Source: Patescibacteria group bacterium
GTDB lineage: Bacteria; Patescibacteriota; Minisyncoccia; UBA6257; 02-FULL-45-10c
DNA length: 64,000 bases
Direction of reading: 5' to 3'
Assembly (NCBI GenBank): GCA_018969615.1
Contig: JAGWYA010000005.1
Location: forward strand, 1,286-65,285
Position 1 is the stretch's first letter. Every line of letters begins with the position of its first letter. Positions 1 to 64,000 of this stretch are shown here, in pieces. A program made the translations under genes and the position numbers. The notes beneath the pieces were generated by a model. The model saw nothing but the letters and a program-made list of their open reading frames with translations, did not search any database and was not told where the DNA came from.

Positions 1-309
1 TCCGGCGCACAGCGGGCTCATTGATCGGGAGCCGAGCGAGATCACCGCTGACAGCGCTGTTTATTGTTTTGACGGCCAGGCCGGCGCCGGAGGACATGGT
101 CCCGAGGGGCATGTTGATATCAGATTGGATAGCGCGATCAAAATGGAAGTGGACTATGCGCCGGGGGTTTGCGATCCGGTTCCGGTGATCACGAATCCGA
201 TCGTTTACACGCGATAATACATTGCGGAATATTTTATGAAAGATCAGGTTCGATCTTAAGGAGCTGTTGCCCCTTTTTTTATTTTCCGATACTATAACTG
301 CAGCGGCAT

Positions 310-380
310 GGGCCTATAGCATAATGGTAGTGCACCCGGTTTGCATCCGGGGTGTGGGAGTTCGATTCTCCCTAGGTCCA
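310..380 (+). tRNA. tRNA-Ala (anticodon TGC); no encoded CCA
   Basis: Cloverleaf folded by hand. Acceptor GGGCCTA/TAGGTCC with G3:U70, the Ala identity pair. D-stem GCAT/GTGC. Anticodon stem CCCGG/CCGGG with loop TTTGCAT, anticodon TGC. T-arm GGGAG-TTCGATT-CTCCC. Discriminator A. Confidence 0.85.
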
Positions 381-388
381 CAAATTTA

Positions 389-862
389 ATGTATTTTATG
401 GAAATTCCTTTTATAACAACGATTACTTTAGTTTGGCTTATTTATACTTTTATTTTTGTTGATGCCGATAAACAGATTTTAGATCTTTTTAATAGATTAA
501 AATTTTCTCTTTCAGTTAATGAGGGTAGGATAGATAAGACTCAACTGGACGTGAAGATGCAATTAGGAATTCTCGAAATAAGTGATTTGGGTAAAACATT
601 TAATCAGAACGATCCATATAGGAAAAATATAGAAATTTTTGAAAGGAAAGTTGGGGATGTCGATCTAGTAAAGAAAATTTTAATGATTAATTTATTCCTT
701 CTTACAATCCACCCATTTTTCCGTTTTTTTGATTGTTTTCTTAATTTAGAAACACATTTAATTATATCTTTAATAGCGGTAGCTCCTTTTTACTGGTATA
801 TTCAAGGAATACAAAAAATAAGATTTTCACAAATAATTTCAAAATCCGTGGAAAATAATTAA
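389..862 (+). CDS. hypothetical small membrane protein, encoded in a very AT-rich islet just 3' of tRNA-Ala
   Basis: ORF in the six-frame track (341..862), trimmed to the first ATG after the tRNA. Hydrophobic N- and C-terminal segments. Composition is markedly more AT-rich than the flanks. No recognisable family. Confidence 0.35.
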   Translation: MYFMEIPFITTITLVWLIYTFIFVDADKQILDLFNRLKFSLSVNEGRIDKTQLDVKMQLGILEISDLGKTFNQNDPYRKNIEIFERKVGDVDLVKKILMINLFLLTIHPFFRFFDCFLNLETHLIISLIAVAPFYWYIQGIQKIRFSQIISKSVENN

Positions 863-879
863 ATTTTATTTAAATTCAT

Positions 880-1443
880 ATGTTGCATATCAATCAAACA
901 GTTCCGGAGTTCGAAGCAGAGGCATATTATCAGGACGATATCAGCAAGATAAAATTATCATCGTACAAAGGAAAGTGGGTCGTGCTGGTGTTCTATCCGG
1001 CCGATTTTACGTTCGTGTGCCCGACCGAGTTGGAAGACCTTTCGAAGATGTATGATAAGTTCGTTCAGGAGGGCGCCGAGATCATGAGCGTCAGTACGGA
1101 TACGGCGTTTGCGCACAAGGCATGGCATGATAATTCGCCGGCGATCGGAAAGGTACAGTACCCGATGCTCGCGGACCCGACCGGGAAGCTTGCGCGCATG
1201 TTCGGGGTGTATATTGAAGAAGAAGGACTCGCCTTGCGCGGGACGTTCGTGATCGATCCTGACGGTGTTCTGAAGACGATGGAAGTGCATGACAATAATA
1301 TCGGCCGGAGCGCGGCGGAAGCGCTGCGGAAGGTCCAGGCGGCAAAGTTTGTCCGTGAGCACAAGGGGAATGTGTGCCCCGCAAGCTGGGAGCCGGGCGA
1401 TGAGACGTTGAAGCCGGGGACTGATCTGGTGGGGAAGATCTAA
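880..1443 (+). CDS. 2-Cys peroxiredoxin (AhpC/TSA family thiol peroxidase)
   Basis: Peroxidatic Cys motif FTFVCPTE. Resolving Cys near the C-terminus (VCPA). Typical length of 187 aa. Confidence 0.93.
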   Translation: MLHINQTVPEFEAEAYYQDDISKIKLSSYKGKWVVLVFYPADFTFVCPTELEDLSKMYDKFVQEGAEIMSVSTDTAFAHKAWHDNSPAIGKVQYPMLADPTGKLARMFGVYIEEEGLALRGTFVIDPDGVLKTMEVHDNNIGRSAAEALRKVQAAKFVREHKGNVCPASWEPGDETLKPGTDLVGKI

Positions 1444-1472
1444 TAGAACAGTGCGTGAAAGATATCAGTAGA

Positions 1473-1529
1473 AACAAGAACCCCTTGTAGCAGTATGGAA
1501 TTTCAACACTGCTGCAAGGGGTTCTTGTT
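1473..1529. repeat. 22-bp-stem hairpin with a 13-nt loop ATGGAATTTCAAC (reverse complement GTTGAAATTCCAT). Member of hairpin family 1. Lies between convergent genes, so it is a possible bidirectional terminator.
   Basis: Left arm aacaagaaccccttgtagcagt (1473-1494) pairs with right arm actgctgcaaggggttcttgtt (1508-1529), with one G.U wobble. The loop core TTGAAATTCCA matches the loops at 13182, 13234 and 13380. Confidence 0.7.
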
Positions 1530-1576
1530 CTCGCTAAATAAAAAACCGCCCCGACAAAAGTCGGAGCGGTGGTGTT

Positions 1577-1900
1577 TTATCTCTCCCTGAGAGAAGCGGA
1601 AAGCTCGAGGACCAGGAGTATATCGGGGTCTCGCGGCCACCAATCTCCTTTGAGGATATCGATCGGCCGTTTGTTCTTCAGCTGATAGCGCTCCCGCACA
1701 AACCATCCGCGGATCCCATCGCGAGTGTAGCTTCCTTGTAGATTGTGGCAGATCGCCGAAAGAAGATTCAGGCGATCAGTGGTCTGACCGGTGAGCGTAT
1801 GCGGAGAGACAACGTGTCTACGGAGATCCTGGCGCGTGATTCCCAGCAACGAAGCAAGGAGCTCTTCGCCGAGCAGGACATGTAGCATGCTGATGTTCAT
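1577..1900 (-). CDS. hypothetical protein (107 aa). Contains an R-x5-H motif (RQDLRRH), so a weak HEPN-like possibility.
   Basis: Good RBS (AAGGGAG) 8 nt upstream of the ATG on the minus strand. Divergent promoter region at 1901-2040. Confidence 0.5.
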   Translation of the reverse strand: MNISMLHVLLGEELLASLLGITRQDLRRHVVSPHTLTGQTTDRLNLLSAICHNLQGSYTRDGIRGWFVRERYQLKNKRPIDILKGDWWPRDPDILLVLELSASLRER

Positions 1901-1975
1901 GGCATATCTCCCTTGTAAATAACTGCTTTAAAAATATCCGACCGGCGTGCTTTTGTAAAGTAAAAAACAATATTC

Positions 1976-2006
1976 TTGACAAAAAAAGGTTTGCGTATTA
2001 TATTAT
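1976..2006 (+). promoter_or_regulatory. sigma-70-type promoter (TTGACA-17-TATATT) driving the small two-ORF unit at 2062-2503
   Basis: -35 TTGACA at 1976-1981, a 17-nt spacer, then -10 TATATT at 1999-2004. A strong RBS (AAAGGAGG) lies 7 nt before the ATG at 2062. Confidence 0.6.
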
Positions 2007-2061
2007 CCAAATCCTAAAAAGATGTTCTTTACAGACTAAGGGTTCAAAAAGGAGGCAGCCC

Positions 2062-2271
2062 ATGTCGCGCGCAAGCGCAAAGGAGCGAAGTAAAGTTCGC
2101 ACCACCGGACGCGTCACGACACGCAGAACCATCGAGGGATTCGGAAGCTGGAAGCATAAGTTCTATCTTCCCCGTGATTGTCCCGCACTTATCCCGCTGA
2201 GTCGGCGATTCATCGGGAATAAGAACAGCGGGCATACGATCGAAGGAGCCGCTCTTTCATGGGTGCCTTAA
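2062..2271 (+). CDS. small basic hypothetical protein (69 aa)
   Basis: ORF from the track. Strong SD (AAAGGAGG) and a strong upstream promoter. No family recognised. Confidence 0.35.
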   Translation: MSRASAKERSKVRTTGRVTTRRTIEGFGSWKHKFYLPRDCPALIPLSRRFIGNKNSGHTIEGAALSWVP

Positions 2272-2329
2272 CATCTGGGCAAGCACAATCCCAGACAGGC
2301 CGTAAAAATACTACTGCGCAAGGAGGTGG

Positions 2330-2503
2330 GCATGACGGGACCCGACGAACAGGAAGTGAACGGCAGGAAGCACGGAAGCAAGGCGATGTCGGGGCGGGTC
2401 GATCCGCTGAATCCCTTTCCGAGTCCGAGAGAGGACATGAGCGACGAGGAGTACCTGGAGGAGATGAAGGACCAGGGCGCTCATTTCCTTTTCATCTGAA
2501 AAC
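2330..2503 (+). CDS. small hypothetical protein (57 aa: MTGPDEQEVNGRKHGSKAMSGRVDPLNPFPSPREDMSDEEYLEEMKDQGAHFLFI). It is below the ORF-track size cutoff.
   Basis: Near-perfect SD (AAGGAGGTG) 6 nt upstream of the ATG at 2330. Stop TGA at 2501-2503. A canonical terminator follows immediately. Confidence 0.35.
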
Positions 2504-2504
2504 A

Positions 2505-2541
2505 ACACCCGGGCGGGTTTAACCGCCCGGGTGTATTTTTT
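2505..2541 (+). terminator. rho-independent terminator
   Basis: Perfect 12-bp stem acacccgggcgg/ccgcccgggtgt with loop gtttaa, followed by a T-run. Confidence 0.8.
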
Positions 2542-2570
2542 ACCCGAACTATACTACGATAGAAATGCCT

Positions 2571-2642
2571 GTCCTCGTAGCTTAATGGATAAAGTATCTG
2601 GCTTCGAACCAGATGATGGGGGTTCGATTCCCTCCGAGGACA
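2571..2642 (+). tRNA. tRNA-Arg (anticodon TCG); no encoded CCA
   Basis: Acceptor GTCCTCG/CGAGGAC. D-stem GCTT/AAGT. Anticodon stem TCTGG/CCAGA with loop CTTCGAA, anticodon TCG. T-arm GGGGG-TTCGATT-CCCTC. Discriminator A. Confidence 0.85.
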
Positions 2643-2880
2643 CAAGCACAGGAGATATCACTATGCCATGGTATAGTGATATCTCCATATGTTCTCTGAG
2701 GAATCGAACCAGCCGCACCCCGTATCAGGAAGGAATGGGAAACCGAAGGTGTCCCAGACGGGGGTCGGGGTGCGGCGGAGGTTCGAGTGAGCGAGCGGGC
2801 CGTCTGGCCGCGAGTGAAACTGACATTCCCCGAGGACACAAGCAATATATATCTCACTATGCTTTGGCATAGTGAAATAT
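2626..2880 (+). repeat. tandem duplication of the tRNA-Arg 3'-end. The 15-mer CCGAGGACACAAGCA occurs at 2634-2648 and 2829-2843. Each copy is followed by a related palindrome: TCACTATGC-N-GCATAGTGA.
   Basis: Direct comparison of 2626-2690 with 2821-2880. The first palindrome, GGAGATATCACTAT..ATAGTGATATCTCC, is a perfect 14-bp stem. Confidence 0.7.
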
Positions 2881-2922
2881 ATACGTGTTCATTGAAGGGA
2901 ATCGAACCATCATAAAATATGA

Positions 2923-2967
2923 GGTCTTACAGAACAGCGCCGGGTTCTTATGCTGTTCCGTAAGACC
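2923..2967. repeat. hairpin family 2 member (a): 16-bp stem GGTCTTACAGAACAGC/GCTGTTCCGTAAGACC. Reverse-complemented loop is ATAAGAACCCGGC.
   Basis: Inverted repeat with one mismatch. The loop matches the conserved 13-nt loop GTAAGAmCCCrGy seen at 3021, 18516 (rc) and 18599. Confidence 0.65.
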
Positions 2968-3001
2968 ACCTATTTTATTTTTTACTGACGAGCCGGGAAA
3001 G

Positions 3002-3052
3002 GGCATAAACGTTTTCCGCCGTAAGACCCCGGTGGCGGAAAATGTTTATGCC
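3002..3052. repeat. hairpin family 2 member (b): 19-bp stem GGCATAAACGTTTTCCGCC/GGCGGAAAATGTTTATGCC. Loop GTAAGACCCCGGT.
   Basis: Inverted repeat with one mismatch. 13-nt conserved loop. Confidence 0.7.
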
Positions 3053-3121
3053 TTGATAGCGGCGAGTGGCGCTGTTCCCAGAGGACATCGCTGTATTATT
3101 CGGTATACTAAAAGAGAAGTT

Positions 3122-4591
3122 ATGGAAAAAATTGAAGAAAAAAAAGAGGTTCGAACTATCGCCGCGGTATTGGAACATGCGGGCTTTGAGGCGTATTTGG
3201 TCGGCGGCTGTGTCCGCGATCTTTTGCTCGGCCATACGCCGAAGGATTGGGATATCGCAACGAACGCAACGCCGGACCAGGTCCAGCAGTTGTTTCCTGA
3301 CAGCGTCTATGAGAATGCGTTCGGCACCGTCGGCGTGAAGACCGATTCTGAAGATCAGACACTGAAGATCGTGGAGGTTACGACCTATCGCATCGAAGGG
3401 AAGTATTCCGATATGCGCCATCCGGACGAGGTTCGCTTTGCGTCCACGATCGCCGAAGATCTTTCCCGCCGCGATCTTACGGTGAACGCGATGGCGATGG
3501 ATCTCCGGGCCGGCGCGGCTCATGAGATCATCGATCCGTTCCAGGGGCGGCAAGACCTTCGCGCGCGCGTGATCCGCGCGGTCGGCGATCCCGAGGCGCG
3601 GTTTCAGGAAGATGCGTTGCGTATTTTACGCGCGGTGCGGTTCGGGGCGCAGCTGGGATTTACGCTGGACCATGCGACCGAGGCGGCGATGAAAAAACAT
3701 GCGGGATTACTTGAAGCGATCTCGAAAGAGCGCATCCGGGATGAGTTCATGAAGATGATCATGACGGATCACGCGCATGAGGCGATCCGCTTGATGGAAA
3801 AGGATGGAATATTGAAATATGTGCTGCCGGAATTGGAAGAGGGTGTGGATGTCGGACAGAATAAGCATCATATCTACAGCGTGTTCGAGCATAATGTGCG
3901 GGCGCTTCAGTATGCGGTCGAACAGCATTTTGATCTGGATGTGCGCATTGCGTCGCTGTTGCATGATGTCGGAAAACCGCGGAGCAAGCGGGGGGAAGGA
4001 CCGGATTGTACGTTCTACGGTCATCAGGTCGTCGGTGAGCGGATGGCGCTTCAGATCCTTGACCGTTTGCGGTTTCCTAAGGACATGACGGAGCGGATCG
4101 CGCTTCTCATTCGCGAGCATATGTTCGTCTATGATCCCGATACGGTGACCGATGCCGGCGCGCGCCGCCTGGTGCGCCGCGTCGGAAAGGAGAATTTGGA
4201 AGCGCTTTTCCAGGTTCGTGAAGGCGACCGGATCGGTTCCGGTGTTCCCAAAGCGCAGCCGTACCGGTTGCGTCATTTGAAGTTTCGTATTGAAAAAGTG
4301 AGCAAGGATCCGGTGAGCGCAAAGATGTTGAAAGTGAACGGCGCGGACGTGATCACGGGGGCGGACATGGCTCCGGGACCGAAGGTTGGTTTTATTCTCG
4401 CGATCCTTTTAGAGGAGGTGCTTGATGACCCGTCGCTGAACACGAAGGAGATACTTATGGATAAAGTGCGCCAGCTGGCTCAGCTGGATGAGGTGAAGTT
4501 ACGGGAGATGGCGAAGTTCGCCAAGCGTTCCGCTGACGACGCGCAGACCCGCATCGAAGAGGAAATGAAAAAGAAATATTTCGTCCAGTAG
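3122..4591 (+). CDS. cca: CCA-adding enzyme: tRNA nucleotidyltransferase / poly(A) polymerase family, with an HD domain
   Basis: N-terminal nucleotidyltransferase motif GGCVRDLLLG...DWD. HD-domain motifs (HHIYSVFEHN..., LLHDVGKP). The ORF-track start at 2885 runs through non-coding hairpins, so the start is trimmed to ATG 3122 (MEKIEEKK). Confidence 0.88.
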   Translation: MEKIEEKKEVRTIAAVLEHAGFEAYLVGGCVRDLLLGHTPKDWDIATNATPDQVQQLFPDSVYENAFGTVGVKTDSEDQTLKIVEVTTYRIEGKYSDMRHPDEVRFASTIAEDLSRRDLTVNAMAMDLRAGAAHEIIDPFQGRQDLRARVIRAVGDPEARFQEDALRILRAVRFGAQLGFTLDHATEAAMKKHAGLLEAISKERIRDEFMKMIMTDHAHEAIRLMEKDGILKYVLPELEEGVDVGQNKHHIYSVFEHNVRALQYAVEQHFDLDVRIASLLHDVGKPRSKRGEGPDCTFYGHQVVGERMALQILDRLRFPKDMTERIALLIREHMFVYDPDTVTDAGARRLVRRVGKENLEALFQVREGDRIGSGVPKAQPYRLRHLKFRIEKVSKDPVSAKMLKVNGADVITGADMAPGPKVGFILAILLEEVLDDPSLNTKEILMDKVRQLAQLDEVKLREMAKFAKRSADDAQTRIEEEMKKKYFVQ

Positions 4592-4600
4592 CGCCGCTTT

Positions 4601-5365
4601 TTAGACGACGTCCAGCTTTTTCTGATAGGTATCGGAAATGTTCAGCGCGGCAAAGATGATCTCCAGGATGATCAGCGCCTGGCCGATCATGCTGAATCCG
4701 GCGTTCGGAAAGTAGAGCGACAGGAAAAGAGATCCGTAGCTGACGGTCCAGAAGAAGAATTGGAGCCGGCCGATCACTGAGGCCTGCAGATTATCGAGCG
4801 AGAACTGGTCCATAAGTTCCTGCCCTCTTTCTTCCGACTCGGAGAGCATCTCGAGATAACGGATCAGGAAATCTTTGATGGATGCATAGATAAAAAGCAG
4901 TTCAAGTGACCAGACAATAATGATGATCTCGCCGCTGAGCAGGTGATATGCGAAGATCAGATAGGACGCCCACATCATCAGCAGCGCGTCGCGGATATGG
5001 TCCATCCAGGTTCCGAGGACGGTGACGTCATCGTTGTTCCGTGCGGCGGGACCGTCGATAGCATCGGAGACCGCGATCGCGGCAAGAAGTGCGAATTGCC
5101 AGGAGAACGGATAGCCGGCGAAATACATCCAGATCGCAAAGGCGATCAGAAAGAATCCGGCGCCGGTGATATGGTTCGCGCGGATCTTAAGCTTCCACAG
5201 AACGGTCGTCAGCGGCCATAACGCCCAGTCGCGCCAGTTCTTTTCAAGCGCGGTCAGCATGTCATCTTTTCTCCGGATGACGATCTTTTTGATCTTCTGC
5301 CTGCCCTCCCGCCCTTTTTCCTTGATCGTTAGGATCGGGTGGATCCCTTTATGTTCCGGTTCCAT
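4601..5365 (-). CDS. CDP-alcohol phosphatidyltransferase (PgsA-like phosphatidylglycerophosphate synthase family)
   Basis: Signature D-G-x2-A-R-x8-G-x3-D-x3-D (DAIDGPAARNNDDVTVLGTWMDHIRD). Multiple TM helices. The track ORF extends over tRNA-Pro, so the start is trimmed to M (MEPEHKG) at 5365. Confidence 0.78.
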   Translation of the reverse strand: MEPEHKGIHPILTIKEKGREGRQKIKKIVIRRKDDMLTALEKNWRDWALWPLTTVLWKLKIRANHITGAGFFLIAFAIWMYFAGYPFSWQFALLAAIAVSDAIDGPAARNNDDVTVLGTWMDHIRDALLMMWASYLIFAYHLLSGEIIIIVWSLELLFIYASIKDFLIRYLEMLSESEERGQELMDQFSLDNLQASVIGRLQFFFWTVSYGSLFLSLYFPNAGFSMIGQALIILEIIFAALNISDTYQKKLDVV

Positions 5366-5448
5366 AATATTCAGTATAACGCATTGCGGTCTTTGAGGGG
5401 GTCTGACCCTTTGCAAAAAGATCGCAGACAGCATAGAATGGGAGTCAT

Positions 5449-5522
5449 CGGACTGTAGTATACTGGCAGTATACACGCTTCGGGTGCGTGAGGACTGGGT
5501 TCGATTCCCAGCAGTCCGACCA
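5449..5522 (+). tRNA. tRNA-Pro (anticodon CGG); CCA is encoded
   Basis: Acceptor CGGACTG/CAGTCCG. Anticodon stem CACGC/GCGTG with loop TTCGGGT, anticodon CGG. T-arm CTGGG-TTCGATT-CCCAG. Discriminator A followed by CCA. Confidence 0.8.
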
Positions 5523-5523
5523 T

Positions 5524-5559
5524 AAAACAAAGAGGCTCACTCGTGAGCCTCTTTGTTTT
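5524..5559 (+). terminator. rho-independent terminator after tRNA-Pro
   Basis: Perfect stem aaacaaagaggctcac / gtgagcctctttgttt with loop tcg. Confidence 0.75.
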
Positions 5560-5732
5560 ATGTGTTTGCGCCTCGCTGGGAATTGAACTCGGGAAGGGGG
5601 TCGGGAAAACGGAAGTTTCCCCGTAGCGGAGGTAGCCTCGCAGGGCGAGGCGTTGGAACCGAATGGTTCCAAAGAGCGCGAGCGTCCTGTCAGTGAGATC
5701 CAGCGAGCGCGAGGGTTCTAGGAGCGCAGCGA

Positions 5733-5755
5733 CGGATTCCCAGCAGTCCGACAAA
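5733..5755 (+). repeat. partial direct repeat of the tRNA-Pro 3'-end (GGATTCCCAGCAGTCCGAC), ~230 bp downstream of the tRNA
   Basis: Compare 5500-5522 (GGTTCGATTCCCAGCAGTCCGACCA) with 5733-5755. A hairpin with flanking A/T runs follows. Confidence 0.65.
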
Positions 5756-5906
5756 AATAAAAACGCCCTATCGGGCCGTTTTTATTTTTTTTCAAAACAT
5801 TCTCTAAGGATCCTGAGACTGGGGCATTTCGCCGTTGAGGGATCCTTAGAGGATGTTATAATTTGCCGTGAATCGAACCCGGGACCGCCGGGATCGAAAC
5901 TCCCGA

Positions 5907-7757
5907 TCACGCACCTTGCTTCGGGCTTTTGATGGTGACCTCGTAGATGTCCGGATTGATGTCCGGGTCTTGTTCGATGGCGAGCTGGATCCGGCGGTTG
6001 GTCTGATTATGGAGGAAGAAATGCCACCAGCGGGTCGATGCGGTCTGCGGGATGAAAACGATCATCGCATCATTCGTCCATTTTCGGTCGGTTTCTTTGA
6101 GATAGGCGAGGATCGGACCGATCAGGTCGCGATATTCAGAGTGAAGGACGTCGAGCGGCACGTCGGGAACGTAGCGTTCCCAGAGCCGCTGCACTTCCTC
6201 GCCCTCGTCTTTGTTGATCGCAACATGGACTGCGCGAATATGGGCCGGCTGGAACGATTTGGCGAGTTTGAGCGCATAGAGCGTGCCCCGATTGAAACGG
6301 GAGACAAGGAGAACCGCGGTTTTTTCAGGGACGACTTCGGGCAGCGGTTCATTGCCGAGCTTCAGAACGTTGTGGACACGGCCGTAGTGGTTCTTGATAT
6401 GGCGCATGCCGACGACCACAAAAAAGATGCCGGGAACCAGGAGCCAGGCTCCGTAAATGAACTTTGAGAAGAAGACGATCAGGAAAACGACCGCGGTCGC
6501 GGTGAACCCGATAATGTTGATGGCGACGTTCTTGATCGGAACCCGCTCTTCATTGAACCAGTGAATGATCATGCCGAACTGGGAGATCGAGAATCCCAGG
6601 AAGACGCCGACGGCATACAGCGGGATGATATTATGAACGTCGCCGCCAAAGATATAGAGAATGAAAGACGAGAAGAGCGCAAGGAAGAAGATGCCGTTCG
6701 CAAAGACGAGGCGAGAACCCAGATTCAGGAACTGGCGAGGGAAATATTCGTCTTTAGCGAGCTGCGAGGCGACGCGCGGAAAATCAGCGAACGGCGTGTT
6801 GGCGGCGAGCAGGAGGATGATCGCGGTGATGGCTTGGACGAGATAATAGAACGGCGATCCATTGAAAAGAAGATGGGCGATCTGCGAAAGGACCGTTTCA
6901 TTGGCGACCGGAACGATCTTTCCCCAAAAAGCGAGCGCGGTGATGCCAAGGAAGATCCCGCCGAGGATAAGCGCCATGCGCTGGAGCGTTTTGGCGGCAT
7001 TTTCCGCTTCGGGGCTTTTAAAGGCCTGGACGCCGTTCGAGATCGCTTCAATGCCGGTCATGGCGGTGCAGCCTGCGGCGAATGCATGGAAGATCAGAAG
7101 GATGCCCAGGGTTCCGATCTCGGGAACGGGGCCGGGAAGCGGCTGGACCGCGACGGGAAAAGTACCCGTGAGGTGGCGCCAGAGGCCGTAGAGGATCATG
7201 CCGCCGAAGGAGAGCATGAAGATATAGGTCGGAATGGAGAAGATCCGTCCGGATTCGCGCACGCCGCGGAGGTTCGCCCAAGTAAGGAGCAGAATGACGG
7301 CGATGCCGATCGCGATGCGGTGCGGGAAGAGTACGGGGAACGCTGAGGTGATCGCGGCGACGCCGGCGGCCGCGGAGACTGCGGTGGTCAGAACATAGTC
7401 GACCAGGAGCGATGCGGCGCCGATCAGGGCGGGATATTCTCCCAAGTTCTTTTTCGCGACATTATAGACGCCGCCTCCCTGCGGATAGGCGTGGATGACC
7501 TGGTGATAGGAAAGTGCGACGAGAAGGATGAGGCCGACGATCGTCAGCGCGATCGGGACGGAAATGAAGGACATGCTCGCTCCCGCGGTCGCAAGGACAA
7601 GCAGGATCTCTTCGGTCGCATAGGCCGTGGACGAGAGCGCATCAGCGCCGAAGATCGCAAGGCCCTGCATGTTGGTGAGGCGCTCATGCCGGATCGCGCT
7701 TGTCGCAAGCGGTTTCCCGAGCAGGCGTTCTTTCCAGTCTTTCCAGGAGGAGGCCAT
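5907..7757 (-). CDS. APC-superfamily amino-acid permease with a C-terminal cytoplasmic domain
   Basis: 616 aa. About 12 predicted TM segments with typical APC motifs, plus a hydrophilic C-terminal domain of about 150 aa. Confidence 0.88.
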   Translation of the reverse strand: MASSWKDWKERLLGKPLATSAIRHERLTNMQGLAIFGADALSSTAYATEEILLVLATAGASMSFISVPIALTIVGLILLVALSYHQVIHAYPQGGGVYNVAKKNLGEYPALIGAASLLVDYVLTTAVSAAAGVAAITSAFPVLFPHRIAIGIAVILLLTWANLRGVRESGRIFSIPTYIFMLSFGGMILYGLWRHLTGTFPVAVQPLPGPVPEIGTLGILLIFHAFAAGCTAMTGIEAISNGVQAFKSPEAENAAKTLQRMALILGGIFLGITALAFWGKIVPVANETVLSQIAHLLFNGSPFYYLVQAITAIILLLAANTPFADFPRVASQLAKDEYFPRQFLNLGSRLVFANGIFFLALFSSFILYIFGGDVHNIIPLYAVGVFLGFSISQFGMIIHWFNEERVPIKNVAINIIGFTATAVVFLIVFFSKFIYGAWLLVPGIFFVVVGMRHIKNHYGRVHNVLKLGNEPLPEVVPEKTAVLLVSRFNRGTLYALKLAKSFQPAHIRAVHVAINKDEGEEVQRLWERYVPDVPLDVLHSEYRDLIGPILAYLKETDRKWTNDAMIVFIPQTASTRWWHFFLHNQTNRRIQLAIEQDPDINPDIYEVTIKSPKQGA

Positions 7758-7840
7758 AAGTCTTTTTATTATACATGATGCCCGGAATATATCAGGAGGG
7801 AGCCCTGGCGCAAATCGGCCGACTTTGTTAGAACTAAGGC

Positions 7841-8557
7841 ATGAAACTCCATCGTTTTTTCATAGCCCCGGGCATGATCGAAGGTGGGATGATCCGCATT
7901 GATGATGCAGGAATACTGCATCAAATGAAGGACGTGCTCCGGTTCAAGCCGAATGATACGGTGGTTTTTTTGGACGGGACCGGTAAGGAGTATGAAGCGG
8001 TCATTGCCGAGCTTGCGCCGAAGTTCCTTCGTGCGGATATTACAGAGACTCGGGAGAATAAGAATGAGCCGGCGCTCCGGATCACGCTGTATCAGTCTTT
8101 GTGTAAAAAGGATAAGTTCGAATGGATCGTTGAAAAAGGGACTGAGGTCGGCGTGACCGCGTTCGTGCCGGTGCAGGCGTCGCGCTCGGAAAAATTAGGA
8201 TTGAACCGCGAGCGCGCGGAAAGGATCCTGCAGGAAGCGGCCGAGCAGTCGGAGCGGGGGATCGTGCCGTCATTGGGCGAGACTCTTTCGGTTGCAGAGG
8301 CGCTTGATGCCGCGCAGGGCGAAAAGATTCTCTTAGATGGTTCCGGTGAGTCTATTCATACATTCGACTTTCGACATTCGACTGATCGACTGAATCTTTT
8401 CGTCGGCCCCGAAGGAGGTTGGGCGCCTGAAGAGATCGCTTTGGCGCGTGAAAAAGGGGCGCGGATCGTCTCCATGGGCCCGCGCGTGCTCCGGACGGAG
8501 ACCGCGGGCATGGTCGCGGCGGCGGTTTTTTTAATGAAGGGTGAAGGGGTATACTAG
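7841..8557 (+). CDS. rsmE: 16S rRNA (uracil1498-N3)-methyltransferase RsmE
   Basis: N-terminal PUA-like region, a C-terminal SPOUT domain, and the conserved GPEGG...LRTETA motifs. Contains an in-frame heptamer-repeat tract at 8362-8396. Confidence 0.88.
   Translation: MKLHRFFIAPGMIEGGMIRIDDAGILHQMKDVLRFKPNDTVVFLDGTGKEYEAVIAELAPKFLRADITETRENKNEPALRITLYQSLCKKDKFEWIVEKGTEVGVTAFVPVQASRSEKLGLNRERAERILQEAAEQSERGIVPSLGETLSVAEALDAAQGEKILLDGSGESIHTFDFRHSTDRLNLFVGPEGGWAPEEIALAREKGARIVSMGPRVLRTETAGMVAAAVFLMKGEGVY
8362..8396 (+). repeat. tandem heptanucleotide tract: ATTCGAC TTTCGAC ATTCGAC TGATCGAC TGAATC. It sits inside rsmE and encodes HTFDFRHSTDRL.
   Basis: Direct reading of the sequence. The same NTTYGAC tandem motif recurs at 20401-20475, 24513-24548, 24672-24736, 24988-25045, 28314-28345 and 61326-61368. 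Confidence 0.85.
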
Positions 8558-8561
8558 GGGT

Positions 8562-9587
8562 ATGCACAAGATCACCGCATTCGTAGTGGCCGAAACGACC
8601 CGGCCGAAGAAAGGAAAGAAAGAAGCGGCTCTTGCGCCGTTGGTTAAGAGCGCCCCGCATTATTTCGAGAAGTCGGTTCCGGCCCAATTCATCGTAGGGC
8701 ATGAGACGGTGACCATCGGGGAGCATGCGATCGAACTGACCGCAAAATCATATCCGCCGGACGTTATTTTAGTGGAGGGAACGATCGATGCCGATGATAT
8801 TTTTGTGGAAGGAATGCTTGATCTGAAGGAGAAGCTGATCGAGGCGTGCTATCAGTTCGCGAAGAAAAAAGGGGCAAAGGATGAGCCGGCCGAAGAATAT
8901 ACCGTGTATCAGGTCTCGGGATATAAAGGAGATCCGGAGCTTTTCCTCAAGACGCAATCACAGCGGATCGCGGGCTTACTGAAGACCGAAAAGCTTGCGC
9001 TCGATGAAAAGGAGATCGAGCATACCCTTTCGTTCCAGTTCAAGTACGCGAAGGACGATCTCGTGATCATTGATTGGGACGGAGCGTTCATTTTCGATCC
9101 GAACGGCGAATTCGGGGAGATCGTCGAGCTTCTTGAGCTTGCGAATTATCAGTTGCTCCGATACCGCATGCTCGACATGGATCTGGATGATCGTCTGCAT
9201 AAGGCGTCGAAGCTGACCGAGACGGCAAACCGCCGCTGGTGGTTCTTCGGCACGAAAGAGATCGGCCAGGCGTACCAGGAGGTGATCAGCCTGCGTTCGC
9301 AATCCATTTCCGAGTTCGAGGCGCTTGACCGTGACATTAAATTGATCGGCGACTGGTATCTTGCGCGTTTGTATGAGCTCGCGACGAAGAAGTTCAAGCT
9401 TGATATCTGGCGCGAATCGGTCAAAGAAAAGCTTGAATCGCTTGAGGACGTGTATTCGATCATTTCAGAGAATTTCAGCATCTCCAAGGAGCAGATCGTG
9501 GATATGGTCCAGGCCGCCGGCTGGCTCATCTTGCTCATCGGCTATTTTGTGCTATTCTTTTTAGAGTCCAAAGGGATCAAGTGGTAG
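8562..9587 (+). CDS. hypothetical protein with a C-terminal TM helix
   Basis: ORF in the track. Start trimmed to MHKIT (8562), just after the rsmE stop. No confident family; DUF155/RMD1-like topology is possible. Confidence 0.55.
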   Translation: MHKITAFVVAETTRPKKGKKEAALAPLVKSAPHYFEKSVPAQFIVGHETVTIGEHAIELTAKSYPPDVILVEGTIDADDIFVEGMLDLKEKLIEACYQFAKKKGAKDEPAEEYTVYQVSGYKGDPELFLKTQSQRIAGLLKTEKLALDEKEIEHTLSFQFKYAKDDLVIIDWDGAFIFDPNGEFGEIVELLELANYQLLRYRMLDMDLDDRLHKASKLTETANRRWWFFGTKEIGQAYQEVISLRSQSISEFEALDRDIKLIGDWYLARLYELATKKFKLDIWRESVKEKLESLEDVYSIISENFSISKEQIVDMVQAAGWLILLIGYFVLFFLESKGIKW

Positions 9588-9630
9588 GTGAGTTTCGCGG
9601 CATTTTTACCCCCACACCATAGTGTTAAAT

Positions 9631-9701
9631 GGGCCTATGGTATAGTGGCAGAACGGTACATTCGCATTGTACAGACGGCGGTTCGATTCCGCCTAGGTCC
9701 A
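9631..9701 (+). tRNA. tRNA-Ala (anticodon CGC); no encoded CCA
   Basis: Acceptor GGGCCTA/TAGGTCC with G3:U70. Anticodon stem GTACA/TGTAC with loop TTCGCAT, anticodon CGC. T-arm GGCGG-TTCGATT-CCGCC. The D-arm is less regular. Confidence 0.75.
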
Positions 9702-9896
9702 CAGGGATTTTAGATCTGTATGGTGTGGGGGCAAGTTGCCGAGTCAGGAGTTCCCTGCCTGCTCGCCTCGCTGACACTCCGGCGAAGCGGGCCGGCAGGC
9801 AGGGATTCTTCTCAGGTCCACAAATTCTAAACCCGCCAAACGGCGGGTTTAGAATTTCTTGAAGAAACCCGAGAGAATCGAGCTCTTTTATTTTTT

Positions 9897-12308
9897 ATGC
9901 CGCCGGAAAAGGACTATACTGGAATTATGGAACAATTGGGACTGACACAATCGGAAGCGGACCTGCGTCTTGAAAAATACGGATCGAACGATGTTGAGGA
10001 ACAGAAAGTAAGTTTCTTCAAGACCTATATCACGCCGCTGTTCTCGCCGATCTCGCTGATGCTGCTCGGAGCGGCGGTCTTGTCGCGGATTGACGGACGT
10101 ATTTTTGATTTTTACTTCATCTTGTTCTTGTATGTCGTGAACTATTCGATCCAGAAATGGCAGGAGTTCAAGGCGGATAAGGCGATCAAAGAGCTGCGGG
10201 ATAAGCTTTCATTCGATGTCCATGTGCTGCGGGACGGGAAATGGGGGTTTGTGAACGCGAAAAAGCTCGTGCCGGGAGACCGCATTCGTCTGGGGTTGGG
10301 CAGTATCATTCCGGCTGACGGCACCGTTGTCGCCTCAAAGAACCTTTCCGTGAATGAAGCGGTGCTGACCGGCGAATCAATGCCGAAGGATAAAAAGACG
10401 GGGGACAAGATCTTCTCGGGAGCGTTCATTGCGACCGGGAGCTTGGAGGCGGATGTGACGGCGACCGGAAAGAACACCAGTTTCGGCAAGACGATCTTTT
10501 CGATCGAGAAATCGACGGAAAAAAGTATTTTGGAAAAGGATATTCTGCGTATTACACGTTTTTTAACGATCGCGGCCGTTTTCGCCGTTTTACTGCTCTC
10601 AACTGTTTTGTTGTTGAGGGGATATGCCTGGTCCGATCTTCTGACGCTTGATCTGAGCTTGGTCATCGCGGGTATTCCGGTAGCGCTGCCGGCGGTCATG
10701 GCGATCATTTTGAGCATCGGTGCGGCGGGATTGGCGAAAAAACTGGTGGTGGTCCGCCGCCTTTCCGCACTGCAGGACCTTGCGAACGTGAACATGGTGC
10801 TGAGCGATAAGACCGGCACGCTGACGAAGAATGAGATCAGCGTCATGAATGTTTTGTCATACCGCCATGCGCTGCAAGGCGAGGACGTGTTGCGATTGGC
10901 GAAATACGCAACGGCGGCTGAAACACCCGATGCGATCGACACCGCGATCATCAAGAAGCTCGAGGAAATGCACGCTCCGGCGGATGAGGGAAGAGTGACG
11001 GATTTCATTCCGTATGATTCCGACCGCAAACGGACGACGGCGATGGTGGAAGAGCAGGGGAAGCGTTTTGTGGTGAGCATGGGCGCTTCGCAGGTCATCC
11101 AGGGGCTCGGCGGTTTTGATACGCCGGAGATGGAAAAGAGCTTTGAAGAGGATATTGCGCGCGCCGCGCAGGGCGGGTTTCGGGTGCTGGCGGTTGCCGT
11201 GCGCGAAGGTGATATAAAAGAAGAGGGGATGTCGGTCATCGGCCTGATCTTTCTCGCCGATCCGCTTGATGAGACCTCAAAGGAAACGATCCAATTCATG
11301 CGCGAGAACGGCATTGGCGTGAAGATGGTGACGGGGGATAATAAAGTGATCGCCGAGCGTATCGCAAATGAGCTTGATATGCCGGGCCGGGTCCTTTCCG
11401 AGAAAGAAACGAAGGCGTTCTATCAGGATCCGAAGGCGGTCAAAGAGCAGGCGGCGGATATTGCGGTGTTCGCGGAGATCCTTCCGAAGGACAAATACGA
11501 GCTGGTGCGGGCGTTCAGGGATGACGGCTACGTGGTCGCTTCGACGGGCGACGGGATCAATGATCTTCCGGCGCTGAAGACGGCGAACGTCGGCATCGCG
11601 GTCGCCGGCGCGGTCAGCGCGCTGAAGAGCCTTGCGGATATCGTGCTGCTTGGCCGGGGCATTTCCGTCATTAAGGACGCGATCATCGAATCGCGCAAGA
11701 TCTTCGTTCGCCTCTATAACTATTCGGTCTATCGTATCTCGGAAAGTTTCCGGCTTATCGTGACGATCCTGATCCTGGGCATCGCCTACGGTTTTTATCC
11801 GCTGGAGCCGCTTCAGATCATTTTGCTCGCATTCTTGAACGACCTCCCGATCATTTCGCTCGCGTTCGACCGGGTGAAGATCTCGCCGAAGCCGTCGTCG
11901 ATCCAGCCTGCACGCCGCCTTGGTTTAAGCGTTATGTACGGCGTGGTCGGCACAATGAACAGTTTGGTGATGTTCTTTGTGATCATGAACGTTCTGCATA
12001 TGCCGCTGGGGGTTGTGCAGACGATGTTCTTTCTGAAGCTCATGGTATCGGGCCATATGCTGATCTTCGTGGCGCATACGAAAGAGCGCTGGTGGAGATT
12101 CCTGCCGAGCCATCAGGTGATCATCGCAACGTTGACGACGCAGGTCGTGGCGACGGCGCTCGCGGTGACAGGATTCATGATGCCGGCGCCGATCTCGCTG
12201 GGTGCGGCGTCGTTCGTATGGATCTGGTCGCTTGCCTGGATGCAGCTGACCGAATTCTCCAAGGACGTGCAGGAATGGTGGCTTCGCCGCCACGGTTTGC
12301 CGGTGTAA
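9897..12308 (+). CDS. P-type cation-transporting ATPase (E1-E2 ATPase; plasma-membrane H+/Mg2+/Ca2+-type)
   Basis: Phosphorylation motif DKTGTLT. Also TGDN and GDGINDLPAL, with N- and C-terminal TM bundles. 803 aa. The start could instead be the downstream Met (MEQLG, 9927). Confidence 0.9.
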   Translation: MPPEKDYTGIMEQLGLTQSEADLRLEKYGSNDVEEQKVSFFKTYITPLFSPISLMLLGAAVLSRIDGRIFDFYFILFLYVVNYSIQKWQEFKADKAIKELRDKLSFDVHVLRDGKWGFVNAKKLVPGDRIRLGLGSIIPADGTVVASKNLSVNEAVLTGESMPKDKKTGDKIFSGAFIATGSLEADVTATGKNTSFGKTIFSIEKSTEKSILEKDILRITRFLTIAAVFAVLLLSTVLLLRGYAWSDLLTLDLSLVIAGIPVALPAVMAIILSIGAAGLAKKLVVVRRLSALQDLANVNMVLSDKTGTLTKNEISVMNVLSYRHALQGEDVLRLAKYATAAETPDAIDTAIIKKLEEMHAPADEGRVTDFIPYDSDRKRTTAMVEEQGKRFVVSMGASQVIQGLGGFDTPEMEKSFEEDIARAAQGGFRVLAVAVREGDIKEEGMSVIGLIFLADPLDETSKETIQFMRENGIGVKMVTGDNKVIAERIANELDMPGRVLSEKETKAFYQDPKAVKEQAADIAVFAEILPKDKYELVRAFRDDGYVVASTGDGINDLPALKTANVGIAVAGAVSALKSLADIVLLGRGISVIKDAIIESRKIFVRLYNYSVYRISESFRLIVTILILGIAYGFYPLEPLQIILLAFLNDLPIISLAFDRVKISPKPSSIQPARRLGLSVMYGVVGTMNSLVMFFVIMNVLHMPLGVVQTMFFLKLMVSGHMLIFVAHTKERWWRFLPSHQVIIATLTTQVVATALAVTGFMMPAPISLGAASFVWIWSLAWMQLTEFSKDVQEWWLRRHGLPV

Positions 12309-12316
12309 GGGAAAAG

Positions 12317-12345
12317 AAAAAGATCCCCTAACCGGGGATCTTTTT
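12317..12345 (+). terminator. rho-independent terminator after the P-type ATPase
   Basis: Stem AAAAAGATCCCC/GGGGATCTTTTT with loop taac and a T-run. Confidence 0.8.
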
Positions 12346-12417
12346 AGAAGTGAAAAGGACCGTGTTCTGGTATACTGAAAGTACGAAAAGTCGCTTAAAA
12401 AATTTTATAATACGCAT

Positions 12418-13101
12418 ATGGTAATACAAACATGGACGGATGTGCTGATGGCTTCGTTTCAGAGCGTCTGGGCGCAGATCGCTGCCTGGCTGCCGTCGCT
12501 GATCGGAGCGTTGGCGCTGTTTATCATCGGTTTGATCATCGCGGCAGGGATCAGTTCGGTCATTGAGCGGGTTTTTCGGGCATTGCGGGTTGATGTGGCG
12601 CTTCGGAAGCTCGGGATCGAAGAGTTCCTTCGCCGCGCCGATCTGGAGCTGAATTCGGGATATTTCTTTGGTCAGTTGATGTATTGGTTCATCGTATTGG
12701 CGTTCCTGCTTGCCGCATCGGATATCCTCGGATTTTTTGCCCTTTCAAGCTTTATTCAGGATGTTCTGCTCTATTTGCCGAATGTGGCAATTGCCGTATT
12801 GATCATGATTGCCGCATTGGTCATTGCCAATTTGGCGCTTCGCCTGATACGGGCGTCGGTTTTAGGAGCAGAGATGCATTCGGCTCGGTTCCTTGCTTCA
12901 GCGGCATGGTGGGCGGTGATGATCTTTGGCATCCTTGCGGCATTGATGCAGCTGGGGATCGCCGTGGCGATGATCAATACGATCGTGACCGGCTTTGTAG
13001 CAATGATCGCGCTCGCCGGAGGGCTTGCCTTCGGCCTTGGCGGGAAGGATTTTGCGGCGCATTTCCTCCAAAAGCTCCAGGATGAAATAGAAGGGAAGTA
13101 A
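12418..13101 (+). CDS. multi-pass membrane protein with an internal repeat; possibly the conserved TM-helix-repeat / mechanosensitive-channel-associated family
   Basis: Six hydrophobic helices. Two similar halves. Acidic C-terminus. Confidence 0.55.
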   Translation: MVIQTWTDVLMASFQSVWAQIAAWLPSLIGALALFIIGLIIAAGISSVIERVFRALRVDVALRKLGIEEFLRRADLELNSGYFFGQLMYWFIVLAFLLAASDILGFFALSSFIQDVLLYLPNVAIAVLIMIAALVIANLALRLIRASVLGAEMHSARFLASAAWWAVMIFGILAALMQLGIAVAMINTIVTGFVAMIALAGGLAFGLGGKDFAAHFLQKLQDEIEGK

Positions 13102-13155
13102 CAAAAGGCCGCAATATGCGGCTTTCCGAAAGAACGTTACACGGCAATAGTATTG

Positions 13156-13418
13156 AAAGCAGGGCAGGTGTATATTTCTGTATTGAAATTCCACACAGAA
13201 ATATACACCTGCCCTGCTTTGACGAATTTCTGTATTGAAATTCCGCACAGAAATAGATATCCACCCTGTTCTTTTGGTGGTATATATGGTGTTACCGGGA
13301 AAGAAAAAGTAAGTTTTTGCTCTGTTTTTAAAGAATGTTTTTGGATGACAAAGAAAGCAAGGCAAGGACACATTTCTGTATTGAAATTCCACACAGAAAT
13401 TTGTCCTTGCCTTGCTTT
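13156..13418 (+). repeat. array of three family-1 hairpins sharing the 13-nt loop ATTGAAATTCC(A/G)C and the inner stem ATTTCTGT/ACAGAAAT. Hairpin A (13156-13220) has a perfect 26-bp stem. Hairpin B (13224-13252) has only the 8-bp inner stem. Hairpin C (13354-13418) has a 26-bp stem with one mismatch. The outer stems of A and C differ by compensatory changes.
   Basis: Left and right arms aligned by hand. A: aaagcagggcaggtgtatatttctgt / acagaaatatacacctgccctgcttt. C: aaagcaaggcaaggacacatttctgt / acagaaatttgtccttgccttgcttt. Confidence 0.85.
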
Positions 13419-13462
13419 AACTTGTTTTTTGATGTGGCATGATTTTCCATCCGCTTTTTTCA

Positions 13463-13492
13463 TTGACACCGCCGCCGTTTTTCGAGTACAAT
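13463..13492 (+). promoter_or_regulatory. sigma-70 promoter (TTGACA-18-TACAAT). The -10 ends 7 nt before the ATG at 13500, so the downstream regulator mRNA is probably leaderless.
   Basis: TTGACA at 13463-13468 and TACAAT at 13487-13492. No SD sequence. Confidence 0.6.
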
Positions 13493-13499
13493 AGAATCT

Positions 13500-14234
13500 A
13501 TGTTGTCGTCCGAGCAGATCACCGGAAAAGCGCGCGAGATCGCATACGCATTGGTGCGCGTTTCTTTTTATATCAAACGGAGCGATCTGCAGATCCGCAT
13601 CGAGCGCAGTGCGTTCGAGCTCCTGGAACAGGCGGCGCGCGTGAGCGTTGACTCGTCGGCGAAGACGGTGATGGCGGCATTGTCATCGATCGCGGTCCTG
13701 GATGCGCTGGTTCGCCTTGCGCATTCCATTTATGAGATCGAACCGGTGAACGCAACGATCCTGGTTCGCGAGCTTGATGCGTTGCATACGGCAATTCGGC
13801 AAACAGCGAACCTTGATGAGCGATTGCCGAATCTGGAAACATTTTTTTCGCAGGACAATGCATTGCCGAATGGATCGGAAGAAAAGAATGACGAGAGCGC
13901 AAGCGATGCGAATATGACAAAGACATACGGTGCCCAGGGCGATCAGAAAGAAGGGCATCAGGCAATTGCCGAAAAGTCAGAAGCAACCAGGCCGTCGGAA
14001 AAGAACCAGGCGCTCAATATCGCACTTCGCCAGTCATCTATTATAGAGACGATCCGCTCGGGTGCGGACTCGAGCCGCCGGTTAAAGGATATCCTGTCTG
14101 AGTTCAATGATGTCAGCGAGCGAACGATCCGCTATGACCTCCAAAAATTATGCGAACGGGGGGTGATTGAGCGGGTGGGGAACGGAGGCCCGGCGACCTA
14201 CTATCGGATCCCCGTGGAGGTATCGGTCCAATAG
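13500..14234 (+). CDS. two-domain regulator: an N-terminal four-helix-bundle domain (23S-rRNA-intervening-sequence-protein-like) fused to a C-terminal winged-helix HTH (DeoR/ArsR-like)
   Basis: N-terminal pattern ...AREIAYALVRVSFYIKRSDLQIRIERSAFELLEQAARVSV...LDALVRLAHSIYEIE. C-terminal ERTIRYDLQKLCERGVIERVGNGGPATYY. A low-complexity acidic linker lies between them. Confidence 0.65.
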   Translation: MLSSEQITGKAREIAYALVRVSFYIKRSDLQIRIERSAFELLEQAARVSVDSSAKTVMAALSSIAVLDALVRLAHSIYEIEPVNATILVRELDALHTAIRQTANLDERLPNLETFFSQDNALPNGSEEKNDESASDANMTKTYGAQGDQKEGHQAIAEKSEATRPSEKNQALNIALRQSSIIETIRSGADSSRRLKDILSEFNDVSERTIRYDLQKLCERGVIERVGNGGPATYYRIPVEVSVQ

Positions 14235-14264
14235 GAAGACGTGATAGGTCTCAGGGGAAAAATC

Positions 14265-14293
14265 TTGCATTTTTCCCGCGTCTGTGCTAATAT
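14265..14293 (+). promoter_or_regulatory. sigma-70 promoter (TTGCAT-17-TAATAT) at the start of a ~280-nt unit with no convincing ORF
   Basis: -35 at 14265-14270 and -10 at 14288-14293. A terminator lies downstream at 14543-14575. Confidence 0.55.
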
Positions 14294-14294
14294 A

Positions 14295-14575
14295 GGGAGG
14301 CACTGTTTACGGGGAAATGCGGCGCCTCAAAAACGCTTCGTAACACCGTAAAGAGATACTCGTTATAATAAGGGTACTGTGAGTGTGGTTATTCACAGCG
14401 CAATGGTTTCTGGAAGATCGCAGCTTAATATATACTAAAGATATAGAGGATTCAGTGTGAGGCTGGATCTAATATACGTATAAGTTGCTGGAAATGAGCA
14501 CCGTTCGACCGGTATTCATTTCCAGCCGCTTGTTCATTTATTAGAGACTCGCTTCACGGCGAGTCTTTATCTTTC
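14295..14575 (+). ncRNA. candidate small non-coding RNA or long 5' leader, bounded by the promoter at 14265 and the terminator at 14543-14575. Contains a strong internal hairpin (14487-14526).
   Basis: Only ORFs of 16 codons or fewer. Hairpin GCTGGAAATGA...TCATTTCCAGC. Terminator agagactcgc-ttcacg-gcgagtcttt plus a T-run. Identity unknown: not RNase P, tmRNA or an obvious SRP RNA. Confidence 0.35.
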
Positions 14576-14745
14576 TCTCAACGATACTTGGAAAAATTAT
14601 TCGGTTTACTAAGGTCGGCCTCGCAAAGCGGGGATGGTAAACGAGGATAATTTTATGAAACGGTTTCCTTATAAAAACGTATTAAAATTTATTAGATTCA
14701 AAAATTCTTCATAGGGTAACGGGTCGAAACGGTACTTTATGGGGA

Positions 14746-17700
14746 ATGGTCAAAAACAAAAGAATTATGAACAAACAATTAATCAGTAAAGTTTCGGTAG
14801 CGTTCGTCTCAGCGGCGACCGTTATCACGATGTCTGGTTTCGGTACGTTGGTGCCGGTTGTGGCACACGGCGTAACGATCGCAGATCTGCAGGCGCAGAT
14901 CGCGGCGTTAACAGCGCAGCTGGCGGCTTTACAGGGTTCGGCTACCACACCGGCGGCGGCAACGTCTTCGGCGGTTCCGGCTGACCTCCTTTCTTCTGGG
15001 GACCTCACCCTCGGCAGCACGGGAGCGGCAGTTATGGATCTGCAGAAGTTCTTGAACGCGAACGGTGCACAGGTTGCGGCGACTGGCGTCGGTTCTTCCG
15101 GCAATGAAACGACTTACTTCGGTTCATTGACCCAGAAGGCTCTCGCAAAGTGGCAGGCAGCTAACGGTATCGCCCCTGCATCCGGATACTTTGGTCCGAT
15201 CACTCGTTCCAAGTTATCTTCGTTGTCTGCGGCAGCTCCGGCTCCGACGACTACGACCACGACGACCACGACTACGACTACGACGACTCCGGCGGCAGCA
15301 GGTACCGGTTTGACCGTGACCTTGGCTCCGTCCCAGCCGGCGGCAAGTTTGGCTCCGAACGGAGCAACCCGCATCCCGCTCACGAAGGTGCAGTTGACTG
15401 CATCGGCTGACGGCGATGTGACGGTCAATGGTTTGACCGTGGAGCGCCAGGGTCTCGCGCAGGATGCTGCACTCAGTGCGGTTATGCTGCTCGATTCGAA
15501 CGGCGTTCAGATGGGTCTGAAGAAGACCTTGAATTCCAACCATCAGGCGGTTGTCGGTGACACCTTTACGGTGAAAGCCGGTACGACCATGACGGTGACG
15601 CTCGCGGCAAACCGCGGGACGACTTCGTCCTATGCAGGTCAGACCTTTGACTTGGCGCTTGTTGGCGTGAACACGACCGCAACGGTCAACGGCGCTCTGC
15701 CGTTGGTCGGTACGACCGATACGATCAACGAATCGTTGACGATCGGTACGGTTACGATGGCAAAGGGTCCGTTGGATCCGGGTGCGAGCCAGACCGAGAA
15801 TATCGGTACGACCGGCTACACCTTCTCCTCAGTGAAAGTCACTGCAGGTTCATCTGAAAAGGTTGACCTTCAGTCCGTCCGCTGGAACCAGACCGGTTCC
15901 GCAGGTTCGGGTGACTTGTCGAACGTAGTGACAGTTGTCGATGGTACTTCGTACCCGACAGTGGTCAGCGCCGATGGCAAGTATTACACGACGACCTTCC
16001 CGGGCACTGGTCTTTCGATCGATAAGGGTTCTTCAAGAGAGGTCTCTATTCGTGGCGATATCTCCGGCGGTTCATCCCGCACGGTTGAGTTCGACCTTGC
16101 GAAATTGACCGACCTTGGCCTTATGGGTGAGACCTTTGGCTACGGCATCACTCCTCCGCAGACCGGTTCCTCGGTTGCGGCGTATGGTGCGGACGCTTTC
16201 AGCTCGTCTGAAGATCCGTGGTTCGCTGGCGCCAAGGTGACGGTTTCTTCCGGTACTATGTCGGTCAGCACCTGGACAGGCGTGCAGGCTCAGAACGTGG
16301 CGATCAACTTGGCTAACCAGCCTTTGGGCGGATGGTCGGTTGACACTAAGGGTGAGCCGATCTCGGTTGGCAGCATGAAGTTCGTACTTCAGGTTAACCA
16401 GACGGGCGCGAACAAGGGCGGCTTGGCTGACTTGACCAACTTGCAGTTGGTTGACCAGACGGGTGCGGTCCTCGCAGGCCCGATCGATGCTACTGGCTCT
16501 GCAAACAATGGTACGATCACCTTCACGGATTCCGTGACGTTCCCGGTTGGTATCACGAACCTTACCCTTGAAGGTAAGCTCGGATCCAACTTCGTGAGCA
16601 ACGATACCGTGAGCGCATCGACGTCTCCGGCTACCGGATGGACTTCCGTCACTGGTCAGACGACCGGTAACGTGATCACTCCGACTGGATCGTCCTTGCA
16701 GTCGCAGAACATGACGGTGAAAGCCGCAGCAGTTTCTTTGAGCGTCTCCTCGGTGCCAATCGCACAGACGGTGATCGCCGGCTCCAACCAGTTCTTGTTC
16801 GCGAACTACCTCATGGACACGACCAGCTCTGGCGAAGATATGCGCTTGACCTCGCTTCCGCTTTACCTCACGGTAGGCGCTGGCGCGGCAACGGATCTCA
16901 CGAACTGCAAGCTGTACAACGGCTCGACGGTTCTGAACTCTGAGCATGTCCTCAATCCGACTGCGGCAGGTGCGAACATCGTTACCTTCGACTCCTCGTT
17001 GACCCTTCCGAAAGGAACGTCCACGACGCTGTCCTTGAAGTGTGACGTGTTGGCGTCCGCGACCGGTAACTACAACTGGGGCTTCCACTCCACGACCGCT
17101 TCCGCGACCGGCTTAACTTCCGGCCAGAGCGTGACGTTGGCAGATGCGAACAACCTCGGTCAGGTGATGACCTCGGCAACAGGCGGTGCGCTTACGGTGG
17201 CATTGGATTCGTCCTCTCCGTCGTATGCGATCGCTTCGCCTGGTCAGACGGTTGAATTGGCTCGTATCAAGTTCAGCGCAAGCAATGAAGATGTGAACCT
17301 TAAACAGGTTGCGCTTCAGTTGACTGGCTCTGCTTCGAACACGATCATCGACCTCGTCGGTCAGCAGGTGACCTTGAACACGGTCAGCGGTACGCAGGTT
17401 GGTACGGCGACGTTCACAAGCGGCGTTACTGCCACTTCGAGCGCCCTTTCCGGCTTCGTCGTTCCGAAGGATGGTTCCGCGGTGTTGGTCGTGAAGGGTA
17501 CGATCGCAGGTATCTCTGCGTCCGGTCCTTTGACCAAGTCCGGCGATCTCCTCAAGATTGACTATGACGGCAACAACACTGGCTTGACTGGTAACTATGG
17601 TACGGGCGTTTCGTCTGGTACTACGGTGACCCCGTCCGGCTCTGATACGGCGTCGAACGGCGTCCGCATCATGAAGTCGTATCCGACGCTTGCGCAGGTT

Positions 17701-18375
17701 GCGCTCACCAGCGGTGAGACGACCCTCGTCAGCGGCGATGCGAAGACCTTGTACAAGTTCCAGGTGACCGCGAATAACGGTGACGTGGCGCTCTACAAGA
17801 TGACCTTCAGCGTTTCGTCCTCGACTGCATCCGGCAGCGACGCTACGACGACCAAATTCGGTCTCTATGCGTTCACTGATTCCGGCTTCAGCACCCCGGA
17901 TGCGAACTTCTCCGGTACGAATAACCCGGGTGGTTTGGTCAACGCAGGCTTCTGCTACAGCGGCCTTGGCTCGAACAGCCATGTCGCTCCGGCAAGCTCC
18001 GCGTTGGGCGCAGGCTCTGCTCTCGTCTCGGTCTATCCGGACCAGACTGGTTGCAACCAGGGTACGACCACGTTGATCGTTCCGGCTGGTCAGTCTCGCT
18101 GGTTCAAGTTGGTAGGCTCCGTCGGTACGCTCGCTCCGTCTGGCACATCTGAAAACATTCAGGTGCAGCTCCAGGGTGATGCGGCGTTCCCGGTGAATGC
18201 TTCCACCTTGATGCAGAAGGCATCCGGCGTGAACGGCGACACCAACAACAACCTCATCTGGTCTCCGATCTCCACAACGACTTCGAACCTCTCGTCTGAT
18301 CTCGATTGGACGAACGGCTTCGGCGTAGTAGGTCTCCCGAGCACCAACATGACGGCTGTCACGTTGAGCAAGTAG
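14746..18375 (+). CDS. very large secreted or cell-surface protein, possibly S-layer-like. It has an N-terminal signal peptide, a peptidoglycan-binding domain (PG_binding_1-like), a poly-Thr linker (T x15), and a long Ser/Thr/Gly-rich beta-rich region.
   Basis: Signal peptide MNKQLISKVSVAFVSAATVITMSG. PGBD-like repeats GSTGAAVMDLQKFL...GYFGSLTQKAL...GYFGPITRSKL. TTTTTTTTTTTTTTT at residues ~165-180. 1209 aa. The real start may be ATG 14767. Confidence 0.85.
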   Translation: MVKNKRIMNKQLISKVSVAFVSAATVITMSGFGTLVPVVAHGVTIADLQAQIAALTAQLAALQGSATTPAAATSSAVPADLLSSGDLTLGSTGAAVMDLQKFLNANGAQVAATGVGSSGNETTYFGSLTQKALAKWQAANGIAPASGYFGPITRSKLSSLSAAAPAPTTTTTTTTTTTTTTPAAAGTGLTVTLAPSQPAASLAPNGATRIPLTKVQLTASADGDVTVNGLTVERQGLAQDAALSAVMLLDSNGVQMGLKKTLNSNHQAVVGDTFTVKAGTTMTVTLAANRGTTSSYAGQTFDLALVGVNTTATVNGALPLVGTTDTINESLTIGTVTMAKGPLDPGASQTENIGTTGYTFSSVKVTAGSSEKVDLQSVRWNQTGSAGSGDLSNVVTVVDGTSYPTVVSADGKYYTTTFPGTGLSIDKGSSREVSIRGDISGGSSRTVEFDLAKLTDLGLMGETFGYGITPPQTGSSVAAYGADAFSSSEDPWFAGAKVTVSSGTMSVSTWTGVQAQNVAINLANQPLGGWSVDTKGEPISVGSMKFVLQVNQTGANKGGLADLTNLQLVDQTGAVLAGPIDATGSANNGTITFTDSVTFPVGITNLTLEGKLGSNFVSNDTVSASTSPATGWTSVTGQTTGNVITPTGSSLQSQNMTVKAAAVSLSVSSVPIAQTVIAGSNQFLFANYLMDTTSSGEDMRLTSLPLYLTVGAGAATDLTNCKLYNGSTVLNSEHVLNPTAAGANIVTFDSSLTLPKGTSTTLSLKCDVLASATGNYNWGFHSTTASATGLTSGQSVTLADANNLGQVMTSATGGALTVALDSSSPSYAIASPGQTVELARIKFSASNEDVNLKQVALQLTGSASNTIIDLVGQQVTLNTVSGTQVGTATFTSGVTATSSALSGFVVPKDGSAVLVVKGTIAGISASGPLTKSGDLLKIDYDGNNTGLTGNYGTGVSSGTTVTPSGSDTASNGVRIMKSYPTLAQVALTSGETTLVSGDAKTLYKFQVTANNGDVALYKMTFSVSSSTASGSDATTTKFGLYAFTDSGFSTPDANFSGTNNPGGLVNAGFCYSGLGSNSHVAPASSALGAGSALVSVYPDQTGCNQGTTTLIVPAGQSRWFKLVGSVGTLAPSGTSENIQVQLQGDAAFPVNASTLMQKASGVNGDTNNNLIWSPISTTTSNLSSDLDWTNGFGVVGLPSTNMTAVTLSK

Positions 18376-18404
18376 TTTTCAGAGCTTGAGACTCTGAAAG
18401 CTTA

Positions 18405-18446
18405 ACCAAAACCCCTCCCTTGTGGAGGGGTTTTTGGTTTCCTTAT
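18405..18446 (+). terminator. rho-independent terminator after the surface-protein gene
   Basis: Stem aaccaaaacccctccc/gggaggggtttttggtt with loop ttgt, followed by a T-run. Confidence 0.8.
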
Positions 18447-18492
18447 TTTTTTTTACTTCTATGGAGGGCGGCCAGAAATAACTATTGCTTTT

Positions 18493-18551
18493 GATCCTGA
18501 TCCTCTCGCGGCAGCACTGGGGTCTTACGCTGCCTTAAGAGGATCAGGATC
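18493..18551. repeat. hairpin family 2 member (d): outer stem GATCCTGATCCTCT/AGAGGATCAGGATC, inner stem GGCAGC/GCTGCC. Loop ACTGGGGTCTTAC, reverse complement GTAAGACCCCAGT.
   Basis: Inverted repeats with a small internal bulge. 13-nt conserved loop in minus orientation. Confidence 0.65.
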
Positions 18552-18578
18552 CTTGCCCGGAGAACTCGTAGAGGGAGA

Positions 18579-18631
18579 AGCAGATCATTTTTTATAACGT
18601 AAGAACCCGGTGTTATAAAAAATGATCTGCT
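18579..18631. repeat. hairpin family 2 member (c): perfect 20-bp stem AGCAGATCATTTTTTATAAC/GTTATAAAAAATGATCTGCT. Loop GTAAGAACCCGGT.
   Basis: Perfect inverted repeat. 13-nt conserved loop. It is oriented opposite to member (d), which lies 28 nt upstream. The (a)/(b) pair at 2923-3052 has the same arrangement. Confidence 0.75.
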
Positions 18632-18687
18632 GCTCACCTGAGCGCTTTGTGGAATTTAAGTACCACTTTTGGTACTATGTTTTAGTT

Positions 18688-20394
18688 ATGCTGGAACGCC
18701 TCAAAACTTATCTGACTGCCCGGAACCTTTTGATCGCCGTATTGGTGTTCGGTTCGCTGATCCGATTCTGGGGCGTGGGAACCGCGGAGATCTTCAATGA
18801 CGAAGGGTTCTACGCGTTCCGTTCGATCGGCTATCTGGATTACATCCAGAACGTCAGCCAGACGACCCCGATCCAGTGGTTTCAGAATACGGTAATGCCG
18901 TGGTGGACGCATTTGTCGTTCCATGACGTCCCGCCGCTGTTCTTCATGGTGCAGCATTATTTCTTTATGCTGTTCGGCGATTCGCTGTTGGTCGCGCGGC
19001 TCCCGTCGCTTCTCGCCGGGATCGGGACGCTGCTGCTGATGTATTATATCGGGAAACGATTGTTCCAAAATGAATACGCCGGCGTGCTCGCCGCGGCGCT
19101 TCTGGCGGTGAGCAATATGCATATCTGGATCTCGCGTTCGTCGCTGATCGAAGGATTGGAGGTGTTCATCATCGCGGGTGCGATCCTGATCTTTTTGCAT
19201 TTTTTGGAGGACCGGAAAAAATGGTGGCCGTGGCTGGGAGTTGCGTTGGGCGCCGCCGCGCTGACCAAATACACCGCCGTGTTCATCGTGCCGGTGTTTT
19301 TGATCGTTCTGCTGATGCGCGACCGGAAGCTGCTTCTGGCGGGCGAGTTCTGGTATGCAGTGGTGCTTGCGGCGATCCTGTTCTCGCCGGTGATCGTCTA
19401 TAACATTGAGATGTATCATGCGGTCGGTCATTTTGATCTTCAGTTCGCGTATCTGTTTCATCAGGCGACCCCGGAGTGGCAGGCGTCGCTCGGAAAGGTC
19501 CAGGACCCGTTCGGGAATATCGGGAGCAATCTTTTGGCGATGTATTCGATCCCGTTCCTGGTGCTGGCGTTCGGCGGATTCGTACTCGGCCTCGTGGAAT
19601 GGTTTAAAAAGAAAAGCGGCGTTGCGCAGATGCTTCAGGCGGCCGAGTCGTATCTGGGCATTGGTGATCACGGAAATGAATGGGCTCCGCTTGCGGTCAG
19701 CGCGGTGATCCTGATCACGCTCATGCTGGTGGCGGTGGGGTCGGCCTACCGGTTCCTGGCGCTCTACAGCATCTTTTTTGTGATCCTGGCGGTCGCAGCG
19801 CTCTGGGAACTTCGGAAGATCGATGATATCCGGGGATGGTTCGTACTGATCGTGATCGCGCTTTTGGCATACCAATTATATTTTGCGATCGACGGCATTT
19901 TCATGACTTTCCCGGATTTCGGTATCGTGAAGCTCGATGCGTATTTTTCTCAGGGGTTTAACGGGATGCGCTCGGCCGATCCGCCGCAGTCGTCGAATCC
20001 TCATTTGGAACAGGTGATCAAGGATAATCTTTCGTTGGTACCGGCAAGTTCGACGCCGTTCATGATCGTCTATGATGAGAACGTCGCCTTGTCCGCGCGG
20101 CTGTGGCTGTTCACGCGGCGGATCTATTACCACGGCATTTCGGCGGTGACGACGGGGCAGTTCAAGTCATTGCTTCAGTCGAACCAGGCGGCGCTCAAGG
20201 GGATCACGGTCTATTTCGTGAAAGCGAGCCAATACACCTCGCTCAATCCGTATTTAAGCGTTCCCGATGCCTCTGATCTTACAGCATTCCTGACCGCTCC
20301 TTCGGCGAACGGGGGGTTGGGTCTTACGCCGGCGGCAACGATCACCGGATATGACGGATTGCCGATGTTCACGGTCTATAAGTTCACGATGTAA
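18688..20394 (+). CDS. GT-C membrane glycosyltransferase. ArnT/PMT-like, family GT39/GT83: a dolichyl/undecaprenyl-phosphate-sugar-dependent transferase.
   Basis: About 11 TM helices. Conserved first-loop acidic motif (IFNDEGFYAFRS). Large C-terminal periplasmic domain. Start trimmed to MLERLKTYL (18688), because the track ORF start overlaps hairpin (c). Confidence 0.82.
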   Translation: MLERLKTYLTARNLLIAVLVFGSLIRFWGVGTAEIFNDEGFYAFRSIGYLDYIQNVSQTTPIQWFQNTVMPWWTHLSFHDVPPLFFMVQHYFFMLFGDSLLVARLPSLLAGIGTLLLMYYIGKRLFQNEYAGVLAAALLAVSNMHIWISRSSLIEGLEVFIIAGAILIFLHFLEDRKKWWPWLGVALGAAALTKYTAVFIVPVFLIVLLMRDRKLLLAGEFWYAVVLAAILFSPVIVYNIEMYHAVGHFDLQFAYLFHQATPEWQASLGKVQDPFGNIGSNLLAMYSIPFLVLAFGGFVLGLVEWFKKKSGVAQMLQAAESYLGIGDHGNEWAPLAVSAVILITLMLVAVGSAYRFLALYSIFFVILAVAALWELRKIDDIRGWFVLIVIALLAYQLYFAIDGIFMTFPDFGIVKLDAYFSQGFNGMRSADPPQSSNPHLEQVIKDNLSLVPASSTPFMIVYDENVALSARLWLFTRRIYYHGISAVTTGQFKSLLQSNQAALKGITVYFVKASQYTSLNPYLSVPDASDLTAFLTAPSANGGLGLTPAATITGYDGLPMFTVYKFTM

Positions 20395-20400
20395 GGATTC

Positions 20401-20475
20401 CCTTTGACTCCTTTGACGGAATTTTTTGCTTTTTACGTTTGACATTCGACATTCAGACTTTTGACTATTTCGTGT
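20401..20475 (+). repeat. intergenic heptamer/octamer tract cluster: CCTTTGAC TCCTTTGAC ... ACGTTTGAC ATTCGAC ATTCAGAC TTTTGAC
   Basis: Direct reading. Same NTTYGAC family as the other six loci. Confidence 0.8.
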
Positions 20476-20489
20476 GTTATACTAACAGT

Positions 20490-21515
20490 ATGAAAAAAGC
20501 ACTTTTGTTCGCGGGAAGTCTGGGGTTGGTTTTTACGCTGGTCGGCATTGCATCGGCGGCATCGTTCGGGCGAGATCTGACGATCGGTTCGCAGGGAACT
20601 GATGTAACAGACCTTCAGAACTTTTTGACGCAGCAAGGCGTATATACAGGTCCGGTAACCGGGTATTTCGGCCCACTGACTCAGGAAGGCGTGAAGAAGT
20701 TCCAGGAAGCGCATCAGATCACACCGGTCGCCGGCTACTTCGGACCGCTGACGCGCTCGGCGGCGAATGGATTGCTCGGCGTTTCGCAGGCCGCTTCTGT
20801 TGTTTCCGCGGCTCCGGCTGCCTCGGCTGCTTCTTCGCAACTTGATACGGTTGCGGCTCTTTTAAAGCAGCTGCAGGCACTGAAGGATGAGCTTGCGGGA
20901 TTGACCGCTGCGGCTCCGGCGCCCGCTGCAACAACGACCCCCGCGGTTCCCGCGGTAACGCCGGCGACTACGACTCCTGTGACTGCGGTAGCGACCGCAA
21001 CACCGGCGGTTACGGCCTCATCTCTTCCGAATCCGTTTACGAGCCCGATGACGATCGTTTCCGATTATCCGTCCCGGACGCTCAGCTCTTATACCTCCGC
21101 CATTCTCAATGAATATGTTTTGAGCGGGGCACCCGAGAAAGTGGCGATCACAAAATTGCGCGTGACGAATGTCGGAACGTTCAGCGATATCTATATTAAC
21201 GAGTTGGCGTTGTCCAACAGTTTGACCGGGCAGGTGCTGGCGACGACCGGCGCGCCGGTGGACGGCGTAGCGGAGTTCGTGATGACGCCGGATGCGAGCA
21301 AGCCGGATAAGGGCGTGATGGTCTCGGGTGGGATCTATACGATCACGGGTGCGCTGCGGACGCCAAATATCGGGGGAACGAAGCCGTATCTCGAATTGGA
21401 TGTCGCATCATCCACTGACGTCACTGCGGTTGATTACGCGACGCTGTCGCGCACAGCCGACCTGGGGGGATCGAATGCGTTCCCGATCATCGGTCCGCGG
21501 ATCTCGGCTTTTTAG
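20490..21515 (+). CDS. secreted protein with an N-terminal signal peptide, a peptidoglycan-binding domain, an Ala/Pro/Thr-rich linker and a C-terminal domain
   Basis: MKKALLFAGSLGLVFTLVGIASA. PGBD repeats (GTDVTDLQNFL...GYFGPLTQEGVKKFQ...GYFGPLTRSAANGLL). A and PAT-rich linker. The start is trimmed to ATG 20490, since the track start translates the heptamer repeats. Confidence 0.8.
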   Translation: MKKALLFAGSLGLVFTLVGIASAASFGRDLTIGSQGTDVTDLQNFLTQQGVYTGPVTGYFGPLTQEGVKKFQEAHQITPVAGYFGPLTRSAANGLLGVSQAASVVSAAPAASAASSQLDTVAALLKQLQALKDELAGLTAAAPAPAATTTPAVPAVTPATTTPVTAVATATPAVTASSLPNPFTSPMTIVSDYPSRTLSSYTSAILNEYVLSGAPEKVAITKLRVTNVGTFSDIYINELALSNSLTGQVLATTGAPVDGVAEFVMTPDASKPDKGVMVSGGIYTITGALRTPNIGGTKPYLELDVASSTDVTAVDYATLSRTADLGGSNAFPIIGPRISAF

Positions 21516-21572
21516 CTCTGGTCAGCCTGGCTCGGATTCGGTATACTGAAAAACAAATACTATTTTATTTTT

Positions 21573-22346
21573 ATGAAAAAAGTCATCGGATTAGTGGTGG
21601 GTGTCGCAGTGCTTGCGTTGGTTATTGTGGGGGTGAGGTATGAGATGGATCGCGGAAGCCGTTGGGCGCAGCCGTCTCCGGAAGAAGCAGTGGTTGCTAC
21701 GACGACGCCGCAGACTGCGGCGACCTCAACCCCGGCAACAGGGGATGATGCCGCATTGCAGGCGGAGGCAGCCCTGCTTTTGGATCAGCCCGCGACCGTC
21801 GACCCTTCTTTAAATCTATCTGACTCGGTGCAGCAGATGGCGCTTCAGAAGATCAAGGATTCGACCGATATGCTCCGCGCGAACTATAACTATGCGAATC
21901 CGTGGTATGACCTGAGCGCGTATCGCCGGATGATCGGAGATTACAACGGCGCGATCGATGACCTCTTGTTCGTGACGAAGATCCGTCCGGATGACTTCGT
22001 TTCGCTTCATGACTTGGGTGATATCTATGCATTCCTGAAGGATTATCCGAAGGCGGAATCGTATTACCTTGCCTCGATCAGTAAGAATCCTCAGAACAGT
22101 GATGCGTATGTGGCGCTTGCGGCGATCTATCAGTACAATGACACGGCGAACGCTTCGCAGATCGTTCCGCTGCTCCAAAAAGGGATCGCGGCGGATCCGA
22201 AAGACGCACGATTACTGATCACGCTGGGAGAATATGAAAAGAGTATTGGCAACACCGCCGAGGCAAAGACTTATTTGAACAAAGCATTGGCGCTGGATCC
22301 GTCCAATACATCTCTCCAGCAGGAGGTCGCCGCGCTTGGCCAATAG
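21573..22346 (+). CDS. membrane-anchored TPR-repeat protein
   Basis: N-terminal TM (VIGLVVGVAVLALVIVGV), followed by several TPR-like repeats (…AYVALAAIYQYNDTANA…AEAKTYLNKALALDP). Confidence 0.78.
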   Translation: MKKVIGLVVGVAVLALVIVGVRYEMDRGSRWAQPSPEEAVVATTTPQTAATSTPATGDDAALQAEAALLLDQPATVDPSLNLSDSVQQMALQKIKDSTDMLRANYNYANPWYDLSAYRRMIGDYNGAIDDLLFVTKIRPDDFVSLHDLGDIYAFLKDYPKAESYYLASISKNPQNSDAYVALAAIYQYNDTANASQIVPLLQKGIAADPKDARLLITLGEYEKSIGNTAEAKTYLNKALALDPSNTSLQQEVAALGQ

Positions 22347-24036
22347 GCGACCGGCTATGCGTACGTGGTTCAGGCCGAAATATGTGCTGATCGCGATCCT
22401 CGCGGTTGCCTTTGCGTTGCGGTTATGGGGGATCGGGAATACGGATATGCTCGGCGATGAAGCGGCTGATGCGTTCCGATCCGTCGGGTATATCGATTAT
22501 CTTGGAACGAGCGCCCAAACGCAGCCGATCGATTGGTTTAAGGATTCTCCGACGCTTCCCGCCTGGACCTCGCTGTCGTTCCATGATGATCCGCCGCTGG
22601 GATTCATGGTCCAGCATTCATTCTTTGCGTTCTTCGGCGATTCATCGACAACCGCGCGTCTCCCGGCGGTTCTTTTTGGTACGCTGGCGGTTTGGCTGCT
22701 CTATGAGATCGCTAAAAAATTGCTCGTGCGCGACCATCGCGGAAGAGATGATCTGTTGTCCGGCAATGCCGTCGAAGGCATCGCGCTTCTCGCGGCGGGA
22801 CTGTATGCGATCGAACCGGCGACAGTGGGTATTTTCCGGACTGCGCTTTTGGAGCCGATCCTCATTTTTTTCGTACTACTGAACCTTTGGTGTTTTCTGA
22901 AGTTCGTTGAGGACCGCCGCTGGTGGTGGCCGTTCGGATTGACCCTGGGAGCGGTTGCGCTGACCAAATATACGGGCGTATTCCTGGTGCCGCTGTATGC
23001 GCTGTACCTTTTTCTGTATGATCGGAAGTTGTTCCGGAGCTGGCGTTTGTATGCGGCGCTTTTGCTGACGGTCATTCTGTTCTCGCCGGTGATCATCTAT
23101 AACGCCCAGCTGTTTCAGGCGCGCGGCCATTTCGATCTGCAGTTCGCCTATCTGCTGCATCAGGCAACGCCCGAATGGACCGGTCTCATCGGGAAAACAC
23201 AGGCGCCGTTCTCGGCGATCATTCCGAATCTGATCACATCCTACGGGATCCCGTTCCTTGCAATGGCGCTTGCCGGTCTTGTCATCGCAGGGATCTGGTA
23301 TCGGAAATATCGCAGACAGGGGATGCTCTTTGTGCTTGCCTATGTTTTATTCTTGGGGCTGCTGTTGGTAAAGATCGGTTCGGCATCCCGTTTTCTGGCG
23401 ATGCTGGGACCTGCGTTTGTGATCCTTGCGGCCATCGCGTTATGGTCTCTGGCCGTGTTTCCGCGCGTTTCGCGTACCGGCCGGTACGCGCTGGTGCTTG
23501 CGGCGGCGCTCTTTATGGCTTATGAGGCGGGCGTTGCGATCGACCGGAATATCGTTTCCTATCCATCGTATGGCGTTGCGGGATTGGACAACTATTTCTC
23601 GCAGCAATTCAGCGGTATTGAGTCTGCGGTCATTCCGGAGGCCGATAATGTGCATCTGACGGCGATCACTAAGGAGTTCGCGGCAAAGAAATCAGCGATC
23701 GCGCCGCGGAAATTGGTGATGATCGTGTATAACGACCAGATAGCCCTTCCGACATTGGAATGGGTGTTCTATCGCCGTTTCTTCTATCATTCGATCCCGA
23801 CGATGTATGTGCAGAACTTTGAAAGCGCTTTGAAAGCGAATCCGACGCAGTTCAATGGTTTTACCGTTTATTTCGTGCAAACGACGCCGCATACCCTTTT
23901 GGACCCGTTCCGGGCGAACGATACGGCCGGCGATGCGTTTGAGCAGCAGGTCATCGCCAACGGCGTGCAGCCGGACGCGGTCATTTACGGCACCGGCCAT
24001 CAGGAAATGTTCCGCGTATACAAGTTTACACTGTAG
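22336..24036 (+). CDS. GT-C membrane glycosyltransferase. ArnT/PMT-like GT39/GT83, a paralogue of the gene at 18688..20394.
   Basis: Same architecture and first-loop motif (MLGDEAADAFRS). Shares many conserved blocks with the 18688 protein (e.g. HFDLQFAYL.HQATPEW, VYKFT). The start may be the Met at 22357. Confidence 0.82.
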   Translation: MANRRPAMRTWFRPKYVLIAILAVAFALRLWGIGNTDMLGDEAADAFRSVGYIDYLGTSAQTQPIDWFKDSPTLPAWTSLSFHDDPPLGFMVQHSFFAFFGDSSTTARLPAVLFGTLAVWLLYEIAKKLLVRDHRGRDDLLSGNAVEGIALLAAGLYAIEPATVGIFRTALLEPILIFFVLLNLWCFLKFVEDRRWWWPFGLTLGAVALTKYTGVFLVPLYALYLFLYDRKLFRSWRLYAALLLTVILFSPVIIYNAQLFQARGHFDLQFAYLLHQATPEWTGLIGKTQAPFSAIIPNLITSYGIPFLAMALAGLVIAGIWYRKYRRQGMLFVLAYVLFLGLLLVKIGSASRFLAMLGPAFVILAAIALWSLAVFPRVSRTGRYALVLAAALFMAYEAGVAIDRNIVSYPSYGVAGLDNYFSQQFSGIESAVIPEADNVHLTAITKEFAAKKSAIAPRKLVMIVYNDQIALPTLEWVFYRRFFYHSIPTMYVQNFESALKANPTQFNGFTVYFVQTTPHTLLDPFRANDTAGDAFEQQVIANGVQPDAVIYGTGHQEMFRVYKFTL

Positions 24037-24065
24037 GCAGTGGCCCGTAGGGAGTAGGCAGTAGT

Positions 24066-24093
24066 AAAAATTCCGCTGAAGGGCGGAATTTTT
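24066..24093. terminator. bidirectional terminator between convergent genes
   Basis: Stem AAAAATTCCGC/GCGGAATTTTT. A/T runs on both sides. Confidence 0.75.
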
Positions 24094-24139
24094 ATTGGAA
24101 ATTGGATATTGGAAATTATTTCTTCCTACTGCCCACGCG

Positions 24140-25330
24140 CTACTTGCTACGTACTATTTTCTCGTACACTTCCTCCGTCTTTTTCACCATCGTGGTGAGA
24201 TTGAATGATTTGCGGACAGCGGCGTGCGCTGTTTTTTCGATCTCGCGGGCGATCGACGGATTAGCGAGGAGTCCGGTGATCGCATGAGCAAGTTGTGCCG
24301 GGTCGCGCTGAGTGATCATGATGCCGTTCTCATGGCTTTTGATGATCTCTGGGATGCCCCCGGCCTCGGTGACGATGATCGGCAGCTCGGCCGCCATGGC
24401 TTCCAGGAGAATATACGGAAGACCTTCTTTGATGGAGGACATGACGAACATATCAAAGGCCTTCAGATACCGCGCATCATCTCCGGACGGCGGAATAAAA
24501 AAGAATCTATCGCTGACGTTCGACTTTTGACTTTCGACTTTTAGTTTCGGTAATTCCGGTCCATCGCCGATGATGAAGAAAACGCCGCGGGGGACCAAAG
24601 CGGCCGCGCGGATGAGCGTTTCATAGTTCTTTTCCTTGACGATACGTCCGATCGAACCGATCCAAACCTCTCCGACATTTGACATTTGACGTTCGCCGCC
24701 TTCAGCGAGCCTCGCCCCTGGCGGGACTTTTGACTTGCTTAAAATTTCTTCCCGGGCCTTTTCTTTGCTCAGAAATTTTAAGCTTGGATCGATGCCGTTA
24801 TGGATCATGGTGATCTTGTGATCGGGTGTGATGTGAAGTTGGCGGGCAAGCGCGGCATCGTATTCAGAAACGCAGATGATCGCATCCTGGAATTTCGCTG
24901 TGAGCATATGGAGGGCGATATAGAACCAGCGGATCGGTCCTGCGATCGCATTCGTCGGATTGAAGACCCAGCCATGCGCCGTGAAGACGACTTTGATTGG
25001 ATGACTTTCGACTTTAGACTTTCGACTTTTGACTTTATATATTCTGGCCGCGATCGCGCCTAATACCCCGGCTTTTGAACTATTGAGATGAAGAACGTCC
25101 GGCTGTTCGCGTTTGAGAAGGCGGACGATCTCCGCGACCGCGAGCCAGTCATTCGCGAACAGAAACCACGGACGCGTGGCGTTGGAAAGCCAGCGAAGGT
25201 CCTTTCCGCCATAGACGATCTTTGCTTCAAAGCGGTCCCGGGGGAGGCTTTGAGCAAGATCGGTGACGTATTTTTGCGCCCCGCCGACATCGGCTTTCGT
25301 GATTAGATAGAGGACTTTTATCTTTTTCAT
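24140..25330 (-). CDS. GT4-family glycosyltransferase (group-1 glycosyltransferase). Carries three internal heptamer-repeat tracts (24513-24548, 24672-24736, 24988-25045).
   Basis: C-terminal GT4 motif EGLPYILLEAMAAELPIIVTEAGG. N-terminal GT4 domain. The repeat tracts translate as SAKVESQKSNVSD, MSNVGE and KVKSRKSKVESHP. Confidence 0.88.
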   Translation of the reverse strand: MKKIKVLYLITKADVGGAQKYVTDLAQSLPRDRFEAKIVYGGKDLRWLSNATRPWFLFANDWLAVAEIVRLLKREQPDVLHLNSSKAGVLGAIAARIYKVKSRKSKVESHPIKVVFTAHGWVFNPTNAIAGPIRWFYIALHMLTAKFQDAIICVSEYDAALARQLHITPDHKITMIHNGIDPSLKFLSKEKAREEILSKSKVPPGARLAEGGERQMSNVGEVWIGSIGRIVKEKNYETLIRAAALVPRGVFFIIGDGPELPKLKVESQKSNVSDRFFFIPPSGDDARYLKAFDMFVMSSIKEGLPYILLEAMAAELPIIVTEAGGIPEIIKSHENGIMITQRDPAQLAHAITGLLANPSIAREIEKTAHAAVRKSFNLTTMVKKTEEVYEKIVRSK

Positions 25331-25533
25331 ACACTTTTCTTTTGGGAATTAGAAATTGGTTATTAGAAATTTAATCCTACTGCCCACTGCCTACGCACTA
25401 CTTACTTTTTAGCCCCGTATCCTTATTAGCCTTTCCGGTGTTATATACGGTAAAATTACACTATATCACGCTTTTGGCTTTAGGTTATTTACTGCCCACT
25501 TCCTACTGCCTACGTGCTATTTCTATAACACGC

Positions 25534-26712
25534 ATGAAGAATGAAAAGTCTAACATAGCCGTCTTTTCCTTCGCCTACGCCCCTTTTGAAGGAGGCGCTG
25601 AAGTGGCGCTTAGGGAGATCATGCGCCGGCTCCCGGCGTTCTCCTTTACCGTGTTCACGGCTCATTTTGACGAACGAAGCTCGATCCACGAGGTTCAGGA
25701 CCATGTGGAGATCATCCGTCTCGGAAAGCCGACTCGTCGCCGGTATGGCCTGTTGGTGAAAAAGGTCCGTTATATTTTTCAGGCATGGCAGGCGGCGGAA
25801 GAGCGGCACCGCCGCGCGCGGTTCGATGCGATCTGGGTGGTGATGGCATCCTATGGCGGCATCGCCGCGTTGTTGTTCAAGATGAAGCACCCCTCGATCC
25901 CGATGCTTTTGACCGTTCAGGAAGGGGATTCGGAACGGCATTTGAAATACGGCAAATTCGGCCTGGTCGGATTCTTTGGAAAGGTTTTATTGCATTCCGC
26001 CGATGCGATCCAGGTGATCAGCGGATATTTGCGCGATTTTGCGCTCAGGAAGGGCGCGTCGGAACCGATCACGGTCGTGCCGAACGGCGTTGATGAAAAA
26101 TTGTTCGCGACTGCATACGGTCCTGATCAGCTTCGGACCTTGCGGAACTATCTTGAGATCGGCGACGACTATGTGATCGTGACGACCTCGCGGCTCGTTC
26201 CGAAGAACGGCGTTGATATTCTGATCAAGGCGGTCGCCCGGTTCAGGGAGCGCCGCCCGAACGTGAAGTGTCTGATCATCGGCGGCGGACCGGAGCGGCA
26301 ACGCCTCGAAAGGCTTTCCCGCCGTCTGGGCGTCGAGCGGAACATCGTATTTCTCGGACAAATGGCGCAGAATGATCTCCCGCTGTATTTCGCGATCGCG
26401 GACATGTTCGCCCGGCCGTCCCGTTCGGAAGGATTGGGAAATTCGTTCCTTGAGGCAATGGCGGCGGGCATCCCGGTGATCGGAACGCCGGTAGGCGGGA
26501 TCGTGGATTTTTTGAAGGACGGTGAAACGGGATTTCTTGCGCAGCCGGAGGACCCGGAAAGCGTTGCAGCGAAAATGCATGAGATACTGGATAATGAAGC
26601 GCGGACGCAGGCGATCGTTGCGCGGGCGCGCGAACTGGTGGAGCGGTCCTATACCTGGGATGTTGTGGCGCGCATGATGCGGACGATCTTCGATCAATTG
26701 ATCAATCTATGA
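25534..26712 (+). CDS. GT4-family glycosyltransferase
   Basis: EGLGNSFLEAMAAGIPVIGTPVGG motif. Start trimmed to MKNEKSNIAVF (25534). Confidence 0.88.
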   Translation: MKNEKSNIAVFSFAYAPFEGGAEVALREIMRRLPAFSFTVFTAHFDERSSIHEVQDHVEIIRLGKPTRRRYGLLVKKVRYIFQAWQAAEERHRRARFDAIWVVMASYGGIAALLFKMKHPSIPMLLTVQEGDSERHLKYGKFGLVGFFGKVLLHSADAIQVISGYLRDFALRKGASEPITVVPNGVDEKLFATAYGPDQLRTLRNYLEIGDDYVIVTTSRLVPKNGVDILIKAVARFRERRPNVKCLIIGGGPERQRLERLSRRLGVERNIVFLGQMAQNDLPLYFAIADMFARPSRSEGLGNSFLEAMAAGIPVIGTPVGGIVDFLKDGETGFLAQPEDPESVAAKMHEILDNEARTQAIVARARELVERSYTWDVVARMMRTIFDQLINL

Positions 26713-27851
26713 AGAACCTTCTTATCGCGACCGGGATCTATCCGCCGGACATCGGCGGTCCGGCGACATATACCCGCATGCTTCGTTCCGCTCTGGGGGA
26801 TGTTTTTTCTGTTCAGGTCGTTACCTACGGCGAGCACAGCGCTGAAGACGGCGTGGCGCTGACGCGCGTATCGCGTGGCATGCCCAAGGGGATCCGTCAT
26901 TGTATGTATGCGTGGGCGGTGCTGCGCCGGGGATGGCATGCGGACGCGATCTTTGCGCAGGACACGGTGAGCGCTGGTTTTCCGGCAGTATGTGCGAATA
27001 TGATCTTGCGCAAGCCGTTCGTGGTAAAGGTGGTGGGTGATCATGCATGGGAACAGGGAGTGCAGCGGTTCGGCGTTCGGGACGGGATCGATGCTTTTCA
27101 AAAAAAGCGGTACGGCGTGCGTATTGAGCTGATGAAGCGGCTCCGTTCTTTTGTCGCGCGCCGGGCGACTCGTGTGATCGTGCCAAGCGAATATTTGGGG
27201 CGGCTGGTGGAGGGATGGGGTGTTTCGCATGAGCGGATCACAGTGATCTATAATGCGGTCGCGCCGCAGCGGGACCCGGGATCCCGCGATGCTCTGCGGA
27301 AAGAGCTCGGTATGAAAGGTATTGCGATCGTGTCTGCGGGGCGGTTGGTTCCGTGGAAGGGATTTTCTGTTCTTTTGAAAGCGTTCGCCGAAGTGCGATC
27401 CGAGATCCCGGACATCCGATTATTTATCATCGGCGACGGACCTGAGCGGACGCTCCTGGAAGATCAGGTGCGTGATTTAAAAGGTGCGGTCGTATTATGC
27501 GGAAGTTTGCCGCATGCCGCGGTGCAGAAATATCTTCATGCGGCTGATATCTTTGCGTTGAACACGGGGTATGAAGGATTTTCCCATCAGCTTATCGAAG
27601 CGATGGCTGCGGGATTGCCGGTTGTTACGACCGCCGTGGGAGGGAATGGTGAGGCGGTGCGATCTGGTGAGAACGGCATTTTGGTTCCTTATAATGATGA
27701 GCAGGCATTTGCCCAGGCGCTGAAGAGGCTTGCGGTTGATCCTAAACTTCGCGAACGGTATGCCGCGGAAGGAAAGCGTGCGGCGGAACGGTTTAGCGAG
27801 CCGGTAATGATCAATGCGACAAAAAAGATACTTCTCCGCGTATGCCAATGA
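26709..27851 (+). CDS. GT4-family glycosyltransferase
   Basis: EGFSHQLIEAMAAGLPVVTTAVGG motif. 4-nt overlap with the upstream gene, which suggests an operon. Confidence 0.88.
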   Translation: MKNLLIATGIYPPDIGGPATYTRMLRSALGDVFSVQVVTYGEHSAEDGVALTRVSRGMPKGIRHCMYAWAVLRRGWHADAIFAQDTVSAGFPAVCANMILRKPFVVKVVGDHAWEQGVQRFGVRDGIDAFQKKRYGVRIELMKRLRSFVARRATRVIVPSEYLGRLVEGWGVSHERITVIYNAVAPQRDPGSRDALRKELGMKGIAIVSAGRLVPWKGFSVLLKAFAEVRSEIPDIRLFIIGDGPERTLLEDQVRDLKGAVVLCGSLPHAAVQKYLHAADIFALNTGYEGFSHQLIEAMAAGLPVVTTAVGGNGEAVRSGENGILVPYNDEQAFAQALKRLAVDPKLRERYAAEGKRAAERFSEPVMINATKKILLRVCQ

Positions 27852-29005
27852 ATGTTCTTATGTTTTCGACGGATGCGTCCGTGCTTCGACCCGGTTCGGA
27901 AACCCATAAGCGAATGAAGGAATATGGAGAGCTGTTCGACAAGCTCCGGATCGTGGTGTATGCGCCGGGAGCTTCGACGGCGCCGGTGACCGTAAGCGAT
28001 CGCGTGACCGCGTATCCCGTTGGGGTTCAAAAGCGGTGGCGGTATTTCAGCGAGGCGTATCGGACCGGGAGTATGCTTATTAAAGAAAAAGCGGTGACGG
28101 TCATAACCTGCCAGGATCCTTTCGAGACCGGTATGGTCGGATGGATGCTTCGATCCCGTTTTCATATCCCGCTCCAGCTGCAGGTTCATACGGATATCTT
28201 CAGTCCGTTTTTTGCAGCCGAGTCGTTCAAGAATCGCGTACGCGTGATGCTTGCACGATTCCTGCTCCGCCGTGCCGACGGCATCCGCGTCGTCTCCGAG
28301 CGTATTAAGCGATCGCTTTTGACTTTTGACGTTCGACTTTCGACGAAGGTCGCCGTTCTTCCCATCTTCGTAGATGTGAAAAAGATCCAGCAGGCAAAAA
28401 TAAAGGTGGATCTGCATCAAAAATATCCTGAATACGGCAAGATCGTGCTGATGGCATCACGGCTGACGAAAGAAAAGCATATCGGGCTTGCGATCGAGGC
28501 GGTGAAGATACTGAACCGATCATTGGATGGCGAGAGCAATATGCTTTTGGTGATCGTCGGGGACGGTCCTGAAAAAGAACCCCTGGGATCGATGGTTGCG
28601 GCTGCCGGCTTGGGAAAGCATGTCGTATTTGAGCCCTGGACCTTGGATATGGCATCCTATTATAGAACAGCCGATTCCTTTGTATTGACCTCTGATTATG
28701 AGGGATACGGCCGGACCGTGATCGAAGCGATGGCGGCGGGGCTCCCGGTCATTATGACCGACGTGGGGATCGCGGGAGAGCTCTTTGTGGACGGATTGGA
28801 CGGGATCGTGACGCCGGTCGGCGATGCGGGCGCGGTCGCAGAGGCGCTCTGGGTGATGCTGGGCGATGCGGGGCTTCGGGAGGGTTTTATTACGCAGTCA
28901 CTGAAGATCACCGAGTCTTTGGGGGGCAAGAAAGAATATTTGCAGGCCTATCGGGCGGCGCTGGAAGCATGTGTAACGTCGCCAAAGGCGCGTATGAAGA
29001 ACTGA
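27842..29005 (+). CDS. GT4-family glycosyltransferase, with an in-frame heptamer tract at 28314-28345 that encodes LLTFDVRLSTKV
   Basis: EGYGRTVIEAMAAGLPVIMTDVG motif. Confidence 0.88.
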   Translation: MPMNVLMFSTDASVLRPGSETHKRMKEYGELFDKLRIVVYAPGASTAPVTVSDRVTAYPVGVQKRWRYFSEAYRTGSMLIKEKAVTVITCQDPFETGMVGWMLRSRFHIPLQLQVHTDIFSPFFAAESFKNRVRVMLARFLLRRADGIRVVSERIKRSLLTFDVRLSTKVAVLPIFVDVKKIQQAKIKVDLHQKYPEYGKIVLMASRLTKEKHIGLAIEAVKILNRSLDGESNMLLVIVGDGPEKEPLGSMVAAAGLGKHVVFEPWTLDMASYYRTADSFVLTSDYEGYGRTVIEAMAAGLPVIMTDVGIAGELFVDGLDGIVTPVGDAGAVAEALWVMLGDAGLREGFITQSLKITESLGGKKEYLQAYRAALEACVTSPKARMKN

Positions 29006-29007
29006 TC

Positions 29008-29766
29008 ATGGCAAATATTATTGTGATCATACCGACCTATAATGAGCGCGCATCGATCGCGCATCTTTTGGATACGCTTGAGCTTGAGTTCCATGCGATC
29101 CGCGGCCATCAGATGGGCATTTTGATCGTTGACGGTAATTCTCCCGACGGAACGGCTGACATTGTGCGCCGGAAGATCAAAGAGCACGCGAACATCCATC
29201 TCCTGGTGGAACAGCAGAAGCGCGGTTTGGGCATGGCCTATATTGCGGGAATGAAATATGCGGTGCAGCGGCTGAATGCGGATGCCTTTATCGAGTTCGA
29301 CGGCGATTTCCAGCATGATCCGAAGGATATTGCGCGCCTGGTCGCTGCGTTCGACGGGGGATATGACTATGTGATCGGCTCACGGTATGTCGCCGGCGGA
29401 GAAGTGCCCGCGCACTGGCCATGGCACCGGAAGATGCTGAGCCGGTTCGGAAGCTTGTTTGCCAAGGTGGTGTTGCGGCTGCCGACGAACGATAACACGT
29501 CGGGATTGAAGCTGACGCGGGTCCGGGGATTTTTCACGGCGTTGCCGTTGTCCGAAGAAGCACTGCTTTCGAAGCGGTATGCCTATAAGATCCAATTTCT
29601 GCACGCCATGATCGCCGCCGGTGCGCGGGCGAAGGAGGTTCCGATCGCATTCCTGGAGCGGGAAGGCGGCGTTTCAAAGAGCTCGCTGGAGGATGTGACC
29701 GATTCGCTCCGGGTCGTTTTGACGCTGGCCTACCGAGATTTTCAAAAAAGCCCGTCAGGTTTTTAA
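29008..29766 (+). CDS. GT2-family polyprenyl-phosphate sugar synthase (dolichol-phosphate mannosyltransferase, DPM1-like)
   Basis: IIVIIPTYNE...DGNSPDGT...DGDFQHDP motifs. ~250 aa soluble GT2. Start trimmed to MANII (29008). Confidence 0.82.
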   Translation: MANIIVIIPTYNERASIAHLLDTLELEFHAIRGHQMGILIVDGNSPDGTADIVRRKIKEHANIHLLVEQQKRGLGMAYIAGMKYAVQRLNADAFIEFDGDFQHDPKDIARLVAAFDGGYDYVIGSRYVAGGEVPAHWPWHRKMLSRFGSLFAKVVLRLPTNDNTSGLKLTRVRGFFTALPLSEEALLSKRYAYKIQFLHAMIAAGARAKEVPIAFLEREGGVSKSSLEDVTDSLRVVLTLAYRDFQKSPSGF

Positions 29767-29773
29767 GAATCGT

Positions 29774-30808
29774 ATGAAATTACTGATCGTGACCCAAAAA
29801 GTAGACATGAACGATCCGGTGCTCGGATTTTTCCATGCGTGGCTTGAGGAGTTCGCGCGGCAATGCGAACGCGTGACGGTGATCTGCCTGCAGCGGGGCG
29901 AAACGCGTTTGCCGCAGAACGTAACGGTGTATTCGCTCGGCAAGGAACGCCGTCCGTCGCGCGTTGCCTATCTGTGGCGGCTGTATCGCTTTGTGCTCCG
30001 CGAACGGAAGAATTACGACGCGGTGCTGGTGCATATGAATCCGGAGTATGTGATCCTGTGCGGTCCGCTGTGGAAGATACTCGGGAAGCGGGTAGCGCTG
30101 TGGTATACGCATAAAGCCGTGAATATGAAATTACTGATCGCCGCGCGCTGGGCGGATAAGATCTTCACGGCATCCGCGGAAAGCTTCCGGTTGCCGAGCA
30201 AAAAACTTTCCGTGCTGGGGCATGGGATCGACGCTGGGCTGTTTGCGCGCCATCCGTCACATGCTCCTGTGACGCGGTTGCTGACGGTCGGCCGCGTTTC
30301 CGATGCGAAAGATGTGCGTACGCTGATCCTCGGAGTTGGGGAAGTACACGAGCAGCAGCCGGAGGCGCCGTTGGTGTTCGATGTCGTCGGCGGACCGGCG
30401 GTGCGCGCTGACGAATGCTACCTGCATGAGCTGGAGAATCTTGTTGCCTCCTGGGAGCTTGGCGGCGTCGTTCGTTTCCTCGGTGAGCGGACGCATACGG
30501 AACTTCCGGCGATCTATGCGGCGTACGGTCTTTTTCTTCATGCGAGCCGGACGGGGAGCATGGATAAGGTGGTTTTGGAGGCGCTCGCCGCGGGCCTGCC
30601 GGTGATCACCTCGAGCGAAGCATATCCCGGATTCCCGAATGTCCATCGCTTCACGCCGGGCGACCCGCACGCCCTTGCCCGTGGTATCATGAAGATGATA
30701 GCGGAGAAGCCGTCCGCCGCCGATGCCGAGCATGCGCGCTCGTTCATCCGGGAGCGCTACGGACTTGGGACGCTGATCGGCAAGATCGTTCACGCATTGG
30801 AGCACTAA
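29774..30808 (+). CDS. GT4-family glycosyltransferase
   Basis: C-terminal MDKVVLEALAAGLPVITSSEAY. N-terminal GT4-like domain. Confidence 0.82.
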   Translation: MKLLIVTQKVDMNDPVLGFFHAWLEEFARQCERVTVICLQRGETRLPQNVTVYSLGKERRPSRVAYLWRLYRFVLRERKNYDAVLVHMNPEYVILCGPLWKILGKRVALWYTHKAVNMKLLIAARWADKIFTASAESFRLPSKKLSVLGHGIDAGLFARHPSHAPVTRLLTVGRVSDAKDVRTLILGVGEVHEQQPEAPLVFDVVGGPAVRADECYLHELENLVASWELGGVVRFLGERTHTELPAIYAAYGLFLHASRTGSMDKVVLEALAAGLPVITSSEAYPGFPNVHRFTPGDPHALARGIMKMIAEKPSAADAEHARSFIRERYGLGTLIGKIVHALEH

Positions 30809-30811
30809 CGT

Positions 30812-32251
30812 ATGTCTTCCTTCGGATCGCGAAAACACATGGCCGCGTTCGCGCTTATCTTTCTGGCGCTTTTTGTGATCGGAACGTGGAAATTATCGGC
30901 GAGCCCCGCGACCTGGTTCGACGAGGGGATCAATATCGGCATTGCGCAAAGCCTGGTGCAGCACGGCGTATATAACCTGCCTGTCGGGCCGGGGCAGTAT
31001 GTCGCGATGAAGCAATTTTTGGTCACGACCAATTATCCGGTGCTCCTGCCGGTCGCGCTTTCACTGAAACTGTTCGGTACCGGCCTTGCCGCCGCGCGCG
31101 TCCCGATGGTGGTCTATCTGTTCCTGTTCGTTCTTGCGGCGTATCTTTTGGTTCGTCGGATCGCGGGAGAGACTGCTGCGTTGTGGACCGCGGCGTTGAT
31201 CGTGACGTTCGTGCCGTTCTACGGGAACGGGAAGGATGTGCTCGGTGAAGTGCCGGGACTTTTCTTTTTAGTGGCTACCTTGCTGGTTCTTCCGGATGAA
31301 TGGGATGTGATGCGGCTTTTGGGCGCAGGCCTCTTGCTGGGGCTCAGTATTGCGACCAAGCCGTTCTTTTTATTGGTGATCCCCGCGATCGCGGTCGGGG
31401 AATGGTACCGCGCCCGATGGAGCCTTCGAGCCCCGGATCTCTGGAAACGCTTGGGGATGCTTGCGCTCGGCGCGCTGGCGCCGCTTCTCGGCTGGCTGTA
31501 TACGATCCTGCCTGAGCCGTCGGTCGCAGGCGTGGTCGCGATGGTGCATTATTATTCGAACTCATACGCAAGCACGGATATCGGAGGTCTGATCGGCGCC
31601 AATATCCTCCGGTTCGTTACGGAGACGACCCCGATCCACTTCTTCTTACTTGCGATGGCAGCGCTTGCTGCGGTGATCGTGCGTTTGCGCCGCAGCGCCC
31701 GTTTGTGGGAAGCCGAAGTGGTTGCTTATGTTTTCATCGGATTGAACGTGCTGTGGTATCTGAAAACGCCGGGGTGGTACCGTTATTTTTTCCCGGCTCA
31801 TCTGCTGATCTTCTTGTTCGCGCCTGCGGCGCTTCTTGCGCTGTTCCGCAAGCGGACCGCCATGATCATACTCACGGTGCTTTTAGTGATCCAGGCTGGT
31901 TATTTGTTCACGAAGCGAAATGATCCGCTCTATAATTCCGATGAGGCGAATGTCTTTTCGAGCTATGTCCTCGCGCATACGGATCCGGCGAAGACGATCT
32001 TCGTTGCGAACGCGCCGAGCGTTGCGTTCCTTTTGAGCGCGCGCAATCCGTATCAGTATCTGCAGATCAATCCGACGCTTGCCTTCGGCAGCGGTGCCAT
32101 TGTGATGAACGGGAAGGGGGTCTATGATTATATCGTTGTCGATCGGCCGGTTGAAAATATCCTGATCCCGAACCTGACGCAGGTTCTTGCCGCGGATTAT
32201 ACCGCGACTGAAACGGTCGGTCATCTGACCTTATACACGCGAAATTCATGA
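30812..32251 (+). CDS. polytopic membrane protein, a probable GT-C-fold glycosyltransferase (ArnT/PMT-like)
   Basis: About 11 TM helices. N-terminal periplasmic-loop region. C-terminal soluble domain. Located inside the glycosylation operon. Confidence 0.55.
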   Translation: MSSFGSRKHMAAFALIFLALFVIGTWKLSASPATWFDEGINIGIAQSLVQHGVYNLPVGPGQYVAMKQFLVTTNYPVLLPVALSLKLFGTGLAAARVPMVVYLFLFVLAAYLLVRRIAGETAALWTAALIVTFVPFYGNGKDVLGEVPGLFFLVATLLVLPDEWDVMRLLGAGLLLGLSIATKPFFLLVIPAIAVGEWYRARWSLRAPDLWKRLGMLALGALAPLLGWLYTILPEPSVAGVVAMVHYYSNSYASTDIGGLIGANILRFVTETTPIHFFLLAMAALAAVIVRLRRSARLWEAEVVAYVFIGLNVLWYLKTPGWYRYFFPAHLLIFLFAPAALLALFRKRTAMIILTVLLVIQAGYLFTKRNDPLYNSDEANVFSSYVLAHTDPAKTIFVANAPSVAFLLSARNPYQYLQINPTLAFGSGAIVMNGKGVYDYIVVDRPVENILIPNLTQVLAADYTATETVGHLTLYTRNS

Positions 32252-32988
32252 GCACGACACGCCTCACCCTTATTTTCCCGGTCTATAATGCCGCGCCGTT
32301 CCTGCGCGATTCCCTTTCCGTCCTCGGGCAATGGCTGCGCATTCATCCCGAAGCGGATTGCATCTTTGTGAATGATGGAAGCACTGATGAAAGCATGGCG
32401 ATCCTTGAGGAGGCAAAGAAGGATTTTCCGCAGACGTTCCAGATCATCGACATGGGCGCGAACAAAGGGAAGGGAGCGGCGGTCCGTGCGGGGATGCGGC
32501 TGGCAACCGGCGATCTGATCGCGTTCACGGATATCGACCTGCCTTACGGACTTCCGATCTTCGATGCGATGCGGGCCGTCATGGATGAGGATCCGAACCT
32601 TTCTTTTTTATACGGATCACGAAGCCATGCGGATTCCCGTTTCAAGGGATATGGCGCGCTTCGGCATGTCGGGCGGCGATTCTTTTCACTCGCGATCCGT
32701 ACCATGGTCATCACGGACACTTCGGATACGCAATGCGGGATCAAGATGTTCCGCAAGGATTTTGCCGACGTGGTTGCGCACCGGTCCGTGATCGATCGGT
32801 TTGCGTTCGATATTGAGCTGTTTGTGATCGCAAAGGTGAACCATTTTCATGCTATGGATTTTCCGGTGCGGCTGTTGCGTCATCGCGAAAGCAGCGTACG
32901 GATCGTGAAGGATACGATCACGATGTTGAAAGATATGCGCCGTATCCGGGAGCGGATCCGGAGCGGTGCGTATTCCTCATCGGCGTAG
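32248..32988 (+). CDS. GT2-family glycosyltransferase (polyprenyl-phosphate glucosyl/mannosyltransferase, GtrB/DPM-like)
   Basis: IFPVYNAAPFL...VNDGSTDES...FTDIDL(D-x-D) and QCG motifs. Confidence 0.82.
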   Translation: MSTTRLTLIFPVYNAAPFLRDSLSVLGQWLRIHPEADCIFVNDGSTDESMAILEEAKKDFPQTFQIIDMGANKGKGAAVRAGMRLATGDLIAFTDIDLPYGLPIFDAMRAVMDEDPNLSFLYGSRSHADSRFKGYGALRHVGRRFFSLAIRTMVITDTSDTQCGIKMFRKDFADVVAHRSVIDRFAFDIELFVIAKVNHFHAMDFPVRLLRHRESSVRIVKDTITMLKDMRRIRERIRSGAYSSSA

Positions 32989-33025
32989 GGAACCGCGTAC
33001 ACGGATCATCGGTTGTACATACTAT

Positions 33026-34885
33026 ATGTGCGGGATCAACGGATTTAATTTCAAAAGTGAGGCTGCGATCCGCGCGATGAACGCGGCGAACGCTCATCGC
33101 GGCCCTGATCGGACGGCGGCCTGGTGCGAAGACGGCGTTTCGCTGGGCCATAACCGGCTTTCGATCATCGACCTTTCTCATTCCGCTGATCAGCCGATGA
33201 CGGATATCTCCGGGCGATATATGATCGTGTTCAACGGCGAGATCTATAATTTCCGCGAGTTGCGGGAAGAGCTTGCGAAGACCTATGCGTTCAGTTCCAA
33301 GAGCGACACGGAAGTGATCCTGGCAGCCTACCGGAAATACGGCGCCGACTGCGTGAACCGATTGAACGGCATTTTTGCGTTCGCGATCTGGGACAAGGAA
33401 GAACAAGAACTGTTCCTTGCACGCGATCACGCCGGCGTGAAACCGCTCTATTATTATTTTGACGGAAAGCGGTTCATTTTCTCATCGGAGATCAAATCGA
33501 TCCTCGTGCATCAGGATGTCCGGCGGGCCGTGGATCCGACGGCGTTTAATTTATATTTTCGGATGCTGTATGTCCCGGAGCCGTATACGATGTTCGCCGG
33601 GATCAAAAAGCTCCCGCCGGCGCATCATCTTACGTTAAAGGGGACGAAACTGACGATCGAAAAATATTGGGAGGTCTCCGATTTTACCGATGTGCGCTCA
33701 CATGCTGATGCCGTGAAGCACGTTAAGGAGCTTTTTGATGCGTCGGTTCGGCGCCAGCTCATTTCTGACCGTCCGGTCGGCGTGTTCTTAAGCGGCGGGA
33801 TGGATTCCACGGCGGTCTTGGGATCGGCGCTGAAGACCGCGCCGGGAAAGATGAAAACGTATGCGGTCGGATTTGAAGATTCTCTTGAGCCTGAAAAATT
33901 TAATGCTGATGTGGAATTAGCGCGTCGGACGGCGCAGTTCTACGGAACCGATCATCATGAGCTGATGATCTCGGGCGATCACGTGAAGACCTATCTTGAG
34001 TCGATCGCATGGCATATGGATGAACCGAACGCTAATCCGACCGCGGCGGCGATCTATCTCCTTGCGTATCAGGCGAAAAAGGATGTGGCGGTCGTGCTGG
34101 GCGGCGACGGCGCGGACGAGCTTTTTGGCGGATATCCTCGGTATAACGCCGCGCAGCTTGTGCGTCTTGCGCAGCGCCTCCTCGGTCCTTCTTGGGCGCG
34201 CCGCGGCGCGGCATTGGCGGCTCGGGCGGTAGGGAAGCATGCAGTGGCCAGGAAAATAACCGCGACCGATCCGACTGAGATCTTTTTATCCTATCTTGCA
34301 CAGCCAGAGGAGCTTTTGAAAGAAGCGCTCGCGGCAAAACATATCGACCCTCAGGCTGCCCGGCACCATTTTTCCCGGTATTTCAGCGCGCCATACGCTG
34401 AGGGCGAGGATCCGTTGAAGCGGTTTATGAATGTCGACCGTCAGAGCTGGCTGGTGGATGATTCGTTGCTCCGGACCGACAAGATGACCATGGCATTCGG
34501 CCTTGAAGAGCGCGTCCCGATCTTGGACAGGCAGTTGATCGAATATGCGAACAGGATCCCGGTACGGTGGAAGTTTGCGCCGCAGACAGGACAGGCGTCA
34601 TTTGCCGGAAAGGAGATCTGGAAGCAGGCGGTCGAGGAATATCTGCCGGAGCATATCGTGAACCAGAAAAAGCGCGGCTGGTTCACGCCGATGGCGAAAT
34701 GGATGCGCGGACCGTTAAAGCCGTTCGTAGAAGGAACGATCGCGCGTCTTGAACCTGAGTTCTTTGACCGGCAGGGGATGGAGCGTATGTTTGCCGATCA
34801 TCTGAGCGGGAAGCGGTACAATCTTAATATGATCTGGGCTGTGGTGATGTGGCAGCTGTGGTACGACCGGTTTATAAAAGGATAA
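33026..34885 (+). CDS. asnB: asparagine synthase (glutamine-hydrolysing) family amidotransferase, AsnB/WbpS-like
   Basis: N-terminal MCGINGF (Ntn Cys2). A GATase-II domain followed by a synthetase domain with SGGMDS. Start trimmed to MCGI (33026). Confidence 0.9.
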   Translation: MCGINGFNFKSEAAIRAMNAANAHRGPDRTAAWCEDGVSLGHNRLSIIDLSHSADQPMTDISGRYMIVFNGEIYNFRELREELAKTYAFSSKSDTEVILAAYRKYGADCVNRLNGIFAFAIWDKEEQELFLARDHAGVKPLYYYFDGKRFIFSSEIKSILVHQDVRRAVDPTAFNLYFRMLYVPEPYTMFAGIKKLPPAHHLTLKGTKLTIEKYWEVSDFTDVRSHADAVKHVKELFDASVRRQLISDRPVGVFLSGGMDSTAVLGSALKTAPGKMKTYAVGFEDSLEPEKFNADVELARRTAQFYGTDHHELMISGDHVKTYLESIAWHMDEPNANPTAAAIYLLAYQAKKDVAVVLGGDGADELFGGYPRYNAAQLVRLAQRLLGPSWARRGAALAARAVGKHAVARKITATDPTEIFLSYLAQPEELLKEALAAKHIDPQAARHHFSRYFSAPYAEGEDPLKRFMNVDRQSWLVDDSLLRTDKMTMAFGLEERVPILDRQLIEYANRIPVRWKFAPQTGQASFAGKEIWKQAVEEYLPEHIVNQKKRGWFTPMAKWMRGPLKPFVEGTIARLEPEFFDRQGMERMFADHLSGKRYNLNMIWAVVMWQLWYDRFIKG

Positions 34886-34888
34886 CGC

Positions 34889-36208
34889 TTATGAGCGTAT
34901 GGCGGCGGTGTGGAACGCGTTGCGGGCCCCTGCGGCAGCAAAAAGAAAAAGGAGCGGTGTGAAGGGGAGCATGTACCGGCTCATATCTCCGGTGCTTGGA
35001 TTGATCGCTCCGGCTGCAAATAAGTTAAGCGCGAGCAGTACGGTAAAAAGCCCCCACCAAAGACGGGTTCGCCCATCGGCGATGCTGTAAAGCGCAAAGA
35101 GATCGATCAGGAGCCAGAGAAGGTTCCCTGCGGCTATTGCGGCGAGGAGCAGAGAATAACGCAGTCCGCTTCCCCAGGCGGGAAGTTTTGCGAGAATGAC
35201 CTCGTTCACGAGATATTCATAGCCGTGGTTCCAGAACGAGGCCCAGGTTGCGGAGAGGTGGAAAATCGCGTAGTCGAGCGGATGCGCAAGTACGACACTC
35301 AGGAAAGACGTTTTATAATAAGCGGCATAACTGAAATTGAACCGCGTTACCGAAAGACCCGGTCCGATCACGGGAGCCGGGGGATAAGCGATATGTTCTG
35401 TTTTTGCGAACGATGCTCCGACGATCGTATAGAGTTCGTACGATGCCGCCGTCGAGAGGCTTGCGGTACCGAATTGTGCCTTATTGCGGATCAGCCAGGG
35501 TGCCAACATGAGCATAAAAAGGATTGCCATGATCACGATCGTTTTTCCAAGCGCGGCGTAATTGATCCGGTCGCGGTTCTCAAGGAAGGCGCGGATCGGG
35601 AGGAACAGAAGAAAAGGGATGAAGAAATAGAGCGCAAGGGGCCGGGTAAGGGTTGCAAGGCCCATGGCCAGTGCGAACGACTTGTAATTCTTTTTTATGA
35701 AAAGATAAAAACCGGCGATGCAGAAGAACGCAAAAAACGTGTCGGACATCAGGAGGTTGCCCCAGTAGAGATTCATCGGATCAAGCCCGGAAGCGAGTGC
35801 GCCGACCAGCGCGATCCGGTTGGACGAGAACAGCGTCATCCCGATGCGATAGACAAGGACAGCTGTAAGCGCGATAAGTATATTTTGCGTGATCACAATG
35901 CCAAAGAGCGGAAGTTGAACGGCAAGAAGCGCCGCAATGAACAGGGAATAAAGAGGCGTATGATAGGCGTCGGGAAAGAAGGGCGCCTGCTGCGCGATAC
36001 TGAGCGTGCCGTGATGAAGAAGATTGAGCGCACTTTGATAATAGAAATAGAATGCATCGGAATAGGAAACGAACACATGCTCTCCGAAATGAAGCTGGGA
36101 GACAACGGCGAAGAACGCATGCGCGGCAAAGACGATAAGAAAAATAGCCGTCTCGGTGCGATGGGTCTTCAAAAATGCAGCGAGGCGGTCCCTGAGAGCG
36201 GCGCGCAT
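34889..36208 (-). CDS. polytopic membrane protein, a probable GT-C-fold glycosyltransferase (mannosyltransferase/ArnT-like)
   Basis: More than 10 TM helices. Conserved short loops. Convergent with asnB. Confidence 0.55.
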   Translation of the reverse strand: MRAALRDRLAAFLKTHRTETAIFLIVFAAHAFFAVVSQLHFGEHVFVSYSDAFYFYYQSALNLLHHGTLSIAQQAPFFPDAYHTPLYSLFIAALLAVQLPLFGIVITQNILIALTAVLVYRIGMTLFSSNRIALVGALASGLDPMNLYWGNLLMSDTFFAFFCIAGFYLFIKKNYKSFALAMGLATLTRPLALYFFIPFLLFLPIRAFLENRDRINYAALGKTIVIMAILFMLMLAPWLIRNKAQFGTASLSTAASYELYTIVGASFAKTEHIAYPPAPVIGPGLSVTRFNFSYAAYYKTSFLSVVLAHPLDYAIFHLSATWASFWNHGYEYLVNEVILAKLPAWGSGLRYSLLLAAIAAGNLLWLLIDLFALYSIADGRTRLWWGLFTVLLALNLFAAGAINPSTGDMSRYMLPFTPLLFLFAAAGARNAFHTAAIRS

Positions 36209-36213
36209 AACGA

Positions 36214-37119
36214 TTAGCGGCTAAGCCAGCTGAACTTCCCGACGTATTCCGACAGGCACACTTTCCAGTCGCGGGTCAGTTTCGGATTAAGCTTTTTGAG
36301 ATTGATGTTCACGAGCGTTTCTGACCGCGGCCGCGGAGCGAAATACGTTGCGCGCAACGCGCTTGAACCGATCTTTTTCACGGTTATTTTTTTCGCAAGG
36401 CCGAGCTGTTTCACAAGCTCTTTCGCAACGTCGTAGCGGCTCCCGCTTCCGTTGCAGGCGCCGTGAAAGATGCCGGACTTTTTATGGTCAAGCAGATAGT
36501 GCATGGAACGGGCGAGATCGTAGGTATAGCAGGGCGTTCCCAGCTTGTCATCAACGACCTGAAGCGTTGTTTTGCCGGCACGGATCTGTTTGATGATCTT
36601 ATTGATGAATTTCTTGTCTTTTTTCGGCCCGCCGCCCATCATCCATCCCGCACGGATGACGACCGATCCCGGGGTTGCGCGGGCGACCGCTTCTCCGATG
36701 AATTTCGATCGGCCATACACACTGAGCGGATTCGGTTGATCGTTTTCGCGGTAGCGATCTTTCTCGCCGTCAAAGACCCCGGCGGTGCTGATATAGAGGA
36801 AGGGGATCTTGTGTTTACGTGCATAGGATGCGAGATTTTCGACGCCAATACTGTTCGTCTGATAGGCGTTATCGGCGTGCCGTTCGCAGTATTCCATGTC
36901 GGTCAGCGCGGCAAGGTGGAGAATATAGTTCGGTCGGACGCGGCGTAGATACGCGGTAACCGCTTTTGTGTCCCGCACGTCGAGATAGGAGAGCCACGGC
37001 GCATTCAGATCAATGTCGGTTGCGCGCAGTTTGCAGATGTCCTTGAATTCCGCATAGACCGCTTCGCCGAGCATGCCGCCGCAGCCGGTCACAAGCACAG
37101 TATCTTTCTTGGTGATCAT
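36214..37119 (-). CDS. NAD(P)-dependent sugar epimerase/dehydratase/reductase. Extended SDR; RmlD/GalE-like.
   Basis: Rossmann motif VLVTGCGGMLGE. ~300 aa. Tightly coupled to the upstream GT2 gene. Confidence 0.82.
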   Translation of the reverse strand: MITKKDTVLVTGCGGMLGEAVYAEFKDICKLRATDIDLNAPWLSYLDVRDTKAVTAYLRRVRPNYILHLAALTDMEYCERHADNAYQTNSIGVENLASYARKHKIPFLYISTAGVFDGEKDRYRENDQPNPLSVYGRSKFIGEAVARATPGSVVIRAGWMMGGGPKKDKKFINKIIKQIRAGKTTLQVVDDKLGTPCYTYDLARSMHYLLDHKKSGIFHGACNGSGSRYDVAKELVKQLGLAKKITVKKIGSSALRATYFAPRPRSETLVNINLKKLNPKLTRDWKVCLSEYVGKFSWLSR

Positions 37120-37131
37120 AGGAGTGAATGA

Positions 37132-37842
37132 TTAAAGGATATTCATTCTGAATTTTATCATGTCAACGAACGTATCGACAATGACGTTCCATTTCGATCC
37201 GCTGGCGACGCCGCTGGACCGGTGAAAATGCGTAACCGGAAATTGCGCGATCGAAAACCCGGCTCGGGATGCGCGGATCAGCATTTCGGCATCAATGAAT
37301 GCGCTGGCGCTCTTGATCTGCATCGGATCAATAACCTTCCGCTTGTAGATCTTCATGGAGCAGTTGACGTCCCGAAGGCGAAGGCCGAACAGTGCGCGTA
37401 TGAAAAAATTATAGATGGCCGATTGGACTTTCCGCCCGTTGGTGACCGCCTTCTCGGTCACATATCCGCTCAAGATATCGTGATCGTTGAGGAGCGGGAG
37501 AGCCGGTTTGAACTCGCGGATATCATACTGATTATCGCCGTCGGTATACATGACGTAGTCATACCGGGCCGCTTTGAATCCGTCATGGAGCGTTGCGCCG
37601 TAGCCGAGGTTCTTCGGATGATGGATCACGCGGACATGCGGGACCGTTTTTGCTAGTTCATCGGCGACCGTTCCGGTCCGGTCGGGGCTGCCGTCCTCAA
37701 CGATGATGATCTCAAAAGTATCCGTGATCTCTTTGAGGAATTCCGCGACGCGGGGAATGAGCGTAGGAAGGTTTTGCTCGTCGTGATAGGCGGGACAGAA
37801 GAATGAGACGCTTTTTAATTTTCCCGCTGTGTGAGAAGGCAT
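37132..37842 (-). CDS. GT2-family polyprenyl-phosphate sugar synthase (DPM1-like)
   Basis: SFFCPAYHDE...VEDGSPDRT...TDGDNQYD motifs. Confidence 0.82.
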   Translation of the reverse strand: MPSHTAGKLKSVSFFCPAYHDEQNLPTLIPRVAEFLKEITDTFEIIIVEDGSPDRTGTVADELAKTVPHVRVIHHPKNLGYGATLHDGFKAARYDYVMYTDGDNQYDIREFKPALPLLNDHDILSGYVTEKAVTNGRKVQSAIYNFFIRALFGLRLRDVNCSMKIYKRKVIDPMQIKSASAFIDAEMLIRASRAGFSIAQFPVTHFHRSSGVASGSKWNVIVDTFVDMIKFRMNIL

Positions 37843-37952
37843 GGGATAGGCATTTAAAATACACTTTAGTATAGCGCAGAGAAGCGGGTCGGCGAAAGAA
37901 GGCTAAAAGCATCCTCTGGAATCGAAGCGGATACGATGCTACTCTAAGGAGT

Positions 37953-38867
37953 ATGAAAAAGGATCACAAGACGAAAGCTGAAGCGACCGCGGATGTCAGA
38001 AAATGGTGGGATGAGAATCCGTTCACGCTCGGCGTGGCGACGGGCGACTATGCAAAGCACGATCTCGTGGGGCGCCAGCCTCTTGAGAAGATGACGCTGG
38101 AGTATTTCGAAGAGATCAACCGCCGGTTCCGGAAGCATATGGGTTTGAACGTGCAGAAGCCGGGGCACCCGCTCCTTTCGGGAGTCATTGATTTTGACGC
38201 TGACATCAAAGGGAAGAAAGTCCTTGATATTGCGACCGGATCGGGTTTGCATACGGTAGAGTTCGCGGCGGCAGGCGCCGACGTGACCGGGATCGACTTG
38301 ACCCCTTTTGCGGTGGTTCAGACAAAAAAGAACCTTGAGGTCCGAGGCTTTTCGGCGGAGGTTCGGGAGATGGATGCGCAGCATATGGACCTTCCCGATA
38401 ATTCGTTCGACTTTGTGAACGCATGGGGATGTCTTATGCATATGCCGGATACGGAAAAGGCGATGCGCGAGATCCATCGCGTCCTGAAGCCGGGCGGCCG
38501 CACGTTCGCCTATATGTACAATCGGAGCTCTTGGCCGTTCTGGTTCAATATCATTTTACTGCGCGGCATCTTGCTTGCCGGCCTGGTGAGATATAAAGGG
38601 AATATCACCCGGCTGACCTCCCGCTATAGCGATGGAGCGGCTACGGGCGGGAATATGCTGACGAAATTCTATACGCCGAAACAGGTGGAACGTATGTTCC
38701 GCGCCGCCGGATTTTCAAATGTAAAAGCGCTTCCGCTTGATCTCGGATACGAAGCGGACCATTGGCCGATGAACAGCTTCCCGGTATTCAAGTTCTTGCC
38801 GAAGTCGGTGAAGGCATGGATGGGCAAGCGGTGGGGGTACGGGCTTATCGTGTATGCGCAAAAATAA
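37953..38867 (+). CDS. class I SAM-dependent methyltransferase
   Basis: VLDIATGSGLHTVEFA (motif I). D-loop and LKPGGR (post-I) motifs. Strong SD (TAAGGAG). Confidence 0.85.
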   Translation: MKKDHKTKAEATADVRKWWDENPFTLGVATGDYAKHDLVGRQPLEKMTLEYFEEINRRFRKHMGLNVQKPGHPLLSGVIDFDADIKGKKVLDIATGSGLHTVEFAAAGADVTGIDLTPFAVVQTKKNLEVRGFSAEVREMDAQHMDLPDNSFDFVNAWGCLMHMPDTEKAMREIHRVLKPGGRTFAYMYNRSSWPFWFNIILLRGILLAGLVRYKGNITRLTSRYSDGAATGGNMLTKFYTPKQVERMFRAAGFSNVKALPLDLGYEADHWPMNSFPVFKFLPKSVKAWMGKRWGYGLIVYAQK

Positions 38868-39492
38868 GCGATCGATCGAAGCTCCGTGGGACCGTTTTTT
38901 CAGGGAGAAGATCATCAGGATCTTTTCTGAAAAAAAGACCGTCATTGATATCGGCGGCGGTTTGCGTGTTTCAAAAAAGAAAGGGAATCGGTACGATCCC
39001 GGACGCGAGTGGATCCTTCCGTATATCGAAAAGGTTGACTATAAGGTGATGGACCCCGTTGATACGTATCATCCCGATATCGTCGGCGATATTCAGGCGC
39101 TTCCGATGCCGGCCAATTCCGTTGACGCCATCATCTGCCTTGCGGTACTTGAGCATGTGGAAGATCCGATCACGGCGTGGAAGGAGATGTATCGCGTATT
39201 AAAGCCGGGAGGGTTTTGTCTTATCTATGTTCCGTTCCTGTATTATTACCATGCGGAAAAAGGCTACTACGGAGATTTTTGGAGGTTCACGAAGGACGGT
39301 ATTGCGCATTTGTCCAGGCAGTATACAAGCGTTGAGATCGAACCGGTCAGAGGAGCGATCGAGACCTGGATACGACTGAGCCCGCTCGGCCGCGTCAGCG
39401 TTTTTAACCGCTTTGCGCGGGTTTTGGACAGGGTATCGGGGAAGCTGAAAAGCGATCAGGTGAGCGGGTATAATGTTTTCCTGATCAAATAA
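38854..39492 (+). CDS. class I SAM-dependent methyltransferase
   Basis: VIDIGGG...ICLAVLEHV...LKPGGFCLIYVP. Confidence 0.8.
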   Translation: MRKNKRSIEAPWDRFFREKIIRIFSEKKTVIDIGGGLRVSKKKGNRYDPGREWILPYIEKVDYKVMDPVDTYHPDIVGDIQALPMPANSVDAIICLAVLEHVEDPITAWKEMYRVLKPGGFCLIYVPFLYYYHAEKGYYGDFWRFTKDGIAHLSRQYTSVEIEPVRGAIETWIRLSPLGRVSVFNRFARVLDRVSGKLKSDQVSGYNVFLIK

Positions 39493-39497
39493 TTTTT

Positions 39498-40286
39498 ATG
39501 GATAAGACTGCAAACCTAAAACATGCTTTGGCGGCCGCGTATGACGCTTTGCGCCCTTTTTCTGATAAATATGAGATCGATCTTAAGCGATACTTGTTCT
39601 CTTTGAAATTATTGAGCGGTATCGAGGGATATAAGAATAAAAAAATACTTGATATCGGAACGGGGATCGGGATCTTGCCGATAGCGCTCAGAAAACTGGG
39701 GGCCGCGCACGTGTTTGGCGCTGATCATTACGTGTTCCCGGAATCCGGCAATGAAATGTTCGGGATCCGTGAGATCGAGAAGATCAAAGCGGTATGGCAT
39801 GCGCAGGGTGTCGAGGTGTTCGATCTCGATATCATAAAAGATGATCTTCCGAAAACGCTTGAAGGGGTCGGCGTCATCGTCAGCGAGGCGACCATTGAGC
39901 ACCTGAAGGCTCCGCGCGTATTTCTTGACCGTATTTTTACCCTGTTACCCTCAGGCGGATATTTTCTTCTTACGACGCCGAATATCGCGACCGCGGTGAA
40001 GCGTTTGCGGTTCCTTTTCGGAAAAACGCCGTTATGGCCGGTCCAGGATTTTTATAAAGACGGGGAGGATTTTACCGGCCATTGGCGGGAATATACCATG
40101 GCTGAGCTTGAGTATATGTGCCGCAAGAGCGGTTTTGCGGTGGTTGATCGGCATACCGTGAACACGTTGGTGAAGCTCAGAGTAGGCACGAGCATGAAAA
40201 AGAACGCAAAAGCGCTTTTCACCATTCTGCTCTCGTTCTTGCCCGGTTCCGGGGAGATGCATTACGTATTGTGCCGTAAGCCTTAA
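39498..40286 (+). CDS. class I SAM-dependent methyltransferase
   Basis: ILDIGTGIGILPIAL...EATIEHL...LLPSGGYFLLTTPN. Confidence 0.8.
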   Translation: MDKTANLKHALAAAYDALRPFSDKYEIDLKRYLFSLKLLSGIEGYKNKKILDIGTGIGILPIALRKLGAAHVFGADHYVFPESGNEMFGIREIEKIKAVWHAQGVEVFDLDIIKDDLPKTLEGVGVIVSEATIEHLKAPRVFLDRIFTLLPSGGYFLLTTPNIATAVKRLRFLFGKTPLWPVQDFYKDGEDFTGHWREYTMAELEYMCRKSGFAVVDRHTVNTLVKLRVGTSMKKNAKALFTILLSFLPGSGEMHYVLCRKP

Positions 40287-40350
40287 ACAAAAAGGCAGGA
40301 CCGGCGTTTCCGAGACAATTTCACCGGCTTTTTGGTTTCAATTAAAGACT

Positions 40351-41400
40351 ATGACCAAGGTATATATCGGAAAACTTTTGGATGGCGTATCGTATCTTCC
40401 AGTGCTTTTTCCGAACCTCGGACCGATCCGTGATGACCGGCATCTTTTTGCTGACAAGGGGTGGCGCACATTCACGACGCCGGTTTTTGATATCGTGGAG
40501 CGTCCTGAAGAAGCCGATTTTATTTTGTTGCCCTATGACTATTTTTCTATGTTTGACCGGAACCGGTCGGTCGTGGACGACTATATCGCGCTGGCAAAAA
40601 GGTCGGGAAAGAAACTGCTTATCTTTGATCTCAGCGATTATACCGAGCGTCCGGTTGATACTGAGAACGCGGTTATTTTTCGCGTTGCCGGGTATCGCCA
40701 TCACCTGAAACGGAATGAGATCATCATGCCGTATTTTGTGGAAGATCTTTCCCGCGAAGGGGAAGTGTACTGGCGCACGAAGGGCGATAAGCCGGTTGTC
40801 GGATTTTGCGGCTGGGCCGATTTTAAGAATGGAACGCAAAAAGCGAAGGCGTATGTGAAAAAATGGTATTTCGCCGTGCTGTATGCGCTTGCGGGCGATA
40901 AAGATGTCGGGGCGCATCAGCAGGGTTTGTTGTTCCGCCGGAAGCTCATACGCGTTTTAATGGATTCGGCCGCAGTGAAGACGAATTTTATCATCCGCAA
41001 GGCTTATGGATCGCACCGGGATACGATCGAGCTTCCTCCGGATGAGGCGCGGAAGCAATATATTCAAAATATCCTTGATTCCGACCTTACGGTGTCAATT
41101 CGCGGAGATGCCAATGCTTCGCAGCGATTTTATGAAGTACTGAGCTTAGGACGGATCCCGGTTTTGTTGGATACTGATTGCGTTTTGCCGCTGGAAGACG
41201 AGATCCGCTATGACGAGTTTATGCTGCGCATTCCTCATCGGGATATTGACCGGGCAGGGGATATTATCGCTGAATTTTACGGAAAATTGCCGCCGGAGGA
41301 CTTTAAGAAGATGCAGCAGCGTGCACAGGAAGTATTCGAGAATTATCTGAGAGCCGATTCGTTCTTCGGCCATGTCCTGCCGAAACTGTCCGGTCTATAA
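40351..41400 (+). CDS. exostosin-like glycosyltransferase (GT47-family C-terminal domain)
   Basis: C-terminal RFYEVLSLGRIPVLL...LPLEDEIRYDEFMLRIP matches the exostosin-family signature. Confidence 0.7.
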   Translation: MTKVYIGKLLDGVSYLPVLFPNLGPIRDDRHLFADKGWRTFTTPVFDIVERPEEADFILLPYDYFSMFDRNRSVVDDYIALAKRSGKKLLIFDLSDYTERPVDTENAVIFRVAGYRHHLKRNEIIMPYFVEDLSREGEVYWRTKGDKPVVGFCGWADFKNGTQKAKAYVKKWYFAVLYALAGDKDVGAHQQGLLFRRKLIRVLMDSAAVKTNFIIRKAYGSHRDTIELPPDEARKQYIQNILDSDLTVSIRGDANASQRFYEVLSLGRIPVLLDTDCVLPLEDEIRYDEFMLRIPHRDIDRAGDIIAEFYGKLPPEDFKKMQQRAQEVFENYLRADSFFGHVLPKLSGL

Positions 41401-41427
41401 AGGGGTTTAATATCGTTTATTTGCATT

Positions 41428-42228
41428 TCACAGAGAAACTGCTTCAGTTACAGGATCTTTTTCTTTGCGGGTTATAACTAAGATAGAGACTCCGAAAGGA
41501 AAATTTATTTTTTTAAGGACATATCTTTCAGCATTGAATATAAAAGAAAATAATTTATTTAAAAATGGGCTATTCATATTGAAATCGGACTCCCGAGATC
41601 TTATATGGAATAACCTGCTCATTAAGCGAACGAGTGCGATCGGAGGAAAGAGGAATGTATTGAAGTAGGTTGACCGCACGCTCTGTATGGATGAAACCTG
41701 CTCTATTTTTGAGAGGAGTTGATGCCGAGTGTATCTTCGATAATGATGAGATACTTCGTCCTGAACGCCCCAAAGAAACATGAATGCCGGCACCATTATA
41801 ATAAAAAATCCTCCAGGCTTCAGGACGCGTTCGATTTCTTTGATCGCCCAGTCCTCATTTTCTAGGTGCTCTAAAACATCCAGGGCGAGTATGGCGTCGA
41901 AAGTGTTATTATCGAATTCAACTTTGTGTGAGCTTATGGTTTTAATATTTTTTATTCCGCGCGAGCGTCCAAAGGCGATAGCTTCGGAAGAAATATCGAT
42001 CCCGTAGGGATCATATCCAATGCCAGCGAGCTCTTCCACAAACAAGCCTGAGCCGCAGCCAAAGTCCAATATTTTTATATCATTTGGGTTTTTGTTTAAA
42101 TATTTTTTTAAATTATCAACAACAATAGCCCTTCTGCCCATCATGAGCCAGTGCCCTTTTTCTATTTCAAAATAATTTTTATAGAACCCTTTTTCCATAA
42201 TGTGATATATTGCTATCTTGCCATTCAC
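41428..42228 (-). CDS. class I SAM-dependent methyltransferase. Lower GC than its neighbours.
   Basis: ILDFGCGSGLFVEELA...LKPGGFFIIMVP. Confidence 0.85.
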   Translation of the reverse strand: MNGKIAIYHIMEKGFYKNYFEIEKGHWLMMGRRAIVVDNLKKYLNKNPNDIKILDFGCGSGLFVEELAGIGYDPYGIDISSEAIAFGRSRGIKNIKTISSHKVEFDNNTFDAILALDVLEHLENEDWAIKEIERVLKPGGFFIIMVPAFMFLWGVQDEVSHHYRRYTRHQLLSKIEQVSSIQSVRSTYFNTFLFPPIALVRLMSRLFHIRSRESDFNMNSPFLNKLFSFIFNAERYVLKKINFPFGVSILVITRKEKDPVTEAVSL

Positions 42229-42383
42229 ACTGCCTTGTTTATAGGTAAGATCTGATAAGATAATATCATTGTACGTGTATTATTAAAGCATATTACGCGG
42301 CTGAGTGAACAGCGGCGGCGCCCGAGCTCTCCGGCCATATCCGAGACAATTTAAGCTTCGAATCGGTTTTAACTAACGATTGT

Positions 42384-43529
42384 ATGAATAAGAATTTACT
42401 CTATATCGCCAATATCCGCCTTCCGACCGAAAAAGCGCACGGCGTGCAGATCATGAACATGTGCGCATCGTTCGTTGCGAACGGCATACAAGTTGAATTA
42501 GTCGTTCCGCGCCGGTTCAATAAGATCAAAGAGGATCCGTTCGCATACTATGGGATCCCGCGGACGTTTACGGTCCGCCGGATGCCGGTCCTTGACCTGA
42601 CGATGCTTGGCGCGATCGGCTTCTGGGTTGAGGCCGTCTCTTTTTCATTTTTTGCTTTCATGTATTCGCTGGGGAAGCGGGGATGGACGCTGTATACCCG
42701 CGATGAGGTTACCGCTTATCTATTCTCTTTGTCGGGAAGGCGCATCTTTTGGGAGACGCACACGCAGTCCCATAACCGGATGACCGGGAAAACGCTTCGC
42801 CGCGTCGCCGGTATTATTACGCTGACACAGGCGTCGAAGGATTATTATACAAAGGAATTCGGAGTAGCTGCAGAAAAGATCTTTGTTGCCGCCGACGGCG
42901 TTGATATCCGGGCATTCTCGGCGTCACAGACCAAAGAAGAGGCGAGAAAGCAGCTCGATCTTCCGCAGGATAAAAAGATCGTCGCCTATATAGGAAAATA
43001 TAGGACGATGGGAGCGGCGAAAGGAGTTGATGAGATCGTCGAGGCGGTCGCTCGCGTGCGGCGCGATATATCCGACGCGGCGGTGATGATTGTGGGATTA
43101 AATAAGGATGAGGTCGCGGAATTAGCATCGGTATGCGACGCGAAAGGAATTCCGCCGGCGGAGCGGATCCTGCATACGCATGTGCCGCTGGCGAAGATCC
43201 CGTTGTACCTTCGGGCATGCGACGTGGTGGTGATGAACTATCCGAACACGCCGCATTATGCCCGGTTTATGTCGCCGCTGAAGCTTTTTGAATATATGGC
43301 GAGCGGGGTTCCGATCGTCACGACCGATCTGCCGAGCATCCGCGAAGTGCTTGATGAGTCGACGGCCATCTTTGTAGGGCCCGATGATGCGAACGATCTT
43401 GCGCGGGGGATCTCATCCGCGCTTATGCATCCCGAGCGTGCGCATGCCCTTGCTTCTGCCGCGCAGGTGAAGGTAAAGGCGTATGATTGGAAGAACAGAG
43501 CCGCTCAGATAGCCGGTTTTGTGGCCTAA
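42384..43529 (+). CDS. GT4-family glycosyltransferase
   Basis: GT-B two-domain organisation. C-terminal ...FEYMASGVPIVTTDLPS... Confidence 0.78.
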   Translation: MNKNLLYIANIRLPTEKAHGVQIMNMCASFVANGIQVELVVPRRFNKIKEDPFAYYGIPRTFTVRRMPVLDLTMLGAIGFWVEAVSFSFFAFMYSLGKRGWTLYTRDEVTAYLFSLSGRRIFWETHTQSHNRMTGKTLRRVAGIITLTQASKDYYTKEFGVAAEKIFVAADGVDIRAFSASQTKEEARKQLDLPQDKKIVAYIGKYRTMGAAKGVDEIVEAVARVRRDISDAAVMIVGLNKDEVAELASVCDAKGIPPAERILHTHVPLAKIPLYLRACDVVVMNYPNTPHYARFMSPLKLFEYMASGVPIVTTDLPSIREVLDESTAIFVGPDDANDLARGISSALMHPERAHALASAAQVKVKAYDWKNRAAQIAGFVA

Positions 43530-43582
43530 AAAGCGAAATAGCGTTGCTTGTCGGAGGCCCCATCTTTTGATAGACTCTCCCT

Positions 43583-44530
43583 ATGAAACTCTCCTTCATT
43601 TTGCCGCTGTATAACGAGGCGGAAAATCTCCCGCATCTCTTCGATTCGATCCATGCGGTCATCAAGGAGCATGGGTATGATTATGAGCTTATTGCGGTTG
43701 ATGACGGCTCCCGGGACGCCAGTTTTTCGGTATTGAAAGAGGCTGCAAAGAAGGATCCGAAGATCAAAGTGATCCGATTTTTGGTCAATAGCGGACAGAC
43801 GGCGGCGCTGAGCGCAGGCATTGAACATGCGACCGGCGATGTTCTGATCCCGCTGGATAGCGATCTTGAGAATGATCCGAAAGATATCCCGGTGCTACTT
43901 GCAAAGCTTGATGAGGGATATGATGTGGTCTCCGGGTGGCGGAAGGATCGCTGGAAAGGGAAGTTCCTGACGCGCAAAGTACCGTCGGTTACGGCGAACT
44001 GGCTGATCTCGAAGATAACCGGGGTTCATCTCCATGATTACGGATGCACACTGAAGGCGTATCGCGCCGAGGTCATTCGGGGCGTGAAGTTGTACGGGGA
44101 GATGCATCGGTTCATTCCTGCGTATGCCTCATGGCGCGGCGCCCGCGTGACCGAGGTTCCGGTCCGGTACCACCAGCGCATTCACGGGAAGAGCAATTAC
44201 GGGATCTCCCGCACATTCAAGGTTCTCTTGGACCTTCTTTTGATAAAATTCTTGCATAAATATATGGATCGCCCGATGCACTTTTTCGGAGGGCTGGGGC
44301 TTGTTTCGCTTGCCCTGGGACTTTTAGCGGGATTAGTCGCGATCGTGCTGAAGATCTTTGCTATCCGCCAGTTGGTCTCCACTCCGTTGCCGCAGCTTTC
44401 AGCGCTTTTCATTATTGTCGGCGTTCAACTTGCCGCGATGGGCGTGATCGCGGAAATGATCATGCGGATGTACTACGAAACACAGGATAAGCGGCCGTAT
44501 TCCGTTAAGGAAACGATTAATCTTGAATAA
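43583..44530 (+). CDS. GT2-family polyprenyl-phosphate glycosyltransferase with two C-terminal TM helices (ArnC/GtrB-like)
   Basis: ILPLYNEAENL...VDDGSRD...PLDSDLEND. C-terminal hydrophobic helices, as in ArnC. Confidence 0.85.
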   Translation: MKLSFILPLYNEAENLPHLFDSIHAVIKEHGYDYELIAVDDGSRDASFSVLKEAAKKDPKIKVIRFLVNSGQTAALSAGIEHATGDVLIPLDSDLENDPKDIPVLLAKLDEGYDVVSGWRKDRWKGKFLTRKVPSVTANWLISKITGVHLHDYGCTLKAYRAEVIRGVKLYGEMHRFIPAYASWRGARVTEVPVRYHQRIHGKSNYGISRTFKVLLDLLLIKFLHKYMDRPMHFFGGLGLVSLALGLLAGLVAIVLKIFAIRQLVSTPLPQLSALFIIVGVQLAAMGVIAEMIMRMYYETQDKRPYSVKETINLE

Positions 44531-44535
44531 TCGGC

Positions 44536-46413
44536 ATGTGCGGTATCGCCGGCTTCGTCGGAAAAGGAGAACAGCACGAGCTGGAACGGATGATCGATGC
44601 CCTGAAGCATCGCGGTCCTGACGACCGGGGTGTTTTTTTAGACGGCGGCGTCGGATTGGCGCATGCGCGTTTGAGCATTATCGATATTAGTCCGAGCGGG
44701 CATCAGCCGATGTTCTCGTCCGACCGGAGCGCGGCGATCGTTTTCAACGGGGAGATCTATAATTTTCGGGAATTGAAAGAAGAACTTTCGGCTGAAGGGC
44801 GCGTGTTTACGACCGGAAGCGACACCGAGGTTATTCTTCATGCCTATGAGAGATGGGGAACTGATTGCTTTAAGCATTTGAACGGCATGTTCGCGATCGC
44901 GATCTATGACTTTCCCAAGAAAAGCCTGATCTTGGCGCGGGACCGCATGGGGAAGAAGCCGTTGTACTGGTCGCAGGCGGGAGGAACGGTTTTGTTCGGA
45001 TCCGAATTGCGGGCGCTTTCATGCCACCATCTTTTTAAGAAGAAACTTGATCTTGTATCGGTGAATAAATATTTTGCGTACGGGTATGTTCCGACTCCGC
45101 ACACGATCTTTGAAGGAGTGCGGAAGCTTGAACCAGGTACGTTCTTGGAACACCGCGAAGGCGCGATCAGGACCGGGAAGTTTTGGGCTGTGGATCAGCG
45201 TGAGGCGGATATCGATCTTGCCGAAGCGATCCGCATAGTGGATCGCGAACTGGATCGGAGCGTAAAGGCGCGGCTGATCGCCGACGTGCCGCTGGGGATC
45301 TTTTTGAGCGGAGGATTGGACAGCTCGACGATCGCATATTATGCCCAGAAACACTCAAAGCGGAAGATCAAAACATTCTCCGTCGGTTTTCATGAGAAGA
45401 GCTTTGATGAATCCGCGTATGCCCGGGAAGTGGCGGAGCATTTGGGGACCGATCATCATCACGTTATGCTGCCGCCGGATGAGGCGCTGAAGGTCATTCC
45501 CTCGCTTTTGGACCTGATCGACGAACCGATCGCCGATCCCTCGATCGTGCCGACCTATCTGCTTTCAAAGCATACGCGCCGGGAGGTGACGGTTGCGCTC
45601 GGCGGCGACGGAGGTGATGAGCTTTTTGCCGGCTATCCGACATTCCAGGCGGATGTTTTTGTGGCGATGTATCGCCGGATCCCTGCTTGGATTAGAAAAA
45701 ATATCATCGGGAAGCTTGTGAATGCGCTGGCGGTCTCGGATAAGAATTTCAGCCTCGGATTCAAGGTGCGGAAATTCGTTGAAGGCGTTGAAGGTGATCC
45801 GAAATATCTCCATCAGCGCTGGCTTTCCGTTATGGATGACAGCGCTCGGCGGGCATTGTTCAATCCCGATACATGGGAGAAGATAGGCCGGAAAAATGTA
45901 TTTGAAGATGTCGATCGCTATAGGGACGAGGTCGCGGCGATGCCTGATGAGAGAAATCGGGTGCTGTATGAGTATATGCGCACTTATATGATGGACCAGG
46001 TACTAGTGAAGGTTGACCGCGCAAGCATGCTGAACGCGCTTGAGGTCCGCGCGCCGTTCCTTGACCGTTCCATTGTTGATTTCGTGGCCCCGCTTCCGTA
46101 TGCTTTTAAGCTCAGGAATCTCCGCACAAAATATATCCTGAAGGAGCTTATGAAAGATCGCCTCCCGAAGCGCATCGTTATGAGGACGAAAAAAGGATTC
46201 GGTCTTCCGATCGCCCGGTGGCTGAAAGGGGATCTGAAGGAGTTTTGCGACGAAACGCTGTCGCGGAAGAATATTGATGGAATTGGCGTGCTGAACTATG
46301 GCTATGTTGAGGGTCTCAAGCAGGATCATTTTTCCGGTCGCGCGGACAATGCGCGGCAGTTATGGGCGTTGATGGTATTCGTGGCATGGCATAAGAGAAA
46401 TTTTGCGGTATGA
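44536..46413 (+). CDS. asnB: asparagine synthase (glutamine-hydrolysing) family amidotransferase; second paralogue
   Basis: MCGIAGF N-terminus. SGGLDSS. 625 aa. Confidence 0.9.
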   Translation: MCGIAGFVGKGEQHELERMIDALKHRGPDDRGVFLDGGVGLAHARLSIIDISPSGHQPMFSSDRSAAIVFNGEIYNFRELKEELSAEGRVFTTGSDTEVILHAYERWGTDCFKHLNGMFAIAIYDFPKKSLILARDRMGKKPLYWSQAGGTVLFGSELRALSCHHLFKKKLDLVSVNKYFAYGYVPTPHTIFEGVRKLEPGTFLEHREGAIRTGKFWAVDQREADIDLAEAIRIVDRELDRSVKARLIADVPLGIFLSGGLDSSTIAYYAQKHSKRKIKTFSVGFHEKSFDESAYAREVAEHLGTDHHHVMLPPDEALKVIPSLLDLIDEPIADPSIVPTYLLSKHTRREVTVALGGDGGDELFAGYPTFQADVFVAMYRRIPAWIRKNIIGKLVNALAVSDKNFSLGFKVRKFVEGVEGDPKYLHQRWLSVMDDSARRALFNPDTWEKIGRKNVFEDVDRYRDEVAAMPDERNRVLYEYMRTYMMDQVLVKVDRASMLNALEVRAPFLDRSIVDFVAPLPYAFKLRNLRTKYILKELMKDRLPKRIVMRTKKGFGLPIARWLKGDLKEFCDETLSRKNIDGIGVLNYGYVEGLKQDHFSGRADNARQLWALMVFVAWHKRNFAV

Positions 46414-48383
46414 TCACAGCTTTTCTTACAATTTTCTTTACGGCGGGCCTGCTGTTCTTCGGGTATGTGTTTACGGTCTTTGTTTTGGATGAGCGGAGGA
46501 TCTTCGCGGCGGTCCCGCTCTCTGCGGTCATCGGATTCGGTGCGTATGTCTTTTTCTTGAATGCGGTTTCATATTTTGTTCCGGTGGGAATAAGTTTCTT
46601 CGCTGTTTTTTATGCGTTGCTTGCGGTGGCGCTCGGCATATATTTTTTTCGGCGGAAAGACCCGGATAGATTAACGCTTGGCGGATTAACGTCGCGTCAG
46701 CTCAAAATGATCTTGATTATTGCCGCGCTGATCTCGATGGTTTCAGGAATCGTTGCGGTACGCACTCTTGAGCTGGACGATATGTCTCTGACTCATTTGT
46801 CGCTTGCATCCACGATCGCTCAGGGGAATTTCCCGGTCATGGATCCTTCGGCCCCTGACCATCCGATGGGATATCATTATGCGCCCGATCTCTTGGTTGC
46901 CGCTACCGGGCAGGTAGTCGGTCTTCCGCTCTGGTTGGGATATGACTACCAGACGTTCCTTTTCAGCGGCTTAACATTCCTGCTTGCATTTGTGCTTGCG
47001 TGGTACCTTTCCGCATCATATTTAGGTTCTTTACTTGCCGCGCTTTTCTTTACGTACGGCGGAGGGCTTCTTTGGCTTAACTTCACCGCCGGCATCAGTC
47101 CGCTGTGGCAGAAATTTGTTCTGCATCAGAATGTTTTTGCGCCATGGAAATTTTTATGGTTTATGACCTATCCGCGGCTGAATACCAGTTTTATCTATGC
47201 GATGAATAATCATAGCATCGCTTTGGGAACGCCGGTCATGCTCCTCGCGCTCTACGCTTATTTCCGGGCACTCGAATTCCGCGGTTGGAAGTCGGTGAAG
47301 TTTTTGACCCTTGCCGGGCTTTTATTCGGCTATCTGGCATTGAGCGTTGAAACGAATTTTGCAGTGCTTTTAGCGGGATTTTTCTGCGTTCTGGCGGCTG
47401 TGACAGCGGTTCATGTTTTGCAAATGCGCGGAAAATTTTCCGGCATTGAACTTCCTGGCGGTAAGAAAACACTCTTCATATTCACAGGGATCGTATCTAC
47501 GGTGGGACTCGGGATCGCATTCTATCAGGGTGGGATATTTTCAACTTTGGGTTCGGGTGGCGCACATACGTTTGGGTTAGCAACGAAGTTCTGGGAGATC
47601 GGTTTCAATGGCGGAACGACAACGATCCTAAGCTGGGAATTCTTGAAAGAGTTTGGGTTCCCGTTCATTTTGTTCTTTCCAGCGGTCCTATTCTATCGGA
47701 AGGATAAGAAGATTCTGTTTTTGGGGCTGCTCGCCGCTATTGCGTTCAGCGTTCCATTTATCGTTCATTACGTTTCACGTCCGTGGGAGATGAACAGGTT
47801 CTTTGCTATGGCGACGCCGCTTTTCGCGTTCATTGTTGGCCTGTATCTTGGCAATAAACTTGAGGCGCCCGGCCGCACGCGGCGATCGAAGGTCGTGTTA
47901 TGGAGCGTGGGGGCGCTGGTGATACTGTCCGGTGTTATGTTCCAGGCGGTGTCGGTATTAACGCCGTTCGGCAGCATCGGAAAGTTCGATCAGCCGCTTT
48001 TAGCGATGCCTCCGGCGCCGAGTTCCGCTGATCAGCCTGCGTATGCTTGGATCGAAAAGAACACGACGATCAAGGACAGGTTCTTCCCGTTCAGCGTTGA
48101 TTTTATTCGTGATACCGGACGATTCACGCCGGGTTATTTTGAGAATGGCGAGATAAACACATACCCCAATGAAATAGCAGCGTATGATGCTATCATGAAT
48201 TCATGTTCTGCGAGGGCTTTGGAGCAGTTAAATATAGACTATGTGTATATTTCATCGTTTACGCCTAATGGGAATTTGAGCGTCGATTGCTTGAATCAAT
48301 TAAAAGCGAATCTTGTCTATCAAGGAGATGGTGGTGAAGGGGAAACTAGTAAGATCTATCGTGTTAGTTATAACCGACCATAA
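46410..48383 (+). CDS. large polytopic membrane protein (657 aa). A possible glycan polymerase or GT-C-fold enzyme.
   Basis: More than 12 TM helices. Translationally coupled to asnB (ATGA overlap). No family assigned. Confidence 0.55.
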   Translation: MITAFLTIFFTAGLLFFGYVFTVFVLDERRIFAAVPLSAVIGFGAYVFFLNAVSYFVPVGISFFAVFYALLAVALGIYFFRRKDPDRLTLGGLTSRQLKMILIIAALISMVSGIVAVRTLELDDMSLTHLSLASTIAQGNFPVMDPSAPDHPMGYHYAPDLLVAATGQVVGLPLWLGYDYQTFLFSGLTFLLAFVLAWYLSASYLGSLLAALFFTYGGGLLWLNFTAGISPLWQKFVLHQNVFAPWKFLWFMTYPRLNTSFIYAMNNHSIALGTPVMLLALYAYFRALEFRGWKSVKFLTLAGLLFGYLALSVETNFAVLLAGFFCVLAAVTAVHVLQMRGKFSGIELPGGKKTLFIFTGIVSTVGLGIAFYQGGIFSTLGSGGAHTFGLATKFWEIGFNGGTTTILSWEFLKEFGFPFILFFPAVLFYRKDKKILFLGLLAAIAFSVPFIVHYVSRPWEMNRFFAMATPLFAFIVGLYLGNKLEAPGRTRRSKVVLWSVGALVILSGVMFQAVSVLTPFGSIGKFDQPLLAMPPAPSSADQPAYAWIEKNTTIKDRFFPFSVDFIRDTGRFTPGYFENGEINTYPNEIAAYDAIMNSCSARALEQLNIDYVYISSFTPNGNLSVDCLNQLKANLVYQGDGGEGETSKIYRVSYNRP

Positions 48384-48386
48384 ATT

Positions 48387-49382
48387 ATGAAAGAGAAATT
48401 GCTTTTTTTGGTTAAATTATCTATCAGCATATTTTTGCTTTATTTAATTTTTACTAAAATAAGTTTTACAGCAATTTTTGATTCATTGCGCCATGCGGAC
48501 CCCACTTATTTTTTGATCGGATTTTTGACATTATTTATCGCGCTTGTTTTGAATACTAAGAAGTGGCAGCTTTTACTCAGATCCTTAAATTTTAATGAAG
48601 ATTTGCTTTCGCTTATAAAACTTAATTTAATAGGGACTTTTTATGGGACATTTCTTCCGGGCGGACAGATGACGGGTGAGGTTGCAAAATGTTATCGCAT
48701 ATCAAAAGGCAGGGATGATAAGCATAAGATTATTTTTTCTGTAGCCATGGATAGATTAATAAGCCTGATAACTTTTGTTTTTGTAGGGGCTGCGGCTTTT
48801 ATGATTGCGAGACCCAATATCCCAATGTATAGAGAGATCTTATCGGTCTTTATTGTATTTTTGTTTGCGTCGTTTCTGACCCTTTCCCTTTTTAGTGAAA
48901 AATTATTTTTTGTGATCTCTGGTTTACATAAGTATTTGTTGGGCGGGAATGAGAGTCATATAATATACCGCATATCACATCGAGCAATTGATACATTGTT
49001 CTCTTATAGGAATTCTGGTCGCACACTTTTCTATGCCTTTGTTTGGGGATTGGGATTTCAGCTCATGAATACATTGGGTACATATTTTTTCTCGTTGGCG
49101 GTAAGTGCCAACTTGCCGTTCATAGAACTGTTGTGGGTTAATACTTTAGTAAATATTGTAGTTGTCTTGCCAGTGGCTATTATGGGGCTCGGTGTACGCG
49201 AGATCAGTTTTGCATACCTTCTTTCTCTATTTGGAATTGCAATTTCAAAAAGCGTCAGCTTATCTTTATTAATTTTTACCGTAGCGCTTTTTAGCGCGAT
49301 TGTAGGCGGGGGTATTGAGTTGCACGAAGCTTTTATTAAAAATAATAAGTTGAATTCTGTGTCGAATAATAAAATTGCATGA
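48387..49382 (+). CDS. flippase-like membrane protein (lysylphosphatidylglycerol-synthase TM-region / UPF0104 family)
   Basis: FLVKLSISIFLLYLIF...W..LLRSL...GTFYGTFLPGGQMTGEVAKCYRISK is a characteristic block. AT-rich gene. Confidence 0.7.
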   Translation: MKEKLLFLVKLSISIFLLYLIFTKISFTAIFDSLRHADPTYFLIGFLTLFIALVLNTKKWQLLLRSLNFNEDLLSLIKLNLIGTFYGTFLPGGQMTGEVAKCYRISKGRDDKHKIIFSVAMDRLISLITFVFVGAAAFMIARPNIPMYREILSVFIVFLFASFLTLSLFSEKLFFVISGLHKYLLGGNESHIIYRISHRAIDTLFSYRNSGRTLFYAFVWGLGFQLMNTLGTYFFSLAVSANLPFIELLWVNTLVNIVVVLPVAIMGLGVREISFAYLLSLFGIAISKSVSLSLLIFTVALFSAIVGGGIELHEAFIKNNKLNSVSNNKIA

Positions 49383-50530
49383 AAATATTATTGGTAAATT
49401 ATGAGTTTCCTCCCATAGGCGGCGGAGGGGGGAGGGTTTCTTATGAGCTAGTGAAGCACCTTAAAGATGGGGCGCACTTTGATGTGTTAACTTCTTCTTT
49501 TCCTAAAGAAAATATTTCCCCCGACCCCATCGCCGACGTAACGATTTATCCAGTTGCGTCTTATCGAAGGTCCATACATCAGGCGGGGGCACTTGGAATG
49601 CTAACATTTTTATTTTTTGGCTATTTTCGTTTCAAGAAATTAATAAGAAATAATGAATACGATCTAATCCACTATTTTTTTAGCGTACCCACGGGCCTCC
49701 TGTCTTTTTTTCAACCAAAGCATATCCCATATATAGTTTCATTAAATGGCGGAGACGTCCCCACGTACAATAAAGGGGAGATGGCTGTATTCCATAAACT
49801 GATCAAATTTTTAAATAAAAGAATTTTAAAAAATGCTGCAGCCGTTACGGCGGTCAGTAGGGATCTAGGCGAGGTTGCAAAACGAGAATTGGAATTAAGA
49901 AATTACTCGGTTATCCATAACGGCATTGATGTCGCTAATGTAAAAAGGCGATCCGAAGGGATTAAGAAAGGAACGGACAGATTGAAGATTGTTTGCGTTT
50001 CCCGACTCGCTCCTTGGAAGAAGATCGATCTATTGATCGAGGCTATTAAAGATATTGATGTAGATCTTGTGATTATTGGGGAAGGCGGATCAAGAGAAAG
50101 CCTTCAGAAATTGGTTGGAGATCTGAATTTAGAAAGGCGTGTTAGTTTTAAGGGGTCGGTCGGGCACGATGAGGTTAACAAATATTTGGATGAATCAGAC
50201 GCATTCGTACTTCCATCTATAGGTGATTCTTTCGGTATAGTGTTTTTAGAAGCAATGGCGCGAGGCGTGCCCGTTGTAGCGGCTCGAGCCGGCGGCGTCC
50301 CCGAAATTATACAGGATAATTATAGTGGCATACTGGTGCCTCCCAATGATATTTTGGATTTAAAGAATGCTATACTGAAACTGAAGAATGACCCTGCTTT
50401 GAGGCGTAAGTATTCTCAAAATGCCCTAAAGACAGTCGAAGAGAGATTTTCTTGGCAAAAGATTTCAGGTGAGTATTACGCTTTATATCAAAAAGTCATA
50501 GAGCATAAGAATAATCACTCTAATGAATAG
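49379..50530 (+). CDS. GT4-family glycosyltransferase
   Basis: MKILLVNYEFPPIGGGGGRV N-terminus. ...GIVFLEAMARGVPVVAARAGGVPE. Confidence 0.88.
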   Translation: MKILLVNYEFPPIGGGGGRVSYELVKHLKDGAHFDVLTSSFPKENISPDPIADVTIYPVASYRRSIHQAGALGMLTFLFFGYFRFKKLIRNNEYDLIHYFFSVPTGLLSFFQPKHIPYIVSLNGGDVPTYNKGEMAVFHKLIKFLNKRILKNAAAVTAVSRDLGEVAKRELELRNYSVIHNGIDVANVKRRSEGIKKGTDRLKIVCVSRLAPWKKIDLLIEAIKDIDVDLVIIGEGGSRESLQKLVGDLNLERRVSFKGSVGHDEVNKYLDESDAFVLPSIGDSFGIVFLEAMARGVPVVAARAGGVPEIIQDNYSGILVPPNDILDLKNAILKLKNDPALRRKYSQNALKTVEERFSWQKISGEYYALYQKVIEHKNNHSNE

Positions 50531-51275
50531 TCCTAGCTACAGAAAGATTTTATTAAAGCAGTACCTGTCTGTTTTTAAGAATCTGCACGGTGATAATAAA
50601 AAGAGGCAGCGCGCTGATTTGGAAAAAAATATAAATTTCTTTAGGCATAATTATTTAAATTTATTGCCTCTTAAAAAGGACGTTGCCATATTAGAGATCG
50701 GACCAGGCATGGGGCAGTTTCAGGTATTTTTAAAACGTGAAGGTTATGTGCATGTTCGGGGCATAGATGGATCGGAAGAAATAGCTCAATATTGCAAGGC
50801 AAATGACCTCCATGTTTCTTATGAGGAAAATTTTATCGACTTTTTTAATCAGGAGGAAAATAAGAATACTCTTGATCTGATTATTGCTAATGACATCCTA
50901 GAACATTTCACGAAGCAGGAGCTGGTTGATCTTTTAGGGGCGATGAAAGGGGCTTTGCGAGATGGCGGAGCTATTATTGCTAAGGTTCCAAACGCCTCAG
51001 CGTGTTTCGTTGCTACAAATAATAGGTATGGCGATTTTACGCACGAGCTTATGTTTACTGAGTTTAGTTTGCAGCAGCTTTGTGGAGCTTTGGGTTTCAG
51101 TCGTATAGAGTTCTTTGCCCCGAATCTTTTTTGTTTCTATTATAATCCGCTGAACTATATTGGACTTTCATTAAATTTCCTTTTGAAATTAATTCAGATT
51201 GGCATACATAGACTCAATGGAAACTTTGATGTAAATATAGTTACGAATAACATTATTTTTAAACTATATAAATAG
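50523..51275 (+). CDS. class I SAM-dependent methyltransferase
   Basis: ILEIGPGMGQF...LRDGGAIIAKVPN. Confidence 0.8.
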   Translation: MNSPSYRKILLKQYLSVFKNLHGDNKKRQRADLEKNINFFRHNYLNLLPLKKDVAILEIGPGMGQFQVFLKREGYVHVRGIDGSEEIAQYCKANDLHVSYEENFIDFFNQEENKNTLDLIIANDILEHFTKQELVDLLGAMKGALRDGGAIIAKVPNASACFVATNNRYGDFTHELMFTEFSLQQLCGALGFSRIEFFAPNLFCFYYNPLNYIGLSLNFLLKLIQIGIHRLNGNFDVNIVTNNIIFKLYK

Positions 51276-51314
51276 CTTTTTGCATTTTTCAGAATTTTTT
51301 ACTTTTGGCTTTTT

Positions 51315-53114
51315 ATGCATCATTTACGATCTAGTATGGAAGTGATCAAGAGGCATCACTTGGTATTGTCATTCGCTTTAATTGTAGGCCTTATTTATGT
51401 CGGGCCATATTTATTTTTCGCATACCATCTCGGCGCCGGTTATCAGGGGATTAATATTACCCGCGCGCCAGACGAAGAGGGGTATCTTACGATCGTCAAT
51501 TCGCTCGCCCGGCGGGGAATAGTGGGAGATCCGTATATCTTTGAATATAGGGATCTGGGGAATAACGTGAACTATTATAGTATCGAATATTTTTTGGCGG
51601 CGACCGCGAACGCTTTCCACGTCATGGTTCCTGATCTGATCCTGGGGCTTAAGTTTCTCGCCCCCGCTGTTCTTTTTGGGGTTGTGTATCTTTTTACCTT
51701 AGAGCTGATGGGGTCGTCAGGCGGGGCGCTTTTCGTTGCGTTGCTTGTTCTTTTGGGGAATGAAGTTGCGCGTACGGGACTTGCTGCGATCCCCGCCCTT
51801 TTTTCCGGAACAGTCGCCTCTACCGATTTTTTGACCTATGCGCGTCCGGTGAATCCGGCGGAAAGTTCCATTCTCTTTTTTGCAGTGCTGTGGCTCATTT
51901 TGAAGTTATACAAAGGCGAACGGAAGTTCGGATCGCTGCCTGCCGCCGCTGCGGTTGGTTTTGCGGTCGGGGCGATGTCGTACATTTATTTTTATTTTTG
52001 GGCCTTTCCTCTGATCTTATGCGGCGTAGTTTTACTGTATGATCTCTTTACGCGAAATAAGGAAGGAGCAAAGCGATTTTTTGTGGCGTTGGCCGCAAGC
52101 GCCTTCGCGGCGGTACCGTTCTTTTTTAATACAGCGGCTCTTTTCCTGGCACCTCCCGCGAACGGCGATTTCGGTGCGCCGCTCCAGAAGGCCTTTACGC
52201 GGACGCATCAGATCATTCCTGAGAAAACCATTTTGCTCCCATTGGTCGTTTTCGCGGTTTTGTATGCGCTGTGGAAATATTCCAAAGAAAAGTGGGGTGA
52301 AGAAGCCGGCCGGTTTGTGAAAAAATATGCTTTTGTCGCTTTGCTTCTTATAACGGGGATCATCGCTTCGAACGAGCAGGTGATCACGGGCATTGAGGTC
52401 CAGCAGCATCATTTCCATTTTTATACCAATATTCCGATGTTGCTGATCGCCGTGGGCATCATGGTGTATGAACTGGTCCGATTGATTCCGCACTGGTGGC
52501 GCGTCACGGCCTTAGGCGGTATTTCTCTTTTTGTGGTCACGTTTGCGATCCAGATCCAGGCTTCATCGTATGCGGCATGGAAACAGGATTTTATTTCTTA
52601 TCAGCGGTATGCCCCGGTCTTTTCGTGGCTGCGATTGAATAGCGGGACGGATACTGTGGTATATGCCGATCAAACAATGTCCGAGATGATCCCGATCTAT
52701 ACGCAGGATTATACATATGGATCGCTGCACGCGGCCGCGTATCCTGTCCCGGTCGTGCGTCTGGAGCATAATTACTTTATGACGCTTTTTTTGCGGGGGG
52801 TTACGAAAGATGATGCGCTTGTGTATCTTTCGGATCCGGAGCATCGGAACGAGATGGGGCAATATATTTTTGAAGGACAGTATTGGAAAGACATGTGCGG
52901 ATCATACGGGTGTTTTCCCGATGCGACATTCAAGAGTTTGGTAAATGATTATGTTTCATTCCTTGGCAATTCTTTTGAGACAAACTTAAAGGAGTATAAA
53001 GTTAACTATATTGTGTGGGACATGGCCAATGATCCAGAATGGAATTTGGGCGGTTACGTATTTCTTAAAGAGGTATATTCTGGAGAACAGATTAAAATAT
53101 TTAAGGTTAATTAA
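51315..53114 (+). CDS. polytopic membrane protein with a C-terminal extracytoplasmic domain (599 aa). Possibly a glycan-processing enzyme or a GT-C-fold protein.
   Basis: About 12 TM helices, then a ~170-aa soluble domain. No family assigned. Confidence 0.55.
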   Translation: MHHLRSSMEVIKRHHLVLSFALIVGLIYVGPYLFFAYHLGAGYQGINITRAPDEEGYLTIVNSLARRGIVGDPYIFEYRDLGNNVNYYSIEYFLAATANAFHVMVPDLILGLKFLAPAVLFGVVYLFTLELMGSSGGALFVALLVLLGNEVARTGLAAIPALFSGTVASTDFLTYARPVNPAESSILFFAVLWLILKLYKGERKFGSLPAAAAVGFAVGAMSYIYFYFWAFPLILCGVVLLYDLFTRNKEGAKRFFVALAASAFAAVPFFFNTAALFLAPPANGDFGAPLQKAFTRTHQIIPEKTILLPLVVFAVLYALWKYSKEKWGEEAGRFVKKYAFVALLLITGIIASNEQVITGIEVQQHHFHFYTNIPMLLIAVGIMVYELVRLIPHWWRVTALGGISLFVVTFAIQIQASSYAAWKQDFISYQRYAPVFSWLRLNSGTDTVVYADQTMSEMIPIYTQDYTYGSLHAAAYPVPVVRLEHNYFMTLFLRGVTKDDALVYLSDPEHRNEMGQYIFEGQYWKDMCGSYGCFPDATFKSLVNDYVSFLGNSFETNLKEYKVNYIVWDMANDPEWNLGGYVFLKEVYSGEQIKIFKVN

Positions 53115-53120
53115 GAAATA

Positions 53121-54179
53121 ATGGTCGTCCATTTTTTTACCAAAGGCGATAAAAACGTAGCAAGTTCGCGTTACAGGGGCTATTATTGGGCTGAAGGCTT
53201 GATTCGAGCCGGCCATCACGCCGATGTATATCCGATCAGTGCCGACTTTAAAGCGACGAATTCTTTTGGTAAAAATATCAGCCTTTTTTTCAAATATCTT
53301 CGACTCCTAACCTCTTTTCGGGGGAAAAATGAAGCGATCTTCCTCCAGCGTACCGTTTATAATAAGTATTTCTTTTTAGACATACTTTTGGTCCGTCTGT
53401 TTTTGGGAAGAAAGTATATTTTTGATATGGATGACGCGGTTTTTGAGCATTCATTTTTAAAAACATGGATATTAGTGAAACTGGCAAGCGCGGTGACATG
53501 TGGTAGCATGTTTATTTTTGAATGGGCGAAAAAGCATAATAAAAATTCATTTTATTTTCTGAACTCACTTCCACCGGATATTTATGCCTCTCGTCATGGA
53601 TCGGGCTCCGATATCCCGGTGATCGGCTGGGCAGGCGATGGTCCGGCACATTTTGAGAACTTGAAGTTGCTCCCCCCGATCTTCGAACGGCTTATTGCTG
53701 ATGGACTTCGTTTTAAGTTCACTCTTATCGGCGCATTGGGGGATGGGCGCGTGCATGACCTATTTGCCTCTGTTAAAGGATTAGATTACGCGATCATCGA
53801 TCGCTTGGACTGGTCGGATCCCCGCAATGTAGCTCGTGAGATCGCGCAGTTCGATATTGGGATCATGCCGATGATAGAGAACCGATGGAATAAGGCGAAG
53901 TATTTTAAGACTCTGGAATATATGGCATGCGGAGTTCCTGCGCTCGCGGGGGATTTTGGTGAAAATACGCATATTATTGAGAATGGCGAAAATGGATTTC
54001 TTCTGAAAGATGGCGAAGAATGGTATCAGAAATTAAAGCTTCTTATTTCGGACAAAGATCTGAGAATAAAACTTGGAAAGAGAGGACTGGAAACTATTAA
54101 AGAGCGTTTCTCGCTCGAAAAAGCGACCGCGAGATTAATAAACACGCTTATTCAGTCGCATCTGATCGAAAAGGAGTAA
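53121..54179 (+). CDS. group-1 (GT4-like) glycosyltransferase
   Basis: C-terminal LEYMACGVPALAGDFGENTHIIENGENGFL, the typical GT-B C-domain. Confidence 0.72.
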   Translation: MVVHFFTKGDKNVASSRYRGYYWAEGLIRAGHHADVYPISADFKATNSFGKNISLFFKYLRLLTSFRGKNEAIFLQRTVYNKYFFLDILLVRLFLGRKYIFDMDDAVFEHSFLKTWILVKLASAVTCGSMFIFEWAKKHNKNSFYFLNSLPPDIYASRHGSGSDIPVIGWAGDGPAHFENLKLLPPIFERLIADGLRFKFTLIGALGDGRVHDLFASVKGLDYAIIDRLDWSDPRNVAREIAQFDIGIMPMIENRWNKAKYFKTLEYMACGVPALAGDFGENTHIIENGENGFLLKDGEEWYQKLKLLISDKDLRIKLGKRGLETIKERFSLEKATARLINTLIQSHLIEKE

Positions 54180-54207
54180 GATAAGAGTAGGCTATCCATT
54201 ATTTCTT

Positions 54208-55131
54208 ATGAAAAAGATCGTATGCAATGTTTGCGGTTCGGAAAAATATAAAAACCTATTTCTTGGAAGAGATAGGCTTCTTGCCATTGACTCAAAGACC
54301 TTTCAGGTTGTGAGGTGCTCGCAGTGCGGTCTGACGTATTTAAATCCTCAGCCGACTGCCGATGAGCTCCGCATTTATTACCCGGAAACGTACGGTCCCT
54401 ATGGCAATACCGGAACGATCTTCCATTATGGAGCGATGGCTGCGGCGCTTCGAAAGATCTATCACGGCATCAGATCTCTTTTCCCTCGCGCCAAGAAGAG
54501 CGTGAAAGAGGGTGGAGCAAAAGAGGATGAGCGTATTTCGTATCTTGATTTCGGTTGTGGCGGCGGACTTCAGCTTGAAGCGGTCCGAAAAGATCATCCG
54601 AACTGGGACCTTTATGGCCTCGATAATAATCCCGTTGCCTGTGAGCGAACTGAAGCAAAAGGATTCAAGGTATTTTGCGGAGAGCTTTCTGAAGTTTCCT
54701 TACCCGAAAAATTCTTTGACAGGGTAAATATGAGCCATGTCATCGAGCACGTGAACGATCCGAAGCAGACACTGGCAGTACTCGGGCGATCGATCAAGAA
54801 AGGAGGTATCATCGTGATCGCTACGCCGAACATCAGAAGCTTCTCGGCAAAAATTTTCGGTTCATATTGGTATGCCCTCGATACGCCGCGCCATCTTTTT
54901 CTTTTCAATGCAAAGACGCTCGGGAGGATATTAAAGGATGCGGGATTTACGGTAAAAAAAGTGGATTACGATAAAGGGCCGAAAGTTTTTGTTCGAAGTC
55001 TTTTTTATGTAATGGGCCGGAAAGATATGATGATCAGTCCGCTCCTTTGGAGGTCGCTTAGTCTTTTTAGCCGTTTTGCAGCTCACTTAGGCATGACCAG
55101 TATCATGACGGTCTATGCAGAAAAGGAATAA
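54208..55131 (+). CDS. class I SAM-dependent methyltransferase with an N-terminal Cys4 zinc ribbon
   Basis: CNVCGS...CSQCG. YLDFGCGGG...KKGGIIVIATPN. Confidence 0.85.
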   Translation: MKKIVCNVCGSEKYKNLFLGRDRLLAIDSKTFQVVRCSQCGLTYLNPQPTADELRIYYPETYGPYGNTGTIFHYGAMAAALRKIYHGIRSLFPRAKKSVKEGGAKEDERISYLDFGCGGGLQLEAVRKDHPNWDLYGLDNNPVACERTEAKGFKVFCGELSEVSLPEKFFDRVNMSHVIEHVNDPKQTLAVLGRSIKKGGIIVIATPNIRSFSAKIFGSYWYALDTPRHLFLFNAKTLGRILKDAGFTVKKVDYDKGPKVFVRSLFYVMGRKDMMISPLLWRSLSLFSRFAAHLGMTSIMTVYAEKE

Positions 55132-55135
55132 GGAT

Positions 55136-56401
55136 TTAGGTATTTGAGGTGCGAGCGTAAAGGAGATACACAAGAGAAGAACCGAAAAATCGCGTGGCGA
55201 TACGCGCGATCACAAGTCCTAGTAGCCCCCATCCGATGACGCCGATGACCATAGACCCGATCTGGAAAAGGGACACAGCGATATTATTGACGTATTGTTC
55301 CCGCACTTTCTTTTTTGCAATAAGATAGGACGCTGCCGGCGTGAAGATGACCGTAAGGATCGAGATCGCATAGATCTGCGAGTAGAAAACCGCCTCCATA
55401 TATTTCGGGAAGAATATTGCAAAGAAATAAGGAGCGAGAAGGATATAGAGCGCGACGAAGAGGGTACTTGAAAGCGCAAGCCAGAAGATCTTGTTCCGCA
55501 TTCCGGTCCTGACCTCTTTATCAGTCCGATCGACGAACTTTGCCTGGGTCATTGTATTGAACATATTGAGTGGTCCTTTGGTCTGGTCGGGGATGGCGGT
55601 AGCAAAGTTATAAATGGCGAGCTGGACCGGTCCGACAAAATGAAAGAGCAGTACCTGGTCGATATTGGCGGCGATTGTGCTAAGAATACCCATAGCGGAA
55701 AGATGCTTGGCGTAGGTCATCATGCCCGGGTCAGTTTTGACGTGGTCGGGTTGGTAGATCGCAGCGATGCGGCGATAGATCCAGAGCGTGGCGAGAGTGT
55801 TGCCGAGGAAGTAGACCGTGGCAAGAGTGAGCGGGTTTGGCGCAAGGAAGATCGTAATGATCAGCGCGCCGCTGGAGAGAAGTGTTTCAATGACGCCGAT
55901 ATAAAGCGCGGTGCGGCGGAAATCCTTTTTTGCGTTCAGGAATGCAGCGATAAGATTCGCGCTGGCAAGAAGTGGTGAGAGTGTTCCGCCGATAAGCACG
56001 CCATAGGCAAGAATGTGATCGCCTTGTGTGAAATAATAAGCCGCAAGGCCGAAGGCGCCGAGGAAAACAAGCACGCTCCATTTGATGTTCTGCCAGAATC
56101 CTTCATGAAGTGATCCGTCGAATCCGCTGGCGGCTGATTGGAAGACGGCAGTGCTGAGTCCGGTGAGGGAGAACGACGAGAGGAGCGCGACAACGCCGAT
56201 GATGTATTTATATTCGCCGTAGACGTCTTTGGGCAGATAGCGCGCTACGATGATCGCGAAGATAAAGACGGTGACTGAGGAGACGACTTGTCCGATGATG
56301 GCCCAAAATTGTCCGCCGGCAAGATAGATCATGTCGGTTTTGGTATAACGCTCGCTCCAGCGGAGCGCGGCGTGGGCTTTTTCTTTTGCCTTGGCGATCA
56401 T
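55136..56401 (-). CDS. Wzx-like polysaccharide-biosynthesis flippase (MOP superfamily)
   Basis: 421 aa. About 12 TM helices. Polysacc_synt-like N-terminal block ...VFIFAIIVARYLPKDVYGEY... Confidence 0.78.
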   Translation of the reverse strand: MIAKAKEKAHAALRWSERYTKTDMIYLAGGQFWAIIGQVVSSVTVFIFAIIVARYLPKDVYGEYKYIIGVVALLSSFSLTGLSTAVFQSAASGFDGSLHEGFWQNIKWSVLVFLGAFGLAAYYFTQGDHILAYGVLIGGTLSPLLASANLIAAFLNAKKDFRRTALYIGVIETLLSSGALIITIFLAPNPLTLATVYFLGNTLATLWIYRRIAAIYQPDHVKTDPGMMTYAKHLSAMGILSTIAANIDQVLLFHFVGPVQLAIYNFATAIPDQTKGPLNMFNTMTQAKFVDRTDKEVRTGMRNKIFWLALSSTLFVALYILLAPYFFAIFFPKYMEAVFYSQIYAISILTVIFTPAASYLIAKKKVREQYVNNIAVSLFQIGSMVIGVIGWGLLGLVIARIATRFFGSSLVYLLYARTSNT

Positions 56402-56455
56402 ATTATTGGAACGTTTTTTATAGGCGGAAAGTATCGGGAGACATTGCCTTTCGCC

Positions 56456-58756
56456 ATGAGTAAAAAGGGAGTATACTTATGGGATTATCGCATGAAGGCT
56501 GCGGACTCACAACGACCGCACATGCGTGCTACACAAAGTATGAGTACTGATTCGATCAGAAAATGGCTTGAGAAAGCGATCAAGTGGTCGCTGCTCGTGG
56601 TTCCGTTCATTCCGCTGTACATCGCCCCGGCGCTTTTCTTTCCGTATATCACCGGGAAGGCGTTCGCGTTCCGTGCGATCGTAGAGATCGTGTTCTTCGC
56701 CTGGGTGTTTTTGGCGATCCTCTATAAGGAATATCGCCCGAAATGGGATGCAGTTGCGGTCGCGATCGCGGTATGGCTTGGCGTGGTAAGTCTCGCGGCC
56801 ATGTTCGGGATCAACCCGGTCCGGAGCTTCTGGTCAAACTTCGAGCGCATGGAGGGTGTGGCGACCTATATTCATCTTTTTGCCTACTTCCTGGTCATTG
56901 CCTCAGTGCTGAAGAAAAAGGATTGGACTTGGTTTTTCAATGCGTTCCTGATCGGCGGGTTCTTTGAGAACGTCTACGTACTGCTCCAGTGGGCCGGTTT
57001 GCTTTCCTCGCCGCAGGGCGGGTTTCGTGCGGACGGAACGATCGGAAATCCGGAATATGTTGCGGCTTACCTGATCTTCATCGCCGCGATCGCAGCGATC
57101 ATGTGGCTGAAGACGGATCATGCCCAGAAAACGCTCCGAGCGTTGTATCTGACGATGGGTTTGTGGACGCTCGCCTCGATCTATTTCACCGTGAGCCGCG
57201 GTCCGGTGATCGGTTTGATCGGCGGTGCATTCTGTGCCGGTGCTCTGTATCTGATCTTGAAGCGCCCGCAGACCGTCCGTGAGAAAGTGGTTTATAAAAT
57301 GACCGCCGGCATTGTCGGCCTTATGATCGTTGTGCCGATGTCGCTGTGGCTGATGCGCGGTATGCCGTTCATTAAGAACAGCCAGTCGTTGAGCCGTTTG
57401 ACCTCTTATTCGTTCACCGACGGCACGGTTGCCGCGCGTTTGACGATCTGGGGGATGAGCTTGCAGGGAGTGCGGGAACGTCCGCTGCTGGGCTGGGGTC
57501 CGGAGAACTATATCACGGTCTTTTCACGCTATTATCAGCCGAGTATGTATTCGCAGGAGCCGTGGTTCGACCGGTCGCATAATATCGTCTTTGACTGGCT
57601 GATCAACGCCGGTATTCTCGGCCTTGCGTCCTATTTGAGCCTCTTCGGCGCCGCGTTCTATCTGCTGATCCGCGCGATGCGGAAGCGTCCCGAGCTTCTC
57701 GAGGAGGGACTGCTGATCTTCGCCGTGTTCCTGGCGTACTTCTTCCAGAATTTGTTCGTGTTCGATAACCTTGCGACCTATATCTGCTTCTTCGCCTTTT
57801 TGGCATACATCGCTTCGATCGGCCGGGATGATTTTGCCAGTGAAACGGTGGTGTCCCGCACAGAACAGCCGAGCGAGGAGTTGCTGACCATTGCCGCGAT
57901 CGGTTCGGTGCTGGTGTTTCTGGGAGTGTTCTATTTTATGATCTGGAGTCCGCTGATGGCGAACTACGATCTGCTGGCGGCATTGAAGGCTCAGGCGACG
58001 CCGGGCGCGGATGCGCAGACGGTTTTGAATGATTTCACCGCGGCGCTCTCGTGGAGCCCGATGGGCAAGCAGGAGATCCGTGAGCAGTTCTCGAGCTTTG
58101 CGCAGAATATTGTGCCGGCGACCAGCGTGGCATCGTCGACGAAAGATGAGGTGGTCCGGCAGGCGCTGGCGGAAGATCAAAAGAGCGTCATGGAGAACCC
58201 GACGGATCCGCGCGTGTATCTGGTGCTGGGCAGCTTGTATGATACGGTAGGACAGTATGACCAGGCGATCGCGATCTTCCAGAAAGCGAAAGTCCTTTCG
58301 CCGGAAAAGCAGCAGATCGATTTTGAGATCGCTGACGCCTACTTTAAGATGAACGACTACACGGATGCGATCACGCTGTTGGAAAAGACATTAGCCGAGG
58401 CGCCGGACTTCAGTGAGGCGCGCATGAATCTGGTGGCGGCATACATATTGAGCGGACAGCAAAGCCAGGCGGACCAGCTTCTGATGGAGGGGTACGGGAC
58501 GGTCAATGTCTCGGATACGCTGCTCGCGCAGGTGTATTCGAAGGTGAAGGATTATAACCGTTTGGTAGGCGTGTGGCAGGCGTTCGTGAAGAATAACCCG
58601 CAGAACCTCGATTATCGCAAGAACCTTGCCGGCGCATATCTTCTGGTAGGGAATCGGCCGCAGGCGGCAGCTGTTTTGCAGCAGGCGATCGTTGATTTTC
58701 CGAGTTTCCAGGCTGAGGGCCAGGCCTACATTTCACAGATCACCGCAGGACAATAA
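56456..58756 (+). CDS. O-antigen-ligase/polymerase-like membrane protein (Wzy_C/O-antigen ligase domain) with C-terminal TPR repeats
   Basis: Polytopic N-terminal half. A conserved periplasmic loop ...ERPLLGWGPENY.... C-terminal TPR-like repeats (…AIAIFQKAKVLSPE…AITLLEKTLAEAPD…). Start chosen at ATG 56456, which overlaps the end of the minus-strand flippase gene. Alternative starts at 56492 and 56522. Confidence 0.78.
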   Translation: MSKKGVYLWDYRMKAADSQRPHMRATQSMSTDSIRKWLEKAIKWSLLVVPFIPLYIAPALFFPYITGKAFAFRAIVEIVFFAWVFLAILYKEYRPKWDAVAVAIAVWLGVVSLAAMFGINPVRSFWSNFERMEGVATYIHLFAYFLVIASVLKKKDWTWFFNAFLIGGFFENVYVLLQWAGLLSSPQGGFRADGTIGNPEYVAAYLIFIAAIAAIMWLKTDHAQKTLRALYLTMGLWTLASIYFTVSRGPVIGLIGGAFCAGALYLILKRPQTVREKVVYKMTAGIVGLMIVVPMSLWLMRGMPFIKNSQSLSRLTSYSFTDGTVAARLTIWGMSLQGVRERPLLGWGPENYITVFSRYYQPSMYSQEPWFDRSHNIVFDWLINAGILGLASYLSLFGAAFYLLIRAMRKRPELLEEGLLIFAVFLAYFFQNLFVFDNLATYICFFAFLAYIASIGRDDFASETVVSRTEQPSEELLTIAAIGSVLVFLGVFYFMIWSPLMANYDLLAALKAQATPGADAQTVLNDFTAALSWSPMGKQEIREQFSSFAQNIVPATSVASSTKDEVVRQALAEDQKSVMENPTDPRVYLVLGSLYDTVGQYDQAIAIFQKAKVLSPEKQQIDFEIADAYFKMNDYTDAITLLEKTLAEAPDFSEARMNLVAAYILSGQQSQADQLLMEGYGTVNVSDTLLAQVYSKVKDYNRLVGVWQAFVKNNPQNLDYRKNLAGAYLLVGNRPQAAAVLQQAIVDFPSFQAEGQAYISQITAGQ

Positions 58757-58862
58757 GAATATAGTGAGTAGAAAGTAGTCCGTAAGCAGTAAAGAGTAAT
58801 TCATAAAAATATACGGCAAAATTCCCCGCAAAAACGGGGAATTTTTGTAGGCCTAAAAACTA

Positions 58863-58891
58863 TTGACCTATTTAGAAATGTGTGATATATT
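58863..58891 (+). promoter_or_regulatory. sigma-70 promoter (TTGACC-17-TATATT) upstream of the sigma-r4 protein gene
   Basis: -35 at 58863-58868 and -10 at 58886-58891. A terminator (AAATTCCCCG...CGGGGAATTT) lies just upstream at ~58820-58848. Confidence 0.6.
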
Positions 58892-58907
58892 ATGCTTAAT
58901 AAAAAAT

Positions 58908-59954
58908 ATGAGTATTTCCGTAGCAAAATTGGTCTCGCGATTGCTCAATAAACTCGATGCCCGCCAGCGTGCGGTGATCGAAGGTCGCTACGGTTTGAAG
59001 GATGGTGCTCCGAAGACCCTCGCCGAGATCGGTGAAGGCATGAACGTAACCCGTGAGCGTGTCCGTCAGATCGAAGCCAGCGCATTGACCAGCCTGAAGC
59101 CGTCGCTTAAGGAAGCTGACGTGCGCGCTTTTGTGGATACCGTGAAGGCCCACCTTAAGAACGTCGGCGGGCTCCGCCGCGAGGATATGCTGCTCGTTGA
59201 CCTCAAGATGATGGTCGCGGACGGTACGATCGCGCAGTTCGGGAACAAGGTTCATTTCTTGCTCGATGTGTCCGGCGATATGAAATATCTTCCGGAGGAT
59301 TCGGTGAGCTTTGGATTTTGGTATCTCTCGGAAGAGGACCGCAAGAAAGCGAACGCGTTCATCGCGAAGCTGGTGAAAGCGATGGAAGCGAAGCGCGATA
59401 CGGTGGTATCGCATCAGAACATCGACAAGGTGTTCGGCGATGCGCTCAAGCCGCATAACCTGAAAGATCTCGTGGCGCTGAACTATATTTCGTCCTCGAA
59501 GCATTTCCATGTGAACTCGTACGGCGACTTCGGACTTGCGGCATGGCCTGAAGTGAACCCGAAGACGGTGCGCGATTGGGCGTATCTCGTCCTGAAGAAG
59601 AACGGCACCCCGTTGCACTTCGGCGACATCGCTTCGACGATCAATACGGTTCGCAAGGACACGAAGAAAGCCGCGCACATGCAGACGGTTCACAATGAGC
59701 TCATCAAGGATAACCGGTTCGTGCTCGTCGGCCGCGGCATGTATTCGCTCAAGGAGTTCGGTGTGATGCCGGGCACTGCGCGCGAAGTGATGGCGCGTCT
59801 TTTGAAGGATCACGGCCCGCTGAGCCCGGATGAACTGCTCAATTTGGTCTTGAACGAACGCTTGCTCAAGAAGAACACGGTACTCATCAATCTGCGCAAC
59901 CGGAAGTACTTCAAGCGCCTCGATGACGGCAAGTATACGGTGAACTTCGCATAG
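58908..59954 (+). CDS. protein with an N-terminal sigma-70 region-4-like HTH domain and a ~290-aa C-terminal domain of unknown function
   Basis: LDARQRAVIEGRYGLKDGAPKTLAEIGEGMNVTRERVRQIEASALTSLK is a classic sigma-70 r4 helix-turn-helix. Start trimmed to MSISVAKL (58908). Confidence 0.7.
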   Translation: MSISVAKLVSRLLNKLDARQRAVIEGRYGLKDGAPKTLAEIGEGMNVTRERVRQIEASALTSLKPSLKEADVRAFVDTVKAHLKNVGGLRREDMLLVDLKMMVADGTIAQFGNKVHFLLDVSGDMKYLPEDSVSFGFWYLSEEDRKKANAFIAKLVKAMEAKRDTVVSHQNIDKVFGDALKPHNLKDLVALNYISSSKHFHVNSYGDFGLAAWPEVNPKTVRDWAYLVLKKNGTPLHFGDIASTINTVRKDTKKAAHMQTVHNELIKDNRFVLVGRGMYSLKEFGVMPGTAREVMARLLKDHGPLSPDELLNLVLNERLLKKNTVLINLRNRKYFKRLDDGKYTVNFA

Positions 59955-59959
59955 CAGAC

Positions 59960-59981
59960 AAAAGGCGCTTCGGCGCCTTTT
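59960..59981 (+). terminator. rho-independent terminator
   Basis: AAAAGGCGC-ttcg-GCGCCTTTT. Confidence 0.75.
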
Positions 59982-60023
59982 CAGTGATTTCGTTCTTTTA
60001 TTCATTCGAATTACAATAGAGAT

Positions 60024-61325
60024 ATGGTCTTCGATTGGAACACAGTCATTCTCGGCATTCTCGGCTCCGCCTGGCGGGTCTTTCTGGTCAGCTGGTGGAT
60101 CGTCGTCCCGCTCGCCCTCTTTTTCATTTGGAGGGATTTTTGGTTGTGGGGGAAGAACCAGCTGTGGAAGCGCGGCCTTCAGTGGACGCTCTTGGAGATC
60201 AAGATCCCGCGGAACATTTTGAAAACGCCGAAGGCGATGGAGAATATTTTTTCCACACTGCATGCGCTGTATGCGACCGACCCGGGATTTGAGGACCGGT
60301 ATTTTAAAGGACAGGACCTCCAATGGTTCAGCTGTGAGATCGTCGGTATCGCCGGCGGCGTTCATTTTTTCATTCGAACCCCGAAGTCCCACCGGAACCT
60401 GGTGGAGAATTCGATCTATTCCGAATATCCTGACGCTGAGATCGCGGAAGTGGAGGACTATGTCGAGCTGATGCCGCAGATCCTTCCGAATGCGGTGTAC
60501 GATCTTTTCGGGACTGATTTTATTTTGGCGAAGCCGGACCCATATCCGATCAAGACGTACGAGTTCTTTGAAGCGAATGTGGACGAGCAGCGGTTGGACC
60601 CGATCTCGGCGGTCACCGAGGTTATGTCGCGTCTCCGCGAAGGGGAGTCGATCTGGATCCAGTATCTCGTGAAGCCGATCTCGTCGGATAAATTGAAGGC
60701 GGAAGGCGAGGCGATCCGAGACAAGGTCATGCAGCGCAAGAAACCGCCGGCGCCGAAGACCGGCCTGGACGCCCTGATCAGCGGCCTGGGCGAATTTATC
60801 TTTAACCTGTTCCATGCGCCGCGAACCTATCCGCAGTGGGGCGGTGCACCGAAGAAAGACGACGCAGTGAAGATGTCCCAGTTGTCTCCGGGCGAACGGA
60901 ACATCCTCGAAGCGGTGGAGCAGAAGATCTCAAAGCTGTGCTTTGAGACCGTGGTGCGCTTTGTATATCTGGACCGCGCCGACAGTTTTTCGCCGGCGAA
61001 CGTTGCCGCGGTGAACGGCGCGCTCAAGCAGTTCAACACGCAGGATATGAACTCATTCCGCCCGCTCGGCGATACGATGACGCTGGTGACATCCAAAAAA
61101 CTGACGACCAAGAGCTGGTTCCGCAAGAATAAGCTGTATCTGCGGAAGCGGAGGATGTATGACCGGTATCGGTTGCGCTGGTTCCCGCAAAAAGCGTCGA
61201 TCCTCAATACCGAGGAGCTCGCAACACTGTTCCACTTCCCGATCGTATCGGTCGAATCGCCGATGCTGCGCCGTCTCGAAACGCGCAAGGGTGAACCGCC
61301 GCCGAACATTCCGTTCAGCTCTTAG
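60024..61325 (+). CDS. membrane protein (two N-terminal TM helices plus a large cytoplasmic domain), genetically linked to the downstream TraD/VirD4-like ATPase
   Basis: ILGILGSAWRVFLVSWWIVVPLALFFIW TM region, then a 380-aa hydrophilic domain. The C-terminal basic stretch RKNKLYLRKRRMYDRYRLRW. Confidence 0.65.
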   Translation: MVFDWNTVILGILGSAWRVFLVSWWIVVPLALFFIWRDFWLWGKNQLWKRGLQWTLLEIKIPRNILKTPKAMENIFSTLHALYATDPGFEDRYFKGQDLQWFSCEIVGIAGGVHFFIRTPKSHRNLVENSIYSEYPDAEIAEVEDYVELMPQILPNAVYDLFGTDFILAKPDPYPIKTYEFFEANVDEQRLDPISAVTEVMSRLREGESIWIQYLVKPISSDKLKAEGEAIRDKVMQRKKPPAPKTGLDALISGLGEFIFNLFHAPRTYPQWGGAPKKDDAVKMSQLSPGERNILEAVEQKISKLCFETVVRFVYLDRADSFSPANVAAVNGALKQFNTQDMNSFRPLGDTMTLVTSKKLTTKSWFRKNKLYLRKRRMYDRYRLRWFPQKASILNTEELATLFHFPIVSVESPMLRRLETRKGEPPPNIPFSS

Positions 61326-61368
61326 CATTCACATTCGACTTTCGACATTCGACTAACGACTTTTACTC
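61326..61368 (+). repeat. intergenic heptamer tract: CATTCAC ATTCGAC TTTCGAC ATTCGAC TAACGAC TTTTAC
   Basis: Direct reading. Same family as 8362-8396. Confidence 0.8.
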
Positions 61369-61370
61369 CT

Positions 61371-63137
61371 ATGGCTCTTGAACAAAACGACATTACTCCG
61401 TTCGGCATCATAAACTTCCGCAATCAGCGGAAGGAATTCGGCATCAAGATGGATGACCGCCGCCGCCACATGTACGTGGTCGGAAAGACCGGTATGGGCA
61501 AGTCCAACCTGCTGGAGAACATGGTGATCGCCGATGTCCGGGCAGGCAAAGGCGTCGCCGTGATCGATCCGCACGGTGAGTTTGCGGAGAAGATCCTGGA
61601 TTATATCCCGGAGAACCGCATTGACGATGTGGTGTATTTCAATCCGTCGGATACGAAATATCCGGTTGCGTTCAATCCGCTGGAGCAGGTGAGCCCGGAG
61701 TTCCGCCACTTGGTGGCCTCGGGCATTATGGGTGTGTTCAAGAAGATCTGGGTGGACGCCTGGTCCGGCCGTATGGAATATATCTTGAACAACACGCTGC
61801 TCGCGCTTTTAGAATCGCCGGGCTCCACGCTCCTCGGGATCATGCGCATGCTGAATGATGCGAAATACCGCAAGGCCGTCGTCGATAACCTGAAGGACCC
61901 GGTCGTGAAGGGCTTCTGGGTGAACGAGTTCGGCAAGTGGAACGAGAAGTTCCAAACCGAAGCGACCGCCGCCATTCAGAACAAGGTCGGTCAGTTCGTG
62001 ACCAATCCGCTGATTCGCAACATTCTCGGCCAGGCGCATTCGTCGCTTGATCCGCGCAAAGTGATGGACGAGGGGAAGATACTGATCGTGAACCTTTCGA
62101 AGGGCCGCATCGGCGAGGATAACTCGGCGCTGCTCGGCGCGATGATGATCACGAAGCTTCAGCTCGCCGCGATGTCCCGCGTGGATGTGCCGGAAAAGGA
62201 CCGCCGTGATTTCTATCTCTACGTCGACGAGTTCCAGAACTTTGCGACCGATTCGTTTGCGAACATTCTGTCCGAGGCCCGCAAATACCATCTGTGCCTG
62301 ATCGTCGCGCATCAGTACATCGGCCAGCTGACCCATGATTCGAACACGCGCGTGCGCGATGCGATCTTCGGTAACGTCGGTACGATGGTGGTGTTCCGCG
62401 TCGGCGCGGAGGACGCCGAGTTCCTGGAGAAAGAGTTCCAGCCGGACTTTATGGCTGCCGATTTCGTCGGCCTTCCGAAATATAATTTCTATACCAAGCT
62501 GCTCATTGACGGCGTGTCATCGCGCCCGTTCTCCGCATCGAGCATTCCGCCGTATCAGCGCGGAGAAACGATCTATACCGACGTGATCATCGAGAACAGC
62601 CGCCGCGTGTACGGGACGACGAAAGAAATGGTGGAAGAGAAGATCGCGACCGAATGGCTTTCATCGAGCAGTGATGTCGTTGAAGGGAAGGTAGCGCGCC
62701 GCGGCGAGCGCCCGCTGTCATCCGTCTTGAAGCCGCGCACCGACGCGCCGCGGAGAGGCGATCAGTTTGAACCGCGCCGTGACCGTCCGCAGGGAAGACC
62801 TGAGGGAATGTCGCAGGCTTCGCGCGGACCATCTCGTGGTGAGCATGCCGAACCACGCCCTGATCGTATGCCGCCGAGACAAGAACAGCCGCGCCCGCAG
62901 CCGGCAGCGCCGCGTTCTGAAGAGCTCCGCCCTGAACCGCAAAAACCCGCAGCTGGCCTGCCGCTTCCGCCGCGCCCTCCGCGTCCGGAAGGTCCGCGTC
63001 CCGAAAAGAAGAAAGTGAACATCGACGATCTTCGTGCCGCGCTTGAGCGTTCATTGAACGCCGCCAGCGCCGCGAAAGAACCCGAGCCCGATGAGCTTGA
63101 TCCCTCCCAGCTCGACGAAGTCCAGGACAGCGAATAA
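61371..63137 (+). CDS. TraD/VirD4/TrwB-like type IV secretion coupling-protein ATPase (DUF87/T4SS DNA-transfer family) with a Pro/Arg/Glu-rich disordered acidic C-terminal tail
   Basis: Walker A VVGKTGMGKSNLL. Walker B FYLYVDEFQNF. LIVAHQ motif. An ~150-aa low-complexity tail ending in an acidic stretch (…EPEPDELDPSQLDEVQDSE). Confidence 0.78.
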   Translation: MALEQNDITPFGIINFRNQRKEFGIKMDDRRRHMYVVGKTGMGKSNLLENMVIADVRAGKGVAVIDPHGEFAEKILDYIPENRIDDVVYFNPSDTKYPVAFNPLEQVSPEFRHLVASGIMGVFKKIWVDAWSGRMEYILNNTLLALLESPGSTLLGIMRMLNDAKYRKAVVDNLKDPVVKGFWVNEFGKWNEKFQTEATAAIQNKVGQFVTNPLIRNILGQAHSSLDPRKVMDEGKILIVNLSKGRIGEDNSALLGAMMITKLQLAAMSRVDVPEKDRRDFYLYVDEFQNFATDSFANILSEARKYHLCLIVAHQYIGQLTHDSNTRVRDAIFGNVGTMVVFRVGAEDAEFLEKEFQPDFMAADFVGLPKYNFYTKLLIDGVSSRPFSASSIPPYQRGETIYTDVIIENSRRVYGTTKEMVEEKIATEWLSSSSDVVEGKVARRGERPLSSVLKPRTDAPRRGDQFEPRRDRPQGRPEGMSQASRGPSRGEHAEPRPDRMPPRQEQPRPQPAAPRSEELRPEPQKPAAGLPLPPRPPRPEGPRPEKKKVNIDDLRAALERSLNAASAAKEPEPDELDPSQLDEVQDSE

Positions 63138-63145
63138 GAAAAACA

Positions 63146-63170
63146 AAAACGGCCCTAGCGGGGCCGTTTT
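63146..63170. terminator. bidirectional terminator between convergent genes
   Basis: AAAACGGCCC-tagcg-GGGCCGTTTT. Confidence 0.75.
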
Positions 63171-63661
63171 GCAAGTTCGCTATTGGAAAGCGATCCGGTG
63201 ATCTCCGCCATAATGGGGAGGAACGGCGGAAGAGCGATCTTCTGGTTCTTGTTCTTCATTTCGAGCTCGAGGATCGCAAGTCCTTCGATACGGCGCGGAA
63301 GGCGGAACACGTCCAGTTCGAACTCTTGTTTTTTATACCGCACATAAAAACGGATCTTCTCGATCACATCTCGGCTCGGATCCTTCCGGGAGGCGAGTCG
63401 GGTGTATTCTTTTTTTGAGATCTCGCGCTCGCGTTCAACCCGCACCCGCGGATCCCGGGTCAGCTCCTTTTCAGTATAGAAAAAAGCGGTTTCGCCGGTT
63501 TTCCAGTCGAAGACCGACCGGATCCTCGCGTTGCCGATCCGGGGTTTCTTTTTCAGATAGGTCTGTTTTGCCGTGCAGATCTTCACGGTTGCTTTCGCGA
63601 ACGCAGGATTGTCGGCAAATCCCTGCCGGACAAGGAAGCGCCGTTCAATTTCAAATGCCAT
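63155..63661 (-). CDS. CYTH-domain protein (class IV adenylate cyclase / triphosphate tunnel metalloenzyme family)
   Basis: N-terminal EIERRFLV signature (ExExK-type). ~170 aa. Confidence 0.82.
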   Translation of the reverse strand: MAFEIERRFLVRQGFADNPAFAKATVKICTAKQTYLKKKPRIGNARIRSVFDWKTGETAFFYTEKELTRDPRVRVEREREISKKEYTRLASRKDPSRDVIEKIRFYVRYKKQEFELDVFRLPRRIEGLAILELEMKNKNQKIALPPFLPIMAEITGSLSNSELAKRPR

Positions 63662-63881
63662 AGGAGCGTGATTGTTTTTAGAATAACATCTTTGCGCCTC
63701 CGCCGAAATGCAGGGTAGAGGATGGGAAATGATAGAATGGGCGTGATTTCAGATGATCCAGCCGGGAAAATGGATGAGAAGCATCGCGCGCTTATTGGCA
63801 AAATGTATCCCCGGCACTGGTGATATCGTCAGCGTCTTTTTCCAAAAATAGCCACAAAATAGGTGATCGGCCCCTACCTCT

Positions 63882-63923
63882 TTTTTATTTTAATTCTTTT
63901 AGTTTTTTCTCCCCCTATTATCC
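63882..63923. repeat. 42-bp perfect palindrome CTCCCCCTATTATCCACGCATATGCGTGGATAATAGGGGGAG. It contains two inverted DnaA-box-like 9-mers (TTATCCACG) and is embedded in AT-rich DNA with outer inverted repeats (ATTTTAATTC/GAATTAAAAT).
   Basis: Direct reading. The consensus DnaA box is TTATCCACA. Confidence 0.8.
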
Positions 63924-64000
63924 ACGCATATGCGTGGATAATAGGGGGGAGGAGGCGGATAAGATAAAGATCGAATTAAAATAAAAAGGCATTGATAAAG

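What the first reader, a model, noticed from the sequence alone, without database searches (positions are those of the whole stretch)
14746..20394. Ser/Thr-rich giant surface protein with a poly-Thr linker placed directly upstream of a PMT/ArnT-like GT-C transferase: candidate protein O-glycosylation pair
The 1209-aa protein has a signal peptide, a peptidoglycan-binding domain, a run of 15 Thr and more than 1000 residues rich in S/T/G. It is followed, after two hairpins, by a GT39/GT83-like membrane transferase with the catalytic DE loop motif. A second secreted PGBD protein with a PAT-rich linker (20490) and a second GT39-like paralogue (22336) follow. GT-C enzymes of this type use polyprenyl-P-sugars, and four candidate polyprenyl-P-sugar synthases are encoded downstream. 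Together this looks like a dedicated surface-protein O-glycosylation system.
Basis: inference. Interest (0 to 1): 0.55.

Follow-up and report, generated by a model that had tools for sequence, protein, structure and literature searches.

The report
Parcubacterial surface protein with linked GT-C glycosyltransferases
A large, unusually conserved cell-wall-anchored surface protein of an uncultured Parcubacteria (CPR) bacterium lies next to two membrane glycosyltransferases that, in related genomes, are almost never found away from it, which makes this a plausible but unproven first protein-glycosylation system for this group of bacteria.

Summary
The window comes from a Patescibacteria/Parcubacteria MAG.

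- **Surface protein ("BigST").** The 1209-aa protein has a signal peptide, a coiled coil, a PG_binding_1 domain, a disordered T14 linker and about 1000 residues of folded tandem beta-sandwich domains. It has at least 1181 homologues, the best 120 about 1200 aa long and at least 49% identical.
- **Universal neighbours.** These are an HTH protein upstream and a membrane-anchored TPR protein downstream (50 of 51 loci). GT-C genes accompany it in only 12 of 51 loci.
- **Reverse linkage.** The two GT-C clades found here almost never occur elsewhere: 17 of 18 clade-A genes lie directly after BigST, and every clade-B gene lies beside the TPR gene or in the cassette.
- **The enzymes.** They model confidently as GT-C. 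They keep an invariant DE motif and the ScPmt1 R138 equivalent. By profile they score PMT above ArnT, and by fold they are equidistant from ArnT, OST and PMT.
- **Donors.** Candidate polyprenyl-P-sugar synthases are present.
- **Acceptor.** It is unproven. S/T content does not covary with GT-C presence, so a glycan acceptor remains a serious rival.

Verdict: partly supported, and a new variant of a known kind.

The parts
13500..14234 (+). HTH-type cytoplasmic protein (244 aa); conserved upstream neighbour of the surface-protein gene
   Evidence: Weak HTH_DeoR/HTH_12 hits at its C-terminus. A homologue lies one or two genes upstream of BigST in most related loci.
14235..14745 (+). 511-nt upstream region of the surface-protein gene, with a promoter-like site (14340-14369) and a hairpin (14542-14569)
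   Evidence: Consensus scan and sequence. Function was not tested.
14746..18375 (+). BigST, a 1209-aa secreted, peptidoglycan-anchored surface protein. Parts: signal peptide (aa 1-41), coiled coil, PG_binding_1 (aa 92-157, nt 15019-15216), disordered T14 linker (nt 15247-15288), then tandem beta-sandwich domains (aa 185-1209)
   Evidence: At least 1181 homologues, the best 120 about 1200 aa long and at least 49% identical. pI 4.7. Codon usage differs from neighbouring genes.
18408..18434 (+). Terminator-like hairpin (11-bp stem followed by a T-run) directly after the BigST stop codon
18493..18635 (+). Two long hairpins (23- and 24-nt arms, with loops complementary to each other) in the leader of GT-C#1. 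The sequence from 18575 to the start codon is nearly identical in the closest relative
   Evidence: z -9.3; L161 alignment.
18688..20394 (+). GT-C#1 (clade A), a 568-aa PMT_2/PMT-type polytopic glycosyltransferase with a C-terminal alpha/beta domain. DE motif at 18799-18804. The ORF is open from 18622
20490..21515 (+). Small secreted PGBD protein (341 aa): PG_binding_1, coiled coil, PAT-rich linker, and one beta-sandwich domain homologous to the BigST repeats
   Evidence: It co-occurs with clade-A GT-C.
21573..22346 (+). Membrane-anchored TPR protein (257 aa; N-terminal TM helix, T-rich linker, TPR domain). It is the near-universal downstream partner of BigST
   Evidence: Present within 7 genes of BigST in 50 of 51 loci.
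22336..24036 (+). GT-C#2 (clade B), a PMT_2/PMT-type enzyme that overlaps or abuts the TPR gene. DE motif at 22456-22461
24140..25330 (-). GT4 glycosyltransferase on the opposite strand; a conserved last member of the cassette
   Evidence: An orthologue follows clade-B GT-C in most cassette loci.
25438..30808 (+). Three GT4 genes, a 265-aa GT2 (28969-29766, candidate polyprenyl-P-sugar synthase) and one more GT4
   Evidence: The 28969 orthologues score 314-370 bits in cassette loci L003, L026, L033 and L057.
30812..32251 (+). GT-C#3 (479 aa, PMT_2) with a DE motif, followed by a 246-aa GT2 (32248-32988)
34889..36208 (-). 439-aa, 8-TM membrane protein that aligns with the PMT_2 core; a probable fourth GT-C-like enzyme
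   Evidence: No Pfam hit. hhalign to A1 gives probability 77%, E 2e-5.
37132..37842 (-). 236-aa GT2; candidate polyprenyl-P-hexose synthase
   Evidence: ArnC model 70 bits and Dol-P-hexose transferase model 61 bits, both far below their cut-offs.
43583..44530 (+). 315-aa GtrB/ArnC/PgfS-type GT2 with two C-terminal TM helices; the strongest candidate for the lipid-P-sugar donor synthase
   Evidence: (ArnC model 200 bits and PgfS model 165 bits, both full length but below equivalog cut-offs).
55136..58756 (.). Wzx-type flippase (55136-56401, minus strand) and Wzy_C-TPR protein (56288-58756, plus strand); end of the glycan island and a rival candidate O-oligosaccharyltransferase
   Evidence: An orthologue lies 6 kb from BigST in L080. 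It is near BigST in only 5 of 83 loci.

Best explanation
**What it is.** BigST is the conserved major surface protein of Parcubacteria. It is anchored to peptidoglycan by its N-terminal PGBD and projects, or tiles, an array of beta-sandwich domains, so it is possibly the S-layer protein. It works with a universally linked membrane-anchored TPR protein and an HTH regulator.

**What was added in this lineage.** The locus has acquired two paralogous PMT/ArnT-type GT-C glycosyltransferases, a small PGBD paralogue, and a large glycan-biosynthesis island.

**Proposed mechanism.**
1. GT2 enzymes (43583 above all) load single sugars onto polyprenyl phosphate at the cytoplasmic face.
2. After flipping, GT-C#1 and GT-C#2 transfer the sugar on the outer face of the membrane, using the DE loop as catalytic base.
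3. The acceptors are hydroxyl groups of exported proteins, most probably Ser/Thr in the T/S/P/A-rich linkers of BigST and the small PGBD protein as they leave the Sec channel.

**Shown:** gene content, GT-C fold, conserved catalytic-type residues, and the linkage pattern.

**Inferred:** donor identity, the protein acceptor, the O-linkage, and the S-layer role.
For: - **Linkage.** In 77 GT-C-anchored loci from GTDB species genomes, 17 of 18 clade-A genes lie directly downstream of BigST. All clade-B genes lie beside the TPR gene or in the cassette. Gene order varies (B-G-s-t-G, B-G-s-G-t, B-t-G, B-G-t-G), so the linkage survives rearrangement.
- **Asymmetry.** BigST often lacks adjacent GT-Cs (39 of 51 loci), whereas these GT-C clades are almost never without BigST. 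That pattern fits an accessory modifier and its target.
- **The enzyme.** The GT-C#1 model has pLDDT 91.9 and pTM 0.91 and adopts a GT-C fold. The family profile hits Pmt1 (3.7e-8), Pmt4 (6e-8 and 4e-7) and Pmt2 (1.7e-4) ahead of ArnT (2.4e-4). Invariant R104 aligns with ScPmt1 R138, and D38-E39 are invariant in loop 1.
- **Donor synthases.** Present in the window. Distant family members pair with a 233-aa GT2 and a DUF2079 protein.
- **Potential acceptors.** All three exported proteins of the cassette carry T/S/P/A-rich linkers. The BigST linker is predicted disordered.
- **Precedents.** C. bescii GT39 Cbes_1864 lies near its substrate gene celA, whose protein has Thr/Pro linkers (PMC6151902). 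GtrB+PgtC2 and the Pgf system glycosylate S/T-rich disordered regions in streptococci (10.1101/2024.05.05.592596).
- **ArnT role unlikely.** No lipid A or LPS pathway in Parcubacteria (PMC5220378).
Against: - There is no direct evidence for any acceptor.
- Linker S/T fraction, body S/T content and TPR-linker S/T content do not differ between loci with and without adjacent GT-Cs (p 0.33-0.7). Only long S/T runs are commoner with GT-Cs (8/34 vs 1/36, p 0.03, not corrected for phylogeny).
- Some BigST homologues with an adjacent GT-C have almost no S/T in the linker, e.g. L086 with 2 of 24 residues.
- The fold search does not separate PMT from ArnT, OST or ALG enzymes (TM 0.45-0.55 for all).
- No MIR or PMT_4TMC domains were found.
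- BigST has its own terminator and is not co-transcribed with the GT-Cs.
- The island holds many cytoplasmic GTs, Wzx and Wzy_C, which suits a polysaccharide product.
- No GtrA-type flippase was identified in the window.
Confidence: 0.45

Rival explanations
1. The GT-Cs act on a glycan rather than a protein. They would elongate or decorate, outside the membrane, a cell-wall polysaccharide or lipid-linked glycan made by the GT4/GT2/Wzx/Wzy_C island. Their linkage to BigST would then reflect a combined 'surface protein plus its wall polymer' locus, as with S-layer genes placed next to secondary-cell-wall-polymer genes in Firmicutes.
For: - The window holds at least 9 GT4-type enzymes, 4 GT2, at least 4 GT-C-like proteins, Wzx, Wzy_C-TPR, RmlD, 2 AsnB-type amidotransferases and 7 methyltransferases.
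- Clade-B GT-C is always followed by GT4 genes.
- Structural neighbours include AftA/AftD/EmbB/PimE/ALG enzymes, which act on glycans.
- S/T content does not covary with GT-C presence.
Against: - BigST with its PGBD exists in most lineages without these GT-Cs, so they are not needed for anchoring.
- Profile similarity is highest to protein O-mannosyltransferases.
- Clade A is linked more tightly to BigST and the small PGBD protein than to any GT4 gene.
Confidence: 0.3
2. The GT-Cs are general protein O-glycosyltransferases for many secreted or membrane proteins with S/T-rich linkers, like actinobacterial Pmt or streptococcal PgtC2. They would not be a system dedicated to BigST.
For: - Known bacterial GT-C protein glycosyltransferases have broad substrate ranges.
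- Sister clade C and other family members sit in unrelated contexts such as RecO, MsrA/B and a DUF11 protein.
- The TPR protein also has a T-rich linker.
Against: General enzymes would not need to stay next to one substrate gene through repeated rearrangements, yet 17 of 18 clade-A genes and all clade-B genes do.
Confidence: 0.12
3. Protein glycosylation happens en bloc through the Wzy_C-TPR protein (56288-58756), acting as a PglL/WsaB-type O-oligosaccharyltransferase on a Wzx-flipped oligosaccharide. The GT-Cs would only add side-branch sugars afterwards.
For: - Wzy_C domain (E 2.9e-19) fused to TPRs, with a Wzx gene next to it.
- An orthologue (35% identity over 744 aa) lies 6 kb downstream of BigST in L080, which has no GT-C.
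Against: - Wzy_C-TPR is near BigST in only 5 of 83 anchored loci.
- No initiating phosphoglycosyltransferase was seen in the window.
- Wzy_C domains are equally typical of polymerases and ligases.
Confidence: 0.08
4. The adjacency is inherited gene order with no functional meaning.
For: The related loci are all Parcubacteria. The counts are not corrected for phylogeny.
Against: The linkage persists across GT-C identities as low as 30-45%, across several gene orders, and in Buchananbacteria-type loci where BigST has no detected PGBD.
Confidence: 0.05

Closest known systems
Bacterial GT39 protein O-glycosyltransferases (actinobacterial Pmt with Ppm1; Caldicellulosiruptor bescii Cbes_1864)
   Same: - Polytopic GT-C enzyme of about 550 aa in a monoderm bacterium, with a DE motif in loop 1.
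- A lipid-P-sugar donor made by a GT2.
- Acceptors are Thr/Pro-rich linkers of secreted proteins.
- Cbes_1864 lies close to its substrate gene celA (PMC6151902).
- The Pfam PMT model is matched above threshold, and the best PDB profile hits are Pmt1 and Pmt4.
   Different: - Only distant similarity (profile E about 1e-8, covering one TM3-TM6 segment).
- A distinct, highly conserved C-terminal alpha/beta domain.
- Two paralogues, each with its own fixed position beside a PGBD protein or a TPR protein.
- No experimental evidence here.
Streptococcal GtrB+PgtC2 and Pgf (PgfS/PgfM1/PgfE/PgfM2) systems
   Same: A GtrB-type GT2 with two C-terminal TM helices plus GT-C enzyme(s) that modify extracytoplasmic Ser/Thr-rich disordered regions, including those of surface adhesins. 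The window's GT2 at 43583 matches the PgfS model over its full length (165 bits).
   Different: - The score is far below the PgfS equivalog cut-off (500).
- No epimerase was found next to the GT-Cs.
- The GT-Cs here are linked to one surface-protein gene, not arranged in an operon with the GT2.
ArnT (GT83)
   Same: Best Foldseek hit (5f15, E 1.7e-8, TMq 0.51). Same overall architecture: many TM helices followed by a C-terminal extracytoplasmic domain.
   Different: - ArnT's acceptor is lipid A, which Parcubacteria are reported to lack.
- No arnA/B/D genes in the window.
- Sequence-profile similarity is lower than to PMTs.
Eukaryotic TMTC1-4 (GT-C/PMT clan fused to lumenal TPRs; O-mannosylation of cadherin beta-sandwich domains)
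   Same: A GT-C of the PMT clan working beside an extracytoplasmic TPR module and a protein made of tandem Ig-like beta-sandwich domains (PMC7801869 and PMC7001481).
   Different: - The TPR module here is a separate protein.
- It accompanies BigST even where no GT-C is present, so its primary role is probably tied to BigST itself.
- This is an analogy only.
S-layer glycosylation (slg) clusters of Firmicutes, and Ig-array S-layers such as Deinococcus HPI
   Same: - An acidic, Cys-poor, abundant-looking surface protein made of Ig-like arrays, with its own promoter and terminator.
- A large glycan locus with an rml gene, Wzx and a Wzy_C protein nearby (PMC10120038 listed).
   Different: - No SLH domain; anchoring is through PG_binding_1.
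- BigST is far more conserved than typical S-layer proteins.
- Lattice formation has not been shown.

Membership tests
GT39 / PMT protein O-mannosyltransferases | Match to the Pfam PMT (PF02366) model above its gathering score | tested here: met
   GT-C#1 scores 51.1 bits and GT-C#2 42.4 bits against a cut-off of 22.7. PMT_2 scores 87.1 and 70.5 bits.
GT39 / PMT protein O-mannosyltransferases | Asp-Glu motif in the first extracytoplasmic loop, and the Arg equivalent to ScPmt1 R138 | tested here: met
   D38, E39 and R104 are invariant in 37 sequences. R104 aligns with R138 of 6p25_A. The DE aligns with the Pmt DE in a sub-threshold segment.
GT39 / PMT protein O-mannosyltransferases | MIR domain in loop 5 and the C-terminal PMT_4TMC module (eukaryotic PMT architecture) | tested here: not met
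   No MIR or PMT_4TMC hit. The model instead shows a C-terminal alpha/beta domain at residues about 410-568. Bacterial Pmts also lack MIR (own knowledge).
GT39 / PMT protein O-mannosyltransferases | Transfer of mannose from polyprenyl-P-Man to protein Ser/Thr | not testable with these tools
   Requires biochemistry or glycoproteomics.
GT83 / ArnT | Lipid A acceptor and an arnABCDEF context | tested here: not met
   The window has no arnA/B/D or lpx genes. An ArnC-like GT2 reaches only 200 bits against a cut-off of 529. Parcubacteria are reported to lack lipid A/LPS genes (PMC5220378). The whole genome was not available.
GT83 / ArnT | ArnT-like fold | tested here: inconclusive
   5f15 is the top Foldseek hit, but its TMq of 0.51 is similar to AglB (0.52), ALG12 (0.55), STT3 (0.48-0.51) and CtPmt4 (0.45).
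GT66 oligosaccharyltransferases (PglB/AglB/STT3) | WWDYG-type motif, and N-sequon use | tested here: not met
   No WWD motif in either GT-C. N-X-S/T sequons in BigST number 14 against 15.3 expected.
Three-component Gtr/Pgf-type extracytoplasmic glycosylation | GtrB-type GT2 with C-terminal TM helices | tested here: met
   43583-44530: full-length alignment to the ArnC and PgfS models, with 2 TM helices at residues about 238 and 272. It lies 23 kb from the GT-Cs.
Three-component Gtr/Pgf-type extracytoplasmic glycosylation | GtrA-type small flippase | not tested
   No GtrA hit among the ORFs scanned (all at least 113 aa). Smaller ORFs were not searched systematically.
S-layer protein | Forms a paracrystalline lattice and is the most abundant envelope protein | not testable with these tools
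   Indirect evidence only: pI 4.7, 0.3% Cys, own terminator, biased codon usage, Ig-like arrays.

The most novel reading that the evidence does not exclude
The HTH-BigST-TPR module encodes the long-sought, near-universal and exceptionally conserved S-layer or cell-surface lattice protein of Parcubacteria. In a subset of lineages this protein is glycosylated by a dedicated pair of divergent GT-C enzymes that work with the TPR protein, as a split, TMTC-like machine acting on linkers or folded beta-sandwich domains. That would be the first protein-glycosylation system, and the first identified major envelope protein, of the Candidate Phyla Radiation.
Probability: 0.2. Interest if true: 0.75.

Novelty: new variant of a known kind. 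Interest (0 to 1): 0.5.

Why it matters
**Why the envelope matters.** CPR/Patescibacteria make up a large share of bacterial diversity and live attached to other cells. Their envelope is said to be unclear (PMC5220378). My searches of the paper library found no description of this protein family.

**What this analysis offers.**
- A concrete candidate for the main surface protein of Parcubacteria: about 1200 aa, PG-anchored, at least 49% identical among the 120 best homologues (named sources include six candidate phyla), and always paired with a TPR partner.
- A lineage-restricted glycosylation add-on that can be tested directly. The tests are metaproteomic searches for glycopeptides from a defined 27-residue linker, and heterologous reconstitution using four genes.

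**If confirmed.** It would extend lipid-phosphate-sugar/GT-C protein O-glycosylation to the CPR. It would also give handles, in the form of epitopes, lectins and cryo-ET fitting, for studying how these episymbionts contact their hosts.

Tried and rejected
- **PDB sequence searches.** The single GT-C#1 sequence gave no hit, and BigST gave only a chance-level hit. A profile was needed.
- **NCBIfam.** Only a sub-threshold Agl23 hit for the GT-Cs, and nothing for BigST.
- **Rfam.** Only four tRNAs in the window. No known RNA family covers either structured leader.
- **Fold search of BigST.** It returned only generic Ig-like arrays (PrgB, alpha-2-macroglobulin, integrin legs) and no specific S-layer or adhesin family.
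- **Covariation tests.** Linker or body S/T content against GT-C adjacency gave a null result, apart from a weak excess of long S/T runs.
- **Wzy_C-TPR as a regular partner of BigST.** Rejected: present in 5 of 83 loci.
- **Highly expressed PGBD proteins reported in Paceibacteria (PMC10936435).** The one whose length I could check, PMX_810_sub_00350, is 693 aa and its best UniRef hit is unrelated. It cannot be equated with BigST.
- **Neighbours of solo clade-C GT-Cs.** RecO, MsrA/B and a DUF11 protein gave no functional clue.
- **Three further polytopic proteins.** 46410 and 51315 have no detectable family. The third, 34889(-), also has no Pfam family but does align to the GT-C profile.
- **Literature.** Searches for a description of this protein family, or of CPR protein glycosylation, found none.

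Full report
**Origin and overall map.** GT-C#1 is 100% identical to an NCBI protein named 'glycosyltransferase family 39 protein [Patescibacteria group bacterium]' on a 66-kb contig. All relatives come from Parcubacteria-type MAGs, including Harrison-, Giovannoni-, Niyogi-, Buchanan- and Paceibacteria. Pfam scans of all long ORFs give this map:

| Coordinates | Content |
|---|---|
| up to ~14.2 kb | housekeeping genes |
| 13500-14234 | HTH protein |
| 14746-18375 | the 1209-aa protein ('BigST') |
| 18688-20394 | GT-C#1 |
| 20490-21515 | small PGBD protein |
| 21573-22346 | membrane-anchored TPR protein |
| 22336-24036 | GT-C#2 |
| ~24.1-58.8 kb | glycan island |
| 58863-63137 | sigma70_r4 / unknown / TrwB block |

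The glycan island holds:
- at least 9 GT4-type enzymes and four GT2;
- a third PMT_2 protein (30812) and a PMT_2-like 439-aa membrane protein (34889-36208, minus strand; hhalign probability 77%);
- RmlD, two AsnB-type amidotransferases and seven methyltransferases;
- a Wzx flippase and a Wzy_C-TPR protein.

**Check of the observation.**
- The Thr run is 14 residues (aa 168-181), written with mixed synonymous codons. The run is therefore maintained at the protein level and is not a slippage tract.
- Residues 185-1209 are 26% S+T, against 9.7% in 22 pooled neighbouring proteins.
- The BigST-GT-C intergenic region has four hairpins, not two. One is a strong terminator-like stem directly after the BigST stop codon. 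The region folds far better than shuffled sequence (z -9.3).
- GT-C#1 most likely starts at 18688.
- Both GT-Cs pass the Pfam PMT and PMT_2 thresholds and carry the DE motif.
- Of the four GT2 genes, 43583 is a convincing GtrB/ArnC/PgfS-type enzyme with two C-terminal TM helices. 28969 and 37132 are plausible. 32248 is weak.

**What BigST is.**
- *Model.* The AlphaFold model was built from a 42-sequence alignment (pLDDT 84). It shows an N-terminal helix, the PGBD, a disordered linker that coincides with the T14 run, and then a long string of well-predicted all-beta domains.
- *Fold matches.* Foldseek finds only generic Ig-like arrays.
- *Repeats.* At least six copies of the domain that forms the C-terminus of the small PGBD protein are detectable.
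- *Meaning of the composition.* The 'S/T/G-rich 1000 residues' are a folded beta-sandwich array, not a mucin-like region.
- *Conservation.* The family is unusually conserved. There are at least 1181 homologues. The best 120 are all about 1200 aa, at least 49% identical and cover at least 98% of the query (one at 88%). Those with source names come from six candidate phyla.
- *Signs of abundance.* pI 4.7, almost no Cys, its own terminator, a 511-nt upstream region and distinct codon usage (Gly GGT/GGC 93% against 52% in other genes). These fit an abundant structural surface protein, possibly the S-layer. This is inference.

**Comparative genomics, GT-C-anchored.** I used 77 loci from GTDB species genomes, my own ORF calls with HMM labelling and an NJ tree of 97 full-length GT-Cs.
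- *Clade A* (which includes GT-C#1): 17 of 18 members lie immediately downstream of BigST and are followed by the small PGBD gene.
- *Clade B* (which includes GT-C#2): all members lie beside the TPR gene, usually followed by a minus-strand GT4.
- *Sister clade C* and more distant clades sit in unrelated contexts.
- *Gene order* varies (B-G-s-t-G, B-G-s-G-t, B-t-G, and Buchananbacteria-type B-G-t-G), so the linkage has survived rearrangements.

**Comparative genomics, BigST-anchored.** I used 80 metagenome loci plus three look-ups. Among 51 loci with at least 3 kb of downstream sequence:
- the TPR gene is within seven genes in 50, and is the very next gene in 39;
- a GT-C is present in only 12.

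The universal module is therefore HTH-BigST-TPR, and the GT-Cs are lineage-restricted additions. In a Giovannonibacteria genome (L078), a block homologous to window 58863-63137 lies 5.6 kb after BigST-TPR. This suggests that the roughly 37-kb island in the window is a variable insertion.

**The enzymes.**
- *Model.* The GT-C#1 model is confident (pLDDT 91.9, pTM 0.91). It shows TM1, a long first outer loop that carries D38-E39, a multi-TM core and a C-terminal alpha/beta domain.
- *Fold ranking.* Foldseek places it in the GT-C superfamily with ArnT first. AglB, STT3, PglB, Pmt4 and ALG12 follow at similar TM-scores, so fold alone does not assign an acceptor.
- *Profile ranking.* A profile of 37 family members hits Pmt1, Pmt4 and Pmt2 ahead of ArnT. 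It aligns the invariant R104 with ScPmt1 R138.
- *Exclusions.* There is no OST motif and no sequon enrichment. An ArnT function is implausible because these bacteria are reported to lack lipid A.

**Tests that could have strengthened the protein-acceptor idea but did not.** Linker S/T fraction, body S/T content and TPR-linker S/T content are the same in loci with and without adjacent GT-Cs. Only long S/T runs are somewhat commoner when GT-Cs are adjacent (8/34 vs 1/36, p 0.03, not corrected for phylogeny). The BigST linker is always 15-45 residues of T/S/P/A/G, but its S/T count ranges from 1 to 21.

**Interpretation.** The asymmetric linkage is what an accessory modifier and its target would show: the modifier is almost never without BigST, while BigST is often without the modifier. 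Several other points fit.
- The enzymes have PMT-type catalytic residues.
- Lipid-P-sugar synthases are present.
- Three cassette proteins carry exported T/S/P/A linkers.
- There are precedents in monoderm bacteria: Cbes_1864 next to celA, GtrB+PgtC2 and Pgf acting on S/T-rich disordered regions, and actinobacterial Pmt.

I therefore favour GT-C-mediated O-glycosylation of BigST and the small PGBD protein, at a confidence of 0.45. The main rival, at 0.3, is that the GT-Cs build or decorate a wall glycan made by the same island. Lesser rivals are:
- general rather than dedicated protein glycosylation;
- en-bloc transfer by the Wzy_C-TPR protein, which is weakly linked to BigST (5 of 83 loci);
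- inherited synteny with no functional meaning.

**Novelty.** The mechanism class is known. The new elements are:
- the CPR setting;
- a divergent GT-C family with its own C-terminal domain;
- the fixed two-paralogue arrangement around PGBD and TPR proteins;
- the underlying, apparently undescribed, universal HTH-BigST-TPR module.

My literature searches found no description of any of these.

Noticed in passing
window 13500-22346; loci L078-L160: HTH protein, BigST and a membrane-anchored TPR protein form a near-universal three-gene module in Parcubacteria. The TPR gene is within 7 genes of BigST in 50 of 51 loci and is the next gene in 39. BigST keeps at least 49% identity over about 1000 aa among the 120 best homologues, whose named sources span six candidate phyla. 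That is far more conserved than typical surface or S-layer proteins.
   Followed up: partly
window 18493-18690: Two long hairpins (23-24 nt arms) whose loops are complementary to each other over 15 nt lie in the GT-C#1 leader. The stretch from 18575 to the start codon is about 97% identical to locus L161, although the GT-C proteins are only 86% identical. This may be a conserved cis-regulatory RNA or an operator. No Rfam family matches.
   Followed up: partly
window 48001-55200: A low-GC sub-island (GC 0.39-0.47 against about 0.54 elsewhere; GC3 0.36-0.55). It holds an LPG_synthase_TM protein, two GT4 genes, two methyltransferases and a 599-aa 9-TM protein of no known family. It looks like a separately acquired segment of the glycan locus.
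   Followed up: no
window 46410-48383 and 51315-53114: Two large polytopic membrane proteins (657 aa with about 15 TM; 599 aa with about 9 TM). Neither has a Pfam match even at E up to 1, and neither is similar to the GT-C profile. No homologues were found in the 77 GT-C-anchored loci L001-L077.
   Followed up: partly
window 34889-36208 (-) and 30812-32251 (+): Two further PMT_2-like GT-C candidates inside the island. The first has no Pfam hit and was found only by profile alignment. The window therefore encodes at least four GT-C-type enzymes.
   Followed up: partly
window 58863-63137 vs L078 18282-21663: The block sigma70_r4/HARE-HTH protein, unknown protein (DUF8128 in L078) and TrwB/VirD4-like coupling ATPase is conserved (33-64% identity). 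In a Giovannonibacteria genome it lies 5.6 kb after BigST-TPR. The roughly 37-kb glycan island in the window therefore looks like a variable insertion between conserved flanks.
   Followed up: partly
L068 7819-11700 and similar loci (L054, L059, L063, L069, L075): A more distant clade of the same GT-C family is regularly clustered with a GT2 of about 235 aa and a DUF2079 membrane protein. This may be a separate extracytoplasmic glycosylation module in Parcubacteria.
   Followed up: no
window 4601-5530 (-) and 5449-5522 (+): tRNA-Pro (CGG) lies inside the 5' end of the mechanically called CDP-alcohol phosphatidyltransferase ORF on the opposite strand. The real start of that gene is probably further downstream.
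   Followed up: no
window 14746-18375: BigST codon usage differs sharply from neighbouring genes: Gly GGT+GGC 93% against 52%, Leu CTG 8% against 27%, and Ala GCA+GCT 52% against 25%. This is consistent with translational selection in a highly expressed gene.
   Followed up: partly

Follow-up and report, generated by a model that had tools for sequence, protein, structure and literature searches.

A candidate cell-surface glycosylation island with six predicted GT-C membrane glycosyltransferases in a Patescibacteria (CPR) bacterium

The window, by which we mean the whole 64-kb stretch of DNA that was analysed, comes from the metagenome-assembled genome (MAG) of an ultra-small Patescibacteria (CPR) bacterium and holds a gene island of ~44 kb at 14746-58756 (Table 1). 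The origin is shown by NCBI's label for proteins encoded in the window, 'Patescibacteria group bacterium', and agrees with the distribution of one GT-C family and with the groundwater sources given below. A first-pass annotation had begun the island at 18688 and overlooked the linked surface-protein gene just upstream; related loci place the left edge at 14746. We scanned every ORF of at least 100 aa between 14746 and 63137 against Pfam, and key ORFs against NCBIfam. The inventory comprises eight GT4-type glycosyltransferases (about nine had been counted at first), four small GT2 enzymes, six GT-C membrane glycosyltransferases, two AsnB-type amidotransferases and six methyltransferases, together with single genes for an exostosin-like enzyme, an LPG_synthase_TM protein, a Wzx flippase, a Wzy_C protein with TPRs and an RmlD-like SDR. 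The first-pass annotation had named the same four polyprenyl-P-sugar-synthase-like GT2, both AsnB, all six methyltransferases, the exostosin (GT47)-like enzyme, a lysyl-PG-synthase-type flippase-like protein, Wzx and an O-antigen-ligase/TPR fusion, and the domain searches agree with each of these. It had also seen no obvious nucleotide-sugar biosynthesis genes, and here it missed the SDR, a sugar-nucleotide-type enzyme.

Table 1. Genes of the island, with positions in the window and the basis of each assignment.
Gene product	Position	Strand	Basis
1209-aa secreted or anchored surface protein	14746..18375	+	Pfam PG_binding_1; sequence and composition
PMT2a GT-C glycosyltransferase, ~10 TM	18622..20394	+	Pfam PMT_2 87 bits, PMT 51 bits
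358-aa exported PG_binding_1 protein, Thr/Pro/Ala-rich linker	20439..21515	+	Pfam; sequence
257-aa membrane-anchored TPR protein	21573..22346	+	Pfam TPR families
PMT2b GT-C glycosyltransferase	22336..24036	+	Pfam PMT_2 70.5 bits
GT4-type glycosyltransferase, first of conserved block of four	24140..25330	-	Pfam Glycos_transf_1 and Glyco_transf_4; synteny
GT4-type glycosyltransferase	25438..26712	+	Pfam; synteny
GT4-type glycosyltransferase	26709..27851	+	Pfam; synteny
GT4-type glycosyltransferase	27842..29005	+	Pfam; synteny
Small soluble GT2, PpgS/AglJ/PgfS-like	28969..29766	+	Pfam Glycos_transf_2; NCBIfam; start maybe ATG 29008
GT4-like GT-B glycosyltransferase	29774..30808	+	Pfam
PMT2c GT-C glycosyltransferase	30812..32251	+	Pfam PMT_2 38 bits; FDEG motif after TM1
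Small GT2	32248..32988	+	Pfam
AsnB-type glutamine amidotransferase 1	32966..34885	+	Pfam Asn_synthase 288 bits and GATase_7; NCBIfam
439-aa GT-C (GT39-like), 8 TM	34889..36208	-	NCBI name 'GT39 family'; five homologues match PMT_2
RmlD-like SDR reductase/epimerase	36214..37119	-	RmlD_sub_bind 196 bits; TIGR01214 203 bits, below cut-off 224
Small GT2, ArnC / dolichyl-P-hexose-transferase-like	37132..37842	-	Pfam; NCBIfam
SAM methyltransferase	37953..38867	+	Pfam; orthologue in L003, 403 bits
SAM methyltransferase	38854..39492	+	Pfam
SAM methyltransferase	39498..40286	+	Pfam
Exostosin (GT47)-like GT-B glycosyltransferase	40351..41400	+	Pfam Exostosin_GT47 46.6 bits, cut-off 33.4
SAM methyltransferase, GC 0.39	41428..42228	-	Pfam
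GT4-type glycosyltransferase	42384..43529	+	Pfam
ArnC/GtrB-type GT2, two C-terminal TM helices	43583..44530	+	Pfam 114 bits; NCBIfam ArnC 200 bits full length
AsnB-type glutamine amidotransferase 2	44536..46413	+	Pfam; NCBIfam; MCG N-terminus
657-aa GT-C-fold membrane protein	46410..48383	+	AF2 and Foldseek; no Pfam match
LPG_synthase_TM / flippase-like protein, GC 0.35	48387..49382	+	Pfam 129.6 bits; TIGR00374
GT4-type glycosyltransferase	49379..50530	+	Pfam
SAM methyltransferase	50523..51275	+	Pfam
599-aa GT-C-fold membrane protein	51315..53114	+	AF2 and Foldseek; no Pfam family; PDEEGY motif after TM1
GT4-like GT-B glycosyltransferase	53121..54179	+	Pfam
SAM methyltransferase	54208..55131	+	Pfam
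Wzx/MOP-family flippase	55136..56401	-	Pfam Polysacc_synt 44 bits; NCBIfam MOP flippase
Wzy_C membrane domain with C-terminal TPR domain	56288..58756	+	Pfam Wzy_C 69.8 bits and TPR

In the 1209-aa protein at the left edge, a hydrophobic segment at the N-terminus is accompanied by a PG_binding_1 domain and by 13 consecutive Thr, a poly-Thr linker of a kind found in just some of its homologues. Its composition (Ser+Thr 26%, Cys 0.3%) is that of a Ser/Thr-rich protein, and it is a candidate glycoprotein acceptor or wall-layer protein. Downstream lie PMT2a, which carries an NDEGFY motif after TM1, and PMT2b, 40% identical to it. In 13 related loci the gene for the 358-aa protein, paralogue-like relative to the 1209-aa protein, is likewise flanked by the two PMT_2 genes, and the TPR protein is conserved in 23; both add to the earlier inventory. 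The order surface protein, PMT2a, PG_binding_1 protein, PMT2b/TPR and four GT4 genes is preserved in all nine close orthologous loci. More widely, among the 36 metagenome loci that extend far enough upstream, 16 have a surface-protein homologue directly 5' of a PMT_2 gene, and the linkage of surface protein, PMT_2 and GT4 genes holds down to ~28-30% PMT_2 identity.

The number of GT-C enzymes, first put at two or more and up to about six, comes to the upper of these figures: three match PMT_2 directly, the 439-aa protein is assigned through its homologues (P0029 and P0035-38 match PMT_2), and the 657-aa and 599-aa proteins through AF2 models compared with the PDB by Foldseek. Each of the six has a D-E or D acidic motif directly after TM1. 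The 657-aa model (pLDDT 77, pTM 0.82) has DPY19, STT3, AftA and PglB as its top matches (best E 5e-7), and the 599-aa model (pLDDT 72, pTM 0.73) has STT3, DPY19, PglB and ArnT (best E 7e-6); for both, the significant matches are GT-C enzymes only, at moderate TM-scores of 0.40-0.56, and the models predict a GT-C fold for the two proteins. The 657-aa family is nearly confined to Patescibacteria (21 of the 23 genome loci that hold it are Patescibacteria-type contigs) and is distantly related to DUF2298, which is found in 6 of its 12 members. A profile search gives the 599-aa family 1870 relatives. A PMT2c homologue adjoins an exostosin-like gene in locus L010 and is fused to one in L014, and homologues of the island's own exostosin-like enzyme likewise adjoin or are fused with PMT2c-type GT-C.

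Evidence on how these enzymes are supplied comes from the small GT2 genes and from gene fusions. The best NCBIfam models for the four GT2 are ArnC, PgfS, PpgS, AglJ and a haloarchaeal dolichyl-P-hexose transferase, all below equivalog cut-offs; this includes the ArnC match of the enzyme at 43583, a candidate polyprenyl-P-sugar synthase. Homologues of the GT2 at 28969 adjoin PMT_2 genes in 15 loci, and the nearest relatives of that at 32248 are GT2 domains fused to 599-family GT-C, the best being the GT2 part of an 818-aa ORF in L010. Such N-terminal GT2 fusions occur in P0021, P0022, P0040, P0042, P0078 and P0104 as well as in that ORF, and other 599-family proteins are fused to GtrA_DPMS_TM (P0082, P0105, P0123), to GT4 (P0110) or to LPG_synthase_TM (P0058, P0059), in the place where further homologues carry GtrA. 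These fusions put GtrB/GtrA/GT-C logic into single polypeptides, and they support the presence of several three-component modules of lipid-sugar synthase, flippase and GT-C, with the LPG_synthase_TM protein as a candidate polyprenyl-P-sugar flippase.

Both AsnB enzymes have the N-terminal MCG nucleophile (translation of AsnB 1 probably begins with the MCG at 33026), and a triad of ArnC-like GT2, AsnB and 657-aa GT-C recurs in seven loci; homologues of AsnB 2 adjoin GT2 and 657-family genes in L001, L003, L006, L013, L017, L022 and L024. An AsnB gene lies within 10 kb of the 657-aa GT-C gene in ~10 of 21 informative loci, and about half of the 657-family loci have none. PMT2c, GT2 and AsnB 1 form a second triad of overlapping or near-overlapping genes in the window, and on the minus strand a unit of GT2, SDR and GT-C, in that order, ends with the 439-aa protein. 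AsnB, GT4 and methyltransferase genes had at first been grouped into sub-operons; the unit that is conserved is instead GT2-AsnB-GT-C. Three-component systems in which an auxiliary cytoplasmic SDR works on the undecaprenyl-P-linked donor are already known (PMC11127046). The AsnB enzymes and methyltransferases may act at this stage too, and they could also use nucleotide sugars instead of lipid-linked donors. The six GT-C, their motifs and the fusions lend support to the early suggestion of extracytoplasmic GT-C chemistry on lipid-linked monosaccharides, combined with methylation and amidation.

The same genes could be read as an archaeal-style pathway, in which a GT2 starts on polyprenyl monophosphate as AglJ does, GT4 enzymes extend the chain and a novel GT-C, acting as oligosaccharyltransferase, hands the complete glycan over to the surface protein. 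The AglJ and haloarchaeal matches of the GT2, the STT3/PglB matches of the 599-aa protein, the GT4::GT-C fusion and the missing phosphoglycosyl transferase would all fit, but every AglJ match falls far below its cut-off, the STT3 matches (11-14% identity) reflect the generic GT-C-A fold, the WWDYG motif is absent from all six GT-C, and the GtrA, LPG_synthase_TM and GT2 fusions indicate monosaccharide donors. We consider this reading very unlikely.

At the right end of the island, Wzx has an orthologue in L013 (627 bits), and the Wzy_C-TPR protein probably starts at ATG 56456 or 56541. By its domain the latter is a predicted member of the O-antigen-ligase / O-oligosaccharyltransferase / polymerase superfamily, a domain that does not discriminate among these three activities. 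In three distant loci (L069, L072, L082) the gene for its homologue separates the surface-protein gene from PMT_2; L092 has a homologue with no surface-protein gene seen. Genes for a phosphoglycosyl transferase, Wzz, Wza, an ABC exporter, LCP and TagF-type proteins are all absent from the 64-kb window, and among the key ORFs no NCBIfam equivalog of any characterised pathway attains its cut-off. The locus is without LPS or teichoic-acid hallmarks, and the first-pass annotation was right that Wzz/Wza and ABC-exporter genes are missing and that the locus does not match textbook O-antigen, capsule and teichoic-acid loci, whose defining genes the window lacks. With no initiating phosphoglycosyl transferase in the window, a starter for the Wzx/Wzy_C branch is not apparent there; it may be encoded at another place in the genome, or polyprenyl monophosphate may carry the growing glycan.

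Wzx, the Wzy_C protein and eight GT4 would also suit synthesis of a repeat-unit polymer, and so the product could be a secondary cell-wall polymer or capsule-like polysaccharide on peptidoglycan rather than a glycoprotein. The surface protein would then be conserved nearby as a polymer-bound or anchored protein, much as S-layer genes in Firmicutes are located beside wall-polymer loci. A wall-binding protein syntenic with glycan genes may be acceptor or anchor, and synteny by itself does not separate the two; the surface proteins do carry wall-binding PG_binding_1 domains, and in L001 two TagF-like Glyphos_transf genes adjoin the 657-aa GT-C. However, PG_binding_1 binds peptidoglycan itself and not a secondary polymer, the GT-C encoded nearest to the surface protein are members of the PMT/PMT_2 group, in which the founding PMT enzymes are protein O-mannosyltransferases, the TPR partners suggest protein recognition, and the window lacks TagO/WecA or WbaP starters as well as the LCP ligase, TagF and exporter. 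We regard this reading as unlikely, but as one to be taken seriously. Very unlikely, in our view, is a membrane-anchored lipoglycan resembling mycobacterial PIM/LM/LAM, for which cytoplasmic GT4 enzymes would add sugars to a membrane lipid and GT-C would extend it with polyprenyl-P-sugars after flipping. LM/LAM synthesis does combine GT4, polyprenyl-P-sugar-synthase-like GT2 and many GT-C without a phosphoglycosyl transferase, and AftA, AftD and PimE occur among the structural matches of the 657-aa and 599-aa models. Yet the island has no PimA/PimB or MptA/B equivalog match and no phosphatidylinositol-related gene, a CDP-alcohol phosphatidyltransferase (4601-5530) is encoded 9 kb beyond its edge, without conserved synteny in the relatives examined, and both the Wzx/Wzy_C pair and the conserved surface protein would be left without a role.

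The best reading of the island is a cell-surface glycosylation locus of a modular type that recurs across Patescibacteria, with a surface protein or another surface glycan as the target of glycosylation. Its most likely role is sugar-coating the large surface protein encoded alongside, through the six extracytoplasmic GT-C. We propose that GT4-type, GT2 and GT47-like enzymes build a polyprenyl-linked oligosaccharide in the cytoplasm, which Wzx would flip and the Wzy_C-TPR protein would then polymerise or move to the acceptor. In a parallel branch, several three-component modules would act outside the membrane to decorate the product: a small GT2 would put one sugar, whose identity we can only infer, on polyprenyl phosphate, AsnB, the SDR and methyltransferases would possibly modify this donor in the cytoplasm, the LPG_synthase_TM protein would flip the loaded lipid in GtrA's role, and one of the six GT-C would transfer the sugar. 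The most likely acceptor would be the 1209-aa protein, with its smaller 358-aa relative. Taken as a whole we find this proposal fairly probable.

The inventory, described at first as unusual, is so when set against textbook loci but is typical within Patescibacteria, with dozens of contigs showing it; many of the metagenome matches derive from 0.1-um groundwater filter fractions, and this layout, recurrent in many groundwater relatives, is not known to have been described before. If the 1209-aa protein is indeed the acceptor, the island would be an S-layer-type glycoprotein system.

The gene set was taken from the list of open reading frames (ORFs); all ORFs of at least 100 aa in 14746-63137, together with the flanking housekeeping genes, were compared with Pfam, and an NCBIfam scan was added for the informative ones. 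Between 18622 and 58756, 33 genes lie back to back with almost no intergenic space, and 31 of them belong to glycan-related families, the exceptions being one PG_binding_1 protein and one TPR protein. The island contains 19 glycosyltransferases plus one Wzy_C-domain transferase. The enzyme inventory drawn up in the first-pass annotation was borne out nearly item by item: GT4 enzymes are indeed abundant, at eight GT-B/GT4-type proteins by Pfam instead of about nine, and the proposed upper bound of about six GT-C membrane transferases was reached by Pfam matches, homologues and predicted fold. The statement that there are no nucleotide-sugar genes proved slightly too strong, an RmlD-like SDR having been missed. 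Wzz, Wza and ABC exporter genes, already thought to be lacking, are absent from the 64-kb window by Pfam, as are any phosphoglycosyl transferase, LCP or TagF, and Bac_transf and Glycos_transf_4 (MraY/WecA) have zero matches in any ORF of the window. We rejected an LPS O-antigen locus, given that the window has neither an initiating phosphoglycosyl transferase nor Wzz and that the lineage generally has no LPS, and we likewise rejected a teichoic-acid or LCP wall-polymer locus, for which TagO, TagA, TagB, TagF, a TagGH ABC exporter and an LCP ligase are not in the window; Glyphos_transf was seen only in one related locus, L001.

Features of the island and its right flank, in window positions (single numbers are gene starts; GT2 genes are named by start position)
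Feature	Position	Strand	Remarks
1209-aa surface protein	14746-18375		PG_binding_1
GT-C enzymes PMT2a, PMT2b, PMT2c	18622, 22336, 30812		PMT_2 (Pfam)
439-aa GT-C	34889-36208	-	
657-aa GT-C	46410		
599-aa GT-C	51315		
GT-B/GT4-type transferases (n=8)	24140 (-), 25438, 26709, 27842, 29774, 42384, 49379, 53121		Pfam
Small GT2 (n=4)	28969/29008, 32248, 37132 (-), 43583		Pfam
AsnB-type amidotransferases AsnB1, AsnB2 (n=2)	32966, 44536		MCG nucleophile in both
SAM methyltransferases (n=6)			Pfam
RmlD-like SDR	36214-37119	-	RmlD_sub_bind, 196 bits
Exostosin/GT47-like enzyme	40351		
LPG_synthase_TM protein	48387		TIGR00374, 'flippase-like'
Wzx	55136	-	Polysacc_synt, 44 bits
Wzy_C+TPR fusion	56288-58756		Wzy_C, 69.8 bits (Pfam); true start probably ATG 56456 or 56541
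Suggested donor-editing unit			PMT2c, GT2_32248, AsnB1
Suggested donor-editing unit		-	GT2_37132, RmlD-like SDR, 439-aa GT-C
Suggested donor-editing unit			GT2_43583, AsnB2, 657-aa GT-C, LPG_synthase_TM protein
sigma70_r4 + HARE-HTH protein	58863-59954		right flank
433-aa protein	60024-61325		right flank; no family match
TrwB/VirD4-like coupling ATPase	61371-63137		right flank

We place the start of the island at 14746 because the gene order of its left part, including the gene for the 1209-aa surface protein, is conserved. This order (1209-aa protein, PMT2a, PG_binding protein, PMT2b/TPR, a GT4 on the reverse strand, then three further GT4) is kept in all nine loci with close PMT_2 orthologues (at least 500 bits) and is also seen in more distant loci. 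Of the 36 loci in which 4.2 kb or more of upstream sequence is available, 16 have a homologue of the 1209-aa protein that ends no more than 4 kb from the PMT_2 gene. A Wzy_C-TPR gene lies between the surface-protein gene and PMT_2 in L069, L072 and L082, three of the distant loci, and the same TPR–Wzy_C-TPR arrangement occurs in L092, where the surface-protein gene was not seen. A hydrophobic segment at the N terminus, a PG_binding_1 domain and a stretch of 13 threonines mark the 1209-aa protein, which is composed of 26% Ser+Thr and 0.3% Cys. Its homologues keep a length of about 1200 aa and a Ser/Thr content of 22-26%, and only some of them showed a linker rich in Thr or Thr/Pro; the 358-aa PG_binding protein within the island has a Thr/Pro/Ala linker too. 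PDB sequence searches with the 1209-aa protein and the Wzy_C-TPR protein matched only TPR repeats.

We think it reasonably probable that the region is a surface-glycosylation locus of a CPR (Patescibacteria) bacterium, an S-layer-type glycoprotein system with the 1209-aa protein as its most likely acceptor. A Wzx/Wzy_C route would handle a GT4-built, polyprenyl-linked oligosaccharide, and several three-component modules would add modified single sugars (methylated, amidated, possibly reduced or epimerised) outside the membrane, the candidate acceptor being the conserved, wall-binding, Ser/Thr-rich protein encoded next door. Among the closest known systems are the S-layer glycosylation (slg) clusters of Geobacillus and Paenibacillus and, in Tannerella, the general O-glycosylation locus, where the glycan genes are likewise neighbours of, or linked to, the gene for a surface-layer protein (PMC2943079; PMC6120980). 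The slg clusters further resemble the island in having a Wzy_C-domain transferase (a WsaB-type O-oligosaccharyltransferase there), several GT-B enzymes and methyltransferases, which modify the glycan there; the sequence of the island's Wzy_C protein fits a polymerase, a ligase and an O-oligosaccharyltransferase alike. The acceptor in the slg and Tannerella systems is Ser/Thr-linked and that of the island is the candidate 1209-aa protein, a putative S-layer protein that carries PG_binding_1 and not SLH or CWB2. The window has no WsaP-type initiating transferase, ABC exporter or full rml set, whereas the slg clusters lack the heavy use of GT-C enzymes and the polyprenyl-P-monosaccharide modules that the island has. 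The island also recalls actinobacterial protein O-mannosylation by Pmt (GT39) and the polyprenyl-P-mannose synthase Ppm1, with its PMT/PMT_2 GT-C enzymes bearing a D-E motif after TM1, its GT2 donor synthase and its Thr/Pro/Ala-rich linkers in secreted proteins, which are the acceptors there. Unlike that system, it has two paralogous PMT_2 enzymes amid TPR and PG-binding partners and four GT4, and its PMT_2 proteins are of low identity to characterised Pmt enzymes and reached no equivalog model.

The observed synteny is also compatible with a locus that makes a wall-attached polysaccharide, which the 1209-aa surface protein simply binds or adjoins. LCP ligase, starter transferase and exporter genes are all missing from the window, however, and we consider this explanation unlikely. 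Production of an LM/LAM-like lipoglycan seems to us very unlikely.

Three membrane proteins match PMT_2 directly; the 439-aa protein is named 'glycosyltransferase family 39 protein' by NCBI, and PMT_2 is matched by five of its homologues. The 657-aa and 599-aa proteins had no match in Pfam or NCBIfam, and we predicted their structures and aligned homologues for each. The AF2 models had a pLDDT of 77 and a pTM of 0.82 for the 657-aa protein and a pLDDT of 72 and a pTM of 0.73 for the 599-aa protein. All significant Foldseek matches of both in the PDB were GT-C enzymes (DPY19, STT3/OST, PglB, AftA, AftD, ArnT and Pmt4), with best E-values of 5e-7 and 7e-6, respectively, and TM-scores of 0.40-0.56. 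On the strength of the PMT_2 matches, the GT39/PMT_2 homologues and the predicted GT-C folds, the island has six GT-C enzymes. In all six, TM1 is followed within a few residues by an acidic D-E (or D) motif, a trait shared with PMT and ArnT enzymes. D27/E28 and D53/E54 are the motif residues in the 657-aa and 599-aa proteins. STT3's WWDYG motif, searched as WWD or W[WY]D[YWF]G, is absent from all six, and on this ground we rejected an STT3-type oligosaccharyltransferase; the STT3 matches of the 657-aa and 599-aa proteins are at fold level only. Pfam DUF2298 is matched weakly by six of 12 proteins in the 657-aa family, and no Pfam model by the 599-aa family; neither GT-C family reaches a Pfam model. 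The 599-aa family at first seemed very rare, with 10 matches, but the low count was caused by a word prefilter: a full profile search of 1.84 billion representatives returned 1870 relatives, 519 of them at E<=1e-30. The 657-aa family gave 13 matches through the word prefilter. The locus offers two uncharacterised GT-C families for study, one with more than 500 diverged relatives. In two loci from other lineages (L001 and L002), the 657-aa GT-C lies beside genes for NeuB/CMP-sugar synthetases, carbamoyltransferases and TagF-like glycerophosphotransferases, and this family may serve chemically very different glycans.

The strongest mechanistic evidence is a set of domain fusions in the 599-aa family. 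Its longer members carry N-terminal extensions of GT2 (P0040, P0042, P0078, P0104, P0021, P0022 and an 818-aa ORF in L010), GtrA_DPMS_TM (P0082, P0105 and P0123), LPG_synthase_TM (P0058 and P0059) or GT4 (P0110). GT2, GtrA and GT-C are the three parts of classical three-component glycosylation systems. The window has no GtrA and has the LPG_synthase_TM protein instead; because LPG_synthase_TM is fused at GtrA's N-terminal position in the 599-aa family, the fusions support a role for this protein in flipping polyprenyl-P-sugars, and they suggest more widely that the MprF-flippase-like LPG_synthase_TM domain may be a general polyprenyl-P-sugar flippase. A different fusion is seen in a Zambryskibacteria MAG (L014, 3386-5887), where an exostosin (GT47)-like domain is joined to a PMT2c-type GT-C in a protein of 833 aa; fusion of a cytoplasmic GT-B enzyme to a GT-C is an unusual architecture, and the two are adjacent genes in a Vogelbacteria MAG (L010, 4959-7371).

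The small GT2 enzymes have polyprenyl-phosphate sugar synthases as their best NCBIfam matches (ArnC, PgfS, PpgS, AglJ and a haloarchaeal Dol-P-hexose transferase), in all four cases below the equivalog cut-offs. GT2_43583 aligns with ArnC over its full length at 200 bits, under the cut-off of 529, and has, as is typical of ArnC/GtrB, two TM helices at its C-terminal end; for the other three, the matches to PpgS, AglJ or dolichyl-P-hexose transferase are weak. Three donor-editing units are suggested by the arrangement of genes in the window (see table). The triad of GT2, AsnB and 657-aa GT-C was found again in seven other loci, and in about 10 of 21 informative loci an AsnB gene and the gene of the 657-aa family are at most 10 kb apart, far above expectation for a gene present at one or two copies per genome. 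The three-component logic by itself is more secure than the reading of the whole locus, and we hold it with good confidence.

An archaeal-style pathway, with the glycan on polyprenyl monophosphate and a novel GT-C as oligosaccharyltransferase, would account for the missing starter enzyme. It is disfavoured by the fusions of the 599-aa family and by the absent WWDYG motif, and we judge it very unlikely as well.

Both AsnB enzymes have class II GATase and Asn_synthase domains, an N-terminal MCG and a TIGR01536 score above cut-off, and their placement with GT2 and GT-C in seven loci argues for a putative glycan-amidating role over Asn synthesis. Neither signal peptides nor TM helices are predicted in the AsnB, SDR and methyltransferase proteins, apart from single weak hydrophobic peaks in two of the methyltransferases. 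As GT-C enzymes act outside the membrane, any donor modification must be cytoplasmic, on the nucleotide sugar or the lipid-linked sugar. A uronic acid would fit as the substrate for amidation, given the UDP-glucose dehydrogenase genes near the module in L001 and L005. The amino-sugar triads of mycobacteria (PpgS/Rv3779), Francisella (FlmF2/NaxD/FlmK) and Bordetella (LgmA/LgmC/LgmB) consist of a GT2 synthase, an editing enzyme and a GT-C, and act on lipid A or arabinogalactan. They follow the same gene logic as GT2-AsnB-GT-C, but their editing enzyme is a deacetylase, whereas that of the island is a predicted glutamine-dependent amidotransferase that presumably would turn a uronic acid into its amide. 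These deacetylases and ArnD are precedents for donor editing. We know of no described three-component system with an AsnB amidotransferase as auxiliary enzyme, and our literature search found none.

The nearest three-component systems are GtrA/GtrB/GtrX O-antigen glucosylation, ArnC/ArnD/ArnEF/ArnT, CsbB/GtcA/YfhO and the Citrobacter youngae ORF15/ORF14/ORF12 system with its ORF13 epimerase (PMC11127046). In these, one sugar is put on polyprenyl phosphate by a cytoplasmic enzyme, carried across the membrane by a small flippase and attached on the outer side by a GT-C, and the lipid-linked donor can be remodelled in the cytoplasm by ArnD or, in C. youngae O2, by the ORF13 SDR, which edits an undecaprenyl-P-linked donor (PMC11127046). 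The island resembles them in its GT2-SDR-GT-C operon and in the fusion of GT2 and GtrA/LPG_synthase_TM to GT-C among its homologues. It differs in scale, a single locus packing up to six GT-C and four GT2 instead of one side-chain module; in its host, which belongs to a lineage generally without LPS; in its candidate flippase, LPG_synthase_TM (MprF-flippase-like) in place of GtrA, SMR or MATE; in the AsnB amidotransferase that is the auxiliary enzyme of its recurrent triad; and in having two GT-C families that reach no Pfam model.

All fetched loci were translated and searched with the island proteins, and parts of the right half of the island recur. L003 repeats three methyltransferases, GT4, GT2, AsnB, 657-aa GT-C and, further on, GT4, methyltransferase, LPG_synthase_TM and 599-aa GT-C, and then has a full rml set. 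A condensed version, L013, closes with the same Wzx(-)/Wzy_C-TPR pair (Wzx, 627 bits), and L010 (Vogelbacteria) and L014 (Zambryskibacteria) keep exostosin, PMT2c, GT4 and GT2 and, further on, 657-aa and 599-aa GT-C. The GC content of 48387-55131 and 41428-42228 is 0.35-0.47, against 0.52-0.60 elsewhere in the island. The first of these blocks forms a complete unit of LPG_synthase_TM, GT4, methyltransferase, GT-C, GT4 and methyltransferase, and its low GC suggests recent import of a module from a lower-GC relative. To the right of the island, the sigma70_r4/HARE-HTH, 433-aa and coupling ATPase genes might suggest a mobile-element boundary, which we rejected since the trio is found in the same order adjoining a GT2+PMT_2 pair in a metagenome locus (L083); it is therefore a conserved neighbour rather than a clear edge of a mobile element. 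A 639-aa ORF with no family match (58896-60815, -) runs antisense to the first two of these genes and is probably not a gene. To the left, four tRNA genes (Ala-TGC, Arg-TCG, Pro-CGG and Ala-CGC) lie among housekeeping genes in 310-9702. The tRNA-Pro (5449-5522) overlaps the upstream end of a CDP-alcohol phosphatidyltransferase ORF (4601-5530, -), whose real start must therefore be further in. The same side encodes a 348-aa Glu/Lys-rich protein (8541-9587) with a C-terminal TM helix and no family match; in L030, a homologue (446 bits) is encoded upstream of the gene for the surface protein.

When one genome per GTDB species was scanned, the 657-aa family was found at 23 loci, including Vogel-, Zambryski-, Nealson-, Kuenen- and Peregrinibacteria, Paceibacterota, Minisyncoccia and 'Saccharibacteria'-labelled MAGs, and Chloroflexota gave two partial matches. 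L006, L009 and L016, contigs that bear the label 'uncultured Gammaproteobacteria', have a CPR-type 657-aa GT-C in GT2/AsnB context, and their labels are probably binning or naming errors. The PMT2a/b pair was found at 68 loci in a metagenome scan, many from 0.1-um groundwater filter fractions; L043-L093 come from the Hainich wells. From these two sets of loci, we take the island to be a feature of ultra-small CPR bacteria. Patescibacteria make up a large share of bacterial diversity, and cultivated ones live attached to other microbes. Their genomes are typically of about 1 Mb, and the cells have no LPS, a Gram-positive-like wall and often a surface layer. To our knowledge, the chemistry of this surface is essentially unknown. 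CPR papers note only many glycosyltransferases or investment in envelope sugars (PMC5220378; PMC4736985), and the 20 glycosyltransferases reported for a whole Parcubacteria genome (PMC5220378) are about equal to those of the island alone.

Our literature search found no description of this type of locus. Its component families (GT4, GT2, GT-C, Wzx, Wzy_C, AsnB and methyltransferases) and its logic, which it shares with three-component systems and with loci for S-layer or general O-glycosylation, are already known. What sets it apart is the packing of six GT-C and four GT2 into one locus of a very small genome, the two GT-C families beyond Pfam models, LPG_synthase_TM in a predicted flippase role, AsnB as predicted auxiliary enzyme of a GT2/GT-C pair and a large surface protein whose linkage to the locus is conserved across CPR classes. 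We tentatively speculate, while thinking it doubtful, that the GT2-AsnB-GT-C triads and the LPG_synthase_TM flippase form an undescribed three-component system, in which a polyprenyl-phosphate-linked uronic acid would be amidated in the cytoplasm, flipped and transferred outside by GT-C families new to Pfam and probably to CAZy, and that together with the PMT_2/Wzy_C-TPR core it makes a heavily methylated and amidated glycan coat on the main S-layer-like protein of groundwater Patescibacteria. If so, this glycan coat would be the interface at which episymbiont Patescibacteria meet hosts and phages. The island embodies no new principle; what it offers is a concrete and testable way into CPR surface chemistry, with a candidate surface glycoprotein, a protein that may represent a new class of polyprenyl-P-sugar flippases and a putative amidation step. 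If the acceptor assignment proves true, it would give a first genetic handle on the S-layer-like coat of ultra-small groundwater cells, and on their likely host- and phage-recognition determinants.
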